A stretch of DNA of 64,000 nucleotides from a virus. Its lineage: Duplodnaviria > Caudoviricetes. The position numbers and the translations under genes were made by a program. The stretch's first letter is position 1; every line of letters starts with the position of its first letter. The stretch lies in IMG/VR virus record IMGVR_UViG_3300028591_000098, positions 1 through 64,000 of that record. The stretch is one strand, 5' to 3'. A model generated the notes under the pieces. The model saw only the letters and a list, made by a program, of their open reading frames with translations, made no database searches and was not told where the DNA came from. Below are positions 1-64,000 of this stretch, piece by piece.

Positions 1-798
1 GGTCCGCAAGGTGGAGCTGGTAATGGAGGAGACAAAGGAGCTCAAGGTGCTAAAGGTGTTGATGCACCACAAGGAGCTCAAGGTGATAAAGGTGCTACTG
101 GTGCACAAGGTGGAGCTGGTACTGGTGGATATAGAGGTGCACAAGGTACAGCTGGTGGTGGAGGAGACAAAGGAGCACAAGGTAATAAAGGTAATGATGG
201 ATATAGAGGAGCACAAGGTGGAGCTGGTACTGGAGGATATAAGGGAGCACAAGGTCCAGCTGGGGATAAAGGACATCAAGGTCAACAAGGACCTCGTGGA
301 GCAGATGGTTTACTTAATGTTACAGGAGACGGAAACGTTGGAGGTATTAAAACAGGTTTTCCAGAAACAGATAATCAAAGTACTATTGATTATGCAGTAA
401 AAGTAAATCCTGGTGCACAAGCTTATGTAACTATACCAAAATTAATTAAAGTGGATAATTCAATATCTTATGGACGAGGTGGTTTACAATTTGCACAAAC
501 TACAGGAAATGTGGGAACATCACCAACATCAATTCAAAATCCAACAGATGATTGGTATTCACATTTAATAATGAATCACAATAATTCTGCCGGATATTAT
601 ATTGATTTAGCATTCAATTTCTTTTCTGATGATTTTAGATATAGAAGAATAACTGGTGGTTTAGGTGGAAATTGGGGAAGTTTCATAACATCAACAAATA
701 TTGCATCATATAAACCTTCATATTCTTGGAATGAAATTACTAATAGATTTGCTGGAACAAGTTATAACGCAAGTACGTATACTTTAACAATAGCATAA
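1..798 (+). CDS. Collagen-like (Gly-X-Y) tail fibre/virion protein, C-terminal part (5'-truncated by window edge)
   Basis: Frame 1 is open from base 1 to TAA at 798: GPQGGAGNGGDKGAQGAKG... Gly-X-Y repeats to ~305, continuing in frame into the track ORF 451..798. Confidence 0.85.
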   Translation, partial: GPQGGAGNGGDKGAQGAKGVDAPQGAQGDKGATGAQGGAGTGGYRGAQGTAGGGGDKGAQGNKGNDGYRGAQGGAGTGGYKGAQGPAGDKGHQGQQGPRGADGLLNVTGDGNVGGIKTGFPETDNQSTIDYAVKVNPGAQAYVTIPKLIKVDNSISYGRGGLQFAQTTGNVGTSPTSIQNPTDDWYSHLIMNHNNSAGYYIDLAFNFFSDDFRYRRITGGLGGNWGSFITSTNIASYKPSYSWNEITNRFAGTSYNASTYTLTIA

Positions 799-811
799 AT
801 ATTAATTTAAG

Positions 812-841
812 AAAATAGTGACTCAATTGAGTCACTATTTT
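812..841. terminator. Perfect 30-bp palindrome, likely intrinsic terminator
   Basis: aaaatagtgactcaa|ttgagtcactatttt directly after the fibre gene, followed by T-rich tract. Confidence 0.7.
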
Positions 842-873
842 ATTTTTAATAAAAGTATTTATTATATAAATAT

Positions 874-1071
874 ATGGCAGATAATTATATTAGCAAAATA
901 ACAGTAAAAAATACAACATATGATATTTATGATCTCATAAGAGATGATTTAAATAGTTTATATAATAATTTATTAACTATGTATAACACAGTACAAAATT
1001 TAAAAACCAGATTAATAACGTTAAGTAATAGATTAACTGGATTAGAAAATCGTTTAAATGATCTTTCATAA
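874..1071 (+). CDS. Small coiled-coil protein, probably fibre-associated
   Basis: N-terminal YISKITVKNTTYDIYD followed by heptad repeats; motif shared with 1130..2380 and 2412..2600. Confidence 0.65.
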   Translation: MADNYISKITVKNTTYDIYDLIRDDLNSLYNNLLTMYNTVQNLKTRLITLSNRLTGLENRLNDLS

Positions 1072-1103
1072 AAAATGGATGAACACTAGTGTTCATCCAT
1101 TTT
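1072..1103. terminator. Perfect 32-bp palindrome, bidirectional terminator
   Basis: aaaatggatgaacact|agtgttcatccatttt between convergent genes. Confidence 0.75.
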
Positions 1104-1129
1104 ATTTTATTTTTTTAATATTATGTATT

Positions 1130-2380
1130 TTAAGAAGTAACATTTGTAAAGCTAACTGGTATACCATCATATGCATATCCTGCATCTGATATTTTTCTAA
1201 ATGGTAAGTTATTATAGTTAATAAACTCTCCAGTACGCCATACATTTTCAACCCAATAATAAAATGGACCATTTGATCCGCCATATCCATATGTAGAAGA
1301 ATATGGATATGTTGGATCTGTATTAAGAGTAGAATTATTACGATTCCATGTACCACTATAAACAATAGTTCTAAGATTAGAACAATCTTTAAACATATAT
1401 GCCATTGAATTTCTTGCAATATGTGTTGCACTAATTGTTGGTGCGTTTGTCATTGATGAACAACCCTGGAACATTGATTTATAACAACTATCTTTCATTA
1501 TTAATGCCGATAATGTATTATTATATAAACCTGTTAATGCAGTACAACCTTGGAACATTGATTCATAACAACTAATACCTAAGTTATAGGAGGTTAATGA
1601 TGGTCCTGTTACTAATGAAGTACAACCATAAAACATTTCTTTATAACAACTACCTGATAATGTTGTTGCTGGTAATAAATTCGAAGGAACCGTCGTTAAT
1701 GATGTACAACCTTGGAACAATGATTCATAACATGAACCTGATAATGTTGTTGCAGGTAACTGTAAACTAGATATATCTGTAACATTTGTATTTTCAAATA
1801 AATGTGATAAATTTTTATTAGCTAATGAGGTTGTACTTTCAAAATTATCTCCATATGTTATTGACATTATATTACCCGAAATTTTAAATGTACCTTTTGA
1901 AGAATATCCACTTGCTTTATCATCAATAAATACTAAATTACCAGGATTAGTTAATTCTGAGTAAAAACTAGTTATTGTACTTTTAAAATAAACCTTAGGA
2001 TTACTTGCATTTAATGTTATTGTATTTTGTACATTAGATAACATAGGATTCCACTTAATCTTATTATATGAATAATATAAAGTTTTGGTATAGTTCGAGT
2101 ATTTAGATGTAGCTTTAGGCCATTTTAATACAACTGGAGTAGTTCCAGTACGTTCTATAGCTAAATAATTTCTTCTTAAAAAAACATTTTCTTTAGCTGT
2201 TATATCTGCATCTAATTGATCTATTCTGTCATTTAAATCATCTATAGTGGATGTAATAATTCCTATATATGTTCCTAAATATGAATAAGTATCTAATAAT
2301 GATGCATATGTATTACGAGCAGATTCATCATAAAATTGATATGTGGAACCTTTTATTGATAAATATTTTATATCCGACAT
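1130..2380 (-). CDS. Leucine-rich-repeat (BspA-like) protein with N-terminal coiled coil
   Basis: Repeats LPATTLSGSCYESLFQGCTSL / CYKEMFYGCTSL / CYESMFQGCTAL. Confidence 0.75.
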   Translation of the reverse strand: MSDIKYLSIKGSTYQFYDESARNTYASLLDTYSYLGTYIGIITSTIDDLNDRIDQLDADITAKENVFLRRNYLAIERTGTTPVVLKWPKATSKYSNYTKTLYYSYNKIKWNPMLSNVQNTITLNASNPKVYFKSTITSFYSELTNPGNLVFIDDKASGYSSKGTFKISGNIMSITYGDNFESTTSLANKNLSHLFENTNVTDISSLQLPATTLSGSCYESLFQGCTSLTTVPSNLLPATTLSGSCYKEMFYGCTSLVTGPSLTSYNLGISCYESMFQGCTALTGLYNNTLSALIMKDSCYKSMFQGCSSMTNAPTISATHIARNSMAYMFKDCSNLRTIVYSGTWNRNNSTLNTDPTYPYSSTYGYGGSNGPFYYWVENVWRTGEFINYNNLPFRKISDAGYAYDGIPVSFTNVTS

Positions 2381-2411
2381 TATGTAATTTATTTAATTTA
2401 TTTTATTATAA

Positions 2412-2600
2412 TTATTTTACTTTATTTTCTGCTGTAGATAATCTTTCAGAAATATTATTTATTAAATTGGAAATATCAGTTATTAAATTATTAATATTAT
2501 CAATTATATCATTAATAGGATCAATAATTGTCGATACTCCATCATCCCTAACAATATAATTTGTATTTTTTATATTTATTTTTTTTATTAAATATGCCAT
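2412..2600 (-). CDS. Small coiled-coil protein, paralogue of 874..1071
   Basis: YLIKKINIKNTNYIVRD plus heptads ending ISERLSTAENK. Confidence 0.6.
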   Translation of the reverse strand: MAYLIKKINIKNTNYIVRDDGVSTIIDPINDIIDNINNLITDISNLINNISERLSTAENKVK

Positions 2601-2691
2601 ATGAAATAAACATAAATTTATTATTTAATATAGTAATTAAAAATAATATAATTTAACCAATTTTAACTTTATATATTAAATTAATATAAAG

Positions 2692-2721
2692 AAAGGTGAA
2701 TGTTTTGAAACATTCACCTTT
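2692..2721. terminator. Hairpin terminator
   Basis: aaaggtgaatgttt-tg-aaacattcaccttt overlapping stop of the phosphoesterase gene. Confidence 0.7.
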
Positions 2722-3451
2722 TATTTATAATTCTTTCAACAAGTTTTCCATTATCATCTATAATTTCTGATATATAATATTTAGTAATACAATCAATTCC
2801 ATAAAAATGTCCTTCATTGATATTCCAATAATTTATCATATCCTTTTGAGTATGTCCAAATATTTGTGACCATGTTATTCCATCTTTATCTTTATATGGT
2901 GATTCTTTTAAACCACTTGGACGTACCCATAATGGACTATTCCATGAAGAACTACCATACATATTACCTCCATCTTTTGATGTAAAATTGAAATAATTTA
3001 CTGCAAGTGTGTTAATATTTCCTAAACTTCCAGAACACCATTTGTTAAACCAATTTTGAGTCACTCCTGCATGTGAATATATTGTCTTATTAATTTCATC
3101 AACATAACACATTGTTAGAATATTTTTATCCCAATCTTTAGATAAGTTATATCCAACTAATGAGTCAGTTAATGAATTCCATCCTGAACATCTATCGAAT
3201 AATGGAGACATATAATGCATATCGTGATTACCAATAAGCATTATAAATTTGTTACCCTTCTTTTTCTTTATATGTTCATTACGAAGTTCTATAATATTAT
3301 CATAACATATTTTTTGTTCATATGGTGGTATATCAAATGAATCAAAATAATCTCCTAATATTATAACTTCATCTGGTTGTTCTCTATTATATATGTCAAT
3401 AATAGAAGTCCATCTTCCATGAGGATCCCCTAATACAATTCTTTTTTTCAT
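2714..3451 (-). CDS. Calcineurin-like metallophosphoesterase
   Basis: Motifs GDPHG, GDYFD, GNHD, SHAG, FGHT. Confidence 0.9.
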   Translation of the reverse strand: MKKRIVLGDPHGRWTSIIDIYNREQPDEVIILGDYFDSFDIPPYEQKICYDNIIELRNEHIKKKKGNKFIMLIGNHDMHYMSPLFDRCSGWNSLTDSLVGYNLSKDWDKNILTMCYVDEINKTIYSHAGVTQNWFNKWCSGSLGNINTLAVNYFNFTSKDGGNMYGSSSWNSPLWVRPSGLKESPYKDKDGITWSQIFGHTQKDMINYWNINEGHFYGIDCITKYYISEIIDDNGKLVERIINKR

Positions 3452-3455
3452 TATA

Positions 3456-3650
3456 TTATAAAAGTATAAAAAATAAACATATTAATATAAGCATAATGAT
3501 TATTATTTTTAGAGATAAAACAAATATAAATGAAAATATTGAAAAAAACAATTCAAATATTCCCATAAATATTCCTCCTAAAAATGTCAAAATTCCACCT
3601 CCAAAAAATATTAAACATCCAATGAATAATATAATAAAAAATAATTCCAT
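3456..3650 (-). CDS. Small hydrophobic membrane protein
   Basis: Almost entirely hydrophobic 64-aa ORF, abuts next gene, preceded by recurrent promoter motif. Confidence 0.5.
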   Translation of the reverse strand: MELFFIILFIGCLIFFGGGILTFLGGIFMGIFELFFSIFSFIFVLSLKIIIIMLILICLFFILL

Positions 3651-3673
3651 TTTTATTAATATTTGTTTTAATA

Positions 3674-3702
3674 AAAATAGAATTAATAATGTATTTTTTC
3701 AA
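3674..3702 (-). promoter_or_regulatory. Recurrent phage promoter motif
   Basis: Minus strand TTGAAA-N17-TATTTT with C immediately before -10. Confidence 0.5.
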
Positions 3703-3710
3703 ATAATATA

Positions 3711-3980
3711 TTAAATTTTTTCTAATCGTATTATAAAATTATTCTTAAATATTTCCTTAACACGATATTTAATATTACAATCATTTATTTCATAACCAAT
3801 ATTTATAAATGGTCCACCAGATGGATCTATAAAAGCAATTGTTTTATTGTCATCTTCATATCCGACTCTCATATAGTTTAAATTTGATGGATCTGTAGAT
3901 TTTAATTGCCATAAATCTGCATCTATATGTTCTAACCATATATTTGCATTATATCTATTCAGTAATTTTATTTTTTTCAT
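3711..3980 (-). CDS. Hypothetical protein
   Basis: ORF overlapping upstream gene by 4 nt; contains FIDPSGGPFI. Confidence 0.6.
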   Translation of the reverse strand: MKKIKLLNRYNANIWLEHIDADLWQLKSTDPSNLNYMRVGYEDDNKTIAFIDPSGGPFINIGYEINDCNIKYRVKEIFKNNFIIRLEKI

Positions 3981-4258
3981 ATTATTAAACCTGAATTATT
4001 TTCTTGTTTTTCTTGAGCCTTTTCTCCCTTTTCAAGTAAATCTCTATAAGTTTTTTCAATAGTACCACAGTTTGAGCATACTAATACTGTAATAGGATAA
4101 TTAATATCTTCCGATCCAGCACCTGCAATCAAACCAGGTATTTTCTTAATAATAATTTTTTCCTCAAATAATTCTTTACCACAATTATCGCATTTTACTG
4201 ATGGATATTTCAATGGATTAACAATTGGTCCTTTTCCTAAATTCAAATCGTCTTTCAT
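3977..4258 (-). CDS. Zinc-ribbon protein
   Basis: CDNCG ... CSNCG. Confidence 0.65.
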   Translation of the reverse strand: MKDDLNLGKGPIVNPLKYPSVKCDNCGKELFEEKIIIKKIPGLIAGAGSEDINYPITVLVCSNCGTIEKTYRDLLEKGEKAQEKQENNSGLII

Positions 4259-4327
4259 ATTATCTTAATTAATATATTTATTGGGAATCTACTTAGTCAC
4301 ATTCCTTATCTTAACATCAATTAACAA

Positions 4328-4780
4328 TTACTTATTTAATTTATTTATAGATTTTTCTAATAATCCTTTTGCAAAATTCAATTTTTCTATTTTTTCATTA
4401 ATTAACTTCATATTTGATTCACATGTTTCTTTAATATATTGCTTAGCATAATCTTCATCAACAAACACCTGTATATATGGTCCATTTTTGTCATAAGGAG
4501 GAGTCATTGTTATATTTCTTAAATTATCATAGAAATCATCATAATCCCTTCGATATTCTATATTCTTGAAAAGTATTGTAATATAATTAACCGACCTTGT
4601 AACTATATCACTTTCCCATCTATCTCCTATGTCATACTCTTCTAACTTACCAACCTCATTAGAGATAACTAAGCATTTTGTCAATTCATATTCACTTGGA
4701 TAGTCATATGGGTTATTCCAATTTAAATCATGAACAACATATACATAAGAACCTGCTTTTAAACTACTAAATTTATTCAT
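4328..4780 (-). CDS. Hypothetical protein
   Basis: 150-aa ORF in co-oriented run. Confidence 0.6.
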   Translation of the reverse strand: MNKFSSLKAGSYVYVVHDLNWNNPYDYPSEYELTKCLVISNEVGKLEEYDIGDRWESDIVTRSVNYITILFKNIEYRRDYDDFYDNLRNITMTPPYDKNGPYIQVFVDEDYAKQYIKETCESNMKLINEKIEKLNFAKGLLEKSINKLNK

Positions 4781-4953
4781 AATAACTTGGCTCTCCTAAA
4801 TATTCAATATAGTCATAAAATATTGTATAAAAATTATTATATTGTGTAATTGATATAACTTGCATTTTTGGGTTATATCCAAGTTTAAGCATATTTTCTA
4901 GAAATTTGCAAACTTGATCTTTACCATCACATACTATTGCCTTATACATAATA

Positions 4954-5916
4954 TTAATAAATATCTTTTTTAATATTTTCATCAGGAATCCACTTAGTCA
5001 CACTTCCAATTGGTGCATCAATGGGCATACGTATTTTCTTATATCCTATTTCTTTCTGATAATAGTGATTCAGATCATCTTCCTTTTGATATGTATCATG
5101 TATATATGTCCAAAACCATTCTACTTCTTCTCCATTAGTAAGAATAGACTTATGATGGTGTTCTAAATCAAATAAATGAACAAGATGATTCCAAACCATC
5201 AAGTCATCAACATTTGTAAGATAAAAATGTTCAGGATTTGGACGATTTTTTGTTAGTTCATGGAATTGTACACCAAGTTTTCCATAATCATCTTCATTAT
5301 TATCCCACCTTTTAAAATGTTCCCAAACATAATCATCAATTAATGCATCATTATTGTAAAAATTTTTACATATCTTTAATACTTGTGGTCTAAGATACTC
5401 TTCCCAAGTTATTGTTTCAAAAGTATATCCTCGTTCATTATCAGCTAACTTAATTCGTACTTCATAATACTTAAGTAAGTCTTCTTTCTTTTGAATATCG
5501 AAGTCTTCAACAAACTGGCAGAATATATCAAGTGCAGATGTATAAATACGATTAAATGAAGTGATAGGAAATATAAACATAGGACCACATCCAAATTGCA
5601 AACATCTTTCAACTTCTCTATTTATATCATATGCAGTAAAGATAGAACGCTCTTCACTCATACGTCCATAACAATGTGAAGCAATATCACCAGCTCTCAT
5701 AGAAGCAGCTATGGTATGACGTCCAATACAATATCGATATGACATCCACATTGAATCTTCTTCATAACCACCAAAATCACTAAGCATTGTATTGTCTTTT
5801 ATAAACTTGTTGAAAAATGATACTACACAATTTTCTTTAGCTTTATTCATATCAATGCCAAAAGTCTTACTTCCAACTTTTACAGTGTTCTTTTTTGTAT
5901 CAAATACAATTTTCAT
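4954..5916 (-). CDS. Hypothetical protein
   Basis: 320-aa ORF starting 1 nt after upstream TAG. Confidence 0.7.
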   Translation of the reverse strand: MKIVFDTKKNTVKVGSKTFGIDMNKAKENCVVSFFNKFIKDNTMLSDFGGYEEDSMWMSYRYCIGRHTIAASMRAGDIASHCYGRMSEERSIFTAYDINREVERCLQFGCGPMFIFPITSFNRIYTSALDIFCQFVEDFDIQKKEDLLKYYEVRIKLADNERGYTFETITWEEYLRPQVLKICKNFYNNDALIDDYVWEHFKRWDNNEDDYGKLGVQFHELTKNRPNPEHFYLTNVDDLMVWNHLVHLFDLEHHHKSILTNGEEVEWFWTYIHDTYQKEDDLNHYYQKEIGYKKIRMPIDAPIGSVTKWIPDENIKKDIY

Positions 5917-5917
5917 A

Positions 5918-6742
5918 CTATAAATTATTTATGTCAATTTCTTCACAACAATATTTAGGTATATATTCTCTTGTTACAAATGCATCATAGTTAACCGAAG
6001 CAGGATCTTTATAGAATTTCAATTTGTTTTCATATTTATTTAAATCAATTCTTATAAGATGTATATTTTTTTTCTTAATTTCTCTTTGAACTTTTGATAA
6101 AGTTTCTTTTAATTTGTTTTTATCTTTATCACCAACAACAAATATATATCTTGGATAATATCTATCATTATCATGTCTTGGTACTAATCCATGATGATTC
6201 AATCTTTTCAATCCATTATCATTAACAAATCTATATATTATACCTTTACAATCATTATATATGTAATCTGTTTTTTCTTCTGGTTTGTAAGGCTCTATAT
6301 AAATCTCGTAATATTTTATATCATTATATTTACGATCTTCACAAAATGAAACATAATAATTATAAAAATTCAATAATGACTTAAATTCTTCATTATTCAC
6401 TAATTTATTATCAGAAATAAATAATGTTAATGAGTTTGTTTTTGTAACTGGATTTACTTCAACTCCATCATATAAATAATTTCCAAACTTTTTATTTATT
6501 TTTTCTAATAATTTTTCACTTTTATATGATTTTATAATATTTTCATAAATTATATTTTCTTGAATTATATCATATTTAGGTCCACGTTTATCATGCCATA
6601 ATAATCCTTCTATATTTTTAATATCGAAATATGATAATTCTTCATTCATCAAATCATTATATTCAATAATATCTTCTATATTAGGATTACTTAAGTGTTT
6701 AGGATATTTATATGTCTTAATAAAATTCTTTAATTCTTTCAT
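5918..6742 (-). CDS. Putative ADP-ribosyltransferase-fold (Tpt1/KptA-like) protein
   Basis: C-terminal IYRFV...LNHHGLVPR...YPRYIFV...LIRID...FYKDP...FVTREYIP pattern; N-terminus MKELKNFIK resembles the capsid tag. Confidence 0.45.
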   Translation of the reverse strand: MKELKNFIKTYKYPKHLSNPNIEDIIEYNDLMNEELSYFDIKNIEGLLWHDKRGPKYDIIQENIIYENIIKSYKSEKLLEKINKKFGNYLYDGVEVNPVTKTNSLTLFISDNKLVNNEEFKSLLNFYNYYVSFCEDRKYNDIKYYEIYIEPYKPEEKTDYIYNDCKGIIYRFVNDNGLKRLNHHGLVPRHDNDRYYPRYIFVVGDKDKNKLKETLSKVQREIKKKNIHLIRIDLNKYENKLKFYKDPASVNYDAFVTREYIPKYCCEEIDINNL

Positions 6743-6748
6743 ATATAA

Positions 6749-7009
6749 TTACCAAGGATATTTATTTTGTTTTTTCTTATCTTTATGTTCCCAAAGAAAT
6801 TTATCTGCTTCTTCCCACCAGAATTTTTTCATAGCATCTATAGCCTCTTCTTTAGTTGCATAATTATAATATGCTAAACAAATCTTAGGTCCAGTATATA
6901 TGCTCCAAGGTTTATCTCCTGCATTTCCTGCATCACTTTTACGAACTTCATATCGTTCATAAATTTTTTTACGAATTTGTTTCAAATAAAATGTTTTCAT
7001 GATGCGCAT
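6749..7009 (-). CDS. Hypothetical protein
   Basis: TAATG-coupled ORF. Confidence 0.55.
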   Translation of the reverse strand: MRIMKTFYLKQIRKKIYERYEVRKSDAGNAGDKPWSIYTGPKICLAYYNYATKEEAIDAMKKFWWEEADKFLWEHKDKKKQNKYPW

Positions 7010-7197
7010 TATATTAATTCAGATATATCACCTAAGAAAATACATACTTCTGTAGCATTTCCTTTACAATTATCCGATGATTCACCATAACCATTAGACC
7101 ACCCATATGTTAATTTTCCTTTAAAAGGAGTTCCATTAGCAAATATTACTTCAATTTCAGCTTCAGGATTAAATTCTAATAAATCTTTAATTTTCAT
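7009..7197 (-). CDS. Hypothetical protein
   Basis: TAATG-coupled ORF. Confidence 0.55.
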   Translation of the reverse strand: MKIKDLLEFNPEAEIEVIFANGTPFKGKLTYGWSNGYGESSDNCKGNATEVCIFLGDISELI

Positions 7198-7211
7198 TTT
7201 GTAAATCTTCT

Positions 7212-7397
7212 TTAGTCATAATTCTCTGATACATAAAAAGATTGGCCACATTCTGGACAAACTACCTCATATTCTGGATTACCATCATCTAACATTTGCC
7301 AAAAATCTTTATCCCAAACATCTACACATTCTCCACATGAAGGACACCAACATTTCATATCCTCATTTTCCCACCATAATCTAGATACTAAACTCAT
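7212..7397 (-). CDS. Zinc-ribbon protein
   Basis: CPSCG ... CPECG. Confidence 0.65.
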   Translation of the reverse strand: MSLVSRLWWENEDMKCWCPSCGECVDVWDKDFWQMLDDGNPEYEVVCPECGQSFYVSENYD

Positions 7398-7399
7398 AA

Positions 7400-7618
7400 T
7401 TATTTCAATCTTGTTACAATTCTACCTTTGGTCAAATCATAAGGACTCATTTCAACTTTTACTTTATCACCTGTCATCAATCTAATATTATTAATTCTAA
7501 TTTTTCCAGATATATGACATAATATTTCTATTCCATTTTCCAATTCTACTCTAAACATTGAATTAGAAAGATTTTCAGTAATTATTCCTGTTTGATCAAT
7601 TGTGTTTTGTTTTGCCAT
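7400..7618 (-). CDS. infA: Translation initiation factor IF-1
   Basis: 72 aa, MAKQ...[13 protein letters not shown]...HISGKIR...[18 protein letters not shown]. Confidence 0.95.
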
Positions 7619-7995
7619 TATTTACTATTTAATTTATCTTTTAATTGTTTGTTTTCTCTCTTTAACTTATTTACTTCTGATGTTAATGTGTTTATTTTTT
7701 GAGAAAGAGAATTATTATCATCAGTTAATTGATTAACCTGATTTGCCAATTCTTGTTTAGTATTCAATGCAACACCAACCAAATCATTCTTATTAGTTTG
7801 GGCATCATCCCAACGAACTTTTAAAATATTTAATGAATCTGATTGTGCTTTAATAATAGAATCCTTTTTAACAAGTTCTATAGCTTGTTTATTAAGTTTA
7901 GTATCTCTATTACATGCTACTGTGCATTTATTTAAACTAAATGCTACCAATATAGCAATTAATATTATCTTCCAATTTTTCTTTATAAATTCCAT
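7618..7995 (-). CDS. Membrane-anchored coiled-coil protein
   Basis: N-terminal TM helix then long heptad region. Confidence 0.6.
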
Positions 7996-8045
7996 ATAAC
8001 TTAGTTTTTATTTTAATAATATTATAATTATAGTAATTTTACTAA

Positions 8046-8357
8046 TTAATTTTCATTCAACCATTTTTTATGATCTACACACCACTTAAGACATTCTTTT
8101 ATATTGTCAAATGTCCAAAGCATTATGAACTTTCGCCCATATAAATCATATCCACGAGATTCATGCCAAAAATTCTTTATAGAATATTCTTTTCCTAATT
8201 CAAGTGTCGAATAGTTTTTTGAATTTGACCTAACGAAATTAATATTATATTTTTTAACAACTTTTACTTCTGCTGGTACAAAATATCCTTCATCATTACG
8301 ATATGCCACATAATATTCCTTACCAATCTCTAAATCTTTAAGTTCAATTGTATTCAT
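8046..8357 (-). CDS. Hypothetical protein
   Basis: 103-aa ORF downstream of promoter motif. Confidence 0.55.
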   Translation of the reverse strand: MNTIELKDLEIGKEYYVAYRNDEGYFVPAEVKVVKKYNINFVRSNSKNYSTLELGKEYSIKNFWHESRGYDLYGRKFIMLWTFDNIKECLKWCVDHKKWLNEN

Positions 8358-8410
8358 AATTACAAATACATTTTAGAATTTTTCCATACAATCAATTTAA
8401 TTATATAATA

Positions 8411-8438
8411 TATATAGAATATTATTTAAATTTTTCAA
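8411..8438 (-). promoter_or_regulatory. Recurrent phage promoter motif
   Basis: Minus strand TTGAAA-N16-TATATA with C before -10, at head of minus-strand operon. Confidence 0.5.
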
Positions 8439-8496
8439 AATAATTCATATAAATAAAATTATTTTTAAATATATATAATTTAAACAAATAATATTT

Positions 8497-9000
8497 ATGA
8501 AATCTATTTATAATATAATTAATGAAGCTTCTAATGAAAACAACATTATTGAAGCTTTAAAAAATGCATTAAAAGAAGAGATTAATGCATGGTATGGATA
8601 TATTATTGTTAAGGAATGGTTAGCTTGTCCTGAACGTAATAATATTGTAGAATTTTATGAGAAGACCGCAAAAGACGAATTAGAAGATCATGCATACTGG
8701 TTAATGAAACGTATTAGTCAATTAGGTGGTTCAATAAAGGATATATCATTAACTCCAAATTCATTAGATTCTGCTAATCATAAATATTTAGCGCCAGTTT
8801 GGAATAAAGATAAGATTAATGTTAAAAAATCATTAGAATTGAATATACAAAATGAAGAAGGAGCTATTGAAACATATAAAGAATTAGTACAAATGACTGA
8901 AAGTGTAGATCCAACTTCTAATTCAAAACTTAAGGAAATACTTGCAGATGAAGAAGAACATTTACAAGAATTAAAAGACTATTTAGATGATATTAAATGA
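8497..9000 (+). CDS. Ferritin-like (DpsL/bacterioferritin-type) protein with capsid-targeting-like tag
   Basis: Di-iron ligand pattern EEINAWYGY, DELEDHA, EEGAIETY, DEEEH; starts MKSIYNIINE. Confidence 0.85.
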   Translation: MKSIYNIINEASNENNIIEALKNALKEEINAWYGYIIVKEWLACPERNNIVEFYEKTAKDELEDHAYWLMKRISQLGGSIKDISLTPNSLDSANHKYLAPVWNKDKINVKKSLELNIQNEEGAIETYKELVQMTESVDPTSNSKLKEILADEEEHLQELKDYLDDIK

Positions 9001-9617
9001 AACACTTAATAGAATATATTAACGAACAATTAAAACCGGATGTTCAAAAATGGTTGGCAAATGTTTATAAGACAATGCAATCATTAATTAAGGACAATAA
9101 AGTTCAACCTATAGATGTTGATCCAAAGAAATTAGCTAAACCAGAAAAGGGTGGATTTACTTTTGATGATTTTACAAATGATAAAACTGTTAAGACTATT
9201 ATAAATGATAAAGTTTTAGGTTTTACTGTTACTGCTCAAATGTTAAAAAATTCTAATAAGTATTTAGTTAACAAAAGTGGAGAAGAAGAAAAAGAACTAA
9301 AACCTGAATGTCTTCCATATTGGTATCAACAAGATAATAACATATACTTTATTGGTATTGTTATGTATGATAGTTCTGTAACATATATTGATGAGTTTGC
9401 CCATTTAGTAGATATAGAAACATCATTATGTGTAAGTGAATCCTTACCAGTATTGAAAGCCATGTTAAATGATTTTGCCCTTCATTATTTAAATAAAAAA
9501 GGAAACTATAAAGGATTAACGGCAAAACCAGAACACCCTAAAATGAGAGCAATATTAACTAAACTTGGATTTAGCCCAATGAAAGATAATAAAGATATTT
9601 TAATTTATAAATTATAA
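8997..9617 (+). CDS. Tagged protein, possible GNAT-like fold
   Basis: Starts MKHLIEYINE; FIGIVMY...AHLVDIE...KGLTA...LTKLGF. Confidence 0.5.
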   Translation: MKHLIEYINEQLKPDVQKWLANVYKTMQSLIKDNKVQPIDVDPKKLAKPEKGGFTFDDFTNDKTVKTIINDKVLGFTVTAQMLKNSNKYLVNKSGEEEKELKPECLPYWYQQDNNIYFIGIVMYDSSVTYIDEFAHLVDIETSLCVSESLPVLKAMLNDFALHYLNKKGNYKGLTAKPEHPKMRAILTKLGFSPMKDNKDILIYKL

Positions 9618-10279
9618 TGAAACCAATTAACACATATATTAATGAATCGATATTGATAAATCAAATAGATGAAGATTTGTCATTTTTATTGGATGATACT
9701 ATTGATGAAGGAAAAATATCAGATGGTATCAAAAAAGTTTGGAAATGGGTAAAGGGAAAATTTACAGGTAAAAAAGATAAAAGAAAAACAACCGATGTTT
9801 CTTCAGATTATACCCCTGAAACGGATGGAGAATTATCATATAAATTTTATAACTATGGACAAATTAAAGAAAAAATTTTAAGAAATAATAATTTGAATAG
9901 AGTTAATAGTTTTATTACAAAAGGATATGATAATAAAATTAGATTATTATGTGTTGAGAAAAAAGATTTAATAATTGCATGCGCAATATTTGTCAAACCA
10001 GAAAACTATACAAATCGTCCTAGCGAATATTCTAAGTATAATGACTATGGGCATATAATTAAAATTCAAATTGATGAAGACTTTACTAATGAAAATATAT
10101 TAAAAGGAATAGTAAATAAAATATATGATGAATTAGTTAGGAATTCAAACTGTAAGGGATTAACATTAAATTACGAAGAATATAAAATAAATAAAACAGA
10201 TTATGAAAAATATTTAGAAGAGAATTTTAATGTTGATACCATTAAAGATAAAAAAATAGCAGTATTTAATAACAAATAA
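9617..10279 (+). CDS. Tagged protein, possible GNAT-like fold
   Basis: Starts MKPINTYINE; IIACAIF...GHIIKIQID...KGLTL. Confidence 0.5.
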   Translation: MKPINTYINESILINQIDEDLSFLLDDTIDEGKISDGIKKVWKWVKGKFTGKKDKRKTTDVSSDYTPETDGELSYKFYNYGQIKEKILRNNNLNRVNSFITKGYDNKIRLLCVEKKDLIIACAIFVKPENYTNRPSEYSKYNDYGHIIKIQIDEDFTNENILKGIVNKIYDELVRNSNCKGLTLNYEEYKINKTDYEKYLEENFNVDTIKDKKIAVFNNK

Positions 10280-10614
10280 TGAAAGACCTATCAACATATA
10301 TATTAGAAGAACTTGACGATAATTTATTGTGGATGATTGACAAATGGTTTGAAATAAATAATGATCATCTACAAGAATTTATAGAACTTATTGCTAAATA
10401 TAATGATTATAAATTTAATAAAAATGAATTGACATTGGAATTAAATGCTTATGAAAATGATCCAATAAAATTACACATAAAAGAATTTATAAATTTTTTA
10501 GATAATGATATTAATCCTGTCGAAGACAAAGATTATATTCAAAAATTATTAGATATAATTAAATTGGTATGTAATAATAAATCAATAAAAAACAAATACA
10601 TTAAACACATTTAA
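10279..10614 (+). CDS. Tagged hypothetical protein
   Basis: Starts MKDLSTYILE; TAATG coupling. Confidence 0.65.
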   Translation: MKDLSTYILEELDDNLLWMIDKWFEINNDHLQEFIELIAKYNDYKFNKNELTLELNAYENDPIKLHIKEFINFLDNDINPVEDKDYIQKLLDIIKLVCNNKSIKNKYIKHI

Positions 10615-10620
10615 TTGTAT

Positions 10621-11181
10621 ATGAAAAACTTACAAGACATAATACAAGAAAAACTTCAAATTGGATCTAAATCTAAAATTAGTCAATATAAATATCATCC
10701 AAAAGATAAAGGTGAGTTAAAACAATTATTAAAACTATTATTAGATGAACGTGGTAAAGATGCAAATTTAAATGATATTGATACATCTAAAATAACAGAT
10801 ATGTCTAATTTATTTGAAAATTTAAATCCTCATAACATAGATATATCTAAATGGGATGTATCAAATGTTACAAATATGTTATGTATGTTTTACGGATGTA
10901 AAAATTTTAATTCAGATTTAAGTAAATGGAATGTATCTAATGTTGAAAATATGTATAAGATGTTTTATAAATGTCGTAATTTTAATAGTGATTTATCAAA
11001 ATGGGACGTATCTAATGTTTTTAATATGAAATATATGTTTCTTGCATGTAAAAACTTTAATTGTGATTTATCTAATTGGGACATATCTAATATTAGATAT
11101 ATGGATTATATGTTTGATATTACATCATTAGAAAAAAATCCTCCTAAATGGTATATTAAATGGCATAAGAATAATATATGA
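10621..11181 (+). CDS. DUF285/BspA-type repeat protein, paralogue 1
   Basis: ATG at 10621 gives MKNLQDIIQEKLQIGSK; repeats FNSDLSKWNVSNVxNMxxMF. Confidence 0.85.
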   Translation: MKNLQDIIQEKLQIGSKSKISQYKYHPKDKGELKQLLKLLLDERGKDANLNDIDTSKITDMSNLFENLNPHNIDISKWDVSNVTNMLCMFYGCKNFNSDLSKWNVSNVENMYKMFYKCRNFNSDLSKWDVSNVFNMKYMFLACKNFNCDLSNWDISNIRYMDYMFDITSLEKNPPKWYIKWHKNNI

Positions 11182-11222
11182 AAAACTTATAAAATATAAC
11201 AAAATATTAAATATATAACAAT

Positions 11223-11498
11223 ATGAAAAATATAATAAATTTTATTAAAGAGTCAGTATTCACTTATGATATTGATGAAATAGTTGATGCGATTTTAAAT
11301 GTAGCTTCAGATGAATTAGGAAATAAATTCGATAAATCATCACCAGAAGATATTTTAGATGCCGCATATGACGCAGGAGAATTTTCTGAATGTGGAGAGA
11401 TTGCAAGTATAGTTCAAGGTGATGAAGATGAAATTGCCGATTTCATTATGGATAATAGAAAAGAAATATTGAAAAAGATAAAAGATTCAAAGAAATAA
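11223..11498 (+). CDS. Tagged acidic hypothetical protein
   Basis: Starts MKNIINFIKE. Confidence 0.65.
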   Translation: MKNIINFIKESVFTYDIDEIVDAILNVASDELGNKFDKSSPEDILDAAYDAGEFSECGEIASIVQGDEDEIADFIMDNRKEILKKIKDSKK

Positions 11499-11526
11499 AA
11501 ATGAGGAGTTTAAGACTCCTCATTTT
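11498..11526. terminator. Bidirectional terminator
   Basis: aaaatgaggagt-ttaag-actcctcatttt between convergent genes. Confidence 0.75.
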
Positions 11527-12799
11527 CTGTTGTTTGTTTTATATTGTTTTGATAAATTGCATTTGATATATTTGGTCTTTCTTTATTCCAATTATTTAAT
11601 ATATTAATTGCTTGAGAAACTATAAATTTTGCTGTACCTACGGGGACATTTTGACCAATCTTAGCTAAATTACTTTCATCACCATATAATGTAAAATCAT
11701 AAGGCATACCCATAAATGAAAGATATTCTCGTATAGTATATATTCTATTCTCAGTTAGATGTAACATATTTGGCATAGATCTAAATTGTATAGAAGGCAT
11801 AAAATCTTTTACATATTGAATATCATCTCCGTAATAATTAAGACCTAATGATTTCTTATACTTAATATGTTCAAAATATTTTAGTGTACGTTCTTTATTC
11901 TCTATAGGATATTTTTCATCCTTCTTTACATATTCAATAAGCTCATCTATTAATGAATTACGATTTATATAATCCATAATTGATCCATTAATGAAATTTT
12001 TCCAATCATTTCCAAATTTATTATAAATAAAATCTAATGTATAATAATTGTACACTCCAGTCTTCACAGGTATCTCTTGAGTCAATCCTTTAGGTATTTT
12101 ATTTAAATAGTCTTTCAGTGACACGGAGGCCGCTTCAAATGACATCAACGGTGGATTCTCGATTTTATTGTCAGTTATATGTTTTATAAATATAACAAAT
12201 GTACGAGGACGTTTCTGACAGTTATGATGTAAAACAGTATCAGTCTTATAATAAAGAATTGAATATCCCTTATCTAACGCTAATTGATTAAACCATGCAC
12301 GCAATTCATCTCCTCTACTTCCCATTAAGGTAGGAGCATTTTCAAATATAAAAATTTTTGGCTTTATCATACTAAGTGTATAATTTGTCATCCATTTCAT
12401 ATTACAATTACGTGACTCTTTAGTTTCTTTACTTGCTTTTGTAACCATCGATATACCTGAACATACTGGTACACCTACAACTATATCAATATTATCATAA
12501 TCTGGTGTTTGTTCTTCATTATCTTTTGAAATAAATGGATTCATATAATTAACATCAATATCAAACATTCCATTATGTATAGTGTAATATGGAACTTCTC
12601 TATTATGTTTTTCAAGATATTTAATTAAGTTATATTCATTACCTACTCCGGCCATTTCATTAGTCTTTTTAGAATATGTAACATCACATAAACCATCAAA
12701 TGACATTATCCATTCGGCTGGATGTCCAATTGCTTCTTCTGCACCTAAATACATCCCGCCCGTAAGCGGTTGTATACATGCCCATTTTATATTATTCAT
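11510..12799 (-). CDS. C5-cytosine DNA methyltransferase-family protein (atypical motifs I and IV)
   Basis: PLTGG (I), GVPVCSG (IV), FENAP (VI), QKRPRTF (VIII), RIYTIREYLSFMGMP (IX), IGQNVP (X). Confidence 0.85.
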   Translation of the reverse strand: MNNIKWACIQPLTGGMYLGAEEAIGHPAEWIMSFDGLCDVTYSKKTNEMAGVGNEYNLIKYLEKHNREVPYYTIHNGMFDIDVNYMNPFISKDNEEQTPDYDNIDIVVGVPVCSGISMVTKASKETKESRNCNMKWMTNYTLSMIKPKIFIFENAPTLMGSRGDELRAWFNQLALDKGYSILYYKTDTVLHHNCQKRPRTFVIFIKHITDNKIENPPLMSFEAASVSLKDYLNKIPKGLTQEIPVKTGVYNYYTLDFIYNKFGNDWKNFINGSIMDYINRNSLIDELIEYVKKDEKYPIENKERTLKYFEHIKYKKSLGLNYYGDDIQYVKDFMPSIQFRSMPNMLHLTENRIYTIREYLSFMGMPYDFTLYGDESNLAKIGQNVPVGTAKFIVSQAINILNNWNKERPNISNAIYQNNIKQTTENEES

Positions 12800-14081
12800 A
12801 TTTCTTATTGTCTTCTATATATTTTTCAAACATTTGCTTAGATTCATCTAACATATAATTATTAAATTTATTATATATAGATTTACGTTGATGATATTTC
12901 ACTTTACAAAATAAATGATCATTACTAATTAATTGTTCCACTCTTTCTTTAAATTGTTCAGGATTATCAACATACATAAATTCTTTTAAAAAATCATCAT
13001 CTGTATATTGTTTCTTTGAATCATAAGGTGTAAATACAAAAGGAATTATATCAGCCAACATTAAATCAAAATAACGTGGACTTATAAAATCATCAAATGT
13101 AGAAGGATTTGCTATAATAAATGAAGTATAAGAATCTTTACATATCTCTTCAAACAATTTATTATATTCTATTTCTTTAAACTTATCTGCATTTTTAAAT
13201 TCATCTGAAAAATGTCCCTTTGCTTCAATAACTTTTATAGGACCATCAAGAATGTTATAAAATGCTAATGTATGTTTGACTCTAAAATCATCATGTTTAA
13301 TATATCCATGATATTCACTTTGATATTTACGATTTAAAGGATATTCTTTAAATTTATCTTCAAGATTACAATTAACACCTTGCCAATTATATACATTAAA
13401 CTTACACCAATATTTTGGTTTTGTTACTATATTAGGTGAACCAAATTTTAATTTTATTCTTTCATTATAATAGTGTTCATAATCATTACCACAATGAGCA
13501 ACAATTGTATTATCAAAACAATTATGTAATAAACCAGATTCTTGATATTCTAAATAAAGTTTTGCATCAGATGTTTCTTTATTATATTTATAAGGTTTTG
13601 GTTTTTGATCTTCAGATTTATAAAGACGTTTCTCTACCATAAGTGCAGGATTAATTGTCATAAAATCAGGATCATCTTGAATAGTATAATAATGACCATC
13701 CCCATGTGTTTTATACCATTCAACTAATCTATTACAAATGGAAAAATAAAAATCTCCTAATACACCACCAAAAAATACTAATACATGTTGTTTACAAAAT
13801 ATATCATTAATATTTAAATCATTAAAAAGATTAATTCTATCAATACCAAAAATTATTGAATCTTTATCAAAATATTCTTCATTAATTTTCTTTTCTTTTA
13901 TTGATGAACTAATTATATATACTTTATCATATCCAACATATTTTTCAAGATAATCTTTATATGTTTTCATGCCAGCATTCTTAATTCCCATTTTAGTAAA
14001 TGAAATAGGAGAAGTAATACCAATAATAGCAGCGATCTTTCCATGACCGCTGCCTTTTTCTAAATTATTTAATTGCTGCAT
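12792..14081 (-). CDS. DNA beta-glucosyltransferase-like GT-B enzyme
   Basis: C-terminal DDFISPRYFDLMLAD...YDSKK...YVDNPEQFKERVEQL resembles the T4 BGT C-terminus as I recall it; operon context. Confidence 0.6.
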   Translation of the reverse strand: MQQLNNLEKGSGHGKIAAIIGITSPISFTKMGIKNAGMKTYKDYLEKYVGYDKVYIISSSIKEKKINEEYFDKDSIIFGIDRINLFNDLNINDIFCKQHVLVFFGGVLGDFYFSICNRLVEWYKTHGDGHYYTIQDDPDFMTINPALMVEKRLYKSEDQKPKPYKYNKETSDAKLYLEYQESGLLHNCFDNTIVAHCGNDYEHYYNERIKLKFGSPNIVTKPKYWCKFNVYNWQGVNCNLEDKFKEYPLNRKYQSEYHGYIKHDDFRVKHTLAFYNILDGPIKVIEAKGHFSDEFKNADKFKEIEYNKLFEEICKDSYTSFIIANPSTFDDFISPRYFDLMLADIIPFVFTPYDSKKQYTDDDFLKEFMYVDNPEQFKERVEQLISNDHLFCKVKYHQRKSIYNKFNNYMLDESKQMFEKYIEDNKKYE

Positions 14082-14086
14082 ATTTA

Positions 14087-15355
14087 TTAATCTTTAAAAC
14101 AATCATCTATTAATTTATTTGCTATTGCTTTTGCATCACAATTTGCTTTAAATGCATTAAATATTCTATTGCGAAGTTCATCATATTTTTCAGGATTATT
14201 CATAAGTTCATCCATTTGTGATAAACATTCATCAATATTAGACAAATCCTTCTTAAGGAATATTCCCAATCCTAATTCCAATGCGGTTTTGCCTGTTGAT
14301 GTAGCAGTATTATCATACATATGACATGCATTTCCTGCATTCCAATCAAGCAATGGTATAGAACCCATTTCAATCATTTCAAAAATAGAATATTCAAAAT
14401 CATCCCCATAACAACCATCATTCTTAAGATTGAAGAAATCACATCCAAATGCTGATTTTGCAACTATCTGTAATCCTTCATCTCTCTTATATGCATCAAA
14501 TACATAACACCAACCTTTTTTACGTTCAGGTGTATCTAACATTGGATCATCTAAAGATATATTATTAGCAATTCTCCATTTCTTATCTGATGCCATTATG
14601 CATGCAGTTGAAGGAATACGATTACCATCCTTATCAAATGAATAAATCAAATCAGGAATTGTAGATACATTAATAGTTCTTTTAATACCACGCATTTCTA
14701 ATTCATAATCATGTGCATAAAAACTATCTCTACCTCTTAATAGACGTGTTGGATCCTTAAATCCAGAATGACGTCCAAGATATGTAATACGTCTTAATTT
14801 TTCTGTTGCAGGAATCCATTGTTCTTTAACTTTATCATCATAAACATGTGGTAATAACAAATGAACAAAACGTTTGTCAAACTCTTCTTGACCACATGCT
14901 AATGCAATTTTTTCTGCAACCCTTGCTTTAGGTGCAAATGTTATAATCTTATCAAATGCAAGCCAAAACTCTGAATTATGAAGTAATGGCCCATAATATG
15001 CAGCAAACCCACTTGGATTATGATCATTACATACAATTACTTTTCTAGTTGTAATTTTATTCATGAGCATATCCATCCATAAGTTACGATATTTCTCATC
15101 GGCTTTCTTTTCCATAATTGAATTGATTATAACCAAATCTGCATCATTTAAATGCTTAACTGTTTCATCGGAATAATCATATTCAACTGCTTCTGGAATA
15201 TCTTGTGTTCCATTCTTCATTTGTGCTTTTTCATGAGCTTTTACATAAATAATTTCCACATCATGTCCAGCCAATTTCAAACCCTTATTCAATTCAATTA
15301 CGTAACGAGTTACTCCTGAACCCTCAATACGTGCCATTAATTGTATTATTTTCAT
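14087..15355 (-). CDS. DNA alpha-glucosyltransferase-like GT-B enzyme
   Basis: N-terminus MKIIQLMARIEGSGVTRY...GHDVEIIY resembles T4 AGT; YLGRHSGFKDP; FEYSIFEMIEMGSIP. Confidence 0.75.
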   Translation of the reverse strand: MKIIQLMARIEGSGVTRYVIELNKGLKLAGHDVEIIYVKAHEKAQMKNGTQDIPEAVEYDYSDETVKHLNDADLVIINSIMEKKADEKYRNLWMDMLMNKITTRKVIVCNDHNPSGFAAYYGPLLHNSEFWLAFDKIITFAPKARVAEKIALACGQEEFDKRFVHLLLPHVYDDKVKEQWIPATEKLRRITYLGRHSGFKDPTRLLRGRDSFYAHDYELEMRGIKRTINVSTIPDLIYSFDKDGNRIPSTACIMASDKKWRIANNISLDDPMLDTPERKKGWCYVFDAYKRDEGLQIVAKSAFGCDFFNLKNDGCYGDDFEYSIFEMIEMGSIPLLDWNAGNACHMYDNTATSTGKTALELGLGIFLKKDLSNIDECLSQMDELMNNPEKYDELRNRIFNAFKANCDAKAIANKLIDDCFKD

Positions 15356-15383
15356 ACTTTATATAATTTGTTTAATTTAAATT

Positions 15384-15412
15384 AATATAGAAATTTAAAA
15401 TATTTTATTCAT
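15384..15412 (-). promoter_or_regulatory. Recurrent phage promoter motif, internal to modification cluster
   Basis: Minus strand ATGAAT-N17-TATATT with C before -10. Confidence 0.45.
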
Positions 15413-15980
15413 TTAATGCATCTTCCCAAAATTCTGAATATAAATGTATAGTATCTGCATTCCAATATATTTTGACATCATCAATTTTATAAAAAAGTTT
15501 TAATACTTTTAATATTTTATCAATAACTGTTTTATGCCATATCAAATCTGTATCAAATTCTATAACATCATTACTTCTCATATGTACAGTATATTCTAAA
15601 TTGTAGTGATCACCCGAAACTTTAATTAAAAACACATGAATATACATTGTACAAATAAATGCCGGTAAATCATATTCATTAACATCACCCATTATCAATA
15701 CTGCTTGTCTTGAATTAGGATTATCTATTAATCTTTTAATACATTTACTAAATTGATTATTTCTCTCTAATATTGGATCATAATTTTCCTCATACCATTG
15801 TGGGGTCATCCGTTCTAATGGTGGAATGCTTTCAAAAATCTTATCTTTATTTACTTCAAAAATAACATTACGTAATTCTACATATTTAGTACCATTAAAA
15901 CAATTATAACCGGTTTCTTTTATATTATTATTTTTTAATTCTTTCAATAATAAATTTTTAATATCTTCTGTTTTATACAT
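15405..15980 (-). CDS. Shortened thymidylate-synthase-fold protein (second gp42-like paralogue)
   Basis: NPNSRQAVL, FICTMY, MRSNDVIEFDTD, YWNADTIHLY; only 191 aa. Confidence 0.75.
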   Translation of the reverse strand: MYKTEDIKNLLLKELKNNNIKETGYNCFNGTKYVELRNVIFEVNKDKIFESIPPLERMTPQWYEENYDPILERNNQFSKCIKRLIDNPNSRQAVLIMGDVNEYDLPAFICTMYIHVFLIKVSGDHYNLEYTVHMRSNDVIEFDTDLIWHKTVIDKILKVLKLFYKIDDVKIYWNADTIHLYSEFWEDALNE

Positions 15981-15983
15981 TCA

Positions 15984-16754
15984 TTATTTTTTATTGTTTT
16001 TTAATGATTTGTTAAGAGAATTTAAGAATTCATAATGCCCATCAATATTTTGTTTAGTAATAGGATCATTCAATATATTAAAATGTCTTTCATAAATATG
16101 TAATGAACCAGCATTCCAATACATATCACCTGATACTATATGTTTATTCATTTTTTTCGATAAATAATCTGCTAATTCATTTTGAACATAATTCATCCAC
16201 ATAGCGTCGTTATTAAAACCAAATATTGCATCATTTGAGCGAAAATTAACTATACAATCTAATAATGTATTTTTTTCATCATATTCATTTAAGAAATACT
16301 GAACATTTTGACAACACATAAAATCATGCATTCCATTTTTATTATATTCTTGTTGCATGGAAGGTCGATTATAAATCATAATAGCTTCTCTTGTATGTGG
16401 ATCATCTATTAAATGTTGAGCACAATTTTCAAATTGAGAACCATTTTCTTTAGAATAAATACACCATCCATAATTAGAATTTATAAATCCATCTGGAGTT
16501 GCACAAGCTTTCCACATTTTAGGAGCACCTCCAGGAATATCGTTAACGTTTAATGATTGCGATTTATACCAATCTAATTCTTTATGATAATATTCAATAT
16601 TTGGTTCACGAATAATCCATGGTTTATCGACTTCAAAATGTGCATTTTGAATTTCTAATGTTTTTGATTGTTGAACATTATTTCCAATTATTCTAAATTC
16701 ATTTTTCTCATATTTATCGAGAAAAATATAAAAAATATCTTTTGTGATTAACAT
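15984..16754 (-). CDS. dCMP hydroxymethylase (T4 gp42-like)
   Basis: INSNYGW, DPHTREAIMIYNRPSMQ, DFMCC, FRSNDAIFGFNND (Asp at the dCMP-specificity position), WNAGSLHIYERHF. Confidence 0.85.
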   Translation of the reverse strand: MLITKDIFYIFLDKYEKNEFRIIGNNVQQSKTLEIQNAHFEVDKPWIIREPNIEYYHKELDWYKSQSLNVNDIPGGAPKMWKACATPDGFINSNYGWCIYSKENGSQFENCAQHLIDDPHTREAIMIYNRPSMQQEYNKNGMHDFMCCQNVQYFLNEYDEKNTLLDCIVNFRSNDAIFGFNNDAMWMNYVQNELADYLSKKMNKHIVSGDMYWNAGSLHIYERHFNILNDPITKQNIDGHYEFLNSLNKSLKNNKK

Positions 16755-16756
16755 AT

Positions 16757-17299
16757 TTAACTATTAATAAATTTCCAAGCTTCATTATATATATCTTCTA
16801 CATTTCTAAATGTATCATTATCATTGATATATATGATTTTTTTCTTTAATTTTGACTTTTCAAAAATTGTCCTAAAACGATTTTGTTCAATTTCAATTTT
16901 AGAAATATTTCCTTGAGATAATGATTTATTATCATCATTTTTTAATAACAAACTATCCGATGTAGATAATAATTGTATATAATATGCATCAATATTGTTT
17001 TGTAAATATATATCATCAATTTCTTGTATAATATCTATTGCATCTTTATCAGATATGTTACGATATAAACAACCATAAACATACTCACCATAATGACTTC
17101 TATTTAATATTACCACATCTGTATCATATACTTTATTTACTATTGCATATGCATATCCTCTAAATATAGTATTTTGTATATATTTATTTTCAGGTTTAGT
17201 ATAATGAATATTTGTAACTGTTAAAAAATTTTCTGAAAGTTTATTGATTAATGTATTTTTTCCACAATTATCAGGGCCTTCAATAATTATTAATTTCAT
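16757..17299 (-). CDS. dNMP/thymidylate-kinase-like P-loop kinase
   Basis: MKLIIIEGPDNCGKNT; ILNRSHYGEYVYG; start at internal Met 17299. Confidence 0.8.
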   Translation of the reverse strand: MKLIIIEGPDNCGKNTLINKLSENFLTVTNIHYTKPENKYIQNTIFRGYAYAIVNKVYDTDVVILNRSHYGEYVYGCLYRNISDKDAIDIIQEIDDIYLQNNIDAYYIQLLSTSDSLLLKNDDNKSLSQGNISKIEIEQNRFRTIFEKSKLKKKIIYINDNDTFRNVEDIYNEAWKFINS

Positions 17300-17377
17300 A
17301 CATATTAAATACATTTATTTATGTTATTATTAAATATAGAAATAACTAATTATAATTTTTTTATATTTTTTAACAAT

Positions 17378-18994
17378 ATGACTAACAAAAAACAATTTAT
17401 TGATTACAGTAATATTCAAACTGTAGATGAACTTAAGAGCACATTTAGTGAACAAATTAAGGAAAATTCTAATAACATAGATAAAAATATAATTAATGAA
17501 GAACAAAAAGATGATAATAAAAATTCATCTTATTTCTTTAAAAATATTCTTTTCTTTACTAATGATCGTGATGCTGAATCTAATAAAACATTAAAAAATT
17601 TAGAAAAAGCAGTTAAAGGTAAAGGTGTTGAAATTTTCCCATTTGTTGCCGAAGAAGTTGATTATAAAGCCACCGATGATAAAATAGAATGGAGTGACAA
17701 TAAAAACAAATATAAGGTTGATGAACAATCTAATGTTGATACAATTGTCATAACACGTCTTGGTGTTCAAGAATCAGAAGAATGTATGGAACTTATTAAG
17801 GAACTTCAAGACTGGGGTTTCTTTGTAATCAATCCTATTCAATCAGCCAAAAAAGCTTCAAACAAATATCAGTCTTCAGTATTAATGGAACGTTATGAAA
17901 TTCCTCAACCTCGTTTCACACTTATATCTAAAAATGATATATCTAAAGGTGAAGAATCTCTTAATAAAAAACTTAAGGTTATATATCCTGATGTAGGTAA
18001 AGATCCTGAAGAAGATAAGAAAAAAGAATATGTAGTAAAAATTCTTGATGGTCATGGTGGAACTGGTGTAACAATGCAAACTGGTAAGACAATTCTTTCT
18101 ATGCTTCAAATGGTGTTTGCTGTTGATGAAGAACGTGAATTATTAGTACAAAAGAAAGAAGAAGCAGATGGTGGTGATATTCGTGTCCATGTATTGACTA
18201 TGAGAACTCATCAAAAAATTCTTGCACAAATGAAACGTAAAAAGATTGGTGGTGACTTCCGTTCTAATGTATCACTTGGTGCCACAGCTGAAAAGGTTAC
18301 ATTGACACCAGAACAAGAAGAGATTGCACTTAAGGTTGCTAAGATTTCTGGTATGCCTTGGTGTGCCGTTGATATTATGCCACTTGTTAAAGGTTCTAAT
18401 CCAGAAATTGGTGATAATGTAGTTCTTGAATATAATGCTTCTCCAGGTACTGATGGTATATCTGAAGTTATAGAAGATAACTTTATGGAGATTCTTCTTA
18501 ATGAGATTAATGATATTAATGAATTAGTATTGGCTCCTAAAGCTATTGGTTATCTTGAAAATGTAAAATTCACTATGGATAATGATGATGAATTTGAATT
18601 TGAAGCTAAGTTCGATACAGGTAATGGGGCTAAAGCTTCTACAATAGGTTGTGATTCAGTTGACTATAAAGGTAATTTGGTTATCGCAACTATTGAAGGT
18701 AAGAAATATCAATTTAAGAAAGCTGGTGAATCAAGAGCTATTGTTGGTCAAGTAACAGAACCTCGTACAACTGTTATTATTCCATGTATACAAGTTGGTT
18801 CTCGTAAACTTCTTGATGTTGAATTTGCATTAGTTGATAATCGTAAGAAAAAACAAAAGGTTCTTATTAATAGAGATATAATGGCGCGTATGGCTTATCA
18901 AATTAATCCTGCTAAGAAACATATTCTTGAAGATGATTTAGCTTATAGTTTCAAGGAAGAACTTGAAAAGAAGAATTCTACAAAAGATAAATAA
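17378..18994 (+). CDS. RimK-like ATP-grasp ligase fused to retropepsin-like aspartic protease (RimB-like)
   Basis: VVKILDGHGGTGV, GDIRVHV, DFRSNVSLGA, AVDIM, VLEYNASPG; C-terminal AKFDTGNG ... VLINRD. Confidence 0.85.
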   Translation: MTNKKQFIDYSNIQTVDELKSTFSEQIKENSNNIDKNIINEEQKDDNKNSSYFFKNILFFTNDRDAESNKTLKNLEKAVKGKGVEIFPFVAEEVDYKATDDKIEWSDNKNKYKVDEQSNVDTIVITRLGVQESEECMELIKELQDWGFFVINPIQSAKKASNKYQSSVLMERYEIPQPRFTLISKNDISKGEESLNKKLKVIYPDVGKDPEEDKKKEYVVKILDGHGGTGVTMQTGKTILSMLQMVFAVDEERELLVQKKEEADGGDIRVHVLTMRTHQKILAQMKRKKIGGDFRSNVSLGATAEKVTLTPEQEEIALKVAKISGMPWCAVDIMPLVKGSNPEIGDNVVLEYNASPGTDGISEVIEDNFMEILLNEINDINELVLAPKAIGYLENVKFTMDNDDEFEFEAKFDTGNGAKASTIGCDSVDYKGNLVIATIEGKKYQFKKAGESRAIVGQVTEPRTTVIIPCIQVGSRKLLDVEFALVDNRKKKQKVLINRDIMARMAYQINPAKKHILEDDLAYSFKEELEKKNSTKDK

Positions 18995-19009
18995 ATATAA
19001 TATATAAAT

Positions 19010-20326
19010 ATGGAATCAAATATAGATAAATTTAAACGTATAATAGATTTAAAATTAGAGATACTTAATAAATCTAAGGAATTAAAGAAAGATTCTTATC
19101 AATCTAAATATAGAAAATTAACTGGATTGTTAGTTAATGAAAATATATTTAATAATGATATATCAGATAATTTATTAAATTGGTTATTCTGGCATATTCC
19201 TGGAGGAAATAAAATGAATGACAATAATAAAGAATCGGCATCATTAAGATTATCTATAACTAAAGCATCTAATAATAATCCATTATATATAGATGATAGA
19301 AAATTTAATAAATATGATATTATTAGAGCAAAAACTCATACAAATGAAGAATTGACAGACGACAATAAATATCTTGATGTAAATAATGATGGTGTTATAA
19401 CAGAAGAAGATATTGAAATGTTAAGAAATGCTCTTTGGCAAGATTCAAAATATAAGAATATATCATTTAGACCTGGATTATCTAAAACAACTAATAAGAT
19501 TGAAGAATTTGTGTATATTGAATTAAAAACAACATCAACTGAATATACATTAATAATAAATGATGTTAAATTAGATAATTCTAAAATTTTATGTTTACCT
19601 GATGATGTATTATCTTATAAAGTAATATCAGGTAATTATATAGAAGAAGGTGAAATTAATGTTAATGAAATTGATGATAATGATAATAATATTATAGTTA
19701 TTGAAATAAAACAAGATATTGCTAGTGATACCAAAAAAATTACAGATGTTTTATTAAACTCAGGTGAAAAGGTATTACAAGAAGATATTACTATAACAAG
19801 AGTAGCAGGAGGTTTGTTCCAAAATAACGATACTATAATAAATTTAAATGGTCATAAAATAACATCAAATAGTAGTTCTAGTGCAACTATATTTGTTAGA
19901 GGTACTGCAAAATATACAATTGATGGAGAAGGAACTATTGAAGATTTATCTACACAAGGACAAGGTGTAATATGGACAACAACTAAAGATTCAAAAGTTA
20001 TAATAAATAATGGTGAATTTATTGCACATACCCCTGCAGGACAATGTATTTATTGTCAAATTGGTACTATAGAAATAAATGGTGGTGTATTTAAAGGTGA
20101 AGTGGCATCTACAACAAATGATCATAGATATTTATTAAACTGTCTTGATGCTAATTATAAAAATGGTACTGCAAAAATAATTGTTTCTGGTGGTACATTC
20201 TATGGATTTGATCCAGGTAATAATGCAGCAGAAGGTCCTAATACATCATTCTTAAAAGAAGGATATATATCACAAGAAATAGGAGAAGAAAATGGAATAA
20301 AAATATATCAAGTAATTAAAGAATAA
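19010..20326 (+). CDS. Putative virion protein with EF-hand/dockerin-like loop and C-terminal beta-helix-like region
   Basis: DVNNDGVITEEDI; INLNGHKIT, IINNGEF, INGGVF, VSGGTFYGFDP. Confidence 0.55.
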   Translation: MESNIDKFKRIIDLKLEILNKSKELKKDSYQSKYRKLTGLLVNENIFNNDISDNLLNWLFWHIPGGNKMNDNNKESASLRLSITKASNNNPLYIDDRKFNKYDIIRAKTHTNEELTDDNKYLDVNNDGVITEEDIEMLRNALWQDSKYKNISFRPGLSKTTNKIEEFVYIELKTTSTEYTLIINDVKLDNSKILCLPDDVLSYKVISGNYIEEGEINVNEIDDNDNNIIVIEIKQDIASDTKKITDVLLNSGEKVLQEDITITRVAGGLFQNNDTIINLNGHKITSNSSSSATIFVRGTAKYTIDGEGTIEDLSTQGQGVIWTTTKDSKVIINNGEFIAHTPAGQCIYCQIGTIEINGGVFKGEVASTTNDHRYLLNCLDANYKNGTAKIIVSGGTFYGFDPGNNAAEGPNTSFLKEGYISQEIGEENGIKIYQVIKE

Positions 20327-20517
20327 TGAAAACAATAAAAGAAATAATTAGCGAAGGTTCAAATAATGATAAAATCTTAGATGCATTTGAAGAAATTAAA
20401 GATGCTTTAGGTGCAGATGAATTTTTAGATGAATTGTATAGAGCAATGTCTGAAGATAATTTAAAAGATTATCTCGAATATATTGCAAAAAATCATGAAA
20501 TAAAAATTAACATTTAA
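20326..20517 (+). CDS. Tagged small protein
   Basis: Starts MKTIKEIISE. Confidence 0.65.
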   Translation: MKTIKEIISEGSNNDKILDAFEEIKDALGADEFLDELYRAMSEDNLKDYLEYIAKNHEIKINI

Positions 20518-21260
20518 TGAGAAATTTGAAAGACTTTATATTAGAATATAAAGAAAGACATAATAATTCTTTTGATTATGAAGGAATAAAAAATGTGATA
20601 CAAAATTGTAAACCTTCATTTTTTGGAAAAAATGTTTGTTTAGATATTTTGTGGAGGCCTGAGATAATATTTTCAAAGGAAAATGGATGGGAACAAAATA
20701 AAAAAACTAAATTATATAAATATAATGGAATAATTTTAAGTGAATCTCCAGTTATGTTTATTGATTTTTATGCAGAGAAAAAAATATTTAAAAAAGATAT
20801 TATTGAAGGTTATATAAGTTGGATATTACCAAATAAAATAAATAATGATGATACTAATTGTGATGAATTAGAAAAATTCTTAAAATCAAAAGCTAATGAT
20901 AAAAATAAAGAAAGAATAAAATTCACATCATATGAAGAACTTGAAAAATATCTTAAAGAAATAGAAGACATTATTAATAAACATAATACAAAATGTGATA
21001 ATAATGAACCAACTTATTTATTTTTTGATAAAAGCGAAGCAACATTAAATGCTCAATTTAAAAAACATCAATATGAATTAATAAGTTGTGATGAAAAAAT
21101 ATCAAGTTTAAATAAAGAATTAGAAGATATCAAAAAGGCGGCAGAAGGTTCGGATGTAGATTTAACACCCCTTATAGATATAACCATTGAAAAAATTGAA
21201 TATTTTAAAAACTCAAAGAAAATTTTAGAAGATGAAAAACTTACAAGATATAATACATGA
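20517..21260 (+). CDS. Tagged hypothetical protein
   Basis: Starts MRNLKDFILE. Confidence 0.65.
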   Translation: MRNLKDFILEYKERHNNSFDYEGIKNVIQNCKPSFFGKNVCLDILWRPEIIFSKENGWEQNKKTKLYKYNGIILSESPVMFIDFYAEKKIFKKDIIEGYISWILPNKINNDDTNCDELEKFLKSKANDKNKERIKFTSYEELEKYLKEIEDIINKHNTKCDNNEPTYLFFDKSEATLNAQFKKHQYELISCDEKISSLNKELEDIKKAAEGSDVDLTPLIDITIEKIEYFKNSKKILEDEKLTRYNT

Positions 21261-21690
21261 GAAACTTCAGATTGGTAGTAAAACAAAAGTTAGTTCATAT
21301 AAATATCATCCTAAAAATAGAAAAGAATTAATTGAAGTAATTAATCCAATTTTAAAAGAAAATGGATTTGAATGTGATTTAAATAATATAGATACATCAC
21401 AAATTACGGATATGCATGATTTATTTATAAATTGTCAATTTAATGGTAATATATCTGATTGGGATGTTTCTAATGTAAAGGATATGTCTTGGATGTTTCA
21501 TGGTGCGGGATTTAATGGAGATATATCTAATTGGGATGTTAGTAATGTTGAAGATATGTCAGAAATGTTTGAATTTAGTGAATTTAATCAAAATATAGAT
21601 AATTGGAAAGTATCAAAAGAAACATTAATGAGAGATATGTTTAGTGATTGTCCTTTAGAAAAAAATCCCCCTAAATGGTATAAAAACTAA
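21232..21690 (+). CDS. DUF285/BspA-type repeat protein, paralogue 2
   Basis: MKNLQDIIHEKLQIGSK; FNGNISDWDVSNVKDMSWMF repeats; ends PLEKNPPKWY. Confidence 0.85.
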   Translation: MKNLQDIIHEKLQIGSKTKVSSYKYHPKNRKELIEVINPILKENGFECDLNNIDTSQITDMHDLFINCQFNGNISDWDVSNVKDMSWMFHGAGFNGDISNWDVSNVEDMSEMFEFSEFNQNIDNWKVSKETLMRDMFSDCPLEKNPPKWYKN

Positions 21691-21738
21691 AGTTTTAAAA
21701 TTGCATATAAAAACTAAAGTTTTAAAATTGCATATAAA
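21679..21738. repeat. 27-bp tandem duplication
   Basis: tataaaaactaaagttttaaaattgca x2 plus tataaa. Confidence 0.9.
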
Positions 21739-21759
21739 GAATAAAATTATTATTAATAT

Positions 21760-22098
21760 ATGAAGACAATTAATGAAATAATTAATGAAGCAAAAGCTGG
21801 TCCTTTAAAGAAACTTGATATGTTAACTATTATGGTTGCTTATCAAATGTGGAAAGAATACAAACTTTATGATGAATTCTTCGGAAAATTAAATGAAGAA
21901 GAATTAGAAGATTATGAAAATTTAAACAAACAATTAGAAAAAATTGATGATGATAATTCAAGAGTTCAGTGGTCATTTCTTAAACAATATTTTGATATAA
22001 TTTCAAAAATTTGTGATTATGTATTAAGTTGTCCTGATGATGAGTTTTCAAAATCCGATAAATGTATTTGGAAAGAAATAAAAACACATGTAGAATAA
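21760..22098 (+). CDS. Tagged hypothetical protein
   Basis: Starts MKTINEIINE. Confidence 0.65.
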   Translation: MKTINEIINEAKAGPLKKLDMLTIMVAYQMWKEYKLYDEFFGKLNEEELEDYENLNKQLEKIDDDNSRVQWSFLKQYFDIISKICDYVLSCPDDEFSKSDKCIWKEIKTHVE

Positions 22099-22301
22099 TG
22101 AAAGATTTAAAAACATATTTAGAAGATTTATTTACGACACCTGCAAATACAATGGGTATGGGTAATATAACAATGCCTACTGAACCTAATGTACAAGGTG
22201 GAAGTGGTGATATGGGTCTTTGTTGTTTAGATATAAAGACTGGTAAAATGTATAAACGTAGAAAAAAATTTAGAAGATATAATATTAAAGGAGTACTTTA
22301 G
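22098..22301 (+). CDS. Small protein with tag variant
   Basis: TAATG-coupled start gives MKDLKTYLE; TPANTMGMG. Confidence 0.55.
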   Translation: MKDLKTYLEDLFTTPANTMGMGNITMPTEPNVQGGSGDMGLCCLDIKTGKMYKRRKKFRRYNIKGVL

Positions 22302-22311
22302 AGTACTCCTT
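22288..22311 (+). terminator. Hairpin terminator
   Basis: aaggagtact-ttag-agtactcctt followed by T-rich tract. Confidence 0.7.
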
Positions 22312-22356
22312 ATTTAATTTATTTTTATATTATTAAATAAAATATTATATTTATAT

Positions 22357-22674
22357 ATGTTAACTTCTAAAAGAGGTTTTGTTTATTTGCTTTGTGATGG
22401 AGAGAAATTCAAAATAGGAATGACAAAACAAAAGGATATTAACAAGAGAATTAAAGAATTACAGACAGGTAATCCTAATGAAATATGGTTACATACTTAT
22501 TATGAAACTGATAATCCATTGAAAATTGAAAAACTAATGCATGGATTACATATATTAGGAAATGTTAAGAATGAATGGTTTGATTTGACACCTTCACAAG
22601 TTGTTAATTTCAAAAAGAATTGCGAACATTGTGAATCAGTTTTAAAATTTTTGGAAGAAAATCCATTTATATAA
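22357..22674 (+). CDS. T5orf172/GIY-YIG-like nuclease-family protein, copy A
   Basis: GFVYLL...FKIGMT...RIKELQTGNP...IEKLMH...NEWF. Confidence 0.85.
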   Translation: MLTSKRGFVYLLCDGEKFKIGMTKQKDINKRIKELQTGNPNEIWLHTYYETDNPLKIEKLMHGLHILGNVKNEWFDLTPSQVVNFKKNCEHCESVLKFLEENPFI

Positions 22675-22703
22675 TTATTTTTAAATAAAAATTAGTTTAA
22701 AAT

Positions 22704-25700
22704 ATGAAATATATCAAGTTATTTGATTCACTTTCTGCTCTTAATATATTTAAGCAAACAGATGATTTTATAGCTCCTAATGTTTCATTAGTTGAAAACG
22801 AAGATGAGGTTTATTATAATCCACTAATTATGATTAACCCATCGGTATCTATGAATGGATGGACATATGGAGAAACTGCTTCTAATCCAGTTATAAGCGG
22901 AAATACCGGTAATGGTATTGTAACTTATATGTATAAAGTTAGTACGGCTGATGATAGTACATATACGGCAATTAAACCAAGCGAAACTGGTACATATATA
23001 GTTAAAGCAACTATAATGGCTAAAGGACAATATAGTGCTGGACTTTGTACTACAACATTTACAATTTCTAAAGCTAGTATTAACCCATCTGTTTCTATGG
23101 GTAATTGGACATATGGAGGAACTGCTTCTAATCCAGTTGTAACTGGTAATACCGGTAATGCGTCGGTTACTTATATGTATAAAGTTAGTACAGCTGATGA
23201 TAACACATATACATCAACTAAACCAAGTGATGCAGGTACATATATAGTTCAAGCAAATATAGAAGCTAGTGAGCAATATAGTGGTGGATCTTGTACTACA
23301 ACATTTACAATTAATAAAGCTAGTATTAATCCATCTGTTTCTATAAGTGATTGGGCTTATGGTGATAATGCTTCAATACCAAGTGTAACTGGTAATACTG
23401 ATAATGGAAGCGTTACATATACTTATAGTTCAGACAATTCAACTTGGTCTTCTACTCAACCAACTGATGCTGGTTCATATTACATTAAAGCAACAATAGA
23501 TGCAACATCTAACTATAATGGGGCTTCATGTACTAATACATTTACAATTAGTAAGGTTACTCCTACTATTGTATCCCCAGTTCCTAATGTATTAACTTTT
23601 AATAAATCAGCACAAGAATTAGCAACTATTGGTTCAACTGATTTTGGAACATTAAAATATAGTTTAGATAATTCTAGTTGGTCAACAAGTATGCCAACCG
23701 GTACAAATGGTGGAACTTATACATTATATTATAAAGTTGATGGGGATGGCAATATTAATAATGTCGCAGCTAATAGTATAACATGTTCTATTGCAGAAAA
23801 ACGTGTTTCTAGTCCTACTATTATATTATCACAAGAATTATATACATATAATGGTAGTGCTTGTACACCAACTCCAACTGTTAAGGATGGAAATGATGTA
23901 ATTGACCCAATAGAATATAATGTTTCATACTTAAATAATACAAATGCTGGTACTGCAAGTATTGTAATTAGTGATATTGTTGATGGTAACTATTATATTG
24001 AAGGTGTACAAACATTTACTATTGATAAAGCAAATATTAATCCATCAGTAACTATAGAAGATTGGGATGAAGGAAATACTGCTTCTACCCCAATTGTAAG
24101 TGGTAATTCTGGTAATGGTAATGTAACTTATATGTATAAAGTTAATACTGCTGATGACAGTACATATACACCTACAATACCAAGTACAGAAGGTATATAT
24201 ACGATTAAAGCTACTATTGATGCTACTTCTAATTATAATGGTGCTTCATGTATATCAACTTTTGAAATAATACGCAGTAGTACTAATAATATAATTACTT
24301 ATTCTGCTCCTTCTAAATTATCTGAAACAACAGATACCTATTCTGGTGGTTTACATACAAATGCATTTAATACATCAATTAAATCTCATACATTTAAATA
24401 TGGTGCTGGTACAATTGAATTTAATGATGATGTGACATATATTGGTCAGTATGCATTCTATAAATGTTTCGGACTTACAAACATAACAATACCTGATTCA
24501 GTAACATCAATAGGTGATCATGCATTCTATAATTGTTCCGGACTTACAAACATAACAATACCTGATTCAGTAACATCAATAGGTGATCATGCATTCTATA
24601 ATTGTCCCGAACTTACAAACATAACAATACCTGATTCAGTAACATCAATCGGTAATGAAGCATTCAATGGTTGTTATGGGCTTACAAGTGTAACCATACC
24701 CAATTTAGTAACAGAAATTGGTCAAAGTACATTCCAGGGTTGTTCCGGTCTTACAAGTGTAACAATTGGTAATGGTGTAACTTCAATAGGTAATTATGCA
24801 TTCAATGGTTGTTCCGGTCTTACAAGTGTAACAATTGGTAATGGTGTAACTTCAATAGGTAATTATGCATTCAAGGATTGTACCAGAATTACAAACATAA
24901 CAATACCTGATTCAGTAACATCAATTGGTGGTAGTGCATTTGCCTATTGTACTGGAATTACAAGTGTAACAATTGGTAATGGTGTAACTTCAATTGGTGA
25001 TAGTGCATTCTATGATTGTTCATCACTTACTTCTGTAACACTTAATAATTCAATTGTTTCGAAAACATATGCAAGTTCATCAAATATTAAAAATATATTT
25101 GGTGCACAAGTAACGGAATATACAATAGGAAATAATGTAACATCAATAGGTGATTTTGCATTCTATAATTGTTCAAATCTTACATCTATTATAATAGGTA
25201 ATGGATTAGCTTCAATTGGTAAAGCTGCATTCCAAAGTTGTAGTAAATTAGAATATATTAATATAAGTAGAAGTTCTGCTCCTACAATATATAGTAATAC
25301 ATTCAAATATGTTAAGTCAAGTGGTATATTAGTAGTTCCTTCTTCTAATTCTGGTTATGATACATGGATGAATTCTTCATCAGATTATTTAGGATATTAT
25401 CGTTGGGAAAAATTTATAAATAATGGCAATATAGGTAATCAAGAATTAACTGGATTATATTGGAGTAAAAGTTCATTAAGTGTAACTTCTAGTTATTATA
25501 CATTACCAACATTAACTAAACCTTCTGGAATTACTGTTACTTATTCTTCTTCAAATACAGAAGTTGCAACTGTTAATTCATCTACTGGTACAGTTACTAT
25601 TAGAAGTACTTCTTCTTCAGATCATGATGGAACTACATATATTTCTGCATTATTTAGTGGTAATAGTACATATAGACCAAAGAAAGTTGAATATGAATTA

Positions 25701-25760
25701 AATGTAGATTTATATACTCCACCTACTTCTGGTGGTGGTAGTTATGGTGGTGGTGAATAA
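22704..25760 (+). CDS. Large adhesin-like protein: tandem Ig-like repeats + LRR_5 (BspA) + Big_2-like domain
   Basis: Repeats INPSVSMxxWTYGxTASNPV...GTYIVKA; 23-aa LRRs LTNITIPDSVTSIGxxAFxxC; VTYSSSNTEVATV. Confidence 0.85.
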   Translation: MKYIKLFDSLSALNIFKQTDDFIAPNVSLVENEDEVYYNPLIMINPSVSMNGWTYGETASNPVISGNTGNGIVTYMYKVSTADDSTYTAIKPSETGTYIVKATIMAKGQYSAGLCTTTFTISKASINPSVSMGNWTYGGTASNPVVTGNTGNASVTYMYKVSTADDNTYTSTKPSDAGTYIVQANIEASEQYSGGSCTTTFTINKASINPSVSISDWAYGDNASIPSVTGNTDNGSVTYTYSSDNSTWSSTQPTDAGSYYIKATIDATSNYNGASCTNTFTISKVTPTIVSPVPNVLTFNKSAQELATIGSTDFGTLKYSLDNSSWSTSMPTGTNGGTYTLYYKVDGDGNINNVAANSITCSIAEKRVSSPTIILSQELYTYNGSACTPTPTVKDGNDVIDPIEYNVSYLNNTNAGTASIVISDIVDGNYYIEGVQTFTIDKANINPSVTIEDWDEGNTASTPIVSGNSGNGNVTYMYKVNTADDSTYTPTIPSTEGIYTIKATIDATSNYNGASCISTFEIIRSSTNNIITYSAPSKLSETTDTYSGGLHTNAFNTSIKSHTFKYGAGTIEFNDDVTYIGQYAFYKCFGLTNITIPDSVTSIGDHAFYNCSGLTNITIPDSVTSIGDHAFYNCPELTNITIPDSVTSIGNEAFNGCYGLTSVTIPNLVTEIGQSTFQGCSGLTSVTIGNGVTSIGNYAFNGCSGLTSVTIGNGVTSIGNYAFKDCTRITNITIPDSVTSIGGSAFAYCTGITSVTIGNGVTSIGDSAFYDCSSLTSVTLNNSIVSKTYASSSNIKNIFGAQVTEYTIGNNVTSIGDFAFYNCSNLTSIIIGNGLASIGKAAFQSCSKLEYINISRSSAPTIYSNTFKYVKSSGILVVPSSNSGYDTWMNSSSDYLGYYRWEKFINNGNIGNQELTGLYWSKSSLSVTSSYYTLPTLTKPSGITVTYSSSNTEVATVNSSTGTVTIRSTSSSDHDGTTYISALFSGNSTYRPKKVEYELNVDLYTPPTSGGGSYGGGE

Positions 25761-25791
25761 TGATTATAAATATTAAAACATCATAAATACT

Positions 25792-26553
25792 ATGAATATT
25801 ATAAATAATGGTAATCAAATAAATATTGTGCATTTTCCTGGTGATTCATTTCAAGATTTTCAAAAAACAATAAAATATATGTTAAGCTCAACAAATATCA
25901 ATTATATTAATGATGATGAATTAACAATATTATCTTGTTGGACTGATGAAAATAAATGCATTTTGTATCAACAATTAAAAAAACAAGGAATAAAATTATA
26001 TAATTGTTTGCCAGATAATTATGATAAAAATCAATCATGGTATATGCCAAATAAAATTATTTTCATATTAGATTATTTAAAAACAAAAATAACAACTGAT
26101 ATAGTTTTAATTTTAGATGGATATGATGTTTTAATATTAAATACCGATACTATTTTAGAAAAATTTAAAAATCAAAAATATAGAATATTATTTAATGGCA
26201 CTGTTGGTAAATATCCATTAGAAGATATTGAATATATTGAAAATAGAGATGCATTAGGTTATAAAAAATATTTTAATGCCGGTTGTTGTATAGGATATAA
26301 AGAAGATTTGATTAAATTTTATGAAGAATGTTTAACTTATATTAATATTGATAACCCATTAAATAGCGAACAAAAAATTATTAGAACCGCATTTTCTAAA
26401 TATTCAAATGATAAAACACAAAATTTTGTATATTTTGAATATCAACCTAATATATTTTTAACAATGTCTTGTATAGAATTAAAATTTAAAAAAGGTTGTG
26501 GATGTACTTGGGAAGCCATTGATGTAGAAATTGATAATAAAAATATTAAATAA
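25792..26553 (+). CDS. PLOD-like (GT-A) glycosyltransferase
   Basis: IVLILDGYDV, ILFNG, YFNAGCCIGY, SEQ pattern of the procollagen-lysine hydroxylase GT domain. Confidence 0.6.
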   Translation: MNIINNGNQINIVHFPGDSFQDFQKTIKYMLSSTNINYINDDELTILSCWTDENKCILYQQLKKQGIKLYNCLPDNYDKNQSWYMPNKIIFILDYLKTKITTDIVLILDGYDVLILNTDTILEKFKNQKYRILFNGTVGKYPLEDIEYIENRDALGYKKYFNAGCCIGYKEDLIKFYEECLTYINIDNPLNSEQKIIRTAFSKYSNDKTQNFVYFEYQPNIFLTMSCIELKFKKGCGCTWEAIDVEIDNKNIK

Positions 26554-26559
26554 ATAATT

Positions 26560-27600
26560 ATGGATAAAACAAAAACATATATTTATTATATAGATGATAC
26601 TGTTGATGAATTAGATATTCAAGGAGAACTTTCATGGACACATATAGGTAAAAAATATAAAAAATTAGCACAACGTCCAGAAAAATGGAAACAAGAATAT
26701 CCATTATTAGAAAAAGTTATTAAAAAAATAGTTATAGGAACTAATGTAACATCAATTGATAATTATACATTTGAAGCTTGCTTTGGGTTAGAAGAAATTG
26801 AAATACCTAATACTGTTACTTCAATAGGTGCTCGAGCATTTGCTTATTTGGATTCATTAAGAGAAATTGAAATACCTGACTCAGTAACGACAATTGGTAA
26901 AAAAGCATTTTTAGTTAATGAAGATATGGTTTTTTTTAAAGGTAAAAGAAGTATATTAGAACATGTTAAATTATCTAAAAATTTAGAAGAAGTAGGTGAA
27001 TTAATGTTTTATCAATGTAAAATGTTAAAAGAAATAGAAATACCAAGTTCAGTAAGAACTATTAAATCTAATGCATTTAGAGATTGTGTAGATTTACAAT
27101 CAGTAACAATTCAAAATGGTGTAACATCTATTGAAGAAATGGCTTTTCAAGATTGTTTAAATTTAACTAATATTATATTACCTAATTCTTTAACATATCT
27201 TGGAGAAAATGTATTTCGTGGTTGTATTAGTTTAGAATCTATACAATTACCTACTTCATTAAACAACATAGAAATTGGTACATTTAGTTATTGTGATAAT
27301 TTAACATCTATTAATATACCTAATTCAATTACTTCAATTAAACCTATTGCATTTGCTGAATGTAATAATTTAAAATCAGTTACTATAGGAAATTCAATTA
27401 CTGAAATTCTTGATGAAGCATTTGTAAATTGTGGCGAATTAGATTCTATTAATATATCAGCTAATGAAGCACCCTTAATTAAAGACAATACATTTAATAA
27501 TATTGCAGAAAATGGTATACTTAATATTCCTCAAGAAAGTACTGGATATGATGAATGGTTAAACAAATTACCATCTGGTTGGACAATTAATAGAAAATAA
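26560..27600 (+). CDS. LRR_5 (BspA-like) protein
   Basis: Repeats LEEIEIPNTVTSIGARAF etc. Confidence 0.85.
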   Translation: MDKTKTYIYYIDDTVDELDIQGELSWTHIGKKYKKLAQRPEKWKQEYPLLEKVIKKIVIGTNVTSIDNYTFEACFGLEEIEIPNTVTSIGARAFAYLDSLREIEIPDSVTTIGKKAFLVNEDMVFFKGKRSILEHVKLSKNLEEVGELMFYQCKMLKEIEIPSSVRTIKSNAFRDCVDLQSVTIQNGVTSIEEMAFQDCLNLTNIILPNSLTYLGENVFRGCISLESIQLPTSLNNIEIGTFSYCDNLTSINIPNSITSIKPIAFAECNNLKSVTIGNSITEILDEAFVNCGELDSINISANEAPLIKDNTFNNIAENGILNIPQESTGYDEWLNKLPSGWTINRK

Positions 27601-27602
27601 AT

Positions 27603-28037
27603 ATGGATATAATTAATGCATTTAATAGGGCATATATAAAATTTGAAAATAATACTTTAAATGTTATTTATATATTAATAGATATACATGGTACAGTATT
27701 TCCGCCTTTAAAAGACAATAAAGAAGATTTTACATTTTATCCTTATGCAAAAGAAGTGCTAAAATTATTTACAAACATTAATTATATTAAAATTATTCTT
27801 TGGACCGGTTCATCATATGAAGTAATTAATAAAATGATTAATATATTTAATGAAAATGATATTATATTTAATTTTATTAATGAAAATCCAGATATTATCA
27901 AACCTGATAAAACTAATTATTTAAATTTACCTAAAAAATTTTATTTTAGTATTGGCATAGATGATAGATTTGGTTTTAACCCAGAAACTGATTGGAAAAG
28001 AATATATGAATATTTAATAAATAAAGGTGGTATCTAG
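27603..28037 (+). CDS. HAD-superfamily protein
   Basis: ILIDIHGTV, ILWTGS, INENP, IDDRFGF. Confidence 0.7.
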   Translation: MDIINAFNRAYIKFENNTLNVIYILIDIHGTVFPPLKDNKEDFTFYPYAKEVLKLFTNINYIKIILWTGSSYEVINKMINIFNENDIIFNFINENPDIIKPDKTNYLNLPKKFYFSIGIDDRFGFNPETDWKRIYEYLINKGGI

Positions 28038-28048
28038 ATACCACCTTT
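28023..28048. terminator. Perfect 26-bp palindrome, bidirectional terminator
   Basis: aaaggtggtatct|agataccaccttt between convergent genes. Confidence 0.75.
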
Positions 28049-29022
28049 TATATTTTTACATTCCAACATTTTATTATTTCTTCACATTCATTAACAGTTT
28101 TTTCGTCAAATGTAAATAAATTTCTTCTAAATGTCTTATAAGGTAATAAATGTAAATTATCAGGTTTACATAATAAATAATTCATCGTAGTTTTAAGTTG
28201 AGTTACATGATCACCTTTTATTTGTAAATATTCTTTATCATAATATGGTACTAAATCATTTACTATTCTTGTAATTCTCCTATTACCTATATAATTTCTA
28301 AAATCATATAAATCTGTAAAATGATTAACACTTATATTGCACATACCAGATAATATTATTTTATTATCTTTAATAGGTGAACTTTTTTCTGATGTATATT
28401 CTTTACAAGGTAATTTCTTAATTACTTCTAATGCTTCTGGAAGTTCATTCGGATCATTCTTTGTATAAATATAATATTTCTTTCCAGTATTTCTCCAAAA
28501 ATAAGTTAATGTCCTAGTATCTATTCCACCACTTATTTCCATTATTAAATCTTCTGGGTCTAAACTTCCTATATATGTTTTATATTTATTTACCCAATTT
28601 TGTACTATAGTTCCACATTCTCTAATTGGAATATATAATAATTTAGAAAAACAATAATTAACATCAAAATGATCTTTATATAATTCTAAAGTACTAAAAA
28701 ATTTATCTTCACAAGTAATTTCGGGATATTTATTATAAAATTTAATAATTGTTATTTTGTTTGATTCAACATATCGTTTATCAATAATGCCTTTAATCAG
28801 ATTATGTTCAATCAAATAATCTGCTAATGTTTGTTCATCAAAACTTAACCAATATCTATTACCATATTTGTAATAGAAAAAATTAGTAGAATAAGTATGA
28901 TTAAACTTTATTATTACTTTATCATTTTCTTTATTAACAGAAAAATTAAACCCATTAATATTTTCTATTTGATCAAAATTATCTGAACTAAAAATAATTT
29001 TATGGTAAGAATATTTACTCAT
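28048..29022 (-). CDS. Asparagine-synthase-like / PP-loop protein
   Basis: MEISGGIDTR PP-loop; ILSG; VPYYDKE. Confidence 0.5.
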   Translation of the reverse strand: MSKYSYHKIIFSSDNFDQIENINGFNFSVNKENDKVIIKFNHTYSTNFFYYKYGNRYWLSFDEQTLADYLIEHNLIKGIIDKRYVESNKITIIKFYNKYPEITCEDKFFSTLELYKDHFDVNYCFSKLLYIPIRECGTIVQNWVNKYKTYIGSLDPEDLIMEISGGIDTRTLTYFWRNTGKKYYIYTKNDPNELPEALEVIKKLPCKEYTSEKSSPIKDNKIILSGMCNISVNHFTDLYDFRNYIGNRRITRIVNDLVPYYDKEYLQIKGDHVTQLKTTMNYLLCKPDNLHLLPYKTFRRNLFTFDEKTVNECEEIIKCWNVKI

Positions 29023-29068
29023 ATAACTATAATATATATATTTTTAATTAAATAAAAATAAATATTAC

Positions 29069-30118
29069 ATGAAATATATTTGTAAAAATAGTGAACAATT
29101 TTTAGAATTATTAAATAATATTAAAGAATATGATGAAATTATTCTTGAAGAAACTAAAGAATATTTTTTTAATAAGACAATAAATATCTATCAGTCAAAT
29201 ATTACGATTATTGGAAATAATACAATTTTTAATTTTAAAGATATTCCTTATATTTGTAATAATTTTGATAGTAAATTAACAAAATTTTATAGAGAAAATG
29301 GTAATGGTATTAATATTTATGGAAATAATATTTTAATAGAAAATATATCTATTAAATTTGCGGCATTTAGAGGATTAGAAAATTTAGGAAATAATAGTAA
29401 ATTTATAAATATAGAAACTTCATATAATTGTGATACCGGTCATTCACAAAAAGGAGATAATAATATAATAGAAAATTGTATTTCTCATCATAATTTTGAT
29501 TATAAATTGGAAAAAAATGGTAAGATGGCATTTGGATTTAATTCTGATGGTTTTTCAGATAAGTTACATAATGGTGATGGTAATACATATGTAAATTGTA
29601 TATCTTATAATAATGGTGATGATGGTTATACATTTTTTCAAAGAGAAACATCAGAAGATAAACCAACAATTATAAAAAATTGTAAGGCAATAAATAATGG
29701 AGAAGAATTAGTTGATCAATCACTTAATCAAAGATTATTAGAAGATCATGATACTTTAAATAAATTTCAATATAATGTAGATGCTTGGCCAAACTATGGT
29801 GTTGCTCATGGATTTAAATTAGGAGGAATACATAAAACATCTCCAAAAGAATATAAAAACTATCATCATATTAAATTATATAACTGTGAATCAAATAATA
29901 ATAAGCGTTGTGGTTATAATAGTAATCATAATGATGGAAACATATATTTAGAAAATTGTATAGGTTTAAATAATATGTTTAATTTTAGTTTTTGTAGTAA
30001 TTGTAAATTATCATTAATTAATTGTAAATCTAGTCCAATAGATAATAATATAATTTCAGATAAAGTACAAATAGTTGATTTTATTAATAATGATTTAAAA
30101 TATAAAAAGGAAGCATAG
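29069..30118 (+). CDS. Right-handed beta-helix, polysaccharide lyase family 9-like
   Basis: SHHNFD...SDGFSDKL...GNTYVNCISYNNGDDGY...HGFKLGG. Confidence 0.75.
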   Translation: MKYICKNSEQFLELLNNIKEYDEIILEETKEYFFNKTINIYQSNITIIGNNTIFNFKDIPYICNNFDSKLTKFYRENGNGINIYGNNILIENISIKFAAFRGLENLGNNSKFINIETSYNCDTGHSQKGDNNIIENCISHHNFDYKLEKNGKMAFGFNSDGFSDKLHNGDGNTYVNCISYNNGDDGYTFFQRETSEDKPTIIKNCKAINNGEELVDQSLNQRLLEDHDTLNKFQYNVDAWPNYGVAHGFKLGGIHKTSPKEYKNYHHIKLYNCESNNNKRCGYNSNHNDGNIYLENCIGLNNMFNFSFCSNCKLSLINCKSSPIDNNIISDKVQIVDFINNDLKYKKEA

Positions 30119-30129
30119 AGCTTCCTTTT
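30105..30129. terminator. Bidirectional terminator
   Basis: aaaaggaagc-ataga-gcttcctttt between convergent genes. Confidence 0.75.
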
Positions 30130-30138
30130 ATTATATAT

Positions 30139-30621
30139 TTAGCATTTAACCAACCAGTCTGCTACTGATGTTACAAGTGGTGCTATTGTTTTGAAACGTA
30201 CTTCATAACCCATAGATTCCACCCATCCTTTTGCTGATTGATAAACCTCATTAGATTTATATTTAGGATTTGGGTTAATATCAATATCAATATATTTTGG
30301 TTTTGGACATCCTTTTTCAACAAGTTCATTTGCTGTATTTAAAGATTCTTCTACCTCTTTAAGCAATCTTACTTGTCTTATTTTTTCTTTATCTGTTTTC
30401 CATCTCCTAAAAATACAGTGACCACCATGACCAGGAGTATAAAGTACTATTACAGTAGAATAAACAGTATTACGTCCTTTATTTTGTGAGTCGGTACCCA
30501 CCATAATTTCAATATTTTCTGACTTATGTTCATTAATATAATTTTTAACATAAGTAGAATAATCCTCAAGTTTTTCACCAGTAAATTTCTTAAAAGTTAC
30601 GGTACCTATTGTTCTTTCCAT
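30139..30621 (-). CDS. RNase H-like YkuK (DUF458) family protein
   Basis: IMVGTDSQ, RLLKEVEES, IDIDIN, SVAD. Confidence 0.8.
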   Translation of the reverse strand: MERTIGTVTFKKFTGEKLEDYSTYVKNYINEHKSENIEIMVGTDSQNKGRNTVYSTVIVLYTPGHGGHCIFRRWKTDKEKIRQVRLLKEVEESLNTANELVEKGCPKPKYIDIDINPNPKYKSNEVYQSAKGWVESMGYEVRFKTIAPLVTSVADWLVKC

Positions 30622-30647
30622 AATTATTATATTTTAAATGTTGTTAT

Positions 30648-30689
30648 AAAATAGTAAATCCCTAAAATTTTTTCAAACTTTAGGGATTT
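30648..30689 (-). promoter_or_regulatory. Promoter motif embedded in inverted repeat
   Basis: TTGAAA-N17-TATTTT (30676..30648); arms aaatccctaaa/tttagggattt at 30656-30666 and 30679-30689. Confidence 0.5.
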
Positions 30690-30716
30690 TAAATATTATT
30701 ATAATTATATTATTTA

Positions 30717-31070
30717 TTAGTCATCTATTACATCCCCAAAATATGATATAAATGCAGCAACATATTCTTTACCATCTAAAACAAATGATATTTCCCAATC
30801 ATTACTAGTTTCTTTAGATGTCACTTTAATAGTTTCATCCCAATTATCATTTAAAAATTTCGCAATTTCTTCACATGCTTTTTTTGGATCTGAATCATCG
30901 AAATTTTCAAACCAACCATTATCCAAAAGATTTACACAATCTTCTGGAGTAACTTTACCTGGTTTTCCATCTGGCATTTCACCAAGACATGCCCATTTAG
31001 CAAAATCACCAATAGTTGTTGTATCTATATGTTTCTTACCTTCTGTAATAAATTCTTTTAAATTTTTCAT
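30717..31070 (-). CDS. Tagged acidic hypothetical protein
   Basis: Starts MKNLKEFITE. Confidence 0.65.
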   Translation of the reverse strand: MKNLKEFITEGKKHIDTTTIGDFAKWACLGEMPDGKPGKVTPEDCVNLLDNGWFENFDDSDPKKACEEIAKFLNDNWDETIKVTSKETSNDWEISFVLDGKEYVAAFISYFGDVIDD

Positions 31071-31129
31071 AATTTAAATTTTTATTAAAAATAATTTTTT
31101 TTACGTATTTTTATTAATAATAATTTAAA

Positions 31130-31483
31130 TTATATCTCTTCTTCTTTATATATCACTTTAATTTCTTTAACAACTGCATTAAATTCACCAATACTATTTA
31201 TCGAATTGGCTTCTGAATCTGCATAACATTTAATTTCCCATTTCTTCGCATTTTTCTTTTGTCTTGTAAATGGTAAATGTGATGACCATTTATAAAGTGT
31301 TGGGATATTATTTTTTTCTTCTTCAGTTAAATGACGATGTTCTGTATTATTAAAATATAGATACATTTCATTAGATGACGCTTTTTTGTTAAAATATACA
31401 ATATCACCAATATGAAATTCTACATTAGGATATTTTACATTTTTAATACATGTACATTCAATATAGTAAAATGATTTTTCCAT
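31130..31483 (-). CDS. Hypothetical protein
   Basis: 117-aa ORF. Confidence 0.55.
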   Translation of the reverse strand: MEKSFYYIECTCIKNVKYPNVEFHIGDIVYFNKKASSNEMYLYFNNTEHRHLTEEEKNNIPTLYKWSSHLPFTRQKKNAKKWEIKCYADSEANSINSIGEFNAVVKEIKVIYKEEEI

Positions 31484-31541
31484 ATTATTAAGTAATTAAA
31501 ATTTTTTGATATTATTATATATAAATATTATAAAAATTGTT

Positions 31542-31859
31542 ATGTTAGTTCCAAATAGAGGCTTTGTTTATTTACTTTGTGATGGTGAAAAATTTAAAAT
31601 TGGAATGACCAGACAAAAAGATATTAATAAACGAATTAAAGAATTACAAACCGGTAATCATAATGAAATTTGGTTACATACTTATTATGAAACAAATTAT
31701 CCAGCAAAAATAGAAAAACTAATGCATGGAAAACATTTATTAGGGAATGTGAAAAATGAATGGTATGATTTAACACCTTCTGAAGTCGTTAATTTTAAAA
31801 AGAATTGCGAAGATTGCGAATCATTATTAAAATGCTTAGAAGATAATCCATACATATAA
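31542..31859 (+). CDS. T5orf172/GIY-YIG-like nuclease-family protein, copy B
   Basis: From ATG 31542, 105 aa, 88/105 identical to copy A by manual count. Confidence 0.85.
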   Translation: MLVPNRGFVYLLCDGEKFKIGMTRQKDINKRIKELQTGNHNEIWLHTYYETNYPAKIEKLMHGKHLLGNVKNEWYDLTPSEVVNFKKNCEDCESLLKCLEDNPYI

Positions 31860-31872
31860 ATTATATTTCAAT

Positions 31873-32148
31873 TCATTTCCCATATTTAGTATATTTTTTA
31901 AGTTCTTCTATATTTTTAAATTTTTTTCCTTTATTTGTCCAAGCACTAATTACCAATTTTGATATTTTAGAAACTTCAACATAAATCATTTCTGGTTGTT
32001 TAGTTAAATTTCTAAACATCAAAAAATATGAATACACTAATGTTTTATCATTTATTTTAACTGTAAATCCATGAACATTATTCTCATTGAAATAAATTTC
32101 TAATTCATCTCTATTTATTTTTCCAAATGAATTTATTCTTGGTCTCAT
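31873..32148 (-). CDS. Hypothetical protein
   Basis: 91-aa ORF preceded by promoter motif at 32173-32200. Confidence 0.5.
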   Translation of the reverse strand: MRPRINSFGKINRDELEIYFNENNVHGFTVKINDKTLVYSYFLMFRNLTKQPEMIYVEVSKISKLVISAWTNKGKKFKNIEELKKYTKYGK

Positions 32149-32252
32149 ATTTATTTTATTTTTTTCATATATAATATAGAAATAAAAAATGAATTTTCAA
32201 TAAAATAATAACACAAATATTATTTTTATTTATAAATAGTATAATTATATAA

Positions 32253-34544
32253 ATGATTAGAAGAACATTAAATATAGGATATTATAAATTTTTAACTGAA
32301 TATTATAATGTTAATAAAGATAATATAACAATTCATAAAAAACAATTTGTAATGATTCGTAATTTTAATATTATGAATGACATTATAAATGATACTGAAA
32401 TTTATATTATGGATGTTAATGATTGGAAAGAAATGGTTAAAGAATACGATAGTGATGAAAATAATTATTTTCCAAATATTAGTTCCATAGCATTTCCTAT
32501 ATCTTCAAATAATGTTACAGGATTTTCTAATACACCAACAGATTTTAATTCTAATATATCTAAGCTTTCATTATATAAAAAGAATGATAATAATGATTAT
32601 GAATATGGATCTGATGTATATCCATTGTTAGATTCAAATGGAAATACTAAAGATATTAAATGTGATGTCATTAGAATATATCATCCAATGATAAAAAAAT
32701 CATTAAAATATTTAATTTGCATAGATAATTATATAAATAATATTCACTTTTATTATTTATGTAAACCAAATTATTTATATGAAACTAATTCAGAAACAGA
32801 AATAAAAAGTAATAATCAAATATATTCTGAATATATAGAAATATATTTTCCAAATTTAGATGATTTATTTAAAGTAAATTCAACCAATGAAAATATTGAT
32901 ATATATAATGTTTATTTTAATGAGAATTTAAATACTGTTGTTTCAAAAAAGAATGAGAAATTTATAGAACAAATACTTTCAAATAATGGTGAAGAAGAAA
33001 CATATACAAAATTTTCAAATGATAATAATGGGTATTTGATTTTTAAAGAGCAATTAGTTCCATTAAATTTGTTATTACAACCATATAGAATAGCAGAAGA
33101 TGTTGATCCATTTACTGGTGAATTGCATAATGTAAAACTTTATTTGAAACAATATATGTCAATGGAAAATAATTATTTGACAAATCCGTTTAATTTAATT
33201 GTATTTCCATATGATTCAATAGATGAAAACACTCATCAATATTTATTAATGGATGGTTATTCTTCAGTTGAATTAACATATATAACTGAACATAAATTTA
33301 CAATCAATTCAAAAATTGGATTTGATGATAAACATAAAATATCATTAATATCAGAATTTGATTTTCCTAATAAAGAATTATTTATAGAAAATAACAATAA
33401 TAATCTTCAAAAAGCATTATTAGAAGCATATAAATATTATTATAATGTAGATGAAGATAATTATAAATATTATTGGGTTAATAAATTACGTATAGATTAT
33501 CCAGATATAGTTGATGAATTGTTGGCAGACTTTAAAAATTTTTGTTCAGAAAATAATATTAATCAAAATGATGAATATTCCGATAATGAAAAATTAAGAA
33601 TTATGATCGAATATAATTATAAATACAATGATGAAGGTATTTATGATATGTTAAGAGATCCTGAAGTTGAAGAAGAATTTGAAACTGGTATGAATTTTAT
33701 TGGTTTTAGAATTCAAATGGCAACAGATTTACATTATAAAAATTTAATATATAATCAAACATTTACAATAAAATTAGAAGAACTTGATAATTTTTTATTT
33801 AATTTGAATGGTTTATTTGGTTCATGGGTTGAATATCCAGATTTTTTAATAGTTAGAACAATTTTTATTGATAGAATAGAAAATATTTATATATCAAGTA
33901 ATAATGTTGTAATAACTAAAGAAATGTTTAAATATATGATTAATGATAATAATTATTATACAATTGATTTATTAAATATAGAAAATAATAATATGATAGA
34001 ATTAAAAGGTGATAATATAATAAATCCAATTACGATTTTAAATAATTATACAGAAAGTATTAAAAATTTAATTTCAGAAAATATAAGTGATTCGAATAAA
34101 TTAAAAAAGTTAAAAAGTAGTATTGATAACGAATATAAAAAACAAATATTAAATAATTTAAATAATTTATCAAAGTTTAATTTTATAAATAATATTAATT
34201 GTATTATTAATAATTCTAATTCAAATGAAAATAATTCAATTAATAAAATAAATGAATCAAAAATTATATTTAAACCAATATTTTATAAAACACAAGATTT
34301 ACAAAATGTTAGATTACGTAGTGGTGTAAAACAAAAAATAGGTATTAATCTTGTTAATTATATGACAAAGGTTGATACATTCAAATTAAATATAGATGGA
34401 ATAGAATTTGTTGAAAATAGTAGAAATGATATTTATGTAATATTTGAAATAAATTCGGCAATATTTACTTCTTCATCAGGTACTTATAATATTACAAATC
34501 AAGATGATGAATACATATCATCAGGTAATTGGATTCTTTATTAA
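32253..34544 (+). CDS. Large hypothetical protein, probably structural (baseplate region)
   Basis: 763-aa ORF co-oriented with baseplate genes. Confidence 0.6.
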   Translation: MIRRTLNIGYYKFLTEYYNVNKDNITIHKKQFVMIRNFNIMNDIINDTEIYIMDVNDWKEMVKEYDSDENNYFPNISSIAFPISSNNVTGFSNTPTDFNSNISKLSLYKKNDNNDYEYGSDVYPLLDSNGNTKDIKCDVIRIYHPMIKKSLKYLICIDNYINNIHFYYLCKPNYLYETNSETEIKSNNQIYSEYIEIYFPNLDDLFKVNSTNENIDIYNVYFNENLNTVVSKKNEKFIEQILSNNGEEETYTKFSNDNNGYLIFKEQLVPLNLLLQPYRIAEDVDPFTGELHNVKLYLKQYMSMENNYLTNPFNLIVFPYDSIDENTHQYLLMDGYSSVELTYITEHKFTINSKIGFDDKHKISLISEFDFPNKELFIENNNNNLQKALLEAYKYYYNVDEDNYKYYWVNKLRIDYPDIVDELLADFKNFCSENNINQNDEYSDNEKLRIMIEYNYKYNDEGIYDMLRDPEVEEEFETGMNFIGFRIQMATDLHYKNLIYNQTFTIKLEELDNFLFNLNGLFGSWVEYPDFLIVRTIFIDRIENIYISSNNVVITKEMFKYMINDNNYYTIDLLNIENNNMIELKGDNIINPITILNNYTESIKNLISENISDSNKLKKLKSSIDNEYKKQILNNLNNLSKFNFINNINCIINNSNSNENNSINKINESKIIFKPIFYKTQDLQNVRLRSGVKQKIGINLVNYMTKVDTFKLNIDGIEFVENSRNDIYVIFEINSAIFTSSSGTYNITNQDDEYISSGNWILY

Positions 34545-34546
34545 TT

Positions 34547-34888
34547 ATGTTAGATTTAGCAATAGATAATAGAATATTTATTAATGACACTTTAGATGCA
34601 GCGGTACAAGAATTAGATATGATTTTTAATACCGAAAATACTGAGTTGATTGGATATCCACAATATGGTACTAATTGGTTACAATTTTTGTGGAGAATTA
34701 ATCCATCTGCAGAAGATTTAAAAAAATACATTTATGAAAAAATACAAGATTCATATTTCTTACAACAAGTAAAAGTTGATGTTAATGTTAATATTATACA
34801 TGATAATTTTTATGATAATATGTATCAGGTTGTAATTAAAGTAAATGATGATAAAAATGAAAAAATAAGAGTATACGACATAAAATAA
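34547..34888 (+). CDS. Baseplate wedge protein, gp25-like
   Basis: QELDMIFNTENTELIGYPQYGTNWLQFLW pattern; precedes gp6-like gene. Confidence 0.65.
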   Translation: MLDLAIDNRIFINDTLDAAVQELDMIFNTENTELIGYPQYGTNWLQFLWRINPSAEDLKKYIYEKIQDSYFLQQVKVDVNVNIIHDNFYDNMYQVVIKVNDDKNEKIRVYDIK

Positions 34889-34889
34889 T

Positions 34890-36566
34890 ATGAAATTATT
34901 TACAACATATCAAACAATGTTTAACAATTTTGATCAAACTGTTAGATCATATTTGTCAAAAACATTAAATAATTTAGGATTACAATATTCGCATTCACAA
35001 ATTTTTGGTGTAATATTTGATGGTATTAAAGGTATTATGCAAAATATGCTTTTCTATATAGAAGATGCATTAACAGAACAAAATATCTTTACTGCTACAC
35101 GTAGAAAATCAATTTATTCATTGGCTAAAGTTTCAGGATATACACCTTATTATGGTTCAGCTGCACAAGGAACTGTAATGGCACGTTTACAAATAAATAA
35201 TGGATTAGAATCACAAACAACGAAATTATATATTAAAAACAATACAAAAATAATCAATAAAAATACTAATATAACATATTTAATTGATCTTCCTACTGAT
35301 TATTATGTTGTTGATATTTCTAAACCATTAATAAATCATGAATTTAAAATAATTCAGGGATATTTTGATAGAGCACAATTTGTGGCTAAAGGATATGCCC
35401 TTGAAAATTTTGAAATAACAACTGTTGATTTATTTGATAAAGAATATATTAAATTAAAAATTAATGGGGTAGAATGGAAACAAGTACCTTCATTATATGA
35501 TATGACAGAAAATGGTCATGAATATGTATGTGAATTAAGTTATGATGAAAAAATAAATATTATGTTCGGTAATGATATTTATGGTTCTAAACTTAATAAT
35601 GGTGATGTTGTAGTTGTAGAATATTTGAAACATTCAGGTATAATGGGAAATATATTATCAGATGAAATTACTGATTTTAAATTTGCCGATTATGGTGAAG
35701 ATGTTTATGGAAATGGTGTCGATATTAATAATTATCTTAAAATAGATATGGTTAATTGTATTTCTGGAGGTAATAATTCTGACTCAATAGAATTTATACG
35801 TAATATGATAGGTAAGAATTCTCGTTCATTAGTATTAGCATCTAAAGACAATTTTGAATTATTTTTTAAACGTTTCTCTTTTATTGGTAATGTGAATTGT
35901 TGGGCAGAAAATAATTCAATGTTTATTGTTGCATCATGTACTAGAAATATAAATAATGAATTGAAAACCCCGGAAGATTATTTTAAAATCAATACGAATG
36001 ATCTTTTTCTTAAGAAAACAGAAAAGGAAATGATACAAAACACACTTGAAAATTCTAAACGTGCATTTGCTGGTGTATCTCTTAAATTTGAAGATCCTAT
36101 TATTCGTAAATTCGCAATAATATGTTATGTAAAAATAGAAAACACATATCAAAAACATATTGTAGAAACTGCAATAAAAAGATATTTAGCAGAATATTTC
36201 TTAAAGAGATTAATTAATACACAATTCATTGCAAAATCAGATATTATCAAATATTTACTTGATAATATTCCTGAAATTAAATCATTAAACATTTCAATAT
36301 TCTCAGGTATGGCTGAAGATGCATATAAGAATTCTTATTATTATAAATATGTATTTAAAAATGTTAATGGTACATATGAATATGATAAAAAGAAAATTAT
36401 ATATGAAAAAAATTCTACACCAGGATTAGATACATTTGAAAATATATCATTAGATTCTAAAATAGAAATGCCAATACTATCAAATATTACGTATTATCAA
36501 AATAAAGATATAAATAATAAAAATAATAGTATAACAATGGATGCAGTCCAAGTATATTTTGCATAA
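34890..36566 (+). CDS. Baseplate wedge protein, T4 gp6/baseplate J-like
   Basis: EQNIFTATRRKSIYSLAKVSGY, IMFGNDIYG, VEYL...G..GN, ISGGNNSDSIEFIR. Confidence 0.8.
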   Translation: MKLFTTYQTMFNNFDQTVRSYLSKTLNNLGLQYSHSQIFGVIFDGIKGIMQNMLFYIEDALTEQNIFTATRRKSIYSLAKVSGYTPYYGSAAQGTVMARLQINNGLESQTTKLYIKNNTKIINKNTNITYLIDLPTDYYVVDISKPLINHEFKIIQGYFDRAQFVAKGYALENFEITTVDLFDKEYIKLKINGVEWKQVPSLYDMTENGHEYVCELSYDEKINIMFGNDIYGSKLNNGDVVVVEYLKHSGIMGNILSDEITDFKFADYGEDVYGNGVDINNYLKIDMVNCISGGNNSDSIEFIRNMIGKNSRSLVLASKDNFELFFKRFSFIGNVNCWAENNSMFIVASCTRNINNELKTPEDYFKINTNDLFLKKTEKEMIQNTLENSKRAFAGVSLKFEDPIIRKFAIICYVKIENTYQKHIVETAIKRYLAEYFLKRLINTQFIAKSDIIKYLLDNIPEIKSLNISIFSGMAEDAYKNSYYYKYVFKNVNGTYEYDKKKIIYEKNSTPGLDTFENISLDSKIEMPILSNITYYQNKDINNKNNSITMDAVQVYFA

Positions 36567-36586
36567 ATTAAATAATAATATATAAT

Positions 36587-38191
36587 ATGAAATCAGTTAA
36601 TTTTTTAGATTTTTTAAATAAAAGAAAAACCGCATTAGTTAATGAATCATTTTCCGAAAAAACAATAGATAAAGGAATTGAATTAATAACTAAAATTTTA
36701 AATAAACATATTGATGGTTTGATTCCATTAGAAGGTATTGTTATTAATAAAGTTGAAGATAAGAAAGTTTATTCGAAACAATTTATGGTATTACATAATA
36801 AGAATTTTGGAAAGACTTCATTATTTCAAATTAATTTTGTTAATAACGAAGTATATTCAATTGATTTTTTTAATGATCTTGAATTATTGTTTAATGGTAA
36901 GTCAAAAGCAAACTTAACATTATATACATTAGGAAAATCAATTGCATATTATCTTCCAATTATTTGGACTGTTGCAGTTAATCAAAACTATAGTTTATCA
37001 GAAAAAGAAGCTATTGAATTAGGACGTTCTGTATTTAAATCTTCAAAAATAAAAGAAAGTAAATATTACATTGGAGCATTAGAATATAGAATAATTGAAA
37101 ATTTGTCATTAGATAAAATTGACGAAATATTTAAAATGACTACTGAAGCAGTCGATCAAGATCTTAAAGATTTTAAAAACAAAAAACGTGATGAAAGAGA
37201 CGAAGCATTTAATAATCGTAAAAACTCAATAGACGATTATAATAGATATAAAGAATTAGATAAAGAATATCATGCTATATATGATGCAATAAAAGGTGGG
37301 GTGACAACATTACAAGAACTTAAAATTGTATTGAAGCATAATATGAATATTACAATGGAGTTTGATGATGAGCTTGAAAAAATAAATACTGATTTTAAAG
37401 CTAAAACAGAAGATCCAAAGGTTGTATTCAAAAAAATGGCTGCATATGTAAACATGGTTATTAATGGTACCAATCCTTCAGTGATTCTTTGTGGTGCACC
37501 AGGTGTTGGTAAGACATATCGTATCAAACAACAACTTAAAGCACATAATTATGTAGAAGGTCAAAACTTATTTACTATTAAAGGTAAATGCACACCAAGA
37601 GTTCTTTATACAACACTTTATGATTTCCAGAAAAAAGGTGAAATAGTTGTAATAGATGATGCAGATGGATTAGTTGGTCCAAAAGCTCCAGAAGATTGTA
37701 TAAATATTCTTAAGGGTGCATTAGATTCTACTTCTGATGATGAAGGTCGTTTAGTATCTTATGGTATAGCTGGTAAACTTGTAGATGATGAAGGTATAGA
37801 ACTTCCAAAGAGATTTTATTATAACGGTGGAATAATTGTTATAACAAACTATAATGCAGGTTCATTAGATACTGCTCTTCGTGGACGTTCATTTATACAA
37901 GACATACACTTCACAACAGAAGATATATTGAAAATCATTAAAGATTTGATGCCTTCATTAGATCCACAACATTTAAAAGAAAAATCAAAGCAAAAGGCAT
38001 ATGATTATTTAGTTGAACTTGCTGAGAAAAAAGAAAAAATGGAAATCTCTATTCGTACATTTACTATATGTGCTAAAATATTTGAATCATGTTCAGATAT
38101 GGAAGATATGAGTGATGATGATTGTAGAGCAATGATTAAAGAGCAAATGAAACTACAATCATTAAGGGCTTCTCGTAATGCTAAATATTAA
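36587..38191 (+). CDS. AAA+ ATPase with long N-terminal extension
   Basis: Walker A GAPGVGKT, Walker B VVIDDAD, NILKGALD, IVITN, ALRGRS. Confidence 0.85.
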   Translation: MKSVNFLDFLNKRKTALVNESFSEKTIDKGIELITKILNKHIDGLIPLEGIVINKVEDKKVYSKQFMVLHNKNFGKTSLFQINFVNNEVYSIDFFNDLELLFNGKSKANLTLYTLGKSIAYYLPIIWTVAVNQNYSLSEKEAIELGRSVFKSSKIKESKYYIGALEYRIIENLSLDKIDEIFKMTTEAVDQDLKDFKNKKRDERDEAFNNRKNSIDDYNRYKELDKEYHAIYDAIKGGVTTLQELKIVLKHNMNITMEFDDELEKINTDFKAKTEDPKVVFKKMAAYVNMVINGTNPSVILCGAPGVGKTYRIKQQLKAHNYVEGQNLFTIKGKCTPRVLYTTLYDFQKKGEIVVIDDADGLVGPKAPEDCINILKGALDSTSDDEGRLVSYGIAGKLVDDEGIELPKRFYYNGGIIVITNYNAGSLDTALRGRSFIQDIHFTTEDILKIIKDLMPSLDPQHLKEKSKQKAYDYLVELAEKKEKMEISIRTFTICAKIFESCSDMEDMSDDDCRAMIKEQMKLQSLRASRNAKY

Positions 38192-38230
38192 TTATTATTA
38201 ATTATAAATTTAATGACATATATATAATTT

Positions 38231-38635
38231 ATGAAATCAATTAAAGATATAATATTAGAAGGAAAAGATCAATCTATTATATCAACATTTAAAGATGGAG
38301 AAAATTCAATGCTTTCAATGATCGCTAAGCGTATTGAAAAATGGGATAAAAATTCAGGTAAACATTCTCAAGAACCAATGTTTTTGACAGACATTAATTT
38401 TTCAAATATGTCATGGGAAACTGTTGATTCTTTAAATATTGAAGTTGGTGATCCAAATAATAGTACTGATAATTCTAAGAATGTTGGTTTATATGATGGA
38501 TTCTTAAAAGAGTATATTATGGGTGAGAAAACTCCTAATGAACAATATATACTTGGTGTATTTATTGATAGATGTTTCTTACCTATTGTTGATAAAGAAA
38601 CATTCGATAAATTTTGGAATAAATTAAATAAATAA
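38231..38635 (+). CDS. Tagged hypothetical protein
   Basis: Starts MKSIKDIILE. Confidence 0.65.
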   Translation: MKSIKDIILEGKDQSIISTFKDGENSMLSMIAKRIEKWDKNSGKHSQEPMFLTDINFSNMSWETVDSLNIEVGDPNNSTDNSKNVGLYDGFLKEYIMGEKTPNEQYILGVFIDRCFLPIVDKETFDKFWNKLNK

Positions 38636-38637
38636 TT

Positions 38638-39387
38638 ATGAAAGATTTATATACATACCTATTAGAAGAAAAAATCTTAGATAATAAATCCATATATCTT
38701 TGGAATTATGTTCAAATGAATGAATGGAATGAACAACAAATACTTAAAAAACTTGAAGATACATTAATTGATTTTGGAATGAAATGTACTTTTGTTATGG
38801 TAGATGTTGCTAAAAATAAAAATTATCAAGAAGAGCATGATTATCCTATAAAACTTAGAGATGCAGCAATTAAAGCATCAAAAGAGTATAAATCATTTGA
38901 TAAGAAAAATGATAAAGAAAAGGAAAAATGGATTCTTAACAAAATTGAAGAAATTAAAAAGAATGCAGAATATTTAACTAAAGATGATGGACGTTTAAAA
39001 CATTTAGTTAAAGATACTAATAAGGTTCCATTGATAGTTCCCCCAACAAAAATAGATTTAACAACAATTGGATTAAATGATTTCAATATACATATTAAAT
39101 CAGATATTCATAATCAAATGAGCGAAAGGGTTATTAAATGGAAATCTGATAATGTTAAAGAATTATCTAAAGAAATATTTGATGCATTTCCAAAGAATGA
39201 TGAATTTAAAGAACATTTTAAAGGATTCGCAATATATACCAAAAATCAAGTAATAAACAAATTTGATTCAATATATATAACATTTATGTTTGATGATGAA
39301 TTTGAAAACACATTAGAAAAAAATATTAAAAGATTCTCAGATAAAATGCGTGATTTATATGCATCAGGAGAATATATGGGAGACTAA
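38638..39387 (+). CDS. Tagged hypothetical protein
   Basis: Starts MKDLYTYLLE. Confidence 0.65.
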   Translation: MKDLYTYLLEEKILDNKSIYLWNYVQMNEWNEQQILKKLEDTLIDFGMKCTFVMVDVAKNKNYQEEHDYPIKLRDAAIKASKEYKSFDKKNDKEKEKWILNKIEEIKKNAEYLTKDDGRLKHLVKDTNKVPLIVPPTKIDLTTIGLNDFNIHIKSDIHNQMSERVIKWKSDNVKELSKEIFDAFPKNDEFKEHFKGFAIYTKNQVINKFDSIYITFMFDDEFENTLEKNIKRFSDKMRDLYASGEYMGD

Positions 39388-39390
39388 ATT

Positions 39391-39774
39391 ATGAAAGTTA
39401 TAAAAAATAATTTTATTCCTTGGGGAGATGCTGATTATATTAATGTATTTGGTGTAATATTTACAAAAAAAGATAATGACAAATTATCTAAAAAGGTTCT
39501 TAATCATGAATCTATACATACATTACAAATGAAATATTTGTTATATATTCCATTTTATATTTTATATGTAATAGAATGGTTGTTAAAAATACCAGTATCT
39601 ATGTTTATAAATCAATCAAAATATGATCTTTTAGATTATGCATATAGATCAATATCTTTTGAACAAATGGCATATTATAATGATAAAAATTATGATTATT
39701 TAGAAACTGCAAATCCTTATGAATGGGTAAAATATATATTTAAAATGTATGAAATCAATAGAAGAAATAGCTAG
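39391..39774 (+). CDS. HExxH-containing membrane-associated protein
   Basis: LNHESIHTLQ, hydrophobic stretch, AYRSISFEQMAY. Confidence 0.65.
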   Translation: MKVIKNNFIPWGDADYINVFGVIFTKKDNDKLSKKVLNHESIHTLQMKYLLYIPFYILYVIEWLLKIPVSMFINQSKYDLLDYAYRSISFEQMAYYNDKNYDYLETANPYEWVKYIFKMYEINRRNS

Positions 39775-40036
39775 TGAAAATTCGCAAGTAAATGAATCAT
39801 TAGTATATGATCAAATAATACAAAAACTTAATGAAGCAAAAGAAGCTGGTACACCTATAGATGAAGGTTTGCTTGGTGCTGTTGGTGGTGCAATTTTGGG
39901 TACTGCATTTGGACCTAAATTAGGAGGAGCAATATGTAAAGCTCTTGGTGTAGATGTTAAGGGTGCATTTGGCTCATTAATAACATCTCGTCTTGTAATG
40001 GGTGCGATAGGTACAACAATGGGATGGAGAATGTAA
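39749..40036 (+). CDS. Tagged glycine-zipper protein
   Basis: MKSIEEIASE...IDE then GLLGAVGGAILGTAFGPKLGGAICKALG. Confidence 0.7.
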   Translation: MKSIEEIASENSQVNESLVYDQIIQKLNEAKEAGTPIDEGLLGAVGGAILGTAFGPKLGGAICKALGVDVKGAFGSLITSRLVMGAIGTTMGWRM

Positions 40037-40040
40037 TAAT

Positions 40041-40718
40041 ATGAAAAACTTACAAGATATAATACAAGAAAAACTTCAAATAGGAAGTAAAACAAAAGTT
40101 AGTTCACATAAATATCAACCAAAAAATAGAGATGAATTAAAAGAATTAGTAGATCATCTTATTGAAGAAAGAGGATTATTTGCTAATTTAAATGACATTG
40201 ATACTTCTAAAATAGATGATATGTCTAAATTATTTTTTGAATCAAACTTTAATGGTGACATATCTAAATGGGATGTAAGTAATGTTGAAAATATGTTTCG
40301 TATTTTTAGCCGTTCTAATTTTAATGGCGATATATCTAATTGGGATGTAAGTAAAGTAGAAAATATGGAATGTATGTTCTCAGCATGTGAATTTAATAAA
40401 GATATATCGAAGTGGAACGTAAGTAATGTCAAAAATATGGGTGGTATGTTTGCTAATGGTTTTTTTGATAAAGATATATCAAAATGGGATGTTAGTAATG
40501 TAACTAATATGGACGAAATGTTTGAAAATTCTGTATTTAAAGGTGATATATCAAAATGGGACGTACGTAATGTTGAAGATATGTATTGTATGTTTTATAA
40601 TTCCAAATTTAATGGTGATATATCTAAATGGAATGTTAAAAAATGTAAAAAAATGAGTTTTATGTTTGATGAATCTCCTTTAAAAAATCATCCACCTAAA
40701 TGGTATAGTGAGAAATAA
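40041..40718 (+). CDS. DUF285/BspA-type repeat protein, paralogue 3
   Basis: MKNLQDIIQEKLQIGSK; FNGDISKWDVSNV repeats. Confidence 0.85.
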   Translation: MKNLQDIIQEKLQIGSKTKVSSHKYQPKNRDELKELVDHLIEERGLFANLNDIDTSKIDDMSKLFFESNFNGDISKWDVSNVENMFRIFSRSNFNGDISNWDVSKVENMECMFSACEFNKDISKWNVSNVKNMGGMFANGFFDKDISKWDVSNVTNMDEMFENSVFKGDISKWDVRNVEDMYCMFYNSKFNGDISKWNVKKCKKMSFMFDESPLKNHPPKWYSEK

Positions 40719-40722
40719 TAAT

Positions 40723-41268
40723 ATGAAAAACTTACAAGACATAATACAGGAGAAACTCCAAATTGGATCTAAATCTAAAATTAGTAGTTATAAGTATCAC
40801 CCAAAAGATAGAGATGAATTGATAAAAATAATCAAAACATTATTAGATGAACGCGGAAAAGATGCAAATTTAAACGATATTGATACATCTAAAATAACTG
40901 ATATGTCTTATTTATTTAAATGGTTTGATCCTCATAATATAGATATATCTAAATGGGATTTATCCAATGTTACTGATATACATGGTATGTTTTCTGGATG
41001 TAATAAATTTAATTGTGATTTGTCTAATTGGAATGTATCTAATGTTAAAAATATGGGTGTTATGTTTAATGGTTGCGAAAAATTTAATTCGGATTTAAGC
41101 GAATGGGACATATCTAATGTTAAAAATATGTATGGTATGTTTTATGATTGTAAAAATTTTAATTCAGATTTAAATAATTGGGATGTATCTAATGTTGAAA
41201 ATACAAGATTTATGTTTATTGGCAGTCCTTTACAAAAAACTCCCCCAAAATGGTATTATAAATCATAA
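40723..41268 (+). CDS. DUF285/BspA-type repeat protein, paralogue 4
   Basis: ATG 40723 gives MKNLQDIIQEKLQIGSK. Confidence 0.85.
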   Translation: MKNLQDIIQEKLQIGSKSKISSYKYHPKDRDELIKIIKTLLDERGKDANLNDIDTSKITDMSYLFKWFDPHNIDISKWDLSNVTDIHGMFSGCNKFNCDLSNWNVSNVKNMGVMFNGCEKFNSDLSEWDISNVKNMYGMFYDCKNFNSDLNNWDVSNVENTRFMFIGSPLQKTPPKWYYKS

Positions 41269-41294
41269 ATGATTAAAATTAATATAAAAATAAG

Positions 41295-41759
41295 ATGAAA
41301 AACTTACAAGACATAATACAAGAGAAACTTCAGATTGGATCTAAATCTAAAATTAGTCAATATAAATATCATCCTAAAAATTGGAATGAATTAAAAGTAT
41401 TATTAAAACGATTATTAAGTGAACGTGGTAAAGATGCTGATTTAAATGATATTGATATATCTAAAATAACTAATATGGCAAGGTTATTTATTGGTTTAGA
41501 TCCTCATAATATAGATATATCTAAATGGAACGTATCTAATGTAACAAATATGGGGGACATGTTTGATGGATGTAAAAACTTTGATTCAGACTTAAGTGAA
41601 TGGGATGTATCTAATGTTAAAGATATGGATGGTATGTTTTATTTATGTAAAAATTTTAATTCAGATTTAAGTGAATGGGATGTATCTAAAGTAAAAAATA
41701 TGAGATTCATGTTTAATGGTAGTCGACTAGAAAAAAATCCACCGAAATGGTATAAATAA
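41295..41759 (+). CDS. DUF285/BspA-type repeat protein, paralogue 5
   Basis: MKNLQDIIQEKLQIGSK; ends LEKNPPKWYK. Confidence 0.85.
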   Translation: MKNLQDIIQEKLQIGSKSKISQYKYHPKNWNELKVLLKRLLSERGKDADLNDIDISKITNMARLFIGLDPHNIDISKWNVSNVTNMGDMFDGCKNFDSDLSEWDVSNVKDMDGMFYLCKNFNSDLSEWDVSKVKNMRFMFNGSRLEKNPPKWYK

Positions 41760-41848
41760 AAAATAACAAATTTTATTATTATTATATAAATAACAATATT
41801 ATTAAATATTGTTTATAACATTATAAAAATATAACAAATATATAAGTT

Positions 41849-43150
41849 ATGAGCGTAAAATTACTTAAAGACCTGAACTTTGCTGAAAAGATCAATTCAA
41901 CAGAAGCTATCACAGAGGCAGGTAAAGAAATCTTGAATAACTACCGTGCTTATGTTTATACAAATCCAGCAACATGCGGTATTGTTAATGGCTTCGTTAT
42001 GGAAGCGTCTAAATTTGGCTTTGATACAGGTTTGAAGAGTATATTGGAATCTGTAAATAAGTTTATTAGTGAAAATAATATTTCTTGGAAACTTGCATCA
42101 GCATGCGAAAGTATTTCAAACAACAATTCAACTTATAATTACATCAATAAGCTTGGTGTACAACAAGTTGAAAAAATTTTGGAAATGGATGAATCTAATG
42201 TAGTATCTTACATCAAAGCTGGAGCATTAAAGAATATCCAATATATTCCAGAATTTAGACAAGTTTGCAAAGAAGTATATAAGACTAATATTACAGAAGC
42301 TTATAATACAACTTATAGTGTAACAAATCCTATTTCTTACATTTTAACTGAAGGTGAAAACATAACATTCCAAGTTAATGGAACTGCTTATAAGATTACT
42401 GAAGGTAAAGTAGAACAAGTTAACTGTGATAATGCAGTATTTGCAAGAATGAACAAACTTCTTGAATCATTCAAGAGAGATTCAGACAATAATTTGATTT
42501 ATGAATTTAGAGATAATCAAAATAATATCACTAAAATTACTCTTATAGATAAAGAAGTTAATGAAAACGAATTTGAAAAGAAAATCAAATTTGAAAAAGG
42601 TAAGATTAATGAAGAATTTACTGAAAGTGTTAAATTCCGTGAATTTGCAAATATGCTTTCAAAGGCAATGCCAATGAATGAAAAACTTTCGTTCATGAAT
42701 ATTACTTCTACAATAGCTGATGTATTTGAAAATATGGAAAACATTGGTGTACTTAATAATGTTAAAGTTCTTACATGTGCAAATGGTACAACATGTGCTA
42801 TTATCGAGGCAAAAGATAATGTTAACTTAACAGTATTCCATTCAATTAATGCAGGTTCATCTTGTAACAACTATGAGTTTATGGCAGAAGCTCTTAATAA
42901 CGTAATTAAAGTTTCAGGTATAGATCTTAGAAGTATGTATGAAGAACGTATTAATGAAGATTGTAAGAAGATGGAAACACCTGAAGCAAAAGAAATACGT
43001 GAACAATTAGAAGCTAATAAAGAAGCACAATATGATATTCGTAAGAAGAAGATTGCAATGTTAGCAGAACAATATAGAAATGATCCTGTAAAACTTGCTT
43101 TACTTAATAAAGTTGCGAAAGATTTAGCTATTTTAGAAAAACAACAATAA
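41849..43150 (+). CDS. Hypothetical protein, possibly head-associated
   Basis: 433 aa; many [IL]-x-E sites (ITE, INE, LTE); followed by strong terminator. Confidence 0.6.
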   Translation: MSVKLLKDLNFAEKINSTEAITEAGKEILNNYRAYVYTNPATCGIVNGFVMEASKFGFDTGLKSILESVNKFISENNISWKLASACESISNNNSTYNYINKLGVQQVEKILEMDESNVVSYIKAGALKNIQYIPEFRQVCKEVYKTNITEAYNTTYSVTNPISYILTEGENITFQVNGTAYKITEGKVEQVNCDNAVFARMNKLLESFKRDSDNNLIYEFRDNQNNITKITLIDKEVNENEFEKKIKFEKGKINEEFTESVKFREFANMLSKAMPMNEKLSFMNITSTIADVFENMENIGVLNNVKVLTCANGTTCAIIEAKDNVNLTVFHSINAGSSCNNYEFMAEALNNVIKVSGIDLRSMYEERINEDCKKMETPEAKEIREQLEANKEAQYDIRKKKIAMLAEQYRNDPVKLALLNKVAKDLAILEKQQ

Positions 43151-43169
43151 ACTTAAATATTTTAAAGTT

Positions 43170-43197
43170 AAAAAGAGACACCCGAGTGTCTCTTTTT
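43170..43197. terminator. Bidirectional terminator
   Basis: aaaaagagacac-ccga-gtgtctcttttt. Confidence 0.8.
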
Positions 43198-43260
43198 TGT
43201 TTGTATATATAGTTTATTAGATTTACTATTATATGTTATCTCGATGCATCGAGTGAACAT

Positions 43261-43881
43261 CTATGACCATTTTTTATATAGTTCCATAGAATAACAACTC
43301 ATAAAATATGCATCTGCAATATCATCAATTTTTGGTATACTAATTAAATGTGAATGTGAAGCTTCAAATAAATGTATCATAGAATCTTTATTTGCTGCAC
43401 CATTACCAGTTGTAAATTTCTTTATTTCAGATGGAGGTACAATCCAAAATGTTATACCTTCTTTTTCAACAAAATAACTACGAATCATATAGTTTAGACC
43501 AGCTAAATCAAAAATAGATTTTGTCCTACTCATAGATCCATAACTTATACCTTCTATAACTATATGTATTTGTTTATTTCTACCTTTAGTATATTCTAAA
43601 ATAATTTCTTTTATTTTATCAACTAATTTTATCATGTTATACGATTTCCAATATTCATGAAATAAATTATTATCATTATATAATTTTAAATCATCTGCAT
43701 CATAAAAAACATATTGAAAATCTTTACATTGTTCTTCTGCTAATTTTTCTTTTTTCTTTAATTCATTAGTTGATGGTCTTATTATAAAAAAATCTTCTCT
43801 AATTTTCTTTTCTCCTTCATACTTTTGAATACATAATCCTGTACTATTCATAGAAGGATCAATTCCTATAAAATATTCCAC
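43261..43881 (-). CDS. RuvC-like Holliday junction resolvase
   Basis: FIGIDPSMNSTG, VIEGISYGS, PSEIKKFTTGNGAANK, DDIADAY. Confidence 0.85.
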   Translation of the reverse strand: MEYFIGIDPSMNSTGLCIQKYEGEKKIREDFFIIRPSTNELKKKEKLAEEQCKDFQYVFYDADDLKLYNDNNLFHEYWKSYNMIKLVDKIKEIILEYTKGRNKQIHIVIEGISYGSMSRTKSIFDLAGLNYMIRSYFVEKEGITFWIVPPSEIKKFTTGNGAANKDSMIHLFEASHSHLISIPKIDDIADAYFMSCYSMELYKKWS

Positions 43882-43927
43882 GTTTTATCATTATATATTT
43901 GTGGATTAATAATAATATAGAAATTTT

Positions 43928-44293
43928 TTAACAAACATTTAAACTATATTTAATCATTATATTCTGGGCTACAATTTTTGATTCTTCTGCCGTATATTGA
44001 TAAAGATTTCTAATTACTTTTGACAAGTCATTTTCAAACTCTTCAAATTGTTCCTTGGACCATTTATAATTTTCTGTCCATTTATTATCCTTTGTTATAA
44101 GTTTAACAATTTGATAGTTTCGTTTATTACTACCTATTTTTCTAAACATTCCAATAATAATAGAATACAATAAACTTTTTGAATTTTTATTGAATAACCA
44201 ATTCAAATCTGATTCTGTCAATTCTTCATTCATAAGATATTCAATCGGAAAAATACGAATACCATAAACAGTTTGAAATTTTGATTTACCCAT
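43928..44293 (-). CDS. Hypothetical protein
   Basis: 121-aa ORF in co-oriented run. Confidence 0.55.
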   Translation of the reverse strand: MGKSKFQTVYGIRIFPIEYLMNEELTESDLNWLFNKNSKSLLYSIIIGMFRKIGSNKRNYQIVKLITKDNKWTENYKWSKEQFEEFENDLSKVIRNLYQYTAEESKIVAQNIMIKYSLNVC

Positions 44294-44534
44294 TTTGATG
44301 TTTTTAATTATTTATCTTTGCTTAATCTGTTTAATACTTTTAATAAATCTAATCGTATATCTTCTGGTACATCTAAATTACCACCAGCACCAGGACCACA
44401 AATTTTAACTACTGGACCAAATGCATTATACCCATCTTTCTCCCAATAAGTACTAATAAAATAATCATCACCTGTTGGATTAGTGAATATTTTAAGACAA
44501 GCACCATCTACATTATCACTTCGTATTATCATAA

Positions 44535-45017
44535 TTAATATTTATAATGCCAACGCACATGAAATTGATAATTATTTAATTCTTTATTAATTTCTTTTTG
44601 ATTATATAATTTTATCTCAACTTTCAATCCGTTATTAGTTAACCATTTTTCATAATAATTTCTATCATTATTTTTTTCTTCACATGTTAATATGAAATCT
44701 GCCCAACATTGTCCATCATAAGAATTATCTCTCATGGTTTTTTGCATCATATTCAAGGTTTCACTTCGTAACAATTGCCAATCTTTATATCTTTTATCAT
44801 AACAATCTTCATAAAGTTTATCCAATTCATCACATAATTTATATGTTCGAGGTTTATCATTATATAATTTATCCATATATTTTATGTCTCCACATTTTTT
44901 ACATTTCCAAATAGAACGTTTACCACCATAATAATTTATTTGATCGCCATATATGTTGCGAACAAATTCATATTCATGCTCACAAAATAAACTTTTAAAC
45001 CAATTCATAATTATCAT
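44535..45017 (-). CDS. Hypothetical protein with N-terminal Cys/His (Zn-binding-like) motif
   Basis: LFCEHEY ... CKKCG. Confidence 0.55.
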   Translation of the reverse strand: MIIMNWFKSLFCEHEYEFVRNIYGDQINYYGGKRSIWKCKKCGDIKYMDKLYNDKPRTYKLCDELDKLYEDCYDKRYKDWQLLRSETLNMMQKTMRDNSYDGQCWADFILTCEEKNNDRNYYEKWLTNNGLKVEIKLYNQKEINKELNNYQFHVRWHYKY

Positions 45018-45181
45018 ATTTAAATGTTAAATTACAATCACTTGTGTTATAATCTTTATCACCATAAAATTCACAATTTAAAAATCGATATTCCTTACCA
45101 TTATCACATTTAAGAGATATGTCAATTTTTCCATTTTCTTTGATACCAGATGAGTGAAATTCTTTAATTTTCATAATTCTA

Positions 45182-45781
45182 TTATTGTTTTGAATATTGA
45201 TTTTCAAATGTACCATCACCTATTTCATCATTACTTATTATCATGTTTCCTGTCTTTGGATCGATTTTTGAATGTTTCTTATGCCATTCATATGATTCTT
45301 CTGGAGACATTGCTTTAATACCATTTCCAAATTCAAACCCAAGAGTTTTTGAAACTGTATTTAAAGTAAAATTAAATAATGATTTTTGGAAATTTTCTTC
45401 TTGTTTACAAAGATCTGACGTAGATATACTTTTATCATAATAGAATTTATTTCTATCAATTTTCAAATCATTATCTAATGCACCACCAATTAAAAGACGT
45501 TGTAAGTTATGTATTTTACGAAGTTCTTTACCATTAGCTGTTGCCATACCAACTTTAAACTGCTTAGAACCCCCATTATATCCAATAAAAATTTCATAGC
45601 CTAAATCTTCAAGATCAAACGATAAATGTCCAATATCATAAGTAACAATATGTTGCATATTATATTTAATGGCTTCTTCAGTATCAAAATATGAATAACA
45701 TAATGTTCTTTTTGGAAATGAAATAAATAATGATGGATATAACTCAAATGAGTCAAGTATAAAAAATATTGTTTTATTCAT
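45182..45781 (-). CDS. Hypothetical protein
   Basis: 199-aa ORF in co-oriented run. Confidence 0.6.
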   Translation of the reverse strand: MNKTIFFILDSFELYPSLFISFPKRTLCYSYFDTEEAIKYNMQHIVTYDIGHLSFDLEDLGYEIFIGYNGGSKQFKVGMATANGKELRKIHNLQRLLIGGALDNDLKIDRNKFYYDKSISTSDLCKQEENFQKSLFNFTLNTVSKTLGFEFGNGIKAMSPEESYEWHKKHSKIDPKTGNMIISNDEIGDGTFENQYSKQ

Positions 45782-46046
45782 AATTTATCTTCCTATATAA
45801 TTAATTGTAACATTTCCAGAATATGCAGCAATTAATAGTGTAATTAATATGTATAACCATATACAATTAATAAAAAAATTACACATATGTTCACAACTAA
45901 CATATTCATCGACATCTTTTAATATAGTTTCAATAGTAAACTTTCTAACTTTATCATTGAATACTACTAACAAATTTTTACAAATTAAGTAAACTATTCT
46001 AATAAGTAATAGTATGATAATAATTTTAAATATAAGTAATTCCATA

Positions 46047-47951
46047 TTATTTTATTGTTTTTATTCTGTTTTGTAATTCGACAGGATATTGATTTTTTGT
46101 ACTATAATATAAATATTGAAAGCATGCATCCAATATATATGTGACACACCAATCTCCATTATAACGTACTCCTCTACCTATACCTTGTATTATTTCATTA
46201 GATGTATGTGAATTATACCACAAAGGATATAACTTATTTCTTTCATTAACTAATTTATCTGCTAAAGATGGATATGGTACTTTTAGTATTATAATAAATC
46301 TACAATTATCACCAGGCAAATCCACTCCAGTATTTAATGTTGGACCTAATAAAATAGTATCTTGTGACATTTGATGAATTTTTGTCATCATTACCTTTTC
46401 TCTAGATCCATTATATGTCAATAATCTTTGTCTAATATCTAATGGTGCCTCATCATAAAGACGTTTCATAAATTCATATGAACCAGTTTGAATCATTCCT
46501 TTTTGTCCTTTAAATTTAGTTGAACAAATAGAATATATTGCATTCTTTAAATGATTAAATGATACTTCACGTTCTTTATATGACATCCTAAACTTATTTA
46601 AGAAATATATAGGAGATTGTGAAAAATCAAATGTTGAAGGAATAATTTCTAAATATGATTCATTAACAATTGCATTATCATGATCCCACATATTTTTTTG
46701 TTCATAAGAAAATCCCATTCTTTCATCGTATGCTTCTTTCGAACCTATTGTTGCAGATACCATAACTTTATGTTGAGCACGTTGTAAAAAGAAAAACCAT
46801 GTTATATAATCTTCTTTAGTACATTTAAATGCAACTGATATATGTTTATCACTATTAGAAATTGTGATATCTTTTAATAAGTATTCTTTACCGGTTTTAT
46901 TAATAGCCTCACAATAATCATGCCAATGACACATATAATTTTCATGCCAAGAACACAATTTAAACATTGCAATATCATCTTTTGATAAAGGTTGTTTCAA
47001 TTGTTTCTTAAGACATATAGCAGATTTTAAGTTACATACAATTGGTGCAAATAATTCCAATACTTTAAGATATTTATTAGATGCTTCAACATCTTCATCT
47101 TTACGTGACTCAGGACATGTCCATATTTTCCAAAATTTATATAAATCTGTTTCTAATTCACTAAATGTTTTATATTTATCATAAATAGAATCTTTAATTT
47201 CACTTTTATTAAATTCTTCAAATAATGAACGTTGAGGATCTATTGTTTGATTATAAAGGTTTTCTAATTTTGTAAAATCTTCTTCTACTATTGTAGGTGA
47301 ATATTGTAACTGAACTATTTCTGGAATATTATGACACTCATCACAAAATAATACATCATGAACACTAAATATAGGTAAACCATGAGTATCAGTATTGAAT
47401 TCCTTATTATTCATAATAAATAAGAACAATTGATATGTCATGACACAAACTTTAGCTTTAATTGCTTTACGACGAGCTCTAACATATTCACAAGTTAATG
47501 CACAATTAAAACCATTATCAATACATGTTTGTTTATTAAATAAAGAGGCCCATGAAATACCCGCCATTCTACAATCGGCATTTTTCATATCTTCTCCATT
47601 AATCTTACAAGTATAGTTTCCAGTTTGTCCTTTTAATGATGCAATACCTGTATTTTTATGTTCCTTTAAAAAGTTTTCATATTGTTCCCATAAAAACAAA
47701 TCTGAACATAAAATATAAGATGTCATATCATAATATTCTGCCAATACACCTGCTGATATTATATTAATTAAAGACTTACCAGATCCTGTTGGTGCTTCTA
47801 CTATATAATTTTGATAATTATGATCTAATATATTTTTTATTATTCTTACAATACATTCAAATTGATGTTCTCTAAACTTAAAATCTGTACCAATTTTATT
47901 GTTAACCCAATTTTTTATATTTTGTTCTATTGTTTCTTGACTAATCTCCAT
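46047..47951 (-). CDS. DinG/Rad3-like SF2 helicase
   Basis: Q motif FREHQ, EAPTGSGKS, DECHN, VSAT, GVDLPG, KVPYP, QGIGRGVR. Confidence 0.9.
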   Translation of the reverse strand: MEISQETIEQNIKNWVNNKIGTDFKFREHQFECIVRIIKNILDHNYQNYIVEAPTGSGKSLINIISAGVLAEYYDMTSYILCSDLFLWEQYENFLKEHKNTGIASLKGQTGNYTCKINGEDMKNADCRMAGISWASLFNKQTCIDNGFNCALTCEYVRARRKAIKAKVCVMTYQLFLFIMNNKEFNTDTHGLPIFSVHDVLFCDECHNIPEIVQLQYSPTIVEEDFTKLENLYNQTIDPQRSLFEEFNKSEIKDSIYDKYKTFSELETDLYKFWKIWTCPESRKDEDVEASNKYLKVLELFAPIVCNLKSAICLKKQLKQPLSKDDIAMFKLCSWHENYMCHWHDYCEAINKTGKEYLLKDITISNSDKHISVAFKCTKEDYITWFFFLQRAQHKVMVSATIGSKEAYDERMGFSYEQKNMWDHDNAIVNESYLEIIPSTFDFSQSPIYFLNKFRMSYKEREVSFNHLKNAIYSICSTKFKGQKGMIQTGSYEFMKRLYDEAPLDIRQRLLTYNGSREKVMMTKIHQMSQDTILLGPTLNTGVDLPGDNCRFIIILKVPYPSLADKLVNERNKLYPLWYNSHTSNEIIQGIGRGVRYNGDWCVTYILDACFQYLYYSTKNQYPVELQNRIKTIK

Positions 47952-48024
47952 AAAAATAATTATTCGAATAATTAATTTTAAAATAGAAAAATACTAACTA
48001 AAATTCATATATTAATTGAAAAAA

Positions 48025-48049
48025 AGAAGACTATATATTATAGTCTTCT
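48025..48049 (-). terminator. Hairpin terminator
   Basis: agaagactata-tat-tatagtcttct followed on minus strand by T run. Confidence 0.6.
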
Positions 48050-48753
48050 AAATTAACTCCTTGATATTTATAACGATCATATGTATTATCTTTACCATGA
48101 ACCTTTATTCTAAAATTGTTATCAAATAATTTTTGTACTGCAATATTTTTTATTGGAACATATCTGTTTAATGTTTGATCAATTTCTTTATCAACACTAA
48201 ATATACTAAAACATGTAAAATAATCAGGAGTCGGTTGCCAAAAATTATAATTATCAATTAAGTGTTTTTGCATTTTTCTTGAACACATATAACAAGCTGC
48301 CGAAAATATTCTTTTTATTGTGTTAAAATTGATAAAACCATATTCATCAATGGTATCTATTTTCTTCTTAAATTCTAATAGCCTATCAATTTCCTTTTCT
48401 TCATATCCAAAAATATAATCAAATAAAATTAAATCTGCTATATTTGGTTTTTGTTCTAAAACTTTTTCTATTTCATTAATATCTTTCAAAAACCTTATAT
48501 CATTTTCTAAAATAAGAACATTATCATAACATTTATTATATGCATCTTCTAAACATTTTTTATGATTTAATGTTATTTTATATGCAGGATTTTTATATTC
48601 ATTTTTATCTTCATCTGTATAAATATATTCAAAGATATCGGAATCTAATATACCAACACGTTTTAATTCATTATTTAACTCTTCAAATCTTTCAACATGT
48701 GGTTTATAATGAATACAATATATATGATCAAAATATTTTTTCCAATCTATCAT
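48031..48753 (-). CDS. Glycosyltransferase family 25-like
   Basis: FDHIYCIH...ERFE, LNHKKCL, VLILENDI, SAACYMCS, PD. Confidence 0.75.
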   Translation of the reverse strand: MIDWKKYFDHIYCIHYKPHVERFEELNNELKRVGILDSDIFEYIYTDEDKNEYKNPAYKITLNHKKCLEDAYNKCYDNVLILENDIRFLKDINEIEKVLEQKPNIADLILFDYIFGYEEKEIDRLLEFKKKIDTIDEYGFINFNTIKRIFSAACYMCSRKMQKHLIDNYNFWQPTPDYFTCFSIFSVDKEIDQTLNRYVPIKNIAVQKLFDNNFRIKVHGKDNTYDRYKYQGVNLEDYNI

Positions 48754-48960
48754 TTATCAAATTTAATATAGGATTAATATCTTTATTTTTTAAATATCTT
48801 CAATAATGGACAATTCCAACAATAATTTCCTTCACTTGCACCACACCAACTACTAGATAGTTTTTCATCACATATTATTGATCCATCACTATTTATATGT
48901 ATCATGTTATTTTAATTATTCTTCTTTAATGTTTCAAATAACAAATTTACACATAATATA

Positions 48961-49266
48961 TTATTTTTTAAAAGTTTTCTTATCTCGTTTTGCTATCTTT
49001 ATTGCCGATTTCATTTTAGATATTATATTATTCTTTATATCATCTTCAAGAATAAACAAATCTATATTACTCAAAATAAAATTTGCAATTTCAATTGTTT
49101 CATCACATGATTGTTCATCTATTAAATTATCTGCACTTATTAAAGAAACAATAAACATAGAACGAGTTGTTTCATTTTCAAATATTGAATTATAATTTAA
49201 TATACGATTACAAAATGATATAAGATTAGGATTCTGCGATATCTTTTTCAATATTGTCTTTTCCAT
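48961..49266 (-). CDS. Hypothetical protein
   Basis: ORF in overlapping run. Confidence 0.5.
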   Translation of the reverse strand: MEKTILKKISQNPNLISFCNRILNYNSIFENETTRSMFIVSLISADNLIDEQSCDETIEIANFILSNIDLFILEDDIKNNIISKMKSAIKIAKRDKKTFKK

Positions 49267-49627
49267 AATATTCTATAATTTTTTTAAAACATTCTTCTTC
49301 TTTTTCTAATCTGTTTATTTTATCTGTGCATCTAATTTTTTCAATTTGAATATTATCTATCTTTTCAGATAATAATTTTATTAACTCTTCTCTAGCTTCA
49401 TCAAAATTATCATATACATATTGATTTACAAATGCTTCTCTTTCTTCACCAAATGCCTTATTTAATATTTTCACTAAATCATTATTATCAAGAATTTTAA
49501 ATTTAATTCTTGGCATTTTAAAATTTATATTATGTGCATCGCCTAAATGCTTACACTTACAAACTTTATTGAACATTATATGATAAAATATATCTCCTTC
49601 TTTTAAGTCATTTAACCAAATCTTCAT
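49226..49627 (-). CDS. Hypothetical protein
   Basis: ORF in overlapping run. Confidence 0.55.
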   Translation of the reverse strand: MKIWLNDLKEGDIFYHIMFNKVCKCKHLGDAHNINFKMPRIKFKILDNNDLVKILNKAFGEEREAFVNQYVYDNFDEAREELIKLLSEKIDNIQIEKIRCTDKINRLEKEEECFKKIIEYYGKDNIEKDIAES

Positions 49628-49994
49628 AATGAAATTCTTTATTAAATCTTTCTATTTCTTTTTTTCTACAATCCTCACATAGAGTCATAACCCAACCATG
49701 AGTCCATTCCGTACTAACATTTTTATTAGTTCCACAATGTTCACAAATCTCTAATGATTTATTTTCTAATGTATGTATTTGATCAGCAATTTCTGGAACA
49801 TAATAATTTAAATATAAGCATAATTCACCCCATTTTTCTTTTATTTGAGTAAATTCAACAGGTATAAAATCTTCATCTAGTTTATGTTCATCATTATATT
49901 TTTTAATTATATCTATAGCTTTATTAACTAATGGACGCCAACCTTCATCACATTCTATACCAAATAATTCAAATGGTGTATTATTTGCTTCCAT
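49608..49994 (-). CDS. Phage hypothetical protein with Zn finger
   Basis: GWRPLV, QIKEKWGEL, ICEHCG, TLCEDC. Confidence 0.65.
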   Translation of the reverse strand: MEANNTPFELFGIECDEGWRPLVNKAIDIIKKYNDEHKLDEDFIPVEFTQIKEKWGELCLYLNYYVPEIADQIHTLENKSLEICEHCGTNKNVSTEWTHGWVMTLCEDCRKKEIERFNKEFHYEDLVK

Positions 49995-49996
49995 AT

Positions 49997-50440
49997 TTAC
50001 TTTATATATTTTCGTTTGTCATTAAGATCATTTATTTCTCCCTTAATGTTTTGATATATTGCAAGTAAATCTAATTTTTTAAAATAAATCATATCATATA
50101 TTTTATTATATGCTTCTAATTTCGCATCAATAATATCTTTTTGACTATAAGATACAGATTTTTTATTTTTAAATTTTTGTTTAGCCGAATTATTTTTTTC
50201 TTCATCTAATGCCTTTTTAAGATCATTAATGACTATAAGTTGTTTTTCAATAATTAATTGTTGATCCCTTTCTCTATTAGATAAATTATCTTTTACTATT
50301 GGTTTATTTACTGATGATTTATCGCAATCATTTATAGCTGTTCTATAAGCAAATTCAATAATTTCACTGGTTTGCTTAAAACAAAGCTTATTATCGCTTT
50401 GTAATTCTCTGATTCTTTCTTCTATAAATTCTTTATCCAT
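49997..50440 (-). CDS. Hypothetical coiled-coil protein
   Basis: Tightly spaced ORF. Confidence 0.55.
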   Translation of the reverse strand: MDKEFIEERIRELQSDNKLCFKQTSEIIEFAYRTAINDCDKSSVNKPIVKDNLSNRERDQQLIIEKQLIVINDLKKALDEEKNNSAKQKFKNKKSVSYSQKDIIDAKLEAYNKIYDMIYFKKLDLLAIYQNIKGEINDLNDKRKYIK

Positions 50441-50441
50441 A

Positions 50442-50729
50442 TTATTGTATTTTAAAACATTTATTAATTTTTATTGGTGCTGTTGTAGATAATAATTCCT
50501 CTGTATTATTTTGCTCTAACAAAAAGTTAGTACCCTGAAATGAACAAGTATAAATTGAATCATCTGTATAAATTGTATCTATCTCAATTGCATATGTTGA
50601 ATAGTATATAACATATTCTGTATAATATTTACCAATCATTGTTGTATCATATTCTTTAGATTCTTGACATGATATAAACATAATTATAAATAGAAATATA
50701 AAAAAAATATGTTTAATATTTAATCCCAT
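50442..50729 (-). CDS. Putative lipoprotein
   Basis: Hydrophobic signal ending FISC, then QESKE (Bacteroidota-type lipobox). Confidence 0.5.
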   Translation of the reverse strand: MGLNIKHIFFIFLFIIMFISCQESKEYDTTMIGKYYTEYVIYYSTYAIEIDTIYTDDSIYTCSFQGTNFLLEQNNTEELLSTTAPIKINKCFKIQ

Positions 50730-51300
50730 ATATATTTTGATTTAACTTTTCTTTTAATTTTTTTAATCCTTTATTTATTCCTTCCTGATCATAATAACCA
50801 CAACCTATAACATCACATATAATATGGTGCAATTCATCAACAGAACTTTCAGAAATTACTTCGCGTATATCTTTATCTTCCTTTAAATCACTCATAATTT
50901 CTTCATAAACTTCATCACGATATTCTTCTCGAACATCTTCATCATGTGAGTCTAATTCAAATGATCCATCTAATTTATCTAATAAATAACCTTTATCAAC
51001 ATTATCTAATACTTCATCAATATCTAATTCATCAACTATTTCATCTAATGAATACTCTTCTTGAATTATTCCAAGTATATCTCTAATACCTCTTGAACTA
51101 ATTATTGCTTTTATTTCATCATCATCATATTCTTTATTTGGGTCTTTGTAAATATCTGATGCATGAATAATATCTGAACTTGTGATATAACCATGCTCTA
51201 AACCAAATTCCAATATTTCTTCAAAATCGCGGGATAATTCCCATACTTTATTTAATGCATCATCCCAATCCTTTTGTGTCCAACGTGTACTTATTTTCAT
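50713..51300 (-). CDS. Highly acidic hypothetical protein
   Basis: 195 aa, D/E-rich. Confidence 0.6.
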   Translation of the reverse strand: MKISTRWTQKDWDDALNKVWELSRDFEEILEFGLEHGYITSSDIIHASDIYKDPNKEYDDDEIKAIISSRGIRDILGIIQEEYSLDEIVDELDIDEVLDNVDKGYLLDKLDGSFELDSHDEDVREEYRDEVYEEIMSDLKEDKDIREVISESSVDELHHIICDVIGCGYYDQEGINKGLKKLKEKLNQNIYGIKY

Positions 51301-51884
51301 ACTATAATTTCTCCTTTAGATTTACGAATATTAATTGTAACATTAGGGCCATGATTAGTATATCCTATAATATTATACCAATTTCCTGTTGGTTGGCCAT
51401 TTTCATCAAACTCTTGTGCATATACATAAGAATCTTTAAGTTCTTTAATCCATGCCTCATTATGATCTTTTGACCATTTAGTTAGTTTTTCAGTAAACCA
51501 TCTCCACATTTCAATAAAATATGCCGATGTCGCTATTCCTTCTTTATTCATAAATTTTATATTTTTATATTAATACCTTCCGGTGATTTTATATTATAAT
51601 TCTGTCAATATCGCTGCAAAGCCTAATATTCCTAAAATTAATGGAAATAATAAACATAATATAAATATAATAACTTTTTCAAAAAAATTTAAGGTTAAAA
51701 TATTAGTTGTTAAAAAATAAAAACCGATGGCACAAAAAACATACCATAATCCAATAAATATATATAATATTATAATGTTTTCCATTTATTTTTCTTTTTT
51801 CTTTTTGATTTTTTATATGCTTCTAAATCTGCCTCATACATAAGTTGTTGTAAATATTCGGCAGTTTTAGGTCCAACAATAAAA

Positions 51885-52271
51885 CTACTCATCATAATCA
51901 TAATATCTAAATCCTTGAAATCCCTTACAAGGTATTGGGTCTATCTTATGAAATGGTCCTGTTCGCTGTAAAAACTTCCCATCCCATTTTTTATCAGTTG
52001 TAGTACATTTAAATGGTTTATCAGAAGTACCTACGAATTTTTGCCAACCAATAATATTACCTTGATATACTAAATAAACTCTTTTTATATTATTAGTATT
52101 TTTTGGTAAAAATGGCACCTTAAAATTCATTACCTGAGATTCATCCTCAACAGTTTTTAATTCCTTTTCATAATCTTCCCATTTAATAGAACTTGGTAAA
52201 GTTATTAAAAGTGCATTTTTCCTTTTTAGTACAGGTTTAACATTTATTATACTTTCCAATAATGTTTTCAT
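51885..52271 (-). CDS. Possible ASCH/PUA-like protein
   Basis: RVYLVY..GNIIG...PIPCKGFQGFRY; starts MKTLLE. Confidence 0.45.
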   Translation of the reverse strand: MKTLLESIINVKPVLKRKNALLITLPSSIKWEDYEKELKTVEDESQVMNFKVPFLPKNTNNIKRVYLVYQGNIIGWQKFVGTSDKPFKCTTTDKKWDGKFLQRTGPFHKIDPIPCKGFQGFRYYDYDE

Positions 52272-52932
52272 AATTTCTAAATATATCTAAAATATTTAAT
52301 AATCTATTATATATTTTTATTTTTTCTGGTATTATATTTTCAATATACTTTACATAATTCCATGTTGTACTATCTGCCGGATCTGCTGCGTCTTTATATG
52401 AATACCAAACTTTATATAATTTATCATCTTTGATTTTTTCTTCTATACCTTCGGGATAAATCCAATAAGTAGGATCACTATATCTTGGTTCTTCGGTATG
52501 CAAATATTTTCCTAAAGATATTTTTACTCTCCAGTTTAAATCATCTGGTTTATTCATTAATGATGATTGTTTAATATTTACAAGCTTAATGGAATATTTT
52601 TCAACCTTATCAAGTAATTCATTCAATTCATTATGTAATTCATCAACAGTAAAATCTCTTTCTTCACCAAGCACACCATCTGTTACATCAATTGAATTTT
52701 CATCTTCATCATATATTTCAGCTTTAATTGGATCTATAACATGAGTATGGTCTCCCCAATGTCGCATTGAATCATCCATGGCATCTGTACATTCATCAAT
52801 ATAACTTTGTATACGTTCTTTAAGTGTATCGCCTTCTCCCATACTTGTATGAGAATTACAAATTACATCAAAAGTAATTCGTACAGGAAAATCATCTTTA
52901 CATTGTATTTTATTTAATATTTCTTTATTCAT
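52237..52932 (-). CDS. Hypothetical protein
   Basis: 231-aa ORF. Confidence 0.6.
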   Translation of the reverse strand: MNKEILNKIQCKDDFPVRITFDVICNSHTSMGEGDTLKERIQSYIDECTDAMDDSMRHWGDHTHVIDPIKAEIYDEDENSIDVTDGVLGEERDFTVDELHNELNELLDKVEKYSIKLVNIKQSSLMNKPDDLNWRVKISLGKYLHTEEPRYSDPTYWIYPEGIEEKIKDDKLYKVWYSYKDAADPADSTTWNYVKYIENIIPEKIKIYNRLLNILDIFRNYENIIGKYNKC

Positions 52933-52950
52933 AATATATATTGTTTAATT

Positions 52951-53604
52951 TTATGATGGTTCATATTCTCCATCGTTTTTAATAGCTTCCTCTCTTATAA
53001 GCTCAAAAGTGGCTTTACTCATTGGTCTATAAATTTCATAATCACCACCACAAGATGTATCAATATAGAAATTACCATCTTTTCCGAGCATAAACATATT
53101 TTCACTATTAATGTTCATATCAGTTTGCTTAGTTAAACACCAACGTTTATATTTATCATCTGAATGTTTTCCATAAGCTGTTTCTTGAAGCCAAATATAA
53201 TCTTGTTGATGCCAAGTATCATTATTATATTTTATATATTTCTCATACAAGAAATTATCTACATGATGATCACTTTCATAATAAGTACTATCATAGTCAT
53301 CCCTGATTCCGACAACTTTCATAGCAACTGTTTGCTTTTTATTTATAAAACATTCACCAATCAATTTTTTATAGTCTTCTTCAGTTGCTTCAAAATATTT
53401 ATCTTGTCTTTGATAACAATAATCATCAATACATTCAAATTTACCAAGTTTAGATTTAAGAGTATATCCAACACCTATTGGTAAATGCTCTAAAATATAT
53501 TGTAAATTTGATAATTCAGTTACAGGAATATCATCTAAATCTTTATCTTGCCACTCATATAATTGATCTAGCAATGTTTCATCTCTATCTTTGAAATAAG
53601 CCAT
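52951..53604 (-). CDS. Hypothetical protein
   Basis: 217-aa ORF. Confidence 0.6.
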   Translation of the reverse strand: MAYFKDRDETLLDQLYEWQDKDLDDIPVTELSNLQYILEHLPIGVGYTLKSKLGKFECIDDYCYQRQDKYFEATEEDYKKLIGECFINKKQTVAMKVVGIRDDYDSTYYESDHHVDNFLYEKYIKYNNDTWHQQDYIWLQETAYGKHSDDKYKRWCLTKQTDMNINSENMFMLGKDGNFYIDTSCGGDYEIYRPMSKATFELIREEAIKNDGEYEPS

Positions 53605-53687
53605 TTTTAAAAAATTATTTATTTATTTATGATAATCTTCAATATATTTAATATCTTTATAATTATCAATTGTTATCTTCATATACT

Positions 53688-53993
53688 TTAAGAATTTGAT
53701 TCATCTTCAAAAAATATATCATCAACTTGAATTATTCCATTACATAATTGTAATGTTTCTTCATCTTTCCAAGCTTTAATTTTAAATACAATCATTTGTT
53801 TGTTTCTGGTTCTAATCAAATCTTCTGGTTGAATATTTAATGATGAATCTTTTTGATTAACCCAATTAATTATATCTTTCATAATTTCACCCATTCTTGA
53901 AATCGCTTTATCTTTAGAATGATAATAAAATGGACCCCAAGTAAGCATTTCTTCATTAGGATAAATTATATTTCCTTCAACTTTATAATACAT
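53688..53993 (-). CDS. Hypothetical protein
   Basis: 101-aa ORF. Confidence 0.55.
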   Translation of the reverse strand: MYYKVEGNIIYPNEEMLTWGPFYYHSKDKAISRMGEIMKDIINWVNQKDSSLNIQPEDLIRTRNKQMIVFKIKAWKDEETLQLCNGIIQVDDIFFEDESNS

Positions 53994-53998
53994 AATAT

Positions 53999-54445
53999 CT
54001 AATTAAAAATGTTCCAAATATTAGAAAACCTAAGTTTTCTATGTTTATTTTTATTTTTCGTATCATCTTTTTTAGGAAGAACTTCATGATATCTTTTAGG
54101 TAGATTTTCAATAGAATATAATGAAATGTAATATTCACCTGGTTCTACTTTATCACGAATTTCATAATATCTTTGAGAAAAACCATTTGATGGTACTCCA
54201 CAAATAGTTCCTTGAATTGTTTTATTACATTCAACCAAAGCTGGAATAGCCATTGGATATTCAGCCATTTGCCAAACTGCCTTTGTCATATCTTCTGGAA
54301 CCAATTTGACACGATATTCAAATTTCTCAAAATTCCAAATAGGATTAATGTCATCTTGCCATTTTTTTGATTCTATAGGTTTGGATTCTATTCTATAACC
54401 TTCTTTATAAGCAGTTATTACATGTAAAATTTCTTTTTCTGTCAT
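53999..54445 (-). CDS. Hypothetical protein
   Basis: AYKEGYRIE...PIWNFEKFEYRVK. Confidence 0.6.
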   Translation of the reverse strand: MTEKEILHVITAYKEGYRIESKPIESKKWQDDINPIWNFEKFEYRVKLVPEDMTKAVWQMAEYPMAIPALVECNKTIQGTICGVPSNGFSQRYYEIRDKVEPGEYYISLYSIENLPKRYHEVLPKKDDTKNKNKHRKLRFSNIWNIFN

Positions 54446-54476
54446 ATTATTTCTTAAATTTTTTGCATTATATTAT

Positions 54477-54908
54477 TTATTGATGAATATTTTTATATTT
54501 GAATGTTATATCATAAGCTGTATTACAATTCATATAAAGAAATACATATAAAATATCTTTCCAATCCTCTTCTTCATAATGTTTAACGCAAAACTTTAAA
54601 TCCTTATCAAGACATGCATATGCCATTCCCTTTGTCATATAATCTTTATAAAAATCTTCTATTATATGTATTGGAAATATTCCACCATTTTTAATTGTGG
54701 TTTTAAGTTCTGTGATTTGTCTACTAATAATTTCAAGAATATTTTCAGGACTAATATCACTTACACCAAAATCTTTATTTTTACTACTATAAGGACTTAA
54801 CATAACACTTAATAACACATTTGCCTGACCAAGTCCACCACCAGCATAAAGATTATTTTTTATATCTTCAATACGGTTTTTCCAATCTTTATTTTTTAAA
54901 TCTTCCAT
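54477..54908 (-). CDS. Hypothetical protein
   Basis: 143-aa ORF. Confidence 0.55.
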   Translation of the reverse strand: MEDLKNKDWKNRIEDIKNNLYAGGGLGQANVLLSVMLSPYSSKNKDFGVSDISPENILEIISRQITELKTTIKNGGIFPIHIIEDFYKDYMTKGMAYACLDKDLKFCVKHYEEEDWKDILYVFLYMNCNTAYDITFKYKNIHQ

Positions 54909-54941
54909 AATTAAATTATATTAACTGAATGAAACTAATTA

Positions 54942-55109
54942 TTATTTCTTTTTAGCCCAATCACATCTTAAAAATTGATTACATTTATTTTGTCCAGATT
55001 CTATTTTCTTTCCTTCATGCCAATAACAAGTAGGATTTTCAATCTTATGATATATTTCTCTACCCCAGAAGCAAACATCACAAGTACCAGGCTCTTTATA
55101 CTTCTTCAT
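54942..55109 (-). CDS. Small Cys-rich protein (not in ORF track)
   Basis: MKKYKEPGTCDVCFWG...CYWH...KCNQFLRC, 55 aa, fills the gap after the RNA ligase. Confidence 0.5.
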   Translation of the reverse strand: MKKYKEPGTCDVCFWGREIYHKIENPTCYWHEGKKIESGQNKCNQFLRCDWAKKK

Positions 55110-55779
55110 AATATTTAATTTTCATCAATTCTGCTTTCTTCCAATTTTTTGTCCAATGTTCGTCAGTGGTAACATGATTAGGTCGTACCCACTTACAAAC
55201 ATAATTTGGAAAATATTTATCTTCAAAAGCTTTAGTTACTCTTATAACTACACCTTCTCGTTGTGGACCAAATAAAGATGGTTCACTAGTAAATTTTTCA
55301 ACAAGATTTTTAAGTTGTTCTTCTGACTCTATCTTTCCACTCCAAAGTTCTGGTACAGTTGGTACATTAAGAATCTCGGCAAATTCTTTTATATAATCCC
55401 AACTCATCCACCAATTAATATCTGATTCATATCCGGCAAACATAAACCAATATGCAGGCAACTTATCATAATGAATAGAATGTTCACCATACAAGTTTTC
55501 CCCAAATATAATCTCTTCTTCACCTATAAATTTTTTTATTCTCCAATATAAACCATCAGAAGGATCCCATAAATTACGAGACCATGGAGAACGTGTAGGT
55601 GCCCCATGTGAACGTGCATAAACATCTTGTGAAGTAAATGCACTATTTTCACCATCTAACTTTTCTGTTATGACAATTTCTTCGCCTTTAAAATAGTTAA
55701 ACCAATTACCCTGAAGCTTCTTATCATCTTTGGTAGCTCCAGGTGAATATGGTAAATGATATGTTCTTGGGTATTTCAT
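55096..55779 (-). CDS. ATP-dependent RNA ligase-family protein
   Basis: KYPRTYHLPYSPG, motif I TEKLDGEN, FGENLY, REGVVIR, KWVR. Confidence 0.85.
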   Translation of the reverse strand: MKYPRTYHLPYSPGATKDDKKLQGNWFNYFKGEEIVITEKLDGENSAFTSQDVYARSHGAPTRSPWSRNLWDPSDGLYWRIKKFIGEEEIIFGENLYGEHSIHYDKLPAYWFMFAGYESDINWWMSWDYIKEFAEILNVPTVPELWSGKIESEEQLKNLVEKFTSEPSLFGPQREGVVIRVTKAFEDKYFPNYVCKWVRPNHVTTDEHWTKNWKKAELMKIKYYEEV

Positions 55780-56270
55780 TTCTTAACCTTCTTTAATTTA
55801 ATTGTACTTGCATTTTGTATTTGTTGTTTCATCTCACCATCTTTATTAGGTGCATAACAAGAAGATTTACCTGTTATAACCTTCATACCTTTAAGATCCG
55901 GAAACATTTTATAAAATCTTTTCCATGCAGATTTTCTCTTAAGTTTAGGAACTCGTAATGCGGAACAATTGGCCCACCCTTCACCTTTACCAACAAAACT
56001 TAAATCATTATCCTTTTGCGGCCGAGGTTTTTTATAACTGTATGAATGACGCTGAACATAATAATCAATATTCTTTAATTTATCTTGTGCATATGCTAAT
56101 TTATCTTTAACTCTTTTCTCATCATTACAATTTTCAAGGCAACCTACTTTAAAATAACTGCGATGACCATTAAGCCAATTTTGACAATGCTTTACTTCAC
56201 ATTCCCAATTATCTTTAAACCACTTTCGATAAGCCTCATTATATTCTTCTATGGAATTAAACTTCTTCAT
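55776..56270 (-). CDS. Basic hypothetical protein
   Basis: Probable start MKKFNS; RVPKLKRKSAWKRF. Confidence 0.55.
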   Translation of the reverse strand: MKKFNSIEEYNEAYRKWFKDNWECEVKHCQNWLNGHRSYFKVGCLENCNDEKRVKDKLAYAQDKLKNIDYYVQRHSYSYKKPRPQKDNDLSFVGKGEGWANCSALRVPKLKRKSAWKRFYKMFPDLKGMKVITGKSSCYAPNKDGEMKQQIQNASTIKLKKVKK

Positions 56271-56432
56271 TATCTTTTTTGATGGTTTTATAATTAATCC
56301 AACATATAATATAACACACAACACAAATCATACTATCTTGAAAATTTATATATGTTGGATCATTTATTGTACAACTAACAGAAATAATAGATAATATACA
56401 AACTATAATAAATATTAATTTACATGCCCAAA

Positions 56433-56909
56433 TCATCTTTTCTTATTCTTTCTATAATTAATCAACCATTTACGATAATCTTTGTTATTAAAGATACCTA
56501 CATGCTCACGGTTTGAAAGTTCATTTTTAAGATCTTGAATTTTTCCTTCCCAATACATTCCTTCAAATCTAAAACTTATTTCATCACCAAATTGCCATTC
56601 ATTATATCCATAATAATATCCATCCTCATCCCAATGAGCATCTTGTTTACTTTTAATAGTTGTAAACTTTTTATGGCATTCTTCTCCAGTTGATTTTGTA
56701 TATCCTAAGCATACAGGATCATAGATTACTCCATCTTTTTCAAATGGTCCATAAAAAGGAATCCAATATTCTGTCCTTTTAGTATTCCGATTATAAACTT
56801 CTTTATACTTCCAGTGATCAGTATAACAAAGTCTATTCTTACGATAGAAATGTAAAATTACTTCTGTTGGAAATTTACTTAATGGTGTTATAATTATATT
56901 TCGTTCCAT
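56433..56909 (-). CDS. Hypothetical protein
   Basis: 158-aa ORF after promoter motif at 56949-56976. Confidence 0.55.
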   Translation of the reverse strand: MERNIIITPLSKFPTEVILHFYRKNRLCYTDHWKYKEVYNRNTKRTEYWIPFYGPFEKDGVIYDPVCLGYTKSTGEECHKKFTTIKSKQDAHWDEDGYYYGYNEWQFGDEISFRFEGMYWEGKIQDLKNELSNREHVGIFNNKDYRKWLINYRKNKKR

Positions 56910-56978
56910 ATTAATAAAAAATATCTATACTATAAACTTCATATTTATAATATAGACATTTTTATATGTTATTTAAAA

Positions 56979-57356
56979 TTATATTAAATTAAATTCATAA
57001 TGCACCCAATATTCTGTATCTTCTGGTTCACTTGAATTACATTTAGATTGAAAATCTAAATCCGATTTTATCAAAAAATATTTTTCCCTCCACCCCAATA
57101 ATTCTTTTTGATTTTTAATTTTATCTCGAACTATATAGAATGTAATATGATGTTCAAGCTTTTCAACAATTACATAAGGAGGTATTGGAAAACCATATTT
57201 AAGAAAAATGGTTCTAATTGAAGCATCAACTTGTACATAAAACCAATTTTCTTTATTAAATGGAATCTCTATTAATTCAAATTTGGATTTATCTTCATTA
57301 TATTCTTTCAAAAAATATTTGGTTTGTTTACCTAAATTTGTTTTCATGACATCCAA
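56979..57356 (-). CDS. Hypothetical protein
   Basis: 125-aa ORF. Confidence 0.5.
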   Translation of the reverse strand: MDVMKTNLGKQTKYFLKEYNEDKSKFELIEIPFNKENWFYVQVDASIRTIFLKYGFPIPPYVIVEKLEHHITFYIVRDKIKNQKELLGWREKYFLIKSDLDFQSKCNSSEPEDTEYWVHYEFNLI

Positions 57357-57684
57357 TTTTTTAAAAATACATTTTGTTCTCTTAAAAGTTCTTGCATATT
57401 ACATTCAATACCATTTGATTCATAATACTCAATTTGTTTACCGAATCTTTTATATAAAGCTTCCATTTGATTTTTATTCATAATTTATATATCTTATCAT
57501 TTATAGTTTTCATCATGATAAAAATCATAATATATTGCGCATTCTTTTAATCCTAAATTTGTATGAGTTTTTATATATTTAAGTGCTGCAGGTTTTAATA
57601 ATGATTTCATTTCATTAAATTGCTCTTCTGTCAATAAATCTTTTTTATACCCATCACGAATTAATTCTTCTATATCTTCCATAT

Positions 57685-58065
57685 TTATTCTCCCCACTTA
57701 TTTATTATTCCAGCTTCCATAGCTAATGTATAAAAATCATAATTTGGATATTTTTTATCTTCATATTTTTCAATTAGTTTATCAGGTATTCTTATGTCAT
57801 GAAGATTTATACCCATATAATCTATACATTGTATTGGTGTTATTCTTCCTTGTTCAGCATCTAAATGATGTTTAGAACAAAGAGCAGCCCCATTTGAAAG
57901 ATAATAACCTCCATCATTCCAAAGCTTACGATCCATTATATGATGTGCATCTACAGCATCACAATCACATCCAGGAACACAACATTTCCCATTTGTCTTA
58001 GCAAATACTTGTTTCTTGAATTCTTCTCTAGTTAATAAAATATCTTTATTATTGGTTTTCATCAT
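57685..58065 (-). CDS. HNH endonuclease-family protein
   Basis: CCVPGC, DAHHI, NGAALCSKHH. Confidence 0.8.
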   Translation of the reverse strand: MMKTNNKDILLTREEFKKQVFAKTNGKCCVPGCDCDAVDAHHIMDRKLWNDGGYYLSNGAALCSKHHLDAEQGRITPIQCIDYMGINLHDIRIPDKLIEKYEDKKYPNYDFYTLAMEAGIINKWGE

Positions 58066-58643
58066 ACTTAATTATTTTATATCCAGAATAATATATTAAA
58101 CCCGCAAAAATTAAACCAATAACCAAATAGATTTCATCTACCATAATCCACTTTCCTTTTTAACCTTTTCAATCATATCCAAAAATGCTACAGTTTCAAT
58201 AAATCCACCAATTGTCCCACCACGATTTAGTGTATCATACATTTCACCAAATTCTTTACCAGCATCTTCTCCAAATTCCTTTGTGCATGCATCAATACAA
58301 GCTTGACGCAAATCAAAATGCTTACGTTTCCACCATTTAATTATTATATTCATTGTTACTAAATTATATTCTTAAATCTTCTAATCATTTTATTTTTTGA
58401 ACGATCATAATGTACATCTACCCAATAACCTCTCCCAGTAACAGAATTAATATAAGACTTCTGAATAAAATACAAAGGATAATTATGACAACTTAATTTA
58501 GTTTCAATAAGTCTTCGACCTTCTTCTTCTAAAATTACTGTAACTGGTCCATCCCCATCTCCTAACATCCAATCTTTACGACCAGTAATATTTTCATTCA
58601 TAAATTTTTCTTTTAATTATATATAGAAATTATTTTAGAATAT

Positions 58644-59075
58644 TTAATTTTCACACAAGTCTAAACTTATCAATTTAACATTTTTTATAGTATATATTGG
58701 GTTGCCATTTTCATCTATTTTTTGATTACCTTCTTCATCTAAAACTGGTTCTCTATCACCTAACATACGTGGATTCAATTTAAATTCGTAACCTTTATCC
58801 ATAAGTTCTTTAACTACTTTACCTTTAGGAGTATCTAATAATTCAATTTTACCATATACTTGATTATTTTCAATCCAAATATTTTCCACCTTCCCAGCCG
58901 CATTAATTAAATTATTACTTAAAAAATTTTCATAATCTGGATGAAGTTCACATATTTTATTACCTTCTTTATTAAATTTTTCTATAGCTTTTTTCATCAT
59001 ATTAGAATCATAAATTCTTCCATTATGATTAGGATGATTAAGCTCTCCCATAATACATCTTAAATCTAATTCCAT
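58644..59075 (-). CDS. T4 gp21-like prohead protease homologue, catalytic Ser motif absent
   Basis: NHNGRIY, ICELHP, VYGKIELLDTPKG, then NPRMLG where the family has SSRGxG, KLISLD. Confidence 0.75.
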   Translation of the reverse strand: MELDLRCIMGELNHPNHNGRIYDSNMMKKAIEKFNKEGNKICELHPDYENFLSNNLINAAGKVENIWIENNQVYGKIELLDTPKGKVVKELMDKGYEFKLNPRMLGDREPVLDEEGNQKIDENGNPIYTIKNVKLISLDLCEN

Positions 59076-59105
59076 AATTATTTTAAATCTTTTAATAACA
59101 TTTAT

Positions 59106-59435
59106 CTAATTACATATTAAGTTATATAAATAATCTTGTATAGGTCCTTGGAAAATATCAAAATTATTATCCTTTAAGAACTTTTCAAACTTATCTTTAA
59201 AAATTCTTGGATCCTCATGAGTATTTTTGTATTCTATTACCTTTGGATCATTTTCATCTAAACAATTATAATCCTCTATACAAGCATATTTGCCAATATG
59301 AAGCATATTAAAGTTAACTGTTTCACCTAAATGATTTTCATATGATCTTGGTTCTACTTTTGTTACAATAGCTTCACCTACACTATTATCAACATAATAC
59401 TCAAAAAATATTCTATCACCTGCTTTGTAATTCAT
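59106..59435 (-). CDS. Hypothetical protein
   Basis: 109-aa ORF. Confidence 0.55.
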   Translation of the reverse strand: MNYKAGDRIFFEYYVDNSVGEAIVTKVEPRSYENHLGETVNFNMLHIGKYACIEDYNCLDENDPKVIEYKNTHEDPRIFKDKFEKFLKDNNFDIFQGPIQDYLYNLICN

Positions 59436-60178
59436 ATTTACTCAATTTTTTTATTTCTTTTTGACCAATTTTGGTTATTTTTCTAATTGTATTTGGGTTA
59501 TAAAAATAAAAAAAGTTATTCTTAAGTGAATGTATCATCGCATCATTCCACATACACTCATAAGAATTCAAATATATTTTGTTAGCTAATTTTAAAGCTT
59601 CATGTTGTTCTATATTCATAATTTATCCCGGTAATCTTACATCTTTATTATATTCCCAATCATAGTCATCATCTGGAAATATTTCTTTGGTATATGCACC
59701 AAATGCACAACCACTATTTTCATTACAAGGAAATCCTATAATTTCTGTACCTGCATTACATTTAACTTCATTATCATCAATAGATAAATTATAATGACAT
59801 TCTTTACATTTGATAAATCTATTCATATATTATATAACCTTTCATAATTTAATATTTTCATGATTTCATATTGTTATTTCTTCACATATCGGAAAACATG
59901 ATTTAATATCTTCTATTGTGAAATCTTTTATATTCATATAAAAGAAATGTTCATAATCATTTTCAACCATCAATGGATAAATTACATTATTAACATATTG
60001 TTCTTGTTTGCTATTCATTAATTGATAATTTATAATATAAATATATCCTCTATAAAAGTTATTTTTATATTTATGCCTCTTTTGTAAAACTACAAATTTA
60101 AGATTTATACTATCAAATAGATTGGTTAATTTATTTATAAGTTTTGTGTTTGATAACTTCATAATTATAACATATTTT

Positions 60179-61006
60179 TTATAATTTTGATAGTAATGTT
60201 ATAATTGTAATTGATTTTGGAACAAAATTTGATATTACTCCATTAATACATTGACTGATTGTTTCTCCAGAAGATATTGTGTCATCTAAAATCAATATAT
60301 CTTTACCATCAATTTTTGATCTTATATCTTCATCATACTCAGTACTTATATATTTTATATATTTTAAATATTTTTTATTCATCATTTTTACCTCAAATGA
60401 TGTCCCTTTCATTCTTCTAAAACTACGATGAATTTCGGCAATCACTTTATTAAATTCATTTGGGTAATCTTTTTGTATTTGTTCTTTATCAATTAAATCA
60501 TCATCAATAATTTCTTCAATAGATAATTTAACAAAAAATTCATTTAATATGTCTTTAGACTTTATTTGATCCGAAATGATTTTCATGAATTTTTCATTAA
60601 TATCACTTGTTGATGGTGTTACGATGATAGTATCATATTGTGAATTTATCTTTTTACAAATACTTAAAAATCTTTTAATATACTTATAAATTTCTTCATT
60701 CGTTATATTAAATTTCCATCCATATTTATTCTTTAATGCATATATAAAAGGATTTCCATCTCTTTGTTGATTATCTATATCATATAACTTTGTTCTCTTA
60801 AATATTGATATGACATCATATTCTTTATATTTTGAATATACCGGATTATTTACTAATGAAAAGTCAATACCATGATTATGTGTATCTGTCAATGATACTG
60901 TTTTAGATATTGGATCAATATTTAAGCCCTCAACAATATATGAATCAAGTTCATTTATGTCAGTACTATTAAATGATTCTTTTATTATTTGTGAAAGTGA
61001 TTTCAT
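60179..61006 (-). CDS. Phosphoribosyltransferase-fold protein with capsid-targeting-like tag
   Basis: PRPP loop ILILDDTISSGETI; IIVTPSTS; starts MKSLSQIIKE. Confidence 0.75.
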   Translation of the reverse strand: MKSLSQIIKESFNSTDINELDSYIVEGLNIDPISKTVSLTDTHNHGIDFSLVNNPVYSKYKEYDVISIFKRTKLYDIDNQQRDGNPFIYALKNKYGWKFNITNEEIYKYIKRFLSICKKINSQYDTIIVTPSTSDINEKFMKIISDQIKSKDILNEFFVKLSIEEIIDDDLIDKEQIQKDYPNEFNKVIAEIHRSFRRMKGTSFEVKMMNKKYLKYIKYISTEYDEDIRSKIDGKDILILDDTISSGETISQCINGVISNFVPKSITIITLLSKL

Positions 61007-61038
61007 GTTATTAATAATATAATATTAAATTTTATATT

Positions 61039-61077
61039 AAAATAGTAACAAATGGTAGAGAAATCAATCTCCACCAT
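61039..61077 (-). promoter_or_regulatory. Overlapping terminator hairpin and promoter motif
   Basis: Minus-strand hairpin atggtggaga-ttgatt-tctctaccat; TTGATT-N17-TATTTT with C before -10. Confidence 0.55.
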
Positions 61078-61099
61078 CTGCTGCCTTAATTTTAATCTT
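61064..61099 (-). pseudogene. Remnant duplicate of rtcB 3' end
   Basis: Encodes KIKIKAADGGD* versus KINIKAADGGD* at the end of rtcB, with different synonymous codons. Confidence 0.85.
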
Positions 61100-61115
61100 T
61101 TATTAAAGATATACA

Positions 61116-62447
61116 TCAATCGCCTCCGTCGGCGGCCTTGATGTTAATCTTAGGTATCATCATGAACTTAATCTTGCAAGTTTCTTGAATCAAGTCCTTA
61201 ATCTCATTAGTGTCCTTATAAGCCATTGGTGATTCATCAATAGTTCCCTTACAAACTGTTGTAGAGTAAACATTCTTCATTGAATCTTCAAATTCCTTCA
61301 TAGATACATTCTCTTTAGCCTTTGAACGAGACATCTTACGTCCGGCACCATGGGCACAAGCATTTAACCACTCCGGATTTGAAAGACCTTCACAAATAGC
61401 TACACCATCTCTCATATTGAAAGGAACAAGCATCTCTTCTCCTACATAAGCTCTAATAGCACCCTTACGAATAATAGGTATCTCTTCGTCAAAATCAATA
61501 TAGTTATGTGTAGATATAATTTCCTTAGTAATCTTACATCCATATTTAGCAACTATATTATCAATTGTACGATGAAGAATAATATGATTGAATCGTGCAT
61601 ATGTTCTTGCAGTATACATATCACAGAAATAACCAAACATATTATCACCTGTTAAAAATCCTTCAATATGACCTTCAGTCTTTGACTCAAGATACTTCTT
61701 AAGAGTATCCTTGAAGCCTTCCATATTCTTTCTTCCATGTTCTTCAATATATGCCTTTTTGAACTCATTAGTATACTCCTTCATTTCAGCCTTTGATAGA
61801 GCGGCACCCTTAGACTTATTTTCCCAATATTTGCAAACCTTTACTCCAAAATTTCGAGAACCACAATGAACAGTTATTCCATAAAGATTATTCTCTTCAT
61901 TAACATCATATTCACAGTAGTGGTTACCTCCCCCAAATGAGTTAATTGAGTAATACCATGTCTTAGGATCCATTCCTAAACGATTAAGCATATCAGACAC
62001 CCACTTCTCTGTTACTGTATCAGGAAGTGCAGAGAAAATCTCAGGATGCTTTGATTTTGCCTTCCTAAATTCAGTTGACATAAACTTATAAAGCTCTTTA
62101 TCTTCATACATCTTCTTAGGAGACAAATTGAATCCCCAACCACATTCCTTAAGAATCTTATGATTTAATTCTGCATACTTATCTTCAGGAATTGGTCTGT
62201 CATAAAGATGCATTGAGATTTCACAACCTATGTCGACCCCCACTGTGCGAGGATCAATGTATTTTCCAAAAGTTGAGCAAAAACCTATGACTGATCCTTT
62301 TCCACAGTGGGTATCGGGCATAATTCGTATTGTCTGACCTTCATAAGCCTTACAATTAACTATTCCATATATTTGTGCAATTGCCTCTTCTTCAATATTA
62401 TCATTATAAACAATTGCTTTTGTATACTTTCCAACTAATTCTATCAT
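61116..62447 (-). CDS. rtcB: RtcB RNA ligase (3'-P/5'-OH)
   Basis: MPDTHCG, VGVDIGC, GGGNHY, VHCGSR, HNY, RKGA, HGAGRKMSRS, DESPMAYK. Confidence 0.95.
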   Translation of the reverse strand: MIELVGKYTKAIVYNDNIEEEAIAQIYGIVNCKAYEGQTIRIMPDTHCGKGSVIGFCSTFGKYIDPRTVGVDIGCEISMHLYDRPIPEDKYAELNHKILKECGWGFNLSPKKMYEDKELYKFMSTEFRKAKSKHPEIFSALPDTVTEKWVSDMLNRLGMDPKTWYYSINSFGGGNHYCEYDVNEENNLYGITVHCGSRNFGVKVCKYWENKSKGAALSKAEMKEYTNEFKKAYIEEHGRKNMEGFKDTLKKYLESKTEGHIEGFLTGDNMFGYFCDMYTARTYARFNHIILHRTIDNIVAKYGCKITKEIISTHNYIDFDEEIPIIRKGAIRAYVGEEMLVPFNMRDGVAICEGLSNPEWLNACAHGAGRKMSRSKAKENVSMKEFEDSMKNVYSTTVCKGTIDESPMAYKDTNEIKDLIQETCKIKFMMIPKINIKAADGGD

Positions 62448-62664
62448 AATATTTTTTATTTAATACTTAATATATTATTTATATTTTACCATCTCTTGTT
62501 TGAATATTCAAAAGCTCATTTGTCACATTTTTAATATCCATAATAGCATGATTTATTCCTGGTCGTCTAATAGAATATTGATCCATATAAGCTAATGCAA
62601 ATTCACATAAATCATAAAAATGTTTTGCATTTCTTTTATTAATTGAAATATATTTTATCATAAA

Positions 62665-62973
62665 TTATTCAATAATTATTTTACATGCTTTATTGAAAAG
62701 ATTCCACATTTCTTCATTTGTATAATATTTTCCATTTTCTTCATACACCCAAGGACATGCTTCTTTACCATTTGGGTTATATGATTCATTCCATTTCTCT
62801 AAATTTTCATATTTGTCCCAGAAAAAAATTGCAAAATCTACTAAAGAATAATGCAAACAATCTTCATTACTAATTTTTCCTAAATTATAAAAGTAATCAA
62901 ATATTTGTGACCACGCACATTGAATTTTAAAACATTTATAAAAATATTCTTTATCAAAATTATTAATATTCAT
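62665..62973 (-). CDS. Hypothetical protein
   Basis: 102-aa ORF. Confidence 0.5.
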   Translation of the reverse strand: MNINNFDKEYFYKCFKIQCAWSQIFDYFYNLGKISNEDCLHYSLVDFAIFFWDKYENLEKWNESYNPNGKEACPWVYEENGKYYTNEEMWNLFNKACKIIIE

Positions 62974-63186
62974 ATTATTTTTTATTTACTTATTACTTAA
63001 ATATCTATATATAACAATTACAAAACAGAATATACTTATTAAAACTAATGGCAAAAAAATTACCAGTGTTTCATTATCAAATCCATATTTACTAACATGA
63101 TATCCAAATGCAGATGAAGTCATTATAAGACCTACTGTTACCATGATAATACTTAATATTGATAAATCATTTATCTTTTTCATAAT

Positions 63187-63534
63187 TTACTTTTCTAAAC
63201 TATTAAGTAATTCACAATGCTTGCGACCAATTTGTATTAAATTCATCATGCTTCTGCGTACATGAGCCATTTCCCAAGGCAAATCAGAAAGATTCCCATA
63301 GTTGTCCATTGTAATCTTTACTTCTTCACCCATCTTACCATCATTTGTATCTTTGTGACCAATGAAATAAAATCTATTGAGAATTGAAATGTTCTTAGTA
63401 TCTACAATGTACTCCAAAACACTTTCTCTAATCTTATTTACTTCATCTACAGTAACATTACCTATAAAATTATCATCAACAAAATATTGAAGTGTCGTAT
63501 TTGTAATCTTTGGTATTTCAAGTACTTTTTCCAT
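63187..63534 (-). CDS. Hypothetical protein
   Basis: 115-aa ORF. Confidence 0.55.
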   Translation of the reverse strand: MEKVLEIPKITNTTLQYFVDDNFIGNVTVDEVNKIRESVLEYIVDTKNISILNRFYFIGHKDTNDGKMGEEVKITMDNYGNLSDLPWEMAHVRRSMMNLIQIGRKHCELLNSLEK

Positions 63535-63553
63535 ATTTAATTAAATTTATATA

Positions 63554-63745
63554 TTAAAGATATTTCTTTGCGAGTTCTGAATAATTATTCAAAATATAGA
63601 TATAATTACGATAACCAATCCCATATTCTGCAATGACTTTATTCATATCCATTACCATATTGTACTTACCCGACTGACGAACTTCTTCATATTTCATGAA
63701 CTCCTGTTTGAGCATCTCTGAATAATAGTTCTTTGGTACTTTCAT
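63554..63745 (-). CDS. Small phage protein
   Basis: YEEVRQSGKYNM...YIYILNNYSEL. Confidence 0.6.
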   Translation of the reverse strand: MKVPKNYYSEMLKQEFMKYEEVRQSGKYNMVMDMNKVIAEYGIGYRNYIYILNNYSELAKKYL

Positions 63746-63769
63746 TATAAATTTATTTTAATTACAATA

Positions 63770-64000
63770 TTATTCAAACAATTCAAATTTTTCTTTATAA
63801 TAAAATATATCTTCTGGGTCTTCATTTCTAGATGAATACCAATGACTAATTTCATTATATTCTTCAAATGATATATCTCTAAAACCTTCAACAAGTATTT
63901 GAAATAAATAAAATTTATCTTTATCATTCATTTCATAATAAAGACTATCATCAAACCTACGTCCGGCATATTTAGATTCTAATTCTTTATATGCATTCTT
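63770..64000 (-). CDS. Hypothetical protein, C-terminal part (truncated by window edge)
   Basis: Open frame from 64000: KNAYKELESKYAGRRFDD...EKFELFE*. Confidence 0.6.
   Translation of the reverse strand, partial: KNAYKELESKYAGRRFDDSLYYEMNDKDKFYLFQILVEGFRDISFEEYNEISHWYSSRNEDPEDIFYYKEKFELFE

Follow-up and report, generated by a model that had tools for sequence, protein, structure and literature searches.

Tagged genes in the window

The window analysed here is a stretch of 64,000 nucleotides (positions 1 to 64,000 of the IMG/VR record IMGVR_UViG_3300028591_000098) from a phage contig of 163,395 bp that is about 64% complete; the G+C content of the genome is 25%. Eighteen genes of the window begin with the ten-residue motif M-[KR]-x-[LI]-x-x-[YFI]-[ILA]-x-E, hereafter called the tag. 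They are listed below with one degenerate-tag gene and a protease paralogue; G001 and G007 denote genomes of relatives.

8497..9000, plus strand: tagged gene, ferritin-like, 167 aa, MKSIYNIINE; tag, short variable linker and four-helix bundle
8997..9617, plus strand: tagged gene of no family, 206 aa, MKHLIEYINE; G007 orthologue also tagged
9617..10279, plus strand: tagged gene of no family, 220 aa, MKPINTYINE
10279..10614, plus strand: tagged gene of no family, 111 aa, MKDLSTYILE; G007 orthologue also tagged
10621..11181, plus strand: tagged DUF285 repeat protein, 186 aa, MKNLQDIIQE; DUF285 E 6e-47
11223..11498, plus strand: tagged gene of no family, 91 aa, MKNIINFIKE
20326..20517, plus strand: tagged gene, no family, 63 aa, MKTIKEIISE
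20517..21260, plus strand: tagged gene with M-R start, 247 aa, MRNLKDFILE; G007 orthologue without the tag
21232..21690, plus strand: tagged DUF285 repeat protein, 152 aa, MKNLQDIIHE
21760..22098, plus strand: tagged gene, 112 aa, MKTINEIINE; G007 orthologue tagged, 74% identity
22098..22301, plus strand: degenerate-tag gene, Leu at 8 and Asp at 10; canonical tag in the G007 orthologue
30717..31070, minus strand: tagged gene, 117 aa, MKNLKEFITE; G007 orthologue tagged, 80% identity
38231..38635, plus strand: tagged gene of no family that opens island 3, 134 aa, MKSIKDIILE
38638..39387, plus strand: tagged gene of no family, 249 aa, MKDLYTYLLE
39749..40036, plus strand: tagged gene, 95 aa, MKSIEEIASE; shifted tag variant in the G001 orthologue
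40041..40718, plus strand: tagged DUF285 repeat protein, 225 aa, MKNLQDIIQE; DUF285 E 2e-57
40723..41268, plus strand: tagged DUF285 paralogue, 181 aa, MKNLQDIIQE
41295..41759, plus strand: tagged DUF285 paralogue, 154 aa, MKNLQDIIQE
58644..59075, minus strand: short paralogue of the gp21-type prohead protease, 143 aa; Pfam Peptidase_S77, phrog_207
60179..61006, minus strand: tagged gene with a phosphoribosyltransferase-like C-terminal motif, 275 aa, MKSLSQIIKE

A sequence-only reading had listed the 18 N-termini with Glu at position 10, and all of them read as claimed; the tagged ATG lies two codons downstream of the longest-ORF start at 10621 and five codons downstream at 40723. When the motif was searched as a degenerate DNA pattern, the full matches in the window were identical to these 18 genes, every one at an ORF start; dinucleotide-preserving shuffles gave 0.51 matches on average and never more than 2. 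The enrichment was also observed in the whole contig, where 35 of 246 ORFs, about one gene in seven, carried the tag in at least five islands, whereas 0.016 would be expected from overall composition and about 1 if the N-terminal composition is taken column by column. The motif was missing from the remaining 211 ORFs of the contig and from its 980 internal Met sites, and inside proteins it occurred at chance level (3 observed vs 3.06 expected).

The weight-matrix scores of 33 of the 35 tagged N-termini ranged from 7.7 to 24.7, those of all untagged N-termini were at most 5.8 and those of all internal Met sites at most 3.2; the weakest tag, at 137433c (score 4.2), lay within the upper end of the background. 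Glu at position 10 is fixed by the definition of the motif, and Leu or Ile at position 4 and Ile, Tyr or Phe at position 7, found in 35 of 35 tags, are likewise imposed by the search. Position 8 was Ile or Leu in 34 of the 35, which with Glu10 gives the gp21 cleavage motif [LI]-x-E, and positions 4 and 7 were hydrophobic in most orthologues gathered independently of the motif. Four variants had also been proposed, among which the gene at 22098 stood as a degenerate tag (L8, D10, with the canonical form in its G007 orthologue), those at 36587 and 52271c belonged to the background, and that at 6742c was a weak near-miss with a score of 5.8.

Past residue 10, the bodies of the 35 tagged ORFs formed 24 BLAST clusters, namely one DUF285 family of 12 members (five in the window) and 23 singletons, and thus the claim that the downstream domains differ apart from the DUF285 paralogues holds. 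The tagged proteins are 63-275 aa long with folded domains, and none of the 85 tagged proteins of three genomes exceeds 301 aa. Their predicted mature forms, without the leader, are mostly acidic, and the residue following Glu10 is small, or Lys in the DUF285 family. The absence of the tag from recognisable metabolic genes, also claimed earlier, turned out to be wrong, as it is present on the ferritin-like protein of 8497, on the phosphoribosyltransferase-like protein of 60179-61006c and on a NUDIX protein encoded outside the window. In the 8497 protein the Pfam Ferritin match (E 6e-18) starts at residue 18, and the structure model has a pLDDT of 90 overall and of 63 across residues 1-10; the Pribosyltran match of the 60179..61006 protein (E 1e-5) is marginally below the cut-off. 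Several tagged proteins look like ordinary cytoplasmic enzymes, which, like the acidity of the predicted mature forms, counts against the reading that they are loaded into the capsid. Protein-atlas look-ups for two putative cargo proteins of no family gave weak leads only; a GNAT-like fold for the 9617 protein is such a lead.

Selection on the tag and turnover of the genes behind it

A shared gene start could in principle be a by-product of the duplication or recombination of 5' cassettes, or an aid to initiation without Shine-Dalgarno pairing, and would then have no role at the protein level. The 25% G+C genome and the frequency of the AAA Lys codon at position 2 in all genes, tagged or not, fit this explanation, as do the 12 DUF285 copies, whose near-identical starts are due to paralogy. 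However, the DNA upstream of the tagged genes is not shared and many of them overlap the preceding stop codon; no shared promoter was found either, the enriched upstream words being the coding 3' ends of preceding DUF285 genes. The tag codons differ synonymously while Ile8 and Glu10 stay constant, the tag is kept between orthologues that are 45-84% identical, and the other 211 ORFs lack it. We therefore regard an origin at the DNA level as extremely improbable; selection on the tag is at the level of the protein.

The ferritin-like family of 8497 illustrates this conservation, since the tag pattern is kept in 120 homologues. Among its 54 distinct N-termini the least variable positions were 1, 2, 8 and 10, followed by 4 and 9; position 7 was more variable, yet it was Ile, Phe or Tyr in 43 of the 54, and Glu10 was kept in 41. 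The tag is followed by an indel-rich linker and then by a body that is 62-96% identical.

The tagged genes lie in operon-like islands, the content of which turns over among relatives while the tag persists. For example, island 3 is flanked by conserved anchor genes and its content is not shared by G007. A megablast search of the islands against cultured phages gave no match. The G007 orthologue of 20517, which has no tag, implies that gain or loss of the tag occurs. The tag is portable, as indicated by the 24 body clusters and by this one orthologue pair with and without it; the portability claimed in the sequence-only reading can be extended by its conservation across relatives and by selection at the protein level.

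The leader might alternatively be recognised by some other phage enzyme or by a chaperone, for instance by an enzyme that uses it as a guide for modification, such as the RimK-like ATP-grasp ligase near island 2, instead of being a capsid address. The RimK-type gene (17321-18994) is located one gene upstream of that island and is among the best conserved: its G001 counterpart is 73% identical and its G007 counterpart, again beside tagged genes, 88%. Nevertheless, these three genomes of one lineage are too few to show a linkage, the majority of the islands are distant from the ATP-grasp gene, and no radical-SAM gene was seen beside them. A graspetide-like system would have short precursors beside the ligase, whereas the tag bearers are folded domains of 63-275 aa. 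As the conserved positions moreover match the tag of T4 as well as the protease motif, we consider such a role very unlikely.

Head genes and protease in the contig and its relatives

The portal of the contig is homologous to T4 gp20 (E 4e-28), and its gp17-type terminase is about 27-30% identical to those of cultured T4-type phages. These homologies, together with the head genes of relatives described below, mark the lineage as T4-type. Frame 58644-59075 alone in the contig is S77-like, with a Peptidase_S77 score of 35.2 bits (cut-off 27) and a phrog_207 match at E 2.5e-20. Its His context (GEL-x-HP) is kept with a one-residue deletion and its catalytic Ser motif (G-V/I-S-S-R-G) is replaced by L-N-P-R-M in the alignments; its product is unlikely to act as the maturation protease. 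With the TAG that separates ORFs 59106-59435 and 58644-59075 translated as a sense codon, the Pfam match became neither longer nor better.

Neither Pfam Gp23 nor a second S77 had a match in the contig or in relatives G001-G005, and no recognisable capsid or scaffold gene was found in the contig at its approximately 64% completeness. When a capsid gene was sought among 20 large ORFs by PHROGs, only a portal, a terminase, a helicase, a dehydrogenase and a collagen-like tail fibre were named, and the density of [IL]-x-E was not decisive as a scaffold detector; a baseplate hub protein was named by both Pfam and PHROGs. With no intact S77, capsid or scaffold gene in the contig, the argument leans on relatives that are a median 58% identical.

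The G007 genome is 98% complete, its portal and TerL are 75% and 68% identical to those of the contig, and it has 31 tagged ORFs. Behind its single S77 protease gene (542 aa, His and Ser intact) come a gp23-like capsid gene and two further ORFs, one large and one smaller, which we take as candidate sheath and tube. The G007 capsid protein has no Glu at the position aligned with the T4 gp23 cleavage site and offers candidate I-x-E sites only upstream of it, which counts against the T4-type reading. In G008 (97% complete) the tag pattern matched 73 times vs one control match, and a block of tag genes lies directly upstream of its one S77 protease, in which His and Ser are also intact. A scaffold-like protease tail and a gp23-like gene were each observed in G007 only.

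A tag-type gene directly follows the portal in the contig and in G001, which is the prohead-core position, and in the cultured Chryseobacterium phage MA9V-2 such a gene lies between portal and protease. This agrees with a capsid targeting sequence of the T4 type; it would also suit the possibility that the leader targets the prohead and is cleaved, with most of its bearers being assembly or core parts, or being degraded or expelled, and not injected effectors; the T4 core proteins gp67, gp68 and gp22 are likewise protease substrates and are mostly lost (PMC5694885). The identity of the cargo, however, changes too fast among relatives for essential assembly parts, and enzyme folds and the 12-member binder family form part of it. 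In addition, the T4 proteins bearing exactly this type of ten-residue tag are retained and ejected (PMC9026906). We consider a predominance of core or discarded parts unlikely, although it is the alternative to which we give the most weight.

A probable expanded T4-type targeting system and its known counterparts

In T4, the capsid targeting sequence (CTS) of IPII and IPIII is removed by gp21, and the leader of IPI is related (Mullaney and Black 1996, reviewed in PMC9026906 and PMC3012670). Mutations of IPIII have shown that positions 4 and 7 govern capsid targeting and positions 8 and 10 govern cleavage by gp21, and that Asp10 stops processing but leaves targeting intact (PMC9026906). In the T4 record itself the tags of ipII and ipIII were recovered, and besides these two IP genes one unstudied ORF carried the pattern. 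The conserved positions of the tag are the same as those mapped in IPIII, 4 and 7 for targeting and 8 and 10 for processing, and together with the T4-type head genes of the lineage this upholds the comparison with the T4 CTS on which the earlier interpretation, now partly supported overall, was built. We therefore think it probable that the leader is a T4-type capsid targeting sequence and that the system has been greatly expanded.

By analogy with T4, the leader would fold into a short helix of amphipathic character, its positions 4, 7 and 8 being hydrophobic, through which the new protein would dock on the scaffolding core while the prohead is being assembled; in this lineage that core is probably built by the fused protease-scaffold protein of about 550 residues. 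After closure of the shell, a serine protease of the gp21 family may cleave behind Glu10 (at I-x-E, with a small residue next or, in the DUF285 family, Lys), and the mature protein would be freed in the head, remain with the DNA and enter the host at infection. We infer docking, cleavage, packaging and ejection in this way, and the loading, the cleavage after Glu10, the injection and the 'effector' roles of the tagged proteins all rest on analogy.

With about one gene in seven beginning with a T4-matching tag, the protein cargo of the phage is probably unusually large and subject to change. Because the tag is found on at least 24 unrelated proteins in islands that turn over, the cargo would be a variable arsenal that would include DUF285 repeat binders, ferritin-like, NUDIX and phosphoribosyltransferase-like proteins and many of no family. 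More tentatively, and with some doubt, we suggest that the virions of these T4-related giant phages of the gut or rumen deliver many proteins, loading 30-70 of them by one ancient address shared with T4, and that this fast-changing set, which takes in enzymes and the enlarged repeat-binder family, is injected ahead of any phage gene expression, disarming the host or reprogramming it. To our knowledge, 30-70 cargo species per phage lie far beyond documented cases, which counts against the targeting reading; our literature search found no paper describing an expanded T4-type tag set.

If the tag acts as in T4, sequence alone would mark the proteins that travel in the particles of uncultivated giant phages, and candidate proteins for first-strike anti-defence and takeover could be listed directly from it. 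The T4 address code would then be one that very distant relatives have conserved, and the number of cargo species known from the capsid of a single phage would rise by an order of magnitude. For protein delivery by phages of Bacteroidota, a portable tag of natural origin would be available.

The closest counterpart is the T4 CTS. It is likewise a leader of ten residues that opens with M-K, is hydrophobic or aromatic at positions 4 and 7 and has Ile at 8 and a final Glu, and its bearers are small proteins that are unrelated beyond the leader and are encoded at variable loci. The head genes correspond as well, with a gp20-type portal and gp17-type terminase here and gp21-type protease and gp23-type capsid genes in relatives. 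The systems differ in that 35 genes are tagged in the 64%-complete contig and 30-73 in relatives, vs 2 IP genes in T4, and in position 4, which is Leu or Ile here and Tyr in T4. The T4 internal proteins are basic, whereas the predicted mature cargo here is mostly acidic and putatively includes enzyme folds and a DUF285 family; the protease of the relatives is fused to a long scaffold-like tail. In the large phages phiKZ, 201phi2-1 and SPN3US, too, a gp21-related protease cleaves numerous internal head proteins behind Glu, and diverged protease paralogues are present there as well (Thomas et al.; Ali et al. 2017, PMC5694885). Their propeptides, however, are mostly longer than 100 residues, the cleavage motif is A/S/G-x-E, and only about eight processed proteins are known per phage, with no common ten-residue start. 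The Dar proteins of P1 are a few very large cargo proteins with neither a consensus nor a protease-linked motif; the N-terminal signal of DarB similarly carries DarB itself, or a reporter, into the capsid, from which it is delivered (PMC9024508).

Excess and conservation of the N-terminal motif

The window spans the opening 64 kb of a viral contig of 163,395 bp, which has a G+C content of 25% and an estimated CheckV completeness of about 64%; its genes are densely packed. The segment at 8-22 kb gave no match to cultured phages by megablast. The sequence-only reading had listed 18 proteins beginning with the tag M-[KR]-x-[LI]-x-x-[YFI]-[ILA]-x-E (Glu at residue 10), and all 18 N-termini were confirmed. 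When the window was searched with a degenerate DNA pattern for the full motif, exactly these 18 sites were recovered, 18/18 at ORF starts, whereas dinucleotide-preserving shuffles averaged 0.51 chance sites and never gave more than 2. In the whole contig the motif was present on 35 of 246 ORFs, compared with 0.016 expected from the overall amino-acid composition or about 1.0 from the column-wise N-terminal composition. It was found at none of the 980 internal Met residues of the contig proteins, and without its Met it occurred within proteins at the chance level (3 seen, 3.06 expected). The scores of a leave-one-out weight matrix were largely bimodal: 33 of the 35 tagged starts scored 7.7 to 24.7, all other starts at most 5.8 and all internal Met at most 3.2, and the weakest tag, that of 137433c, scored 4.2, within the top of the background range. 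The four genes proposed earlier as variants of the tag were of unequal standing. The 22098 tag is decayed (Leu8, Asp10) and its orthologue in a relative has the canonical form, 6742c is a weak near-miss, and 36587 and 52271c belong to the background.

Such an excess could in principle be a neutral or translational by-product, but this is contradicted by several observations. The tag codons differ synonymously (AAA/AAG; six Leu/Ile codons at position 4; ATA/ATT at position 8; GAA/GAG at position 10). The DNA upstream of the tagged genes is A/T-rich with no obvious Shine-Dalgarno sequence and has no sequence in common, and many tagged genes overlap the preceding stop codon, which makes it unlikely that the tag stems from a mobile 5' cassette or acts as a signal at the nucleotide level. 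Moreover, the motif is kept in orthologue pairs and in the N-termini of the ferritin-like family. At least 120 close metagenome homologues of the ferritin-like protein were found, some on contigs of 100-440 kb; 77 of them have the strict motif and the rest mostly near variants. Among 54 distinct N-termini of this family, positions 1, 2, 8 and 10 were the least variable, followed by 4 and 9. Position 7 was more variable, yet hydrophobic or aromatic (I/F/Y) in 43/54, and positions 3, 5 and 6 varied freely. The tag is followed by an indel-rich linker and then by a body with 62-96% identity.

Tagged bodies and their turnover among relatives

The tag is portable. After removal of residues 1-10, the 35 tagged proteins fell into 24 BLAST clusters, a DUF285 family of 12 members (5 in the window) and 23 singletons. 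The earlier claim that metabolic-type genes lack the tag was incorrect, because it is borne by the following proteins:

Tagged bodies of metabolic type
8497: ferritin-like bundle
60179-61006, minus strand: protein with a phosphoribosyltransferase-like C-terminus
92.6 kb: NUDIX hydrolase

The Pfam domains of the ferritin-like protein and the NUDIX hydrolase begin at residue 18-19, giving the order tag, short linker and domain. The ferritin-like protein is confidently predicted to form a four-helix bundle (pLDDT 90), in which residues 1-10 are the lowest-confidence part and extend helix 1 N-terminally. The tagged proteins of the contig are 63-275 aa long, hydrophilic and for the most part acidic. 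Across three genomes 85/85 tagged proteins are at most 301 aa long, a length exceeded by 14-22% of the other ORFs.

The tag persists in related viral contigs recruited via the terminase and the ferritin-like family. Contig G001 (168 kb, terminase identity 64%) has 19 tagged ORFs out of 219, and contig G007 (376 kb, 98% complete; identity 75% for the portal, 68% for the terminase and a median of 58% over 91 shared genes) has 31 out of 640. With a DNA pattern stricter than the protein motif, 73 matches vs 1 in the control were obtained in G008 (410 kb, 97% complete), and 19 in G006 and 31 in G009 vs 0 in each control. Among 12 orthologue pairs of our contig and G007 with at least one tagged partner, seven have the strict motif on both sides and in several others the partner has a near variant; gene 20517 is tagged in our contig and its G007 orthologue is untagged. 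The gene directly after the portal of our contig has a tag variant two residues longer, and its G001 orthologue (73% identical) has the canonical tag. The third island of tagged genes (38.2-41.8 kb) is bounded by the conserved anchor genes 36587 and 41849. None of its genes has a counterpart in G007; other tagged genes fill the corresponding interval there, a turnover resembling that seen at the hyperplastic ip loci of the T-even group. The anchor gene at 41849-43150 (plus strand, 433 aa, no family match) contains 16 [IL]-x-E motifs, or 3.7 per 100 aa vs a genome mean of 1.5.

Two further loci of the window were recorded. A cluster at 11510-16754 (minus strand) with C5-cytosine-methylase-like, T4 alpha-glucosyltransferase-like (Pfam AGT) and thymidylate-synthase-like genes suggests hypermodified pyrimidines in the DNA, possibly glucosylated hydroxymethyl ones; DNA of this kind is the setting in which the injected IPI of T4 acts against type IV restriction. 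The 1018-aa protein at 22704-25760 (plus strand) matches many human-gut and rumen phage contigs over residues ~570-880 (phrog_35892, phrog_18805).

Head genes, protease and possible roles of the tag

The lineage has T4-type head genes. The contig portal is homologous to T4 gp20 (E 4e-28) and the terminase is of the gp17 type. The only homologue in the contig of the gp21-type prohead protease family S77 is a 143-aa ORF at 58644-59075 (minus strand; Pfam 35 bits, phrog_207 E 2.5e-20), surrounded by RNA-repair genes. Aligned with the proteases of T4, P-HM1, a Flavobacterium phage and PA5oct, it keeps the His context and has L-N-P-R-M in place of the conserved serine motif; we read it as a putative paralogue without catalytic activity. 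Giant phages are known to carry protease paralogues that have diverged (PMC5694885), and a comparably short S77 copy occurs in Serratia phage BF. At 58644-59435 (minus strand) the paralogue lies in frame with an upstream 109-aa ORF, with one TAG and a few codons between them; a read-through fusion is conceivable, and the TAG is not crossed by the Pfam S77 match. On either side of the paralogue and the tagged phosphoribosyltransferase-like gene are genes for an RNA ligase and RtcB (55096-55779 and 61116-62447, minus strand), likely an RNA or tRNA repair module.

The contig contains neither a second S77-like frame nor a match to Pfam Gp23. G007 and G008 each have a single S77 domain with intact His and Ser motifs, in an ORF of 542 or 565 aa that continues into a long acidic, repeat-rich tail looking like a fused scaffold. 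In G007 the protease gene is followed by a gp23-like capsid gene (E 4e-8 to P-HM1 gp23) and by ORFs of 1028 and 194 aa, whose order and N-termini suggest a sheath and a tube; in G008 the protease is closely preceded by a block of 14 tagged genes. It is therefore very probable that the real protease and capsid genes lie in the missing third of our genome. The G007 fusion (212537-214165) contains a tandem 12-residue unit, W-V-V-E-E-F-A-P-E-V-Q-N, in at least four exact and further near-identical copies, each with V-x-E sites that are possible points of self-cleavage.

We infer that the leader would attach the protein to the scaffolding core inside the prohead, that a gp21-type protease would cleave after Glu10, and that the mature protein would stay in the head to be ejected with the DNA, possibly as an effector. 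A rival reading is prohead targeting without delivery. Alternatively, the tag could be a leader for another enzyme, the sole candidate found being a RimK-type ATP-grasp gene, highly conserved and located next to the second island (20.3-22.3 kb); however, the tag bearers are folded proteins spread over many islands, and the conserved tag positions match the protease motif. This ligase (17321-18994, plus strand, 557 aa) is among the best conserved genes (identity 88% in G007 and 73% in G001) and adjoins tagged genes in two genomes.

Comparison with T4 and other cultured phages

With a somewhat looser pattern (position 4 free), three genes were retrieved from the T4 record: ipII, ipIII and ORF 61.1. 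The leader of ORF 61.1 (NC_000866, 18966-19130, 54 aa) fits the ipII/ipIII pattern, and we know of no description of its product as a head protein. Mutants of the IPIII tag showed residues 4 and 7 to be the main determinants of targeting and residues 8 and 10 those of processing, and Asp10 blocked processing while leaving targeting intact (PMC9026906); these are the positions conserved in the tags of our contig. The T-even internal proteins are diverse anti-restriction proteins that have the tag as their sole common part (PMC3012670). Nine other cultured T4-superfamily phages had 0-4 pattern matches apiece, so the tag expansion appears particular to the group of this phage. In Chryseobacterium phage MA9V-2, a cultured jumbo phage that infects a member of the Bacteroidota, two head-module genes have tag-type starts (162897 and 166687). 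One of the two, a small gene, lies between the "capsid assembly protein" gene (putative portal) and a 1207-aa protease fusion gene, presumably where genes 67 and 68 lie in T4, and this phage offers a tractable system for testing the tag.

Full-text literature searches returned no paper in which a comparable tag expansion is described for huge phages, whether from gut, rumen or elsewhere. The underlying principle belongs to textbook T4 biology, and the novelty lies in the scale (35 tagged proteins in a partial genome and 30-73 in relatives, vs 2-3 in T4), together with the predicted enzyme-type cargo and the fused protease-scaffold.

Follow-up and report, generated by a model that had tools for sequence, protein, structure and literature searches.

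Six co-directional genes on the minus strand (P1 to P6; positions 11510–17314 in the ORF listing) of a 64,000-nucleotide stretch of phage DNA (the window) form a single operon, which probably makes DNA decorated with sugar on 5-hydroxymethylcytosine (hmC) by the T-even route, with the roles of P3 and P6 proposed below; homology and gene context point to the pathway as a whole. The core of this operon is a T-even-type glycosyl-hmC pathway, a kind already reported by metagenome mining, and beside this known type of core the operon holds two conserved extras, P3 and P6. The features identified are as follows:

17349–17376, minus strand: promoter-like site TTGTTA-16-TATAAT, upstream of the P1 kinase gene within a divergent spacer of 78 bp
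16757–17314, minus strand: P1, P-loop nucleotide kinase of the YorR/thymidylate-kinase type, presumed hm-dCMP kinase (185 aa; phrog_761)
15984–16754, minus strand: P2, predicted dCMP hydroxymethylase, T4 gp42 orthologue (256 aa; PDB 1b49)
15405–15980, minus strand: P3, short TS-fold, gp42-derived paralogue without the folate-binding segment (191 aa; PDB 1b49, 2.5e-8)
14087–15355, minus strand: P4, AGT-like GT-B putative DNA glycosyltransferase (422 aa; Pfam PF11440)
12792–14081, minus strand: P5, BGT-like GT-B putative DNA glycosyltransferase (429 aa; structure match to T4 BGT)
11510–12799, minus strand: P6, divergent C5-cytosine-methyltransferase-fold enzyme of a phage-only clade (429 aa; PF00145)
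11497–11527, both strands: bidirectional hairpin terminator with a 13-bp stem, at the convergent operon end

A previous reading of this DNA from sequence alone had described a six-gene minus-strand cluster, a condensed T4-like set for hmC glycosylation extended by two enzymes outside the T4 pathway; the ORFs lie exactly at the positions it gave, all six folds were verified, and its gene identities were upheld. The likelier start of P1 is Met6 at 17299, the coordinate at which that reading had ended the cluster. The spacings from P1 to P6 are, in order, 2, 3, 49, and 5 nt, followed by an 8-nt overlap, so that the description "mostly 2–5 nt gaps or short overlaps" is right with the exception of the one 49-nt gap. 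The signs of an operon are this close packing of the genes, together with a single promoter-like site and a single terminator hairpin. The promoter-like site is the top sigma-70-like match in the region (10/12), but promoter-like matches overall are not enriched in the AT-rich DNA of this region, and the site is therefore a positional hint only; terminator-like sites numbered four in the region versus 0.9 expected. The six-gene cluster recurs at ~95% identity on two other contigs (L001 and L011; 95% for the latter) and is rearranged in distant phages, which excludes a chance arrangement.

The source is an uncultured large phage, probably from the rumen. The IMG/VR record (163 kb; completeness ~64%) has a GC content of ~25%, the flanks of the window encode DUF285 and dockerin domains, and a near-complete relative with the same core (GenBank ONIZ01000001.1) was binned as uncultured Firmicutes bacterium isolate RUG343, a rumen MAG; the previous assignment to a probable Bacteroidota phage is, given these three observations, unsupported. 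Among 15 T4 proteins searched against the record by tblastn, only gp42 and AGT found a match, while 13, including BGT and the replication set, did not, indicating that this phage is not a close relative of T4.

By sequence comparison, P2 is a full gp42 orthologue, for which formation of 5-hm-dCMP is predicted. It matched PDB 1b49 over residues 30–228 (E 2.3e-59), is 46.5% identical to T4 gp42 (tblastn), and keeps the equivalents of gp42 E60, W82, Y96, D145, C148, R168, S169, D171, and D179. Published markers of the hydroxymethylase type are D145 (acidic, at the E. coli L143 position), Asp rather than Asn at the E. coli D169 position, and D179 (PMC13326640); P2 carries all four of the catalytic Cys148, the cytosine-specifying Asp179, D145, and an Asp at the E. 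coli D169 position (i.e., D171). P1 is presumed from gene context to act as the hm-dCMP kinase; it matched the phrog_761 thymidylate kinase (8e-12), and its top PDB match was SPbeta YorR (2axp; 1.3e-3). P1-like kinases adjoin gp42-like genes in many loci, and a nucleotide kinase adjoining a TS homologue has been described in clusters studied by experiment, for DLP3 gp78, RB69 gp45, and RL38J1 gp214 (PMC13326640). A phmmer search of P1 against the PDB (E up to 1) retrieved no similarity to the dNMP kinase T4 gp1 (1dek/1del), only YorR 2axp and spurious P-loop matches; P1 groups with TMPK/YorR-like kinases.

P4 is classified as AGT-like by its Pfam, PHROG, and PDB matches together with a full-length BLASTP alignment, i.e., PF11440 (AGT; N-terminal part only, 32.8 bits versus a cut-off of 25), phrog_2888 (2e-35, residues 1–410), PDB 1xv5 (1.2e-10), and T4 AGT (23% identity over residues 1–422, E 3e-15). 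P5 had zero matches in Pfam, PHROG, NCBIfam, and PDB sequence searches and belongs to a family without a Pfam, PHROG, or NCBIfam model. The top Foldseek match of its AF2 model (pLDDT 92.7) was T4 BGT (E 1.2e-15), to which VIA-align superposed 332 of 351 residues (Z 27.2, rmsd 3.3 Å), and the runner-up family was AGT (Z 18); as modelled, the fold of P5 is BGT-specific, above the level of a generic GT-B, which bears out the earlier beta-GT call although no sequence library could make it. Profile and structure searches against T4 gp42, AGT, and BGT thus matched P2, P4, and P5, respectively, with P5 matching by structure. P5 is ~16% identical to T4 BGT, and hhalign of the P5 family profile with T4 BGT gave a probability of 84% (E 8e-6) in an alignment confined to the final 84 columns, pairing R336 and D339, both invariant in the P5 family, with the UDP-binding R269 and E272 of BGT. 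The invariant YYxxQD136 of P5 (YYTIQD) is similar to YYLFTD100 around the catalytic Asp100 of BGT, as a motif resemblance only.

In the pathway that we propose, P2 would turn dCMP into 5-hm-dCMP using methylene-tetrahydrofolate, P1 would phosphorylate 5-hm-dCMP, and host NDP kinase and the phage polymerase would incorporate hm-dC into DNA. After replication, P4 and P5 would add sugar to the hydroxymethyl group. No sugar-nucleotide genes were found within the six-gene operon or elsewhere in the window, suggesting that the donor would be a host NDP-sugar, most simply UDP-glucose, which is our default guess. P6, finally, retains all residues that an enzyme needs to flip out a cytosine and react covalently at its C5.

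P3 is a conserved yet dispensable gp42 duplicate. Its AF2 model (pLDDT 90.8) had T4 dCH as its top Foldseek match (E 5.5e-12; TMq 0.77), and ~28 short P3 homologues have in common an invariant Cys, an R-S-x-D motif, and the specificity Asp (D179). P3 lacks gp42 residues ~66–93 (the folate-binding segment, with the PKIW motif) as well as the C-terminal tail, and across the whole family E60 is replaced by Q or S and D145 by A or T. P3 is missing from two close relatives (L085 and L005) in which the rest of the core is kept (e.g., kinase-gp42-P6-AGT-BGT in L005), and is therefore not essential to the pathway. The protein may have kept the ability to bind cytidine nucleotides and to attack C6, while the usual binding of folate would be impossible; P3 might pair with P2 or regulate it, or might act on dCMP or hm-dCMP without folate.

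P6 matched PF00145 with 66.1 bits (cut-off 22), in an alignment that begins at profile position 51, and its profile matched M.HaeIII and M.HhaI at ~1e-13; the family has >570 members, and the clade is known from phages only. Conservation was scored over 40 diverse family members, among which G14 G15, C113, E153 N154, Q195 R197 R199, and Q383 N384 V385 are invariant, R357-E358 (motif IX) are invariant or nearly so, and N54 and E/D55 are nearly invariant. P6 thus has the catalytic Cys, ENV (VI), QxRxR (VIII), RE (IX), and GNxV (X) of M.HhaI and M.HaeIII (PF00145), including the motif X Asn, as well as their fold. Unlike these enzymes, it has QPLTGG in place of the canonical SAM-binding FxGxGG of motif I (QPL(T/I)GG in the family, with Phe changed to Gln in 33 of the 40 members and the first Gly to Leu in 39), PVCSG in place of PCQ in motif IV throughout the family, and a variable insert preceding motif II, of which the Asn-Glu/Asp is conserved; its clade also lacks a restriction partner. 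Because motifs I and IV are altered family-wide, the cofactor or chemistry of P6 may differ.

P6 would most likely methylate cytosines that escape replacement; this is the least certain step of the pathway. Methylation of unreplaced C is the simplest reading because no dCTPase or TET was found: neither the record nor two relatives with 94–97% completeness had a match to dUTPase_2, MazG, or PRA-PH dCTPase domains, a gp56-type dCTPase was likewise not found, and TET/JBP (PF12851) had no match in the 163-kb record (E up to 1) and none in five distant P6-like loci, all of which are fragments. As the record is ~64% complete, a dCTPase or TET could be encoded in the remainder. Complete substitution by hm-dC, as happens in T4, would leave an ordinary C5-methylase without substrate in phage DNA, which counts against the proposal.

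The neighbourhoods of P6-like genes bear on whether P6 and P3 belong to the pathway. Of 17 P6-like genes located on contigs 100 kb or longer, 9 have a gp42-like gene within 10 kb, versus 2.0 expected (P ~4e-5, uncorrected for relatedness), and every such TS is of the cytosine hydroxymethylase type. P6 sits at the end of the glycosylation cluster, a position that is conserved while the sugar modules separating it from the core differ among relatives; two contigs (L012 and L013) have the order kinase-gp42-P3-[pentose-type sugar module]-P6, with a divergent RimK neighbour as here. Alternatively, P6 could be an ordinary anti-restriction methylase that acts on its own and P3 a decaying duplicate, both mere neighbours of a T4-like set for hmC glucosylation; this would fit the dispensability of P3 in close relatives, the ~55 of 58 fetched gp42-like loci without a P6-like gene nearby, and the roughly two thirds of P6-like loci without a TS in the fetched flank. 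We consider this unlikely, however, given the enrichment of TS genes near P6-like genes, the cluster-end position of P6 that is kept despite the exchange of sugar modules, and the confident fold of P3, whose family spans down to 38% identity with catalytic and nucleotide-binding residues invariant.

A further alternative is that P6, perhaps along with P3, performs covalent Cys-C6 chemistry on hmC in DNA instead of methylating it, such that the final base is not glucosyl-hmC; P6 might exchange or remove the hydroxyl, form hmC at residual C, or present flipped bases to the glycosyltransferases. In 2009, Liutkeviciute et al. reportedly found that, in vitro, C5-methyltransferases without SAM can attach hydroxymethyl groups or take them off and can join nucleophiles to hmC. 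This possibility is favoured by the family-wide remodelling of motifs I and IV next to an invariant Cys and invariant motifs VI, VIII, IX, and X, by the failure to find, in the 163-kb record and the five fragment loci, a TET that would give a methylase a downstream use, by the variable sugar modules, and by the neighbours of P6-like genes, which directly adjoin AGT-like genes in nine loci (median 4 nt) and lie close to u422 genes in 20 loci (median ~1 kb); u422 is only weakly linked to BGT (pairwise E 1e-4 across 77 residues; hhalign not significant). On the other hand, the Asn-Glu of motif II and the Asn of motif X, which are SAM contacts in canonical enzymes, are conserved, so that SAM binding by P6 is plausible. 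In addition, other phage C5-methyltransferases with similar epimerase/GT/polymerase neighbourhoods are proven methylases (PMC8256090), the likeness being one of neighbourhood. A non-methylase role of P6 is, on balance, improbable. The same low probability is given to the combined reading in which P6 acts as a non-methylase on hmC, or puts hydroxymethyl or another group on residual C, and P3 catalyses a second reaction, independent of folate, on dCMP or hm-dCMP; if this were true, these phages would have a so far undescribed cytosine derivative in their DNA.

A product of the RB69/DLP3 type, glycosylated 5-hydroxycytosine, with one TS-fold enzyme being a flavin-dependent dCMP hydroxylase, is very improbable: it would account for two TS-fold genes, for a P3 that lacks the folate segment and is short, as is AfhB, the dCMP hydroxylase of phage HY126 (217 aa; 9iqu, among the P3 fold matches), and for the likeness of the L012/L013 sugar module to the RB69/DLP3 arabinose module, but the diagnostic of 5hodCMP synthases, Asn at the E. 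coli ThyA Asp169 position (D169N; PMC13326640), is absent, with Asp (R-S-N-D) in both P2 and P3 and Asp also in 27 of 27 other TS-fold ORFs in fetched P6-like loci, P3 is nearest in sequence to gp42 rather than AfhB, and the identity of P2 to the T4 hydroxymethylase is that given above. Where the sequence-only reading had left open glycosylated hmC or a different base, glycosylated hmC is therefore the best reading, by homology only, and a 5-hydroxycytosine-type base is unlikely.

The preferred hmC pathway resembles that of T4 (gp42, gp1, gp56, alpha-gt, beta-gt) in its gp42 orthologue, its AGT-like and BGT-like GT-B enzymes, its nucleotide kinase, and the production of hm-dCMP before replication with sugar transferred afterwards. 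It differs in the YorR/TMPK-like rather than gp1-like kinase, in the additional P3 and P6, in the gp56-type dCTPase (not found in the ~64%-complete record), and in having all genes in one operon; the T4 genes had been called dispersed, which largely holds, except that genes 42 and beta-gt are adjacent in T4. The ThyS-associated GT-B clusters of Pyle et al. (bioRxiv 10.1101/2023.12.21.572611) likewise combine a TS homologue and a GT-B within 10 kb on viral contigs, with methyltransferases and epimerases as frequent neighbours. However, those authors pair C5-MT with 5mYOX/TET in a post-replicative route, whereas here a C5-MT-like gene lies in a pre-replicative ThyS operon with no TET detected in the record, and P3 has no counterpart there, a short TS paralogue not being described. 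The C5-MT/TET (5mYOX)/GT clusters of Burke et al. 2021 (PMC8256090) also have a C5-methyltransferase beside DNA glycosyltransferase, epimerase, and polymerase genes, a kind of neighbourhood seen at distant P6-like loci (~30% identity), but hmC here would come from a gp42 orthologue, and TET/JBP was not found in the record. The clusters of RB69, DLP3, and RL38J1 (PMC13326640) share with this operon a TS homologue, an adjoining YorR/TMPK-like kinase, and GT-B transferases; they differ from it in D169N and sugar-nucleotide genes, both absent from the window, and have no C5-MT. A module comparable to theirs is present in L012 and L013, consisting of a nucleotidyltransferase-kinase fusion, a HAD phosphatase, and a sugar-phosphate enzyme.

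The window represents the first 64 kb of one 163,395-bp IMG/VR virus record (GC ~25%; CheckV completeness ~64%). Six ORFs (185, 256, 191, 422, 429, and 429 aa) were identified on the minus strand at 11510–17314; from P1 to P6, they are separated by 2, 3, 49, and 5 nt, followed by an 8-nt overlap:

P1, 16757–17314, minus strand: P-loop nucleotide kinase of the thymidylate-kinase/YorR type, with no homology to T4 gp1
P2, 15984–16754, minus strand: match to T4 dCMP hydroxymethylase (gp42), E 2.3e-59
P3, 15405–15980, minus strand: short gp42-derived paralogue with a thymidylate synthase (TS) fold
P4, 14087–15355, minus strand: similar to T4 alpha-glucosyltransferase (AGT) in Pfam (scoring over the threshold), PHROG, and PDB searches and in full-length BLASTP to T4 AGT
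P5, 12792–14081, minus strand: similar to T4 beta-glucosyltransferase (BGT) by predicted structure
P6, 11510–12799, minus strand: C5-methyltransferase fold, PF00145, 66 bits

The top-scoring predicted promoter-like site for the operon strand (17376–17349) is located in the short divergent spacer upstream of these genes, and a bidirectional hairpin with a 13-bp stem (11497–11527) is found at the convergent end. The operon is flanked by genes encoding ferritin-like, DUF285, divergent RimK-like ATP-grasp, and dockerin-containing proteins; as none of these is related to nucleotide chemistry, the unit represents a discrete six-gene operon, which is genuine and conserved.

The core of this operon is textbook. 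P2 shares 46.5% identity with T4 gp42 (tblastn) and retains the equivalents of Glu60, Trp82, Tyr96, Asp145, Cys148, Arg168, Ser169, Asp171, and Asp179, so that the gp42 assignment made in the sequence-only reading stood when searched against T4. When read with the specificity markers defined for TS-fold enzymes at the E. coli N177, L143, and D169 positions (PMC13326640), the Asp of P2 at the N177 position points to dCMP as the probable substrate, its acidic residue at the L143 position suggests that the methylene intermediate would be hydrated, and its Asp, rather than Asn, at the D169 position argues against a 5-hydroxycytosine synthase. The true start of P1 is most likely its sixth codon (17299; MKLIIIEGPD), a position that agrees with where YorR, its structural relative, begins. 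A nucleotide kinase adjoining a TS homologue recurs in many of the loci fetched here, and kinases beside a TS homologue have been tabulated for DLP3 gp78, RB69 gp45, and RL38J1 gp214 (PMC13326640). P2 and P3 are the only TS-fold genes of the 163-kb record, in which a search for ThyA-type TS found none; a dCMP deaminase gene is located outside the window (139386–139853 of contig C1 of the whole record, G000).

The predicted core works like the T-even 5-hydroxymethylcytosine (hmC) system, to which P2 belongs, and glycosyl-hmC is, with high confidence, the predicted product class. Glycosylated hmC is the classic protection of phages from restriction and CRISPR nucleases and also a source of enzymes for epigenetic sequencing. 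A thymine/5-hydroxymethyluracil pathway was rejected because both TS-fold proteins carry Asp at the pyrimidine-specificity position; a 5-hydroxycytosine pathway was rejected because the D169N marker is missing and the sequence of P3 is closer to gp42 than to AfhB. Only two of 15 T4 proteins tested, gp42 and AGT, had a match in the record. The operon is a compact, probably self-sufficient version of such a system from a non-T4 lineage, which makes its reconstitution in E. coli feasible; of particular value are the P5 family, the conserved folate-less P3, and the P6 clade.

Both glycosyltransferase (GT) calls of the sequence-only reading were borne out, that of P4 by its agreement with AGT in Pfam, PHROG, PDB, and BLASTP searches and that of P5 by structure. 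P5 presented zero matches in Pfam, PHROGs, NCBIfam, and PDB sequences; the NCBIfam search contributed nothing further. An AlphaFold2 model built with its 48 metagenomic homologues (pLDDT 92.7) had T4 BGT as its top structural match (Foldseek E 1.2e-15; VIA-align Z 27.2, rmsd 3.3 Å, 332/351 residues), with a score exceeding those of AGT and generic GT-B enzymes by 9 Z units. In a profile comparison, the invariant R336 and D339 of P5 align with the UDP-binding R269 and E272 of BGT, and the invariant YYxxQD136 resembles the BGT motif YYLFTD100. P5 thus represents a BGT-like family that sequence libraries do not recognise; no description of this family was found in the literature searched.

P3 is no remnant. 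Its family (~28 proteins of 182–205 aa, with identity down to 38%) presents invariant Cys110, Arg91, Arg135-Ser136-x-Asp138, Glu141-Phe142, Asp145 (the cytosine-specifying position), Trp62-Tyr63, and Asn66-Tyr67. The closest structure to the P3 model (pLDDT 90.8) is T4 dCMP hydroxymethylase (E 5.5e-12, TMq 0.77), the family profile matches PDB 1b49 at 1.6e-16, and a protein atlas search with P3 returned dCMP hydroxymethylase clusters only. When aligned with gp42 and P2, the family lacks gp42 residues ~66–93 (the PKIW segment lining the folate site) and the C-terminal tail; Glu60 is not retained, and Asp145 (gp42 numbering) is replaced by Ala or Thr. These losses and retentions suggest that P3 probably retains the ability to bind a cytidine nucleotide and to attack C6, and that classical use of methylene-folate is unlikely. 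P3 was seen only directly after a full-length gp42 (in the window and loci L011, L012, and L013) and is missing from close relatives that keep the kinase, gp42, and P6 (L085 and L005), indicating that it is an accessory. It may be a partner or regulator of P2, or it may carry out a separate reaction of its own; our confidence in any role is low. No description of a short folate-less TS paralogue was found in the literature searched.

P6 belongs to a large family (>570 clusters at 90% identity; 638 representatives at 50%). Its match to PF00145 begins only at profile position 51. In an alignment of 40 diverse members, the catalytic Cys113, Glu153-Asn154, Gln195/Arg197/Arg199, and Gln383-Asn384-Val385 are invariant, while Arg357-Glu358 as well as Asn54 and Glu/Asp55 (likely motif II) are nearly so. 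The family profile recovers M.HaeIII, M.HhaI, and the catalytic domains of DNMT1 at 1e-13 to 1e-16; together with the invariant residues, these matches indicate that the enzyme is still fully equipped for covalent catalysis on a flipped cytosine. Motif I, however, reads QPL(T/I)GG rather than the canonical FxGxGG, and motif IV reads PVCSG rather than PCQ; the cofactor loop is thus rebuilt in a manner common to the whole family. The one long homologue examined for a GT part (P0288, 768 aa) showed no GT similarity, so that fusion of a GT to the methylase-like domain found no confirmation.

A total of 79 viral loci with P6-like genes were fetched, and all neighbouring ORFs were clustered.

Protein families neighbouring P6-like genes in the 79 loci
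gp42-type TS: 25 loci
NAD-dependent sugar epimerase/dehydratase: 24 loci, median distance 406 nt
u422, an uncharacterised family of ~420–450 aa with a weak BGT-like C-terminal motif: 20 loci
P1-like kinase: 14 loci
sugar-1-phosphate nucleotidyltransferase: 11 loci
AGT-like GT: 9 loci, median distance 4 nt
5-hmdU-DNA-kinase-like protein: 6 loci, adjacent

Among P6-like genes located on contigs of 100 kb or more, 9 of 17 had a gp42-like gene no further than 10 kb away, as compared to 2.0 expected if a single gene were placed at random (P ~4e-5, with no correction for relatedness). All of these TS genes belonged to the cytosine hydroxymethylase type. The similarity of u422 to BGT involves the C-terminal motif only (pairwise E 1e-4; hhalign not significant), and two proteins found beside distant P6-like genes, u249 and u334, had no Pfam or PHROG identification. 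One cultured phage, Pseudoalteromonas phage vB_Psh_XG4 (PP712099.1), carries gp42, a nucleotidyltransferase, u422, and a P6-like gene. P6 represents a large, phage-only methyltransferase-fold clade that is a consistent companion of hmC-sugar clusters. ThyS-linked clusters make up ~28% of GT-B hits in metaviromes, and methyltransferases are listed among their neighbours (bioRxiv 10.1101/2023.12.21.572611); no description of a QPLTGG clade systematically present in ThyS-type (pre-replicative) clusters without TET was found in the literature searched.

The order of genes differs among relatives. L005 presents kinase-gp42-P6-AGT-BGT. The most informative loci are those of L012 (193 kb) and L013 (410 kb, 97% complete), two relatives in which the divergent RimK-like neighbour is also present. 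In both, kinase-gp42-P3 is followed by a ribulose-phosphate 3-epimerase, a nucleotidyltransferase-kinase fusion (554 aa), a GT2, u422 (449 aa), a HAD-like protein, and P6; the sugar genes lying between the core and P6 have thus been swapped for another module, with AGT and BGT replaced (L012:10598–15776; L013:10611–15739), while the position of P6 is unchanged. This pentose-type module resembles the arabinose module of RB69 and DLP3 but, unlike published arabinosyl-5-hydroxycytosine systems, is linked to a TS of the hydroxymethylase type (with Asp at the D169 position), a combination that would predict pentosyl-hmC. In the 364-kb phage L003, a 29%-identical P6 is paired with a 30%-identical P5, and a gp42-like gene is located ~100 kb away; at L003:1278–4528 (minus strand), the pair adjoins a GT2/GT92-like protein and a fusion of a TupA-type ATP-grasp with a TOD1/MUCI70 glycosyltransferase-like domain.

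In phages, C5-methyltransferases have been shown to open MT/TET/GT pathways by methylating GpC-type sites (PMC8256090), and some distant P6-like loci present a similar neighbourhood of epimerase, GT, and polymerase. The operon differs from this pathway in that no TET/JBP dioxygenase is detectable and hmC is supplied before replication; such a route was rejected, as TET/JBP was found neither in the record nor in five distant P6-like records (all five of them fragments). No dCTPase of the gp56, MazG, or PRA-PH type was detected in the ~64%-complete record, and none of the MazG or PRA-PH type in relatives 94–97% complete; replacement of cytosine may therefore be incomplete, leaving a methylase substrate. 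The simplest reading, to which we give somewhat less than an even chance, is that P6 methylates the cytosines left by incomplete replacement. It is unlikely, in our view, that P6 performs a different reaction on hmC or residual cytosine, even though the altered forms of motifs I and IV, the close linkage of P6-like genes to GTs, and the lack of a detected TET speak for it. Overall, confidence in any role for P6 is low. If P6 is an ordinary methylase, cytosine in these phages is protected both before and after replication; if it is not, it represents new DNA chemistry. Six-gene reconstitution would be a cheap probe of P3 and P6 and could reveal new cytosine chemistry.

The phage had been read from sequence as a probable Bacteroidota phage, and here the evidence points elsewhere. 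The 410-kb relative corresponds to GenBank ONIZ01000001.1, deposited as "uncultured Firmicutes bacterium isolate RUG343" and classified by CheckV as a 97%-complete virus; in a single-protein scan of genome contigs, it was the sole match. RUG stands for the Rumen Uncultured Genomes (Stewart et al. 2018); judging by their IMG sample numbers, the closest contigs presumably come from rumen metagenomes as well. Several DUF285 ("Mycoplasma" repeat) proteins flank the operon (window 10615–11181 and 21232–21690, both plus strand; L012:18199–19608), as does a 438-aa dockerin-containing protein (window 19010–20326), genes that fit a Firmicutes-type host better than Bacteroidota. Together with the 25% GC and the RUG343 bin, they point away from Bacteroidota as the probable host.

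A gene transcribed divergently from the operon encodes a RimK-like ATP-grasp protein of ~557 aa (window 17321–18994, plus strand; L012 counterpart at 5373–7082, minus strand); the related phages of 193 kb and 410 kb have retained this divergent neighbour, and a ferritin/rubrerythrin-like gene (window 8497–9000, plus strand) is present within the phage genome. A protein with a 5-hmdU DNA kinase helical domain (PF18723) is encoded immediately upstream of P6-like genes in L130 (8556–10001), L131, L138, L146, and L147, and ~three genes upstream of the one in L136; three of the loci (L130, L138, and L147) also had a cytosine-specific TS. This arrangement is a candidate 5-hmC DNA kinase route. In the 380-kb record of L002 and L089 (G002), a PF00303 search gave a gp42-like match with three in-frame TAA stops (C1:301883–302587); ORF calling at the same place found an open 239-aa gene with all markers present (L089:19626–20345), so that the stops may be confined to the extended part of the match, and a match artefact, a broken gene, or recoding is possible. 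The annotated ThyA of Cyanophage S-TIM54 (L010:5105–5947), 2 kb from a distant P6-like "DNA methylase", carries Asp where pyrimidine specificity is set and Cys at the L143 position, suggesting that it may act on dCMP rather than dUMP.
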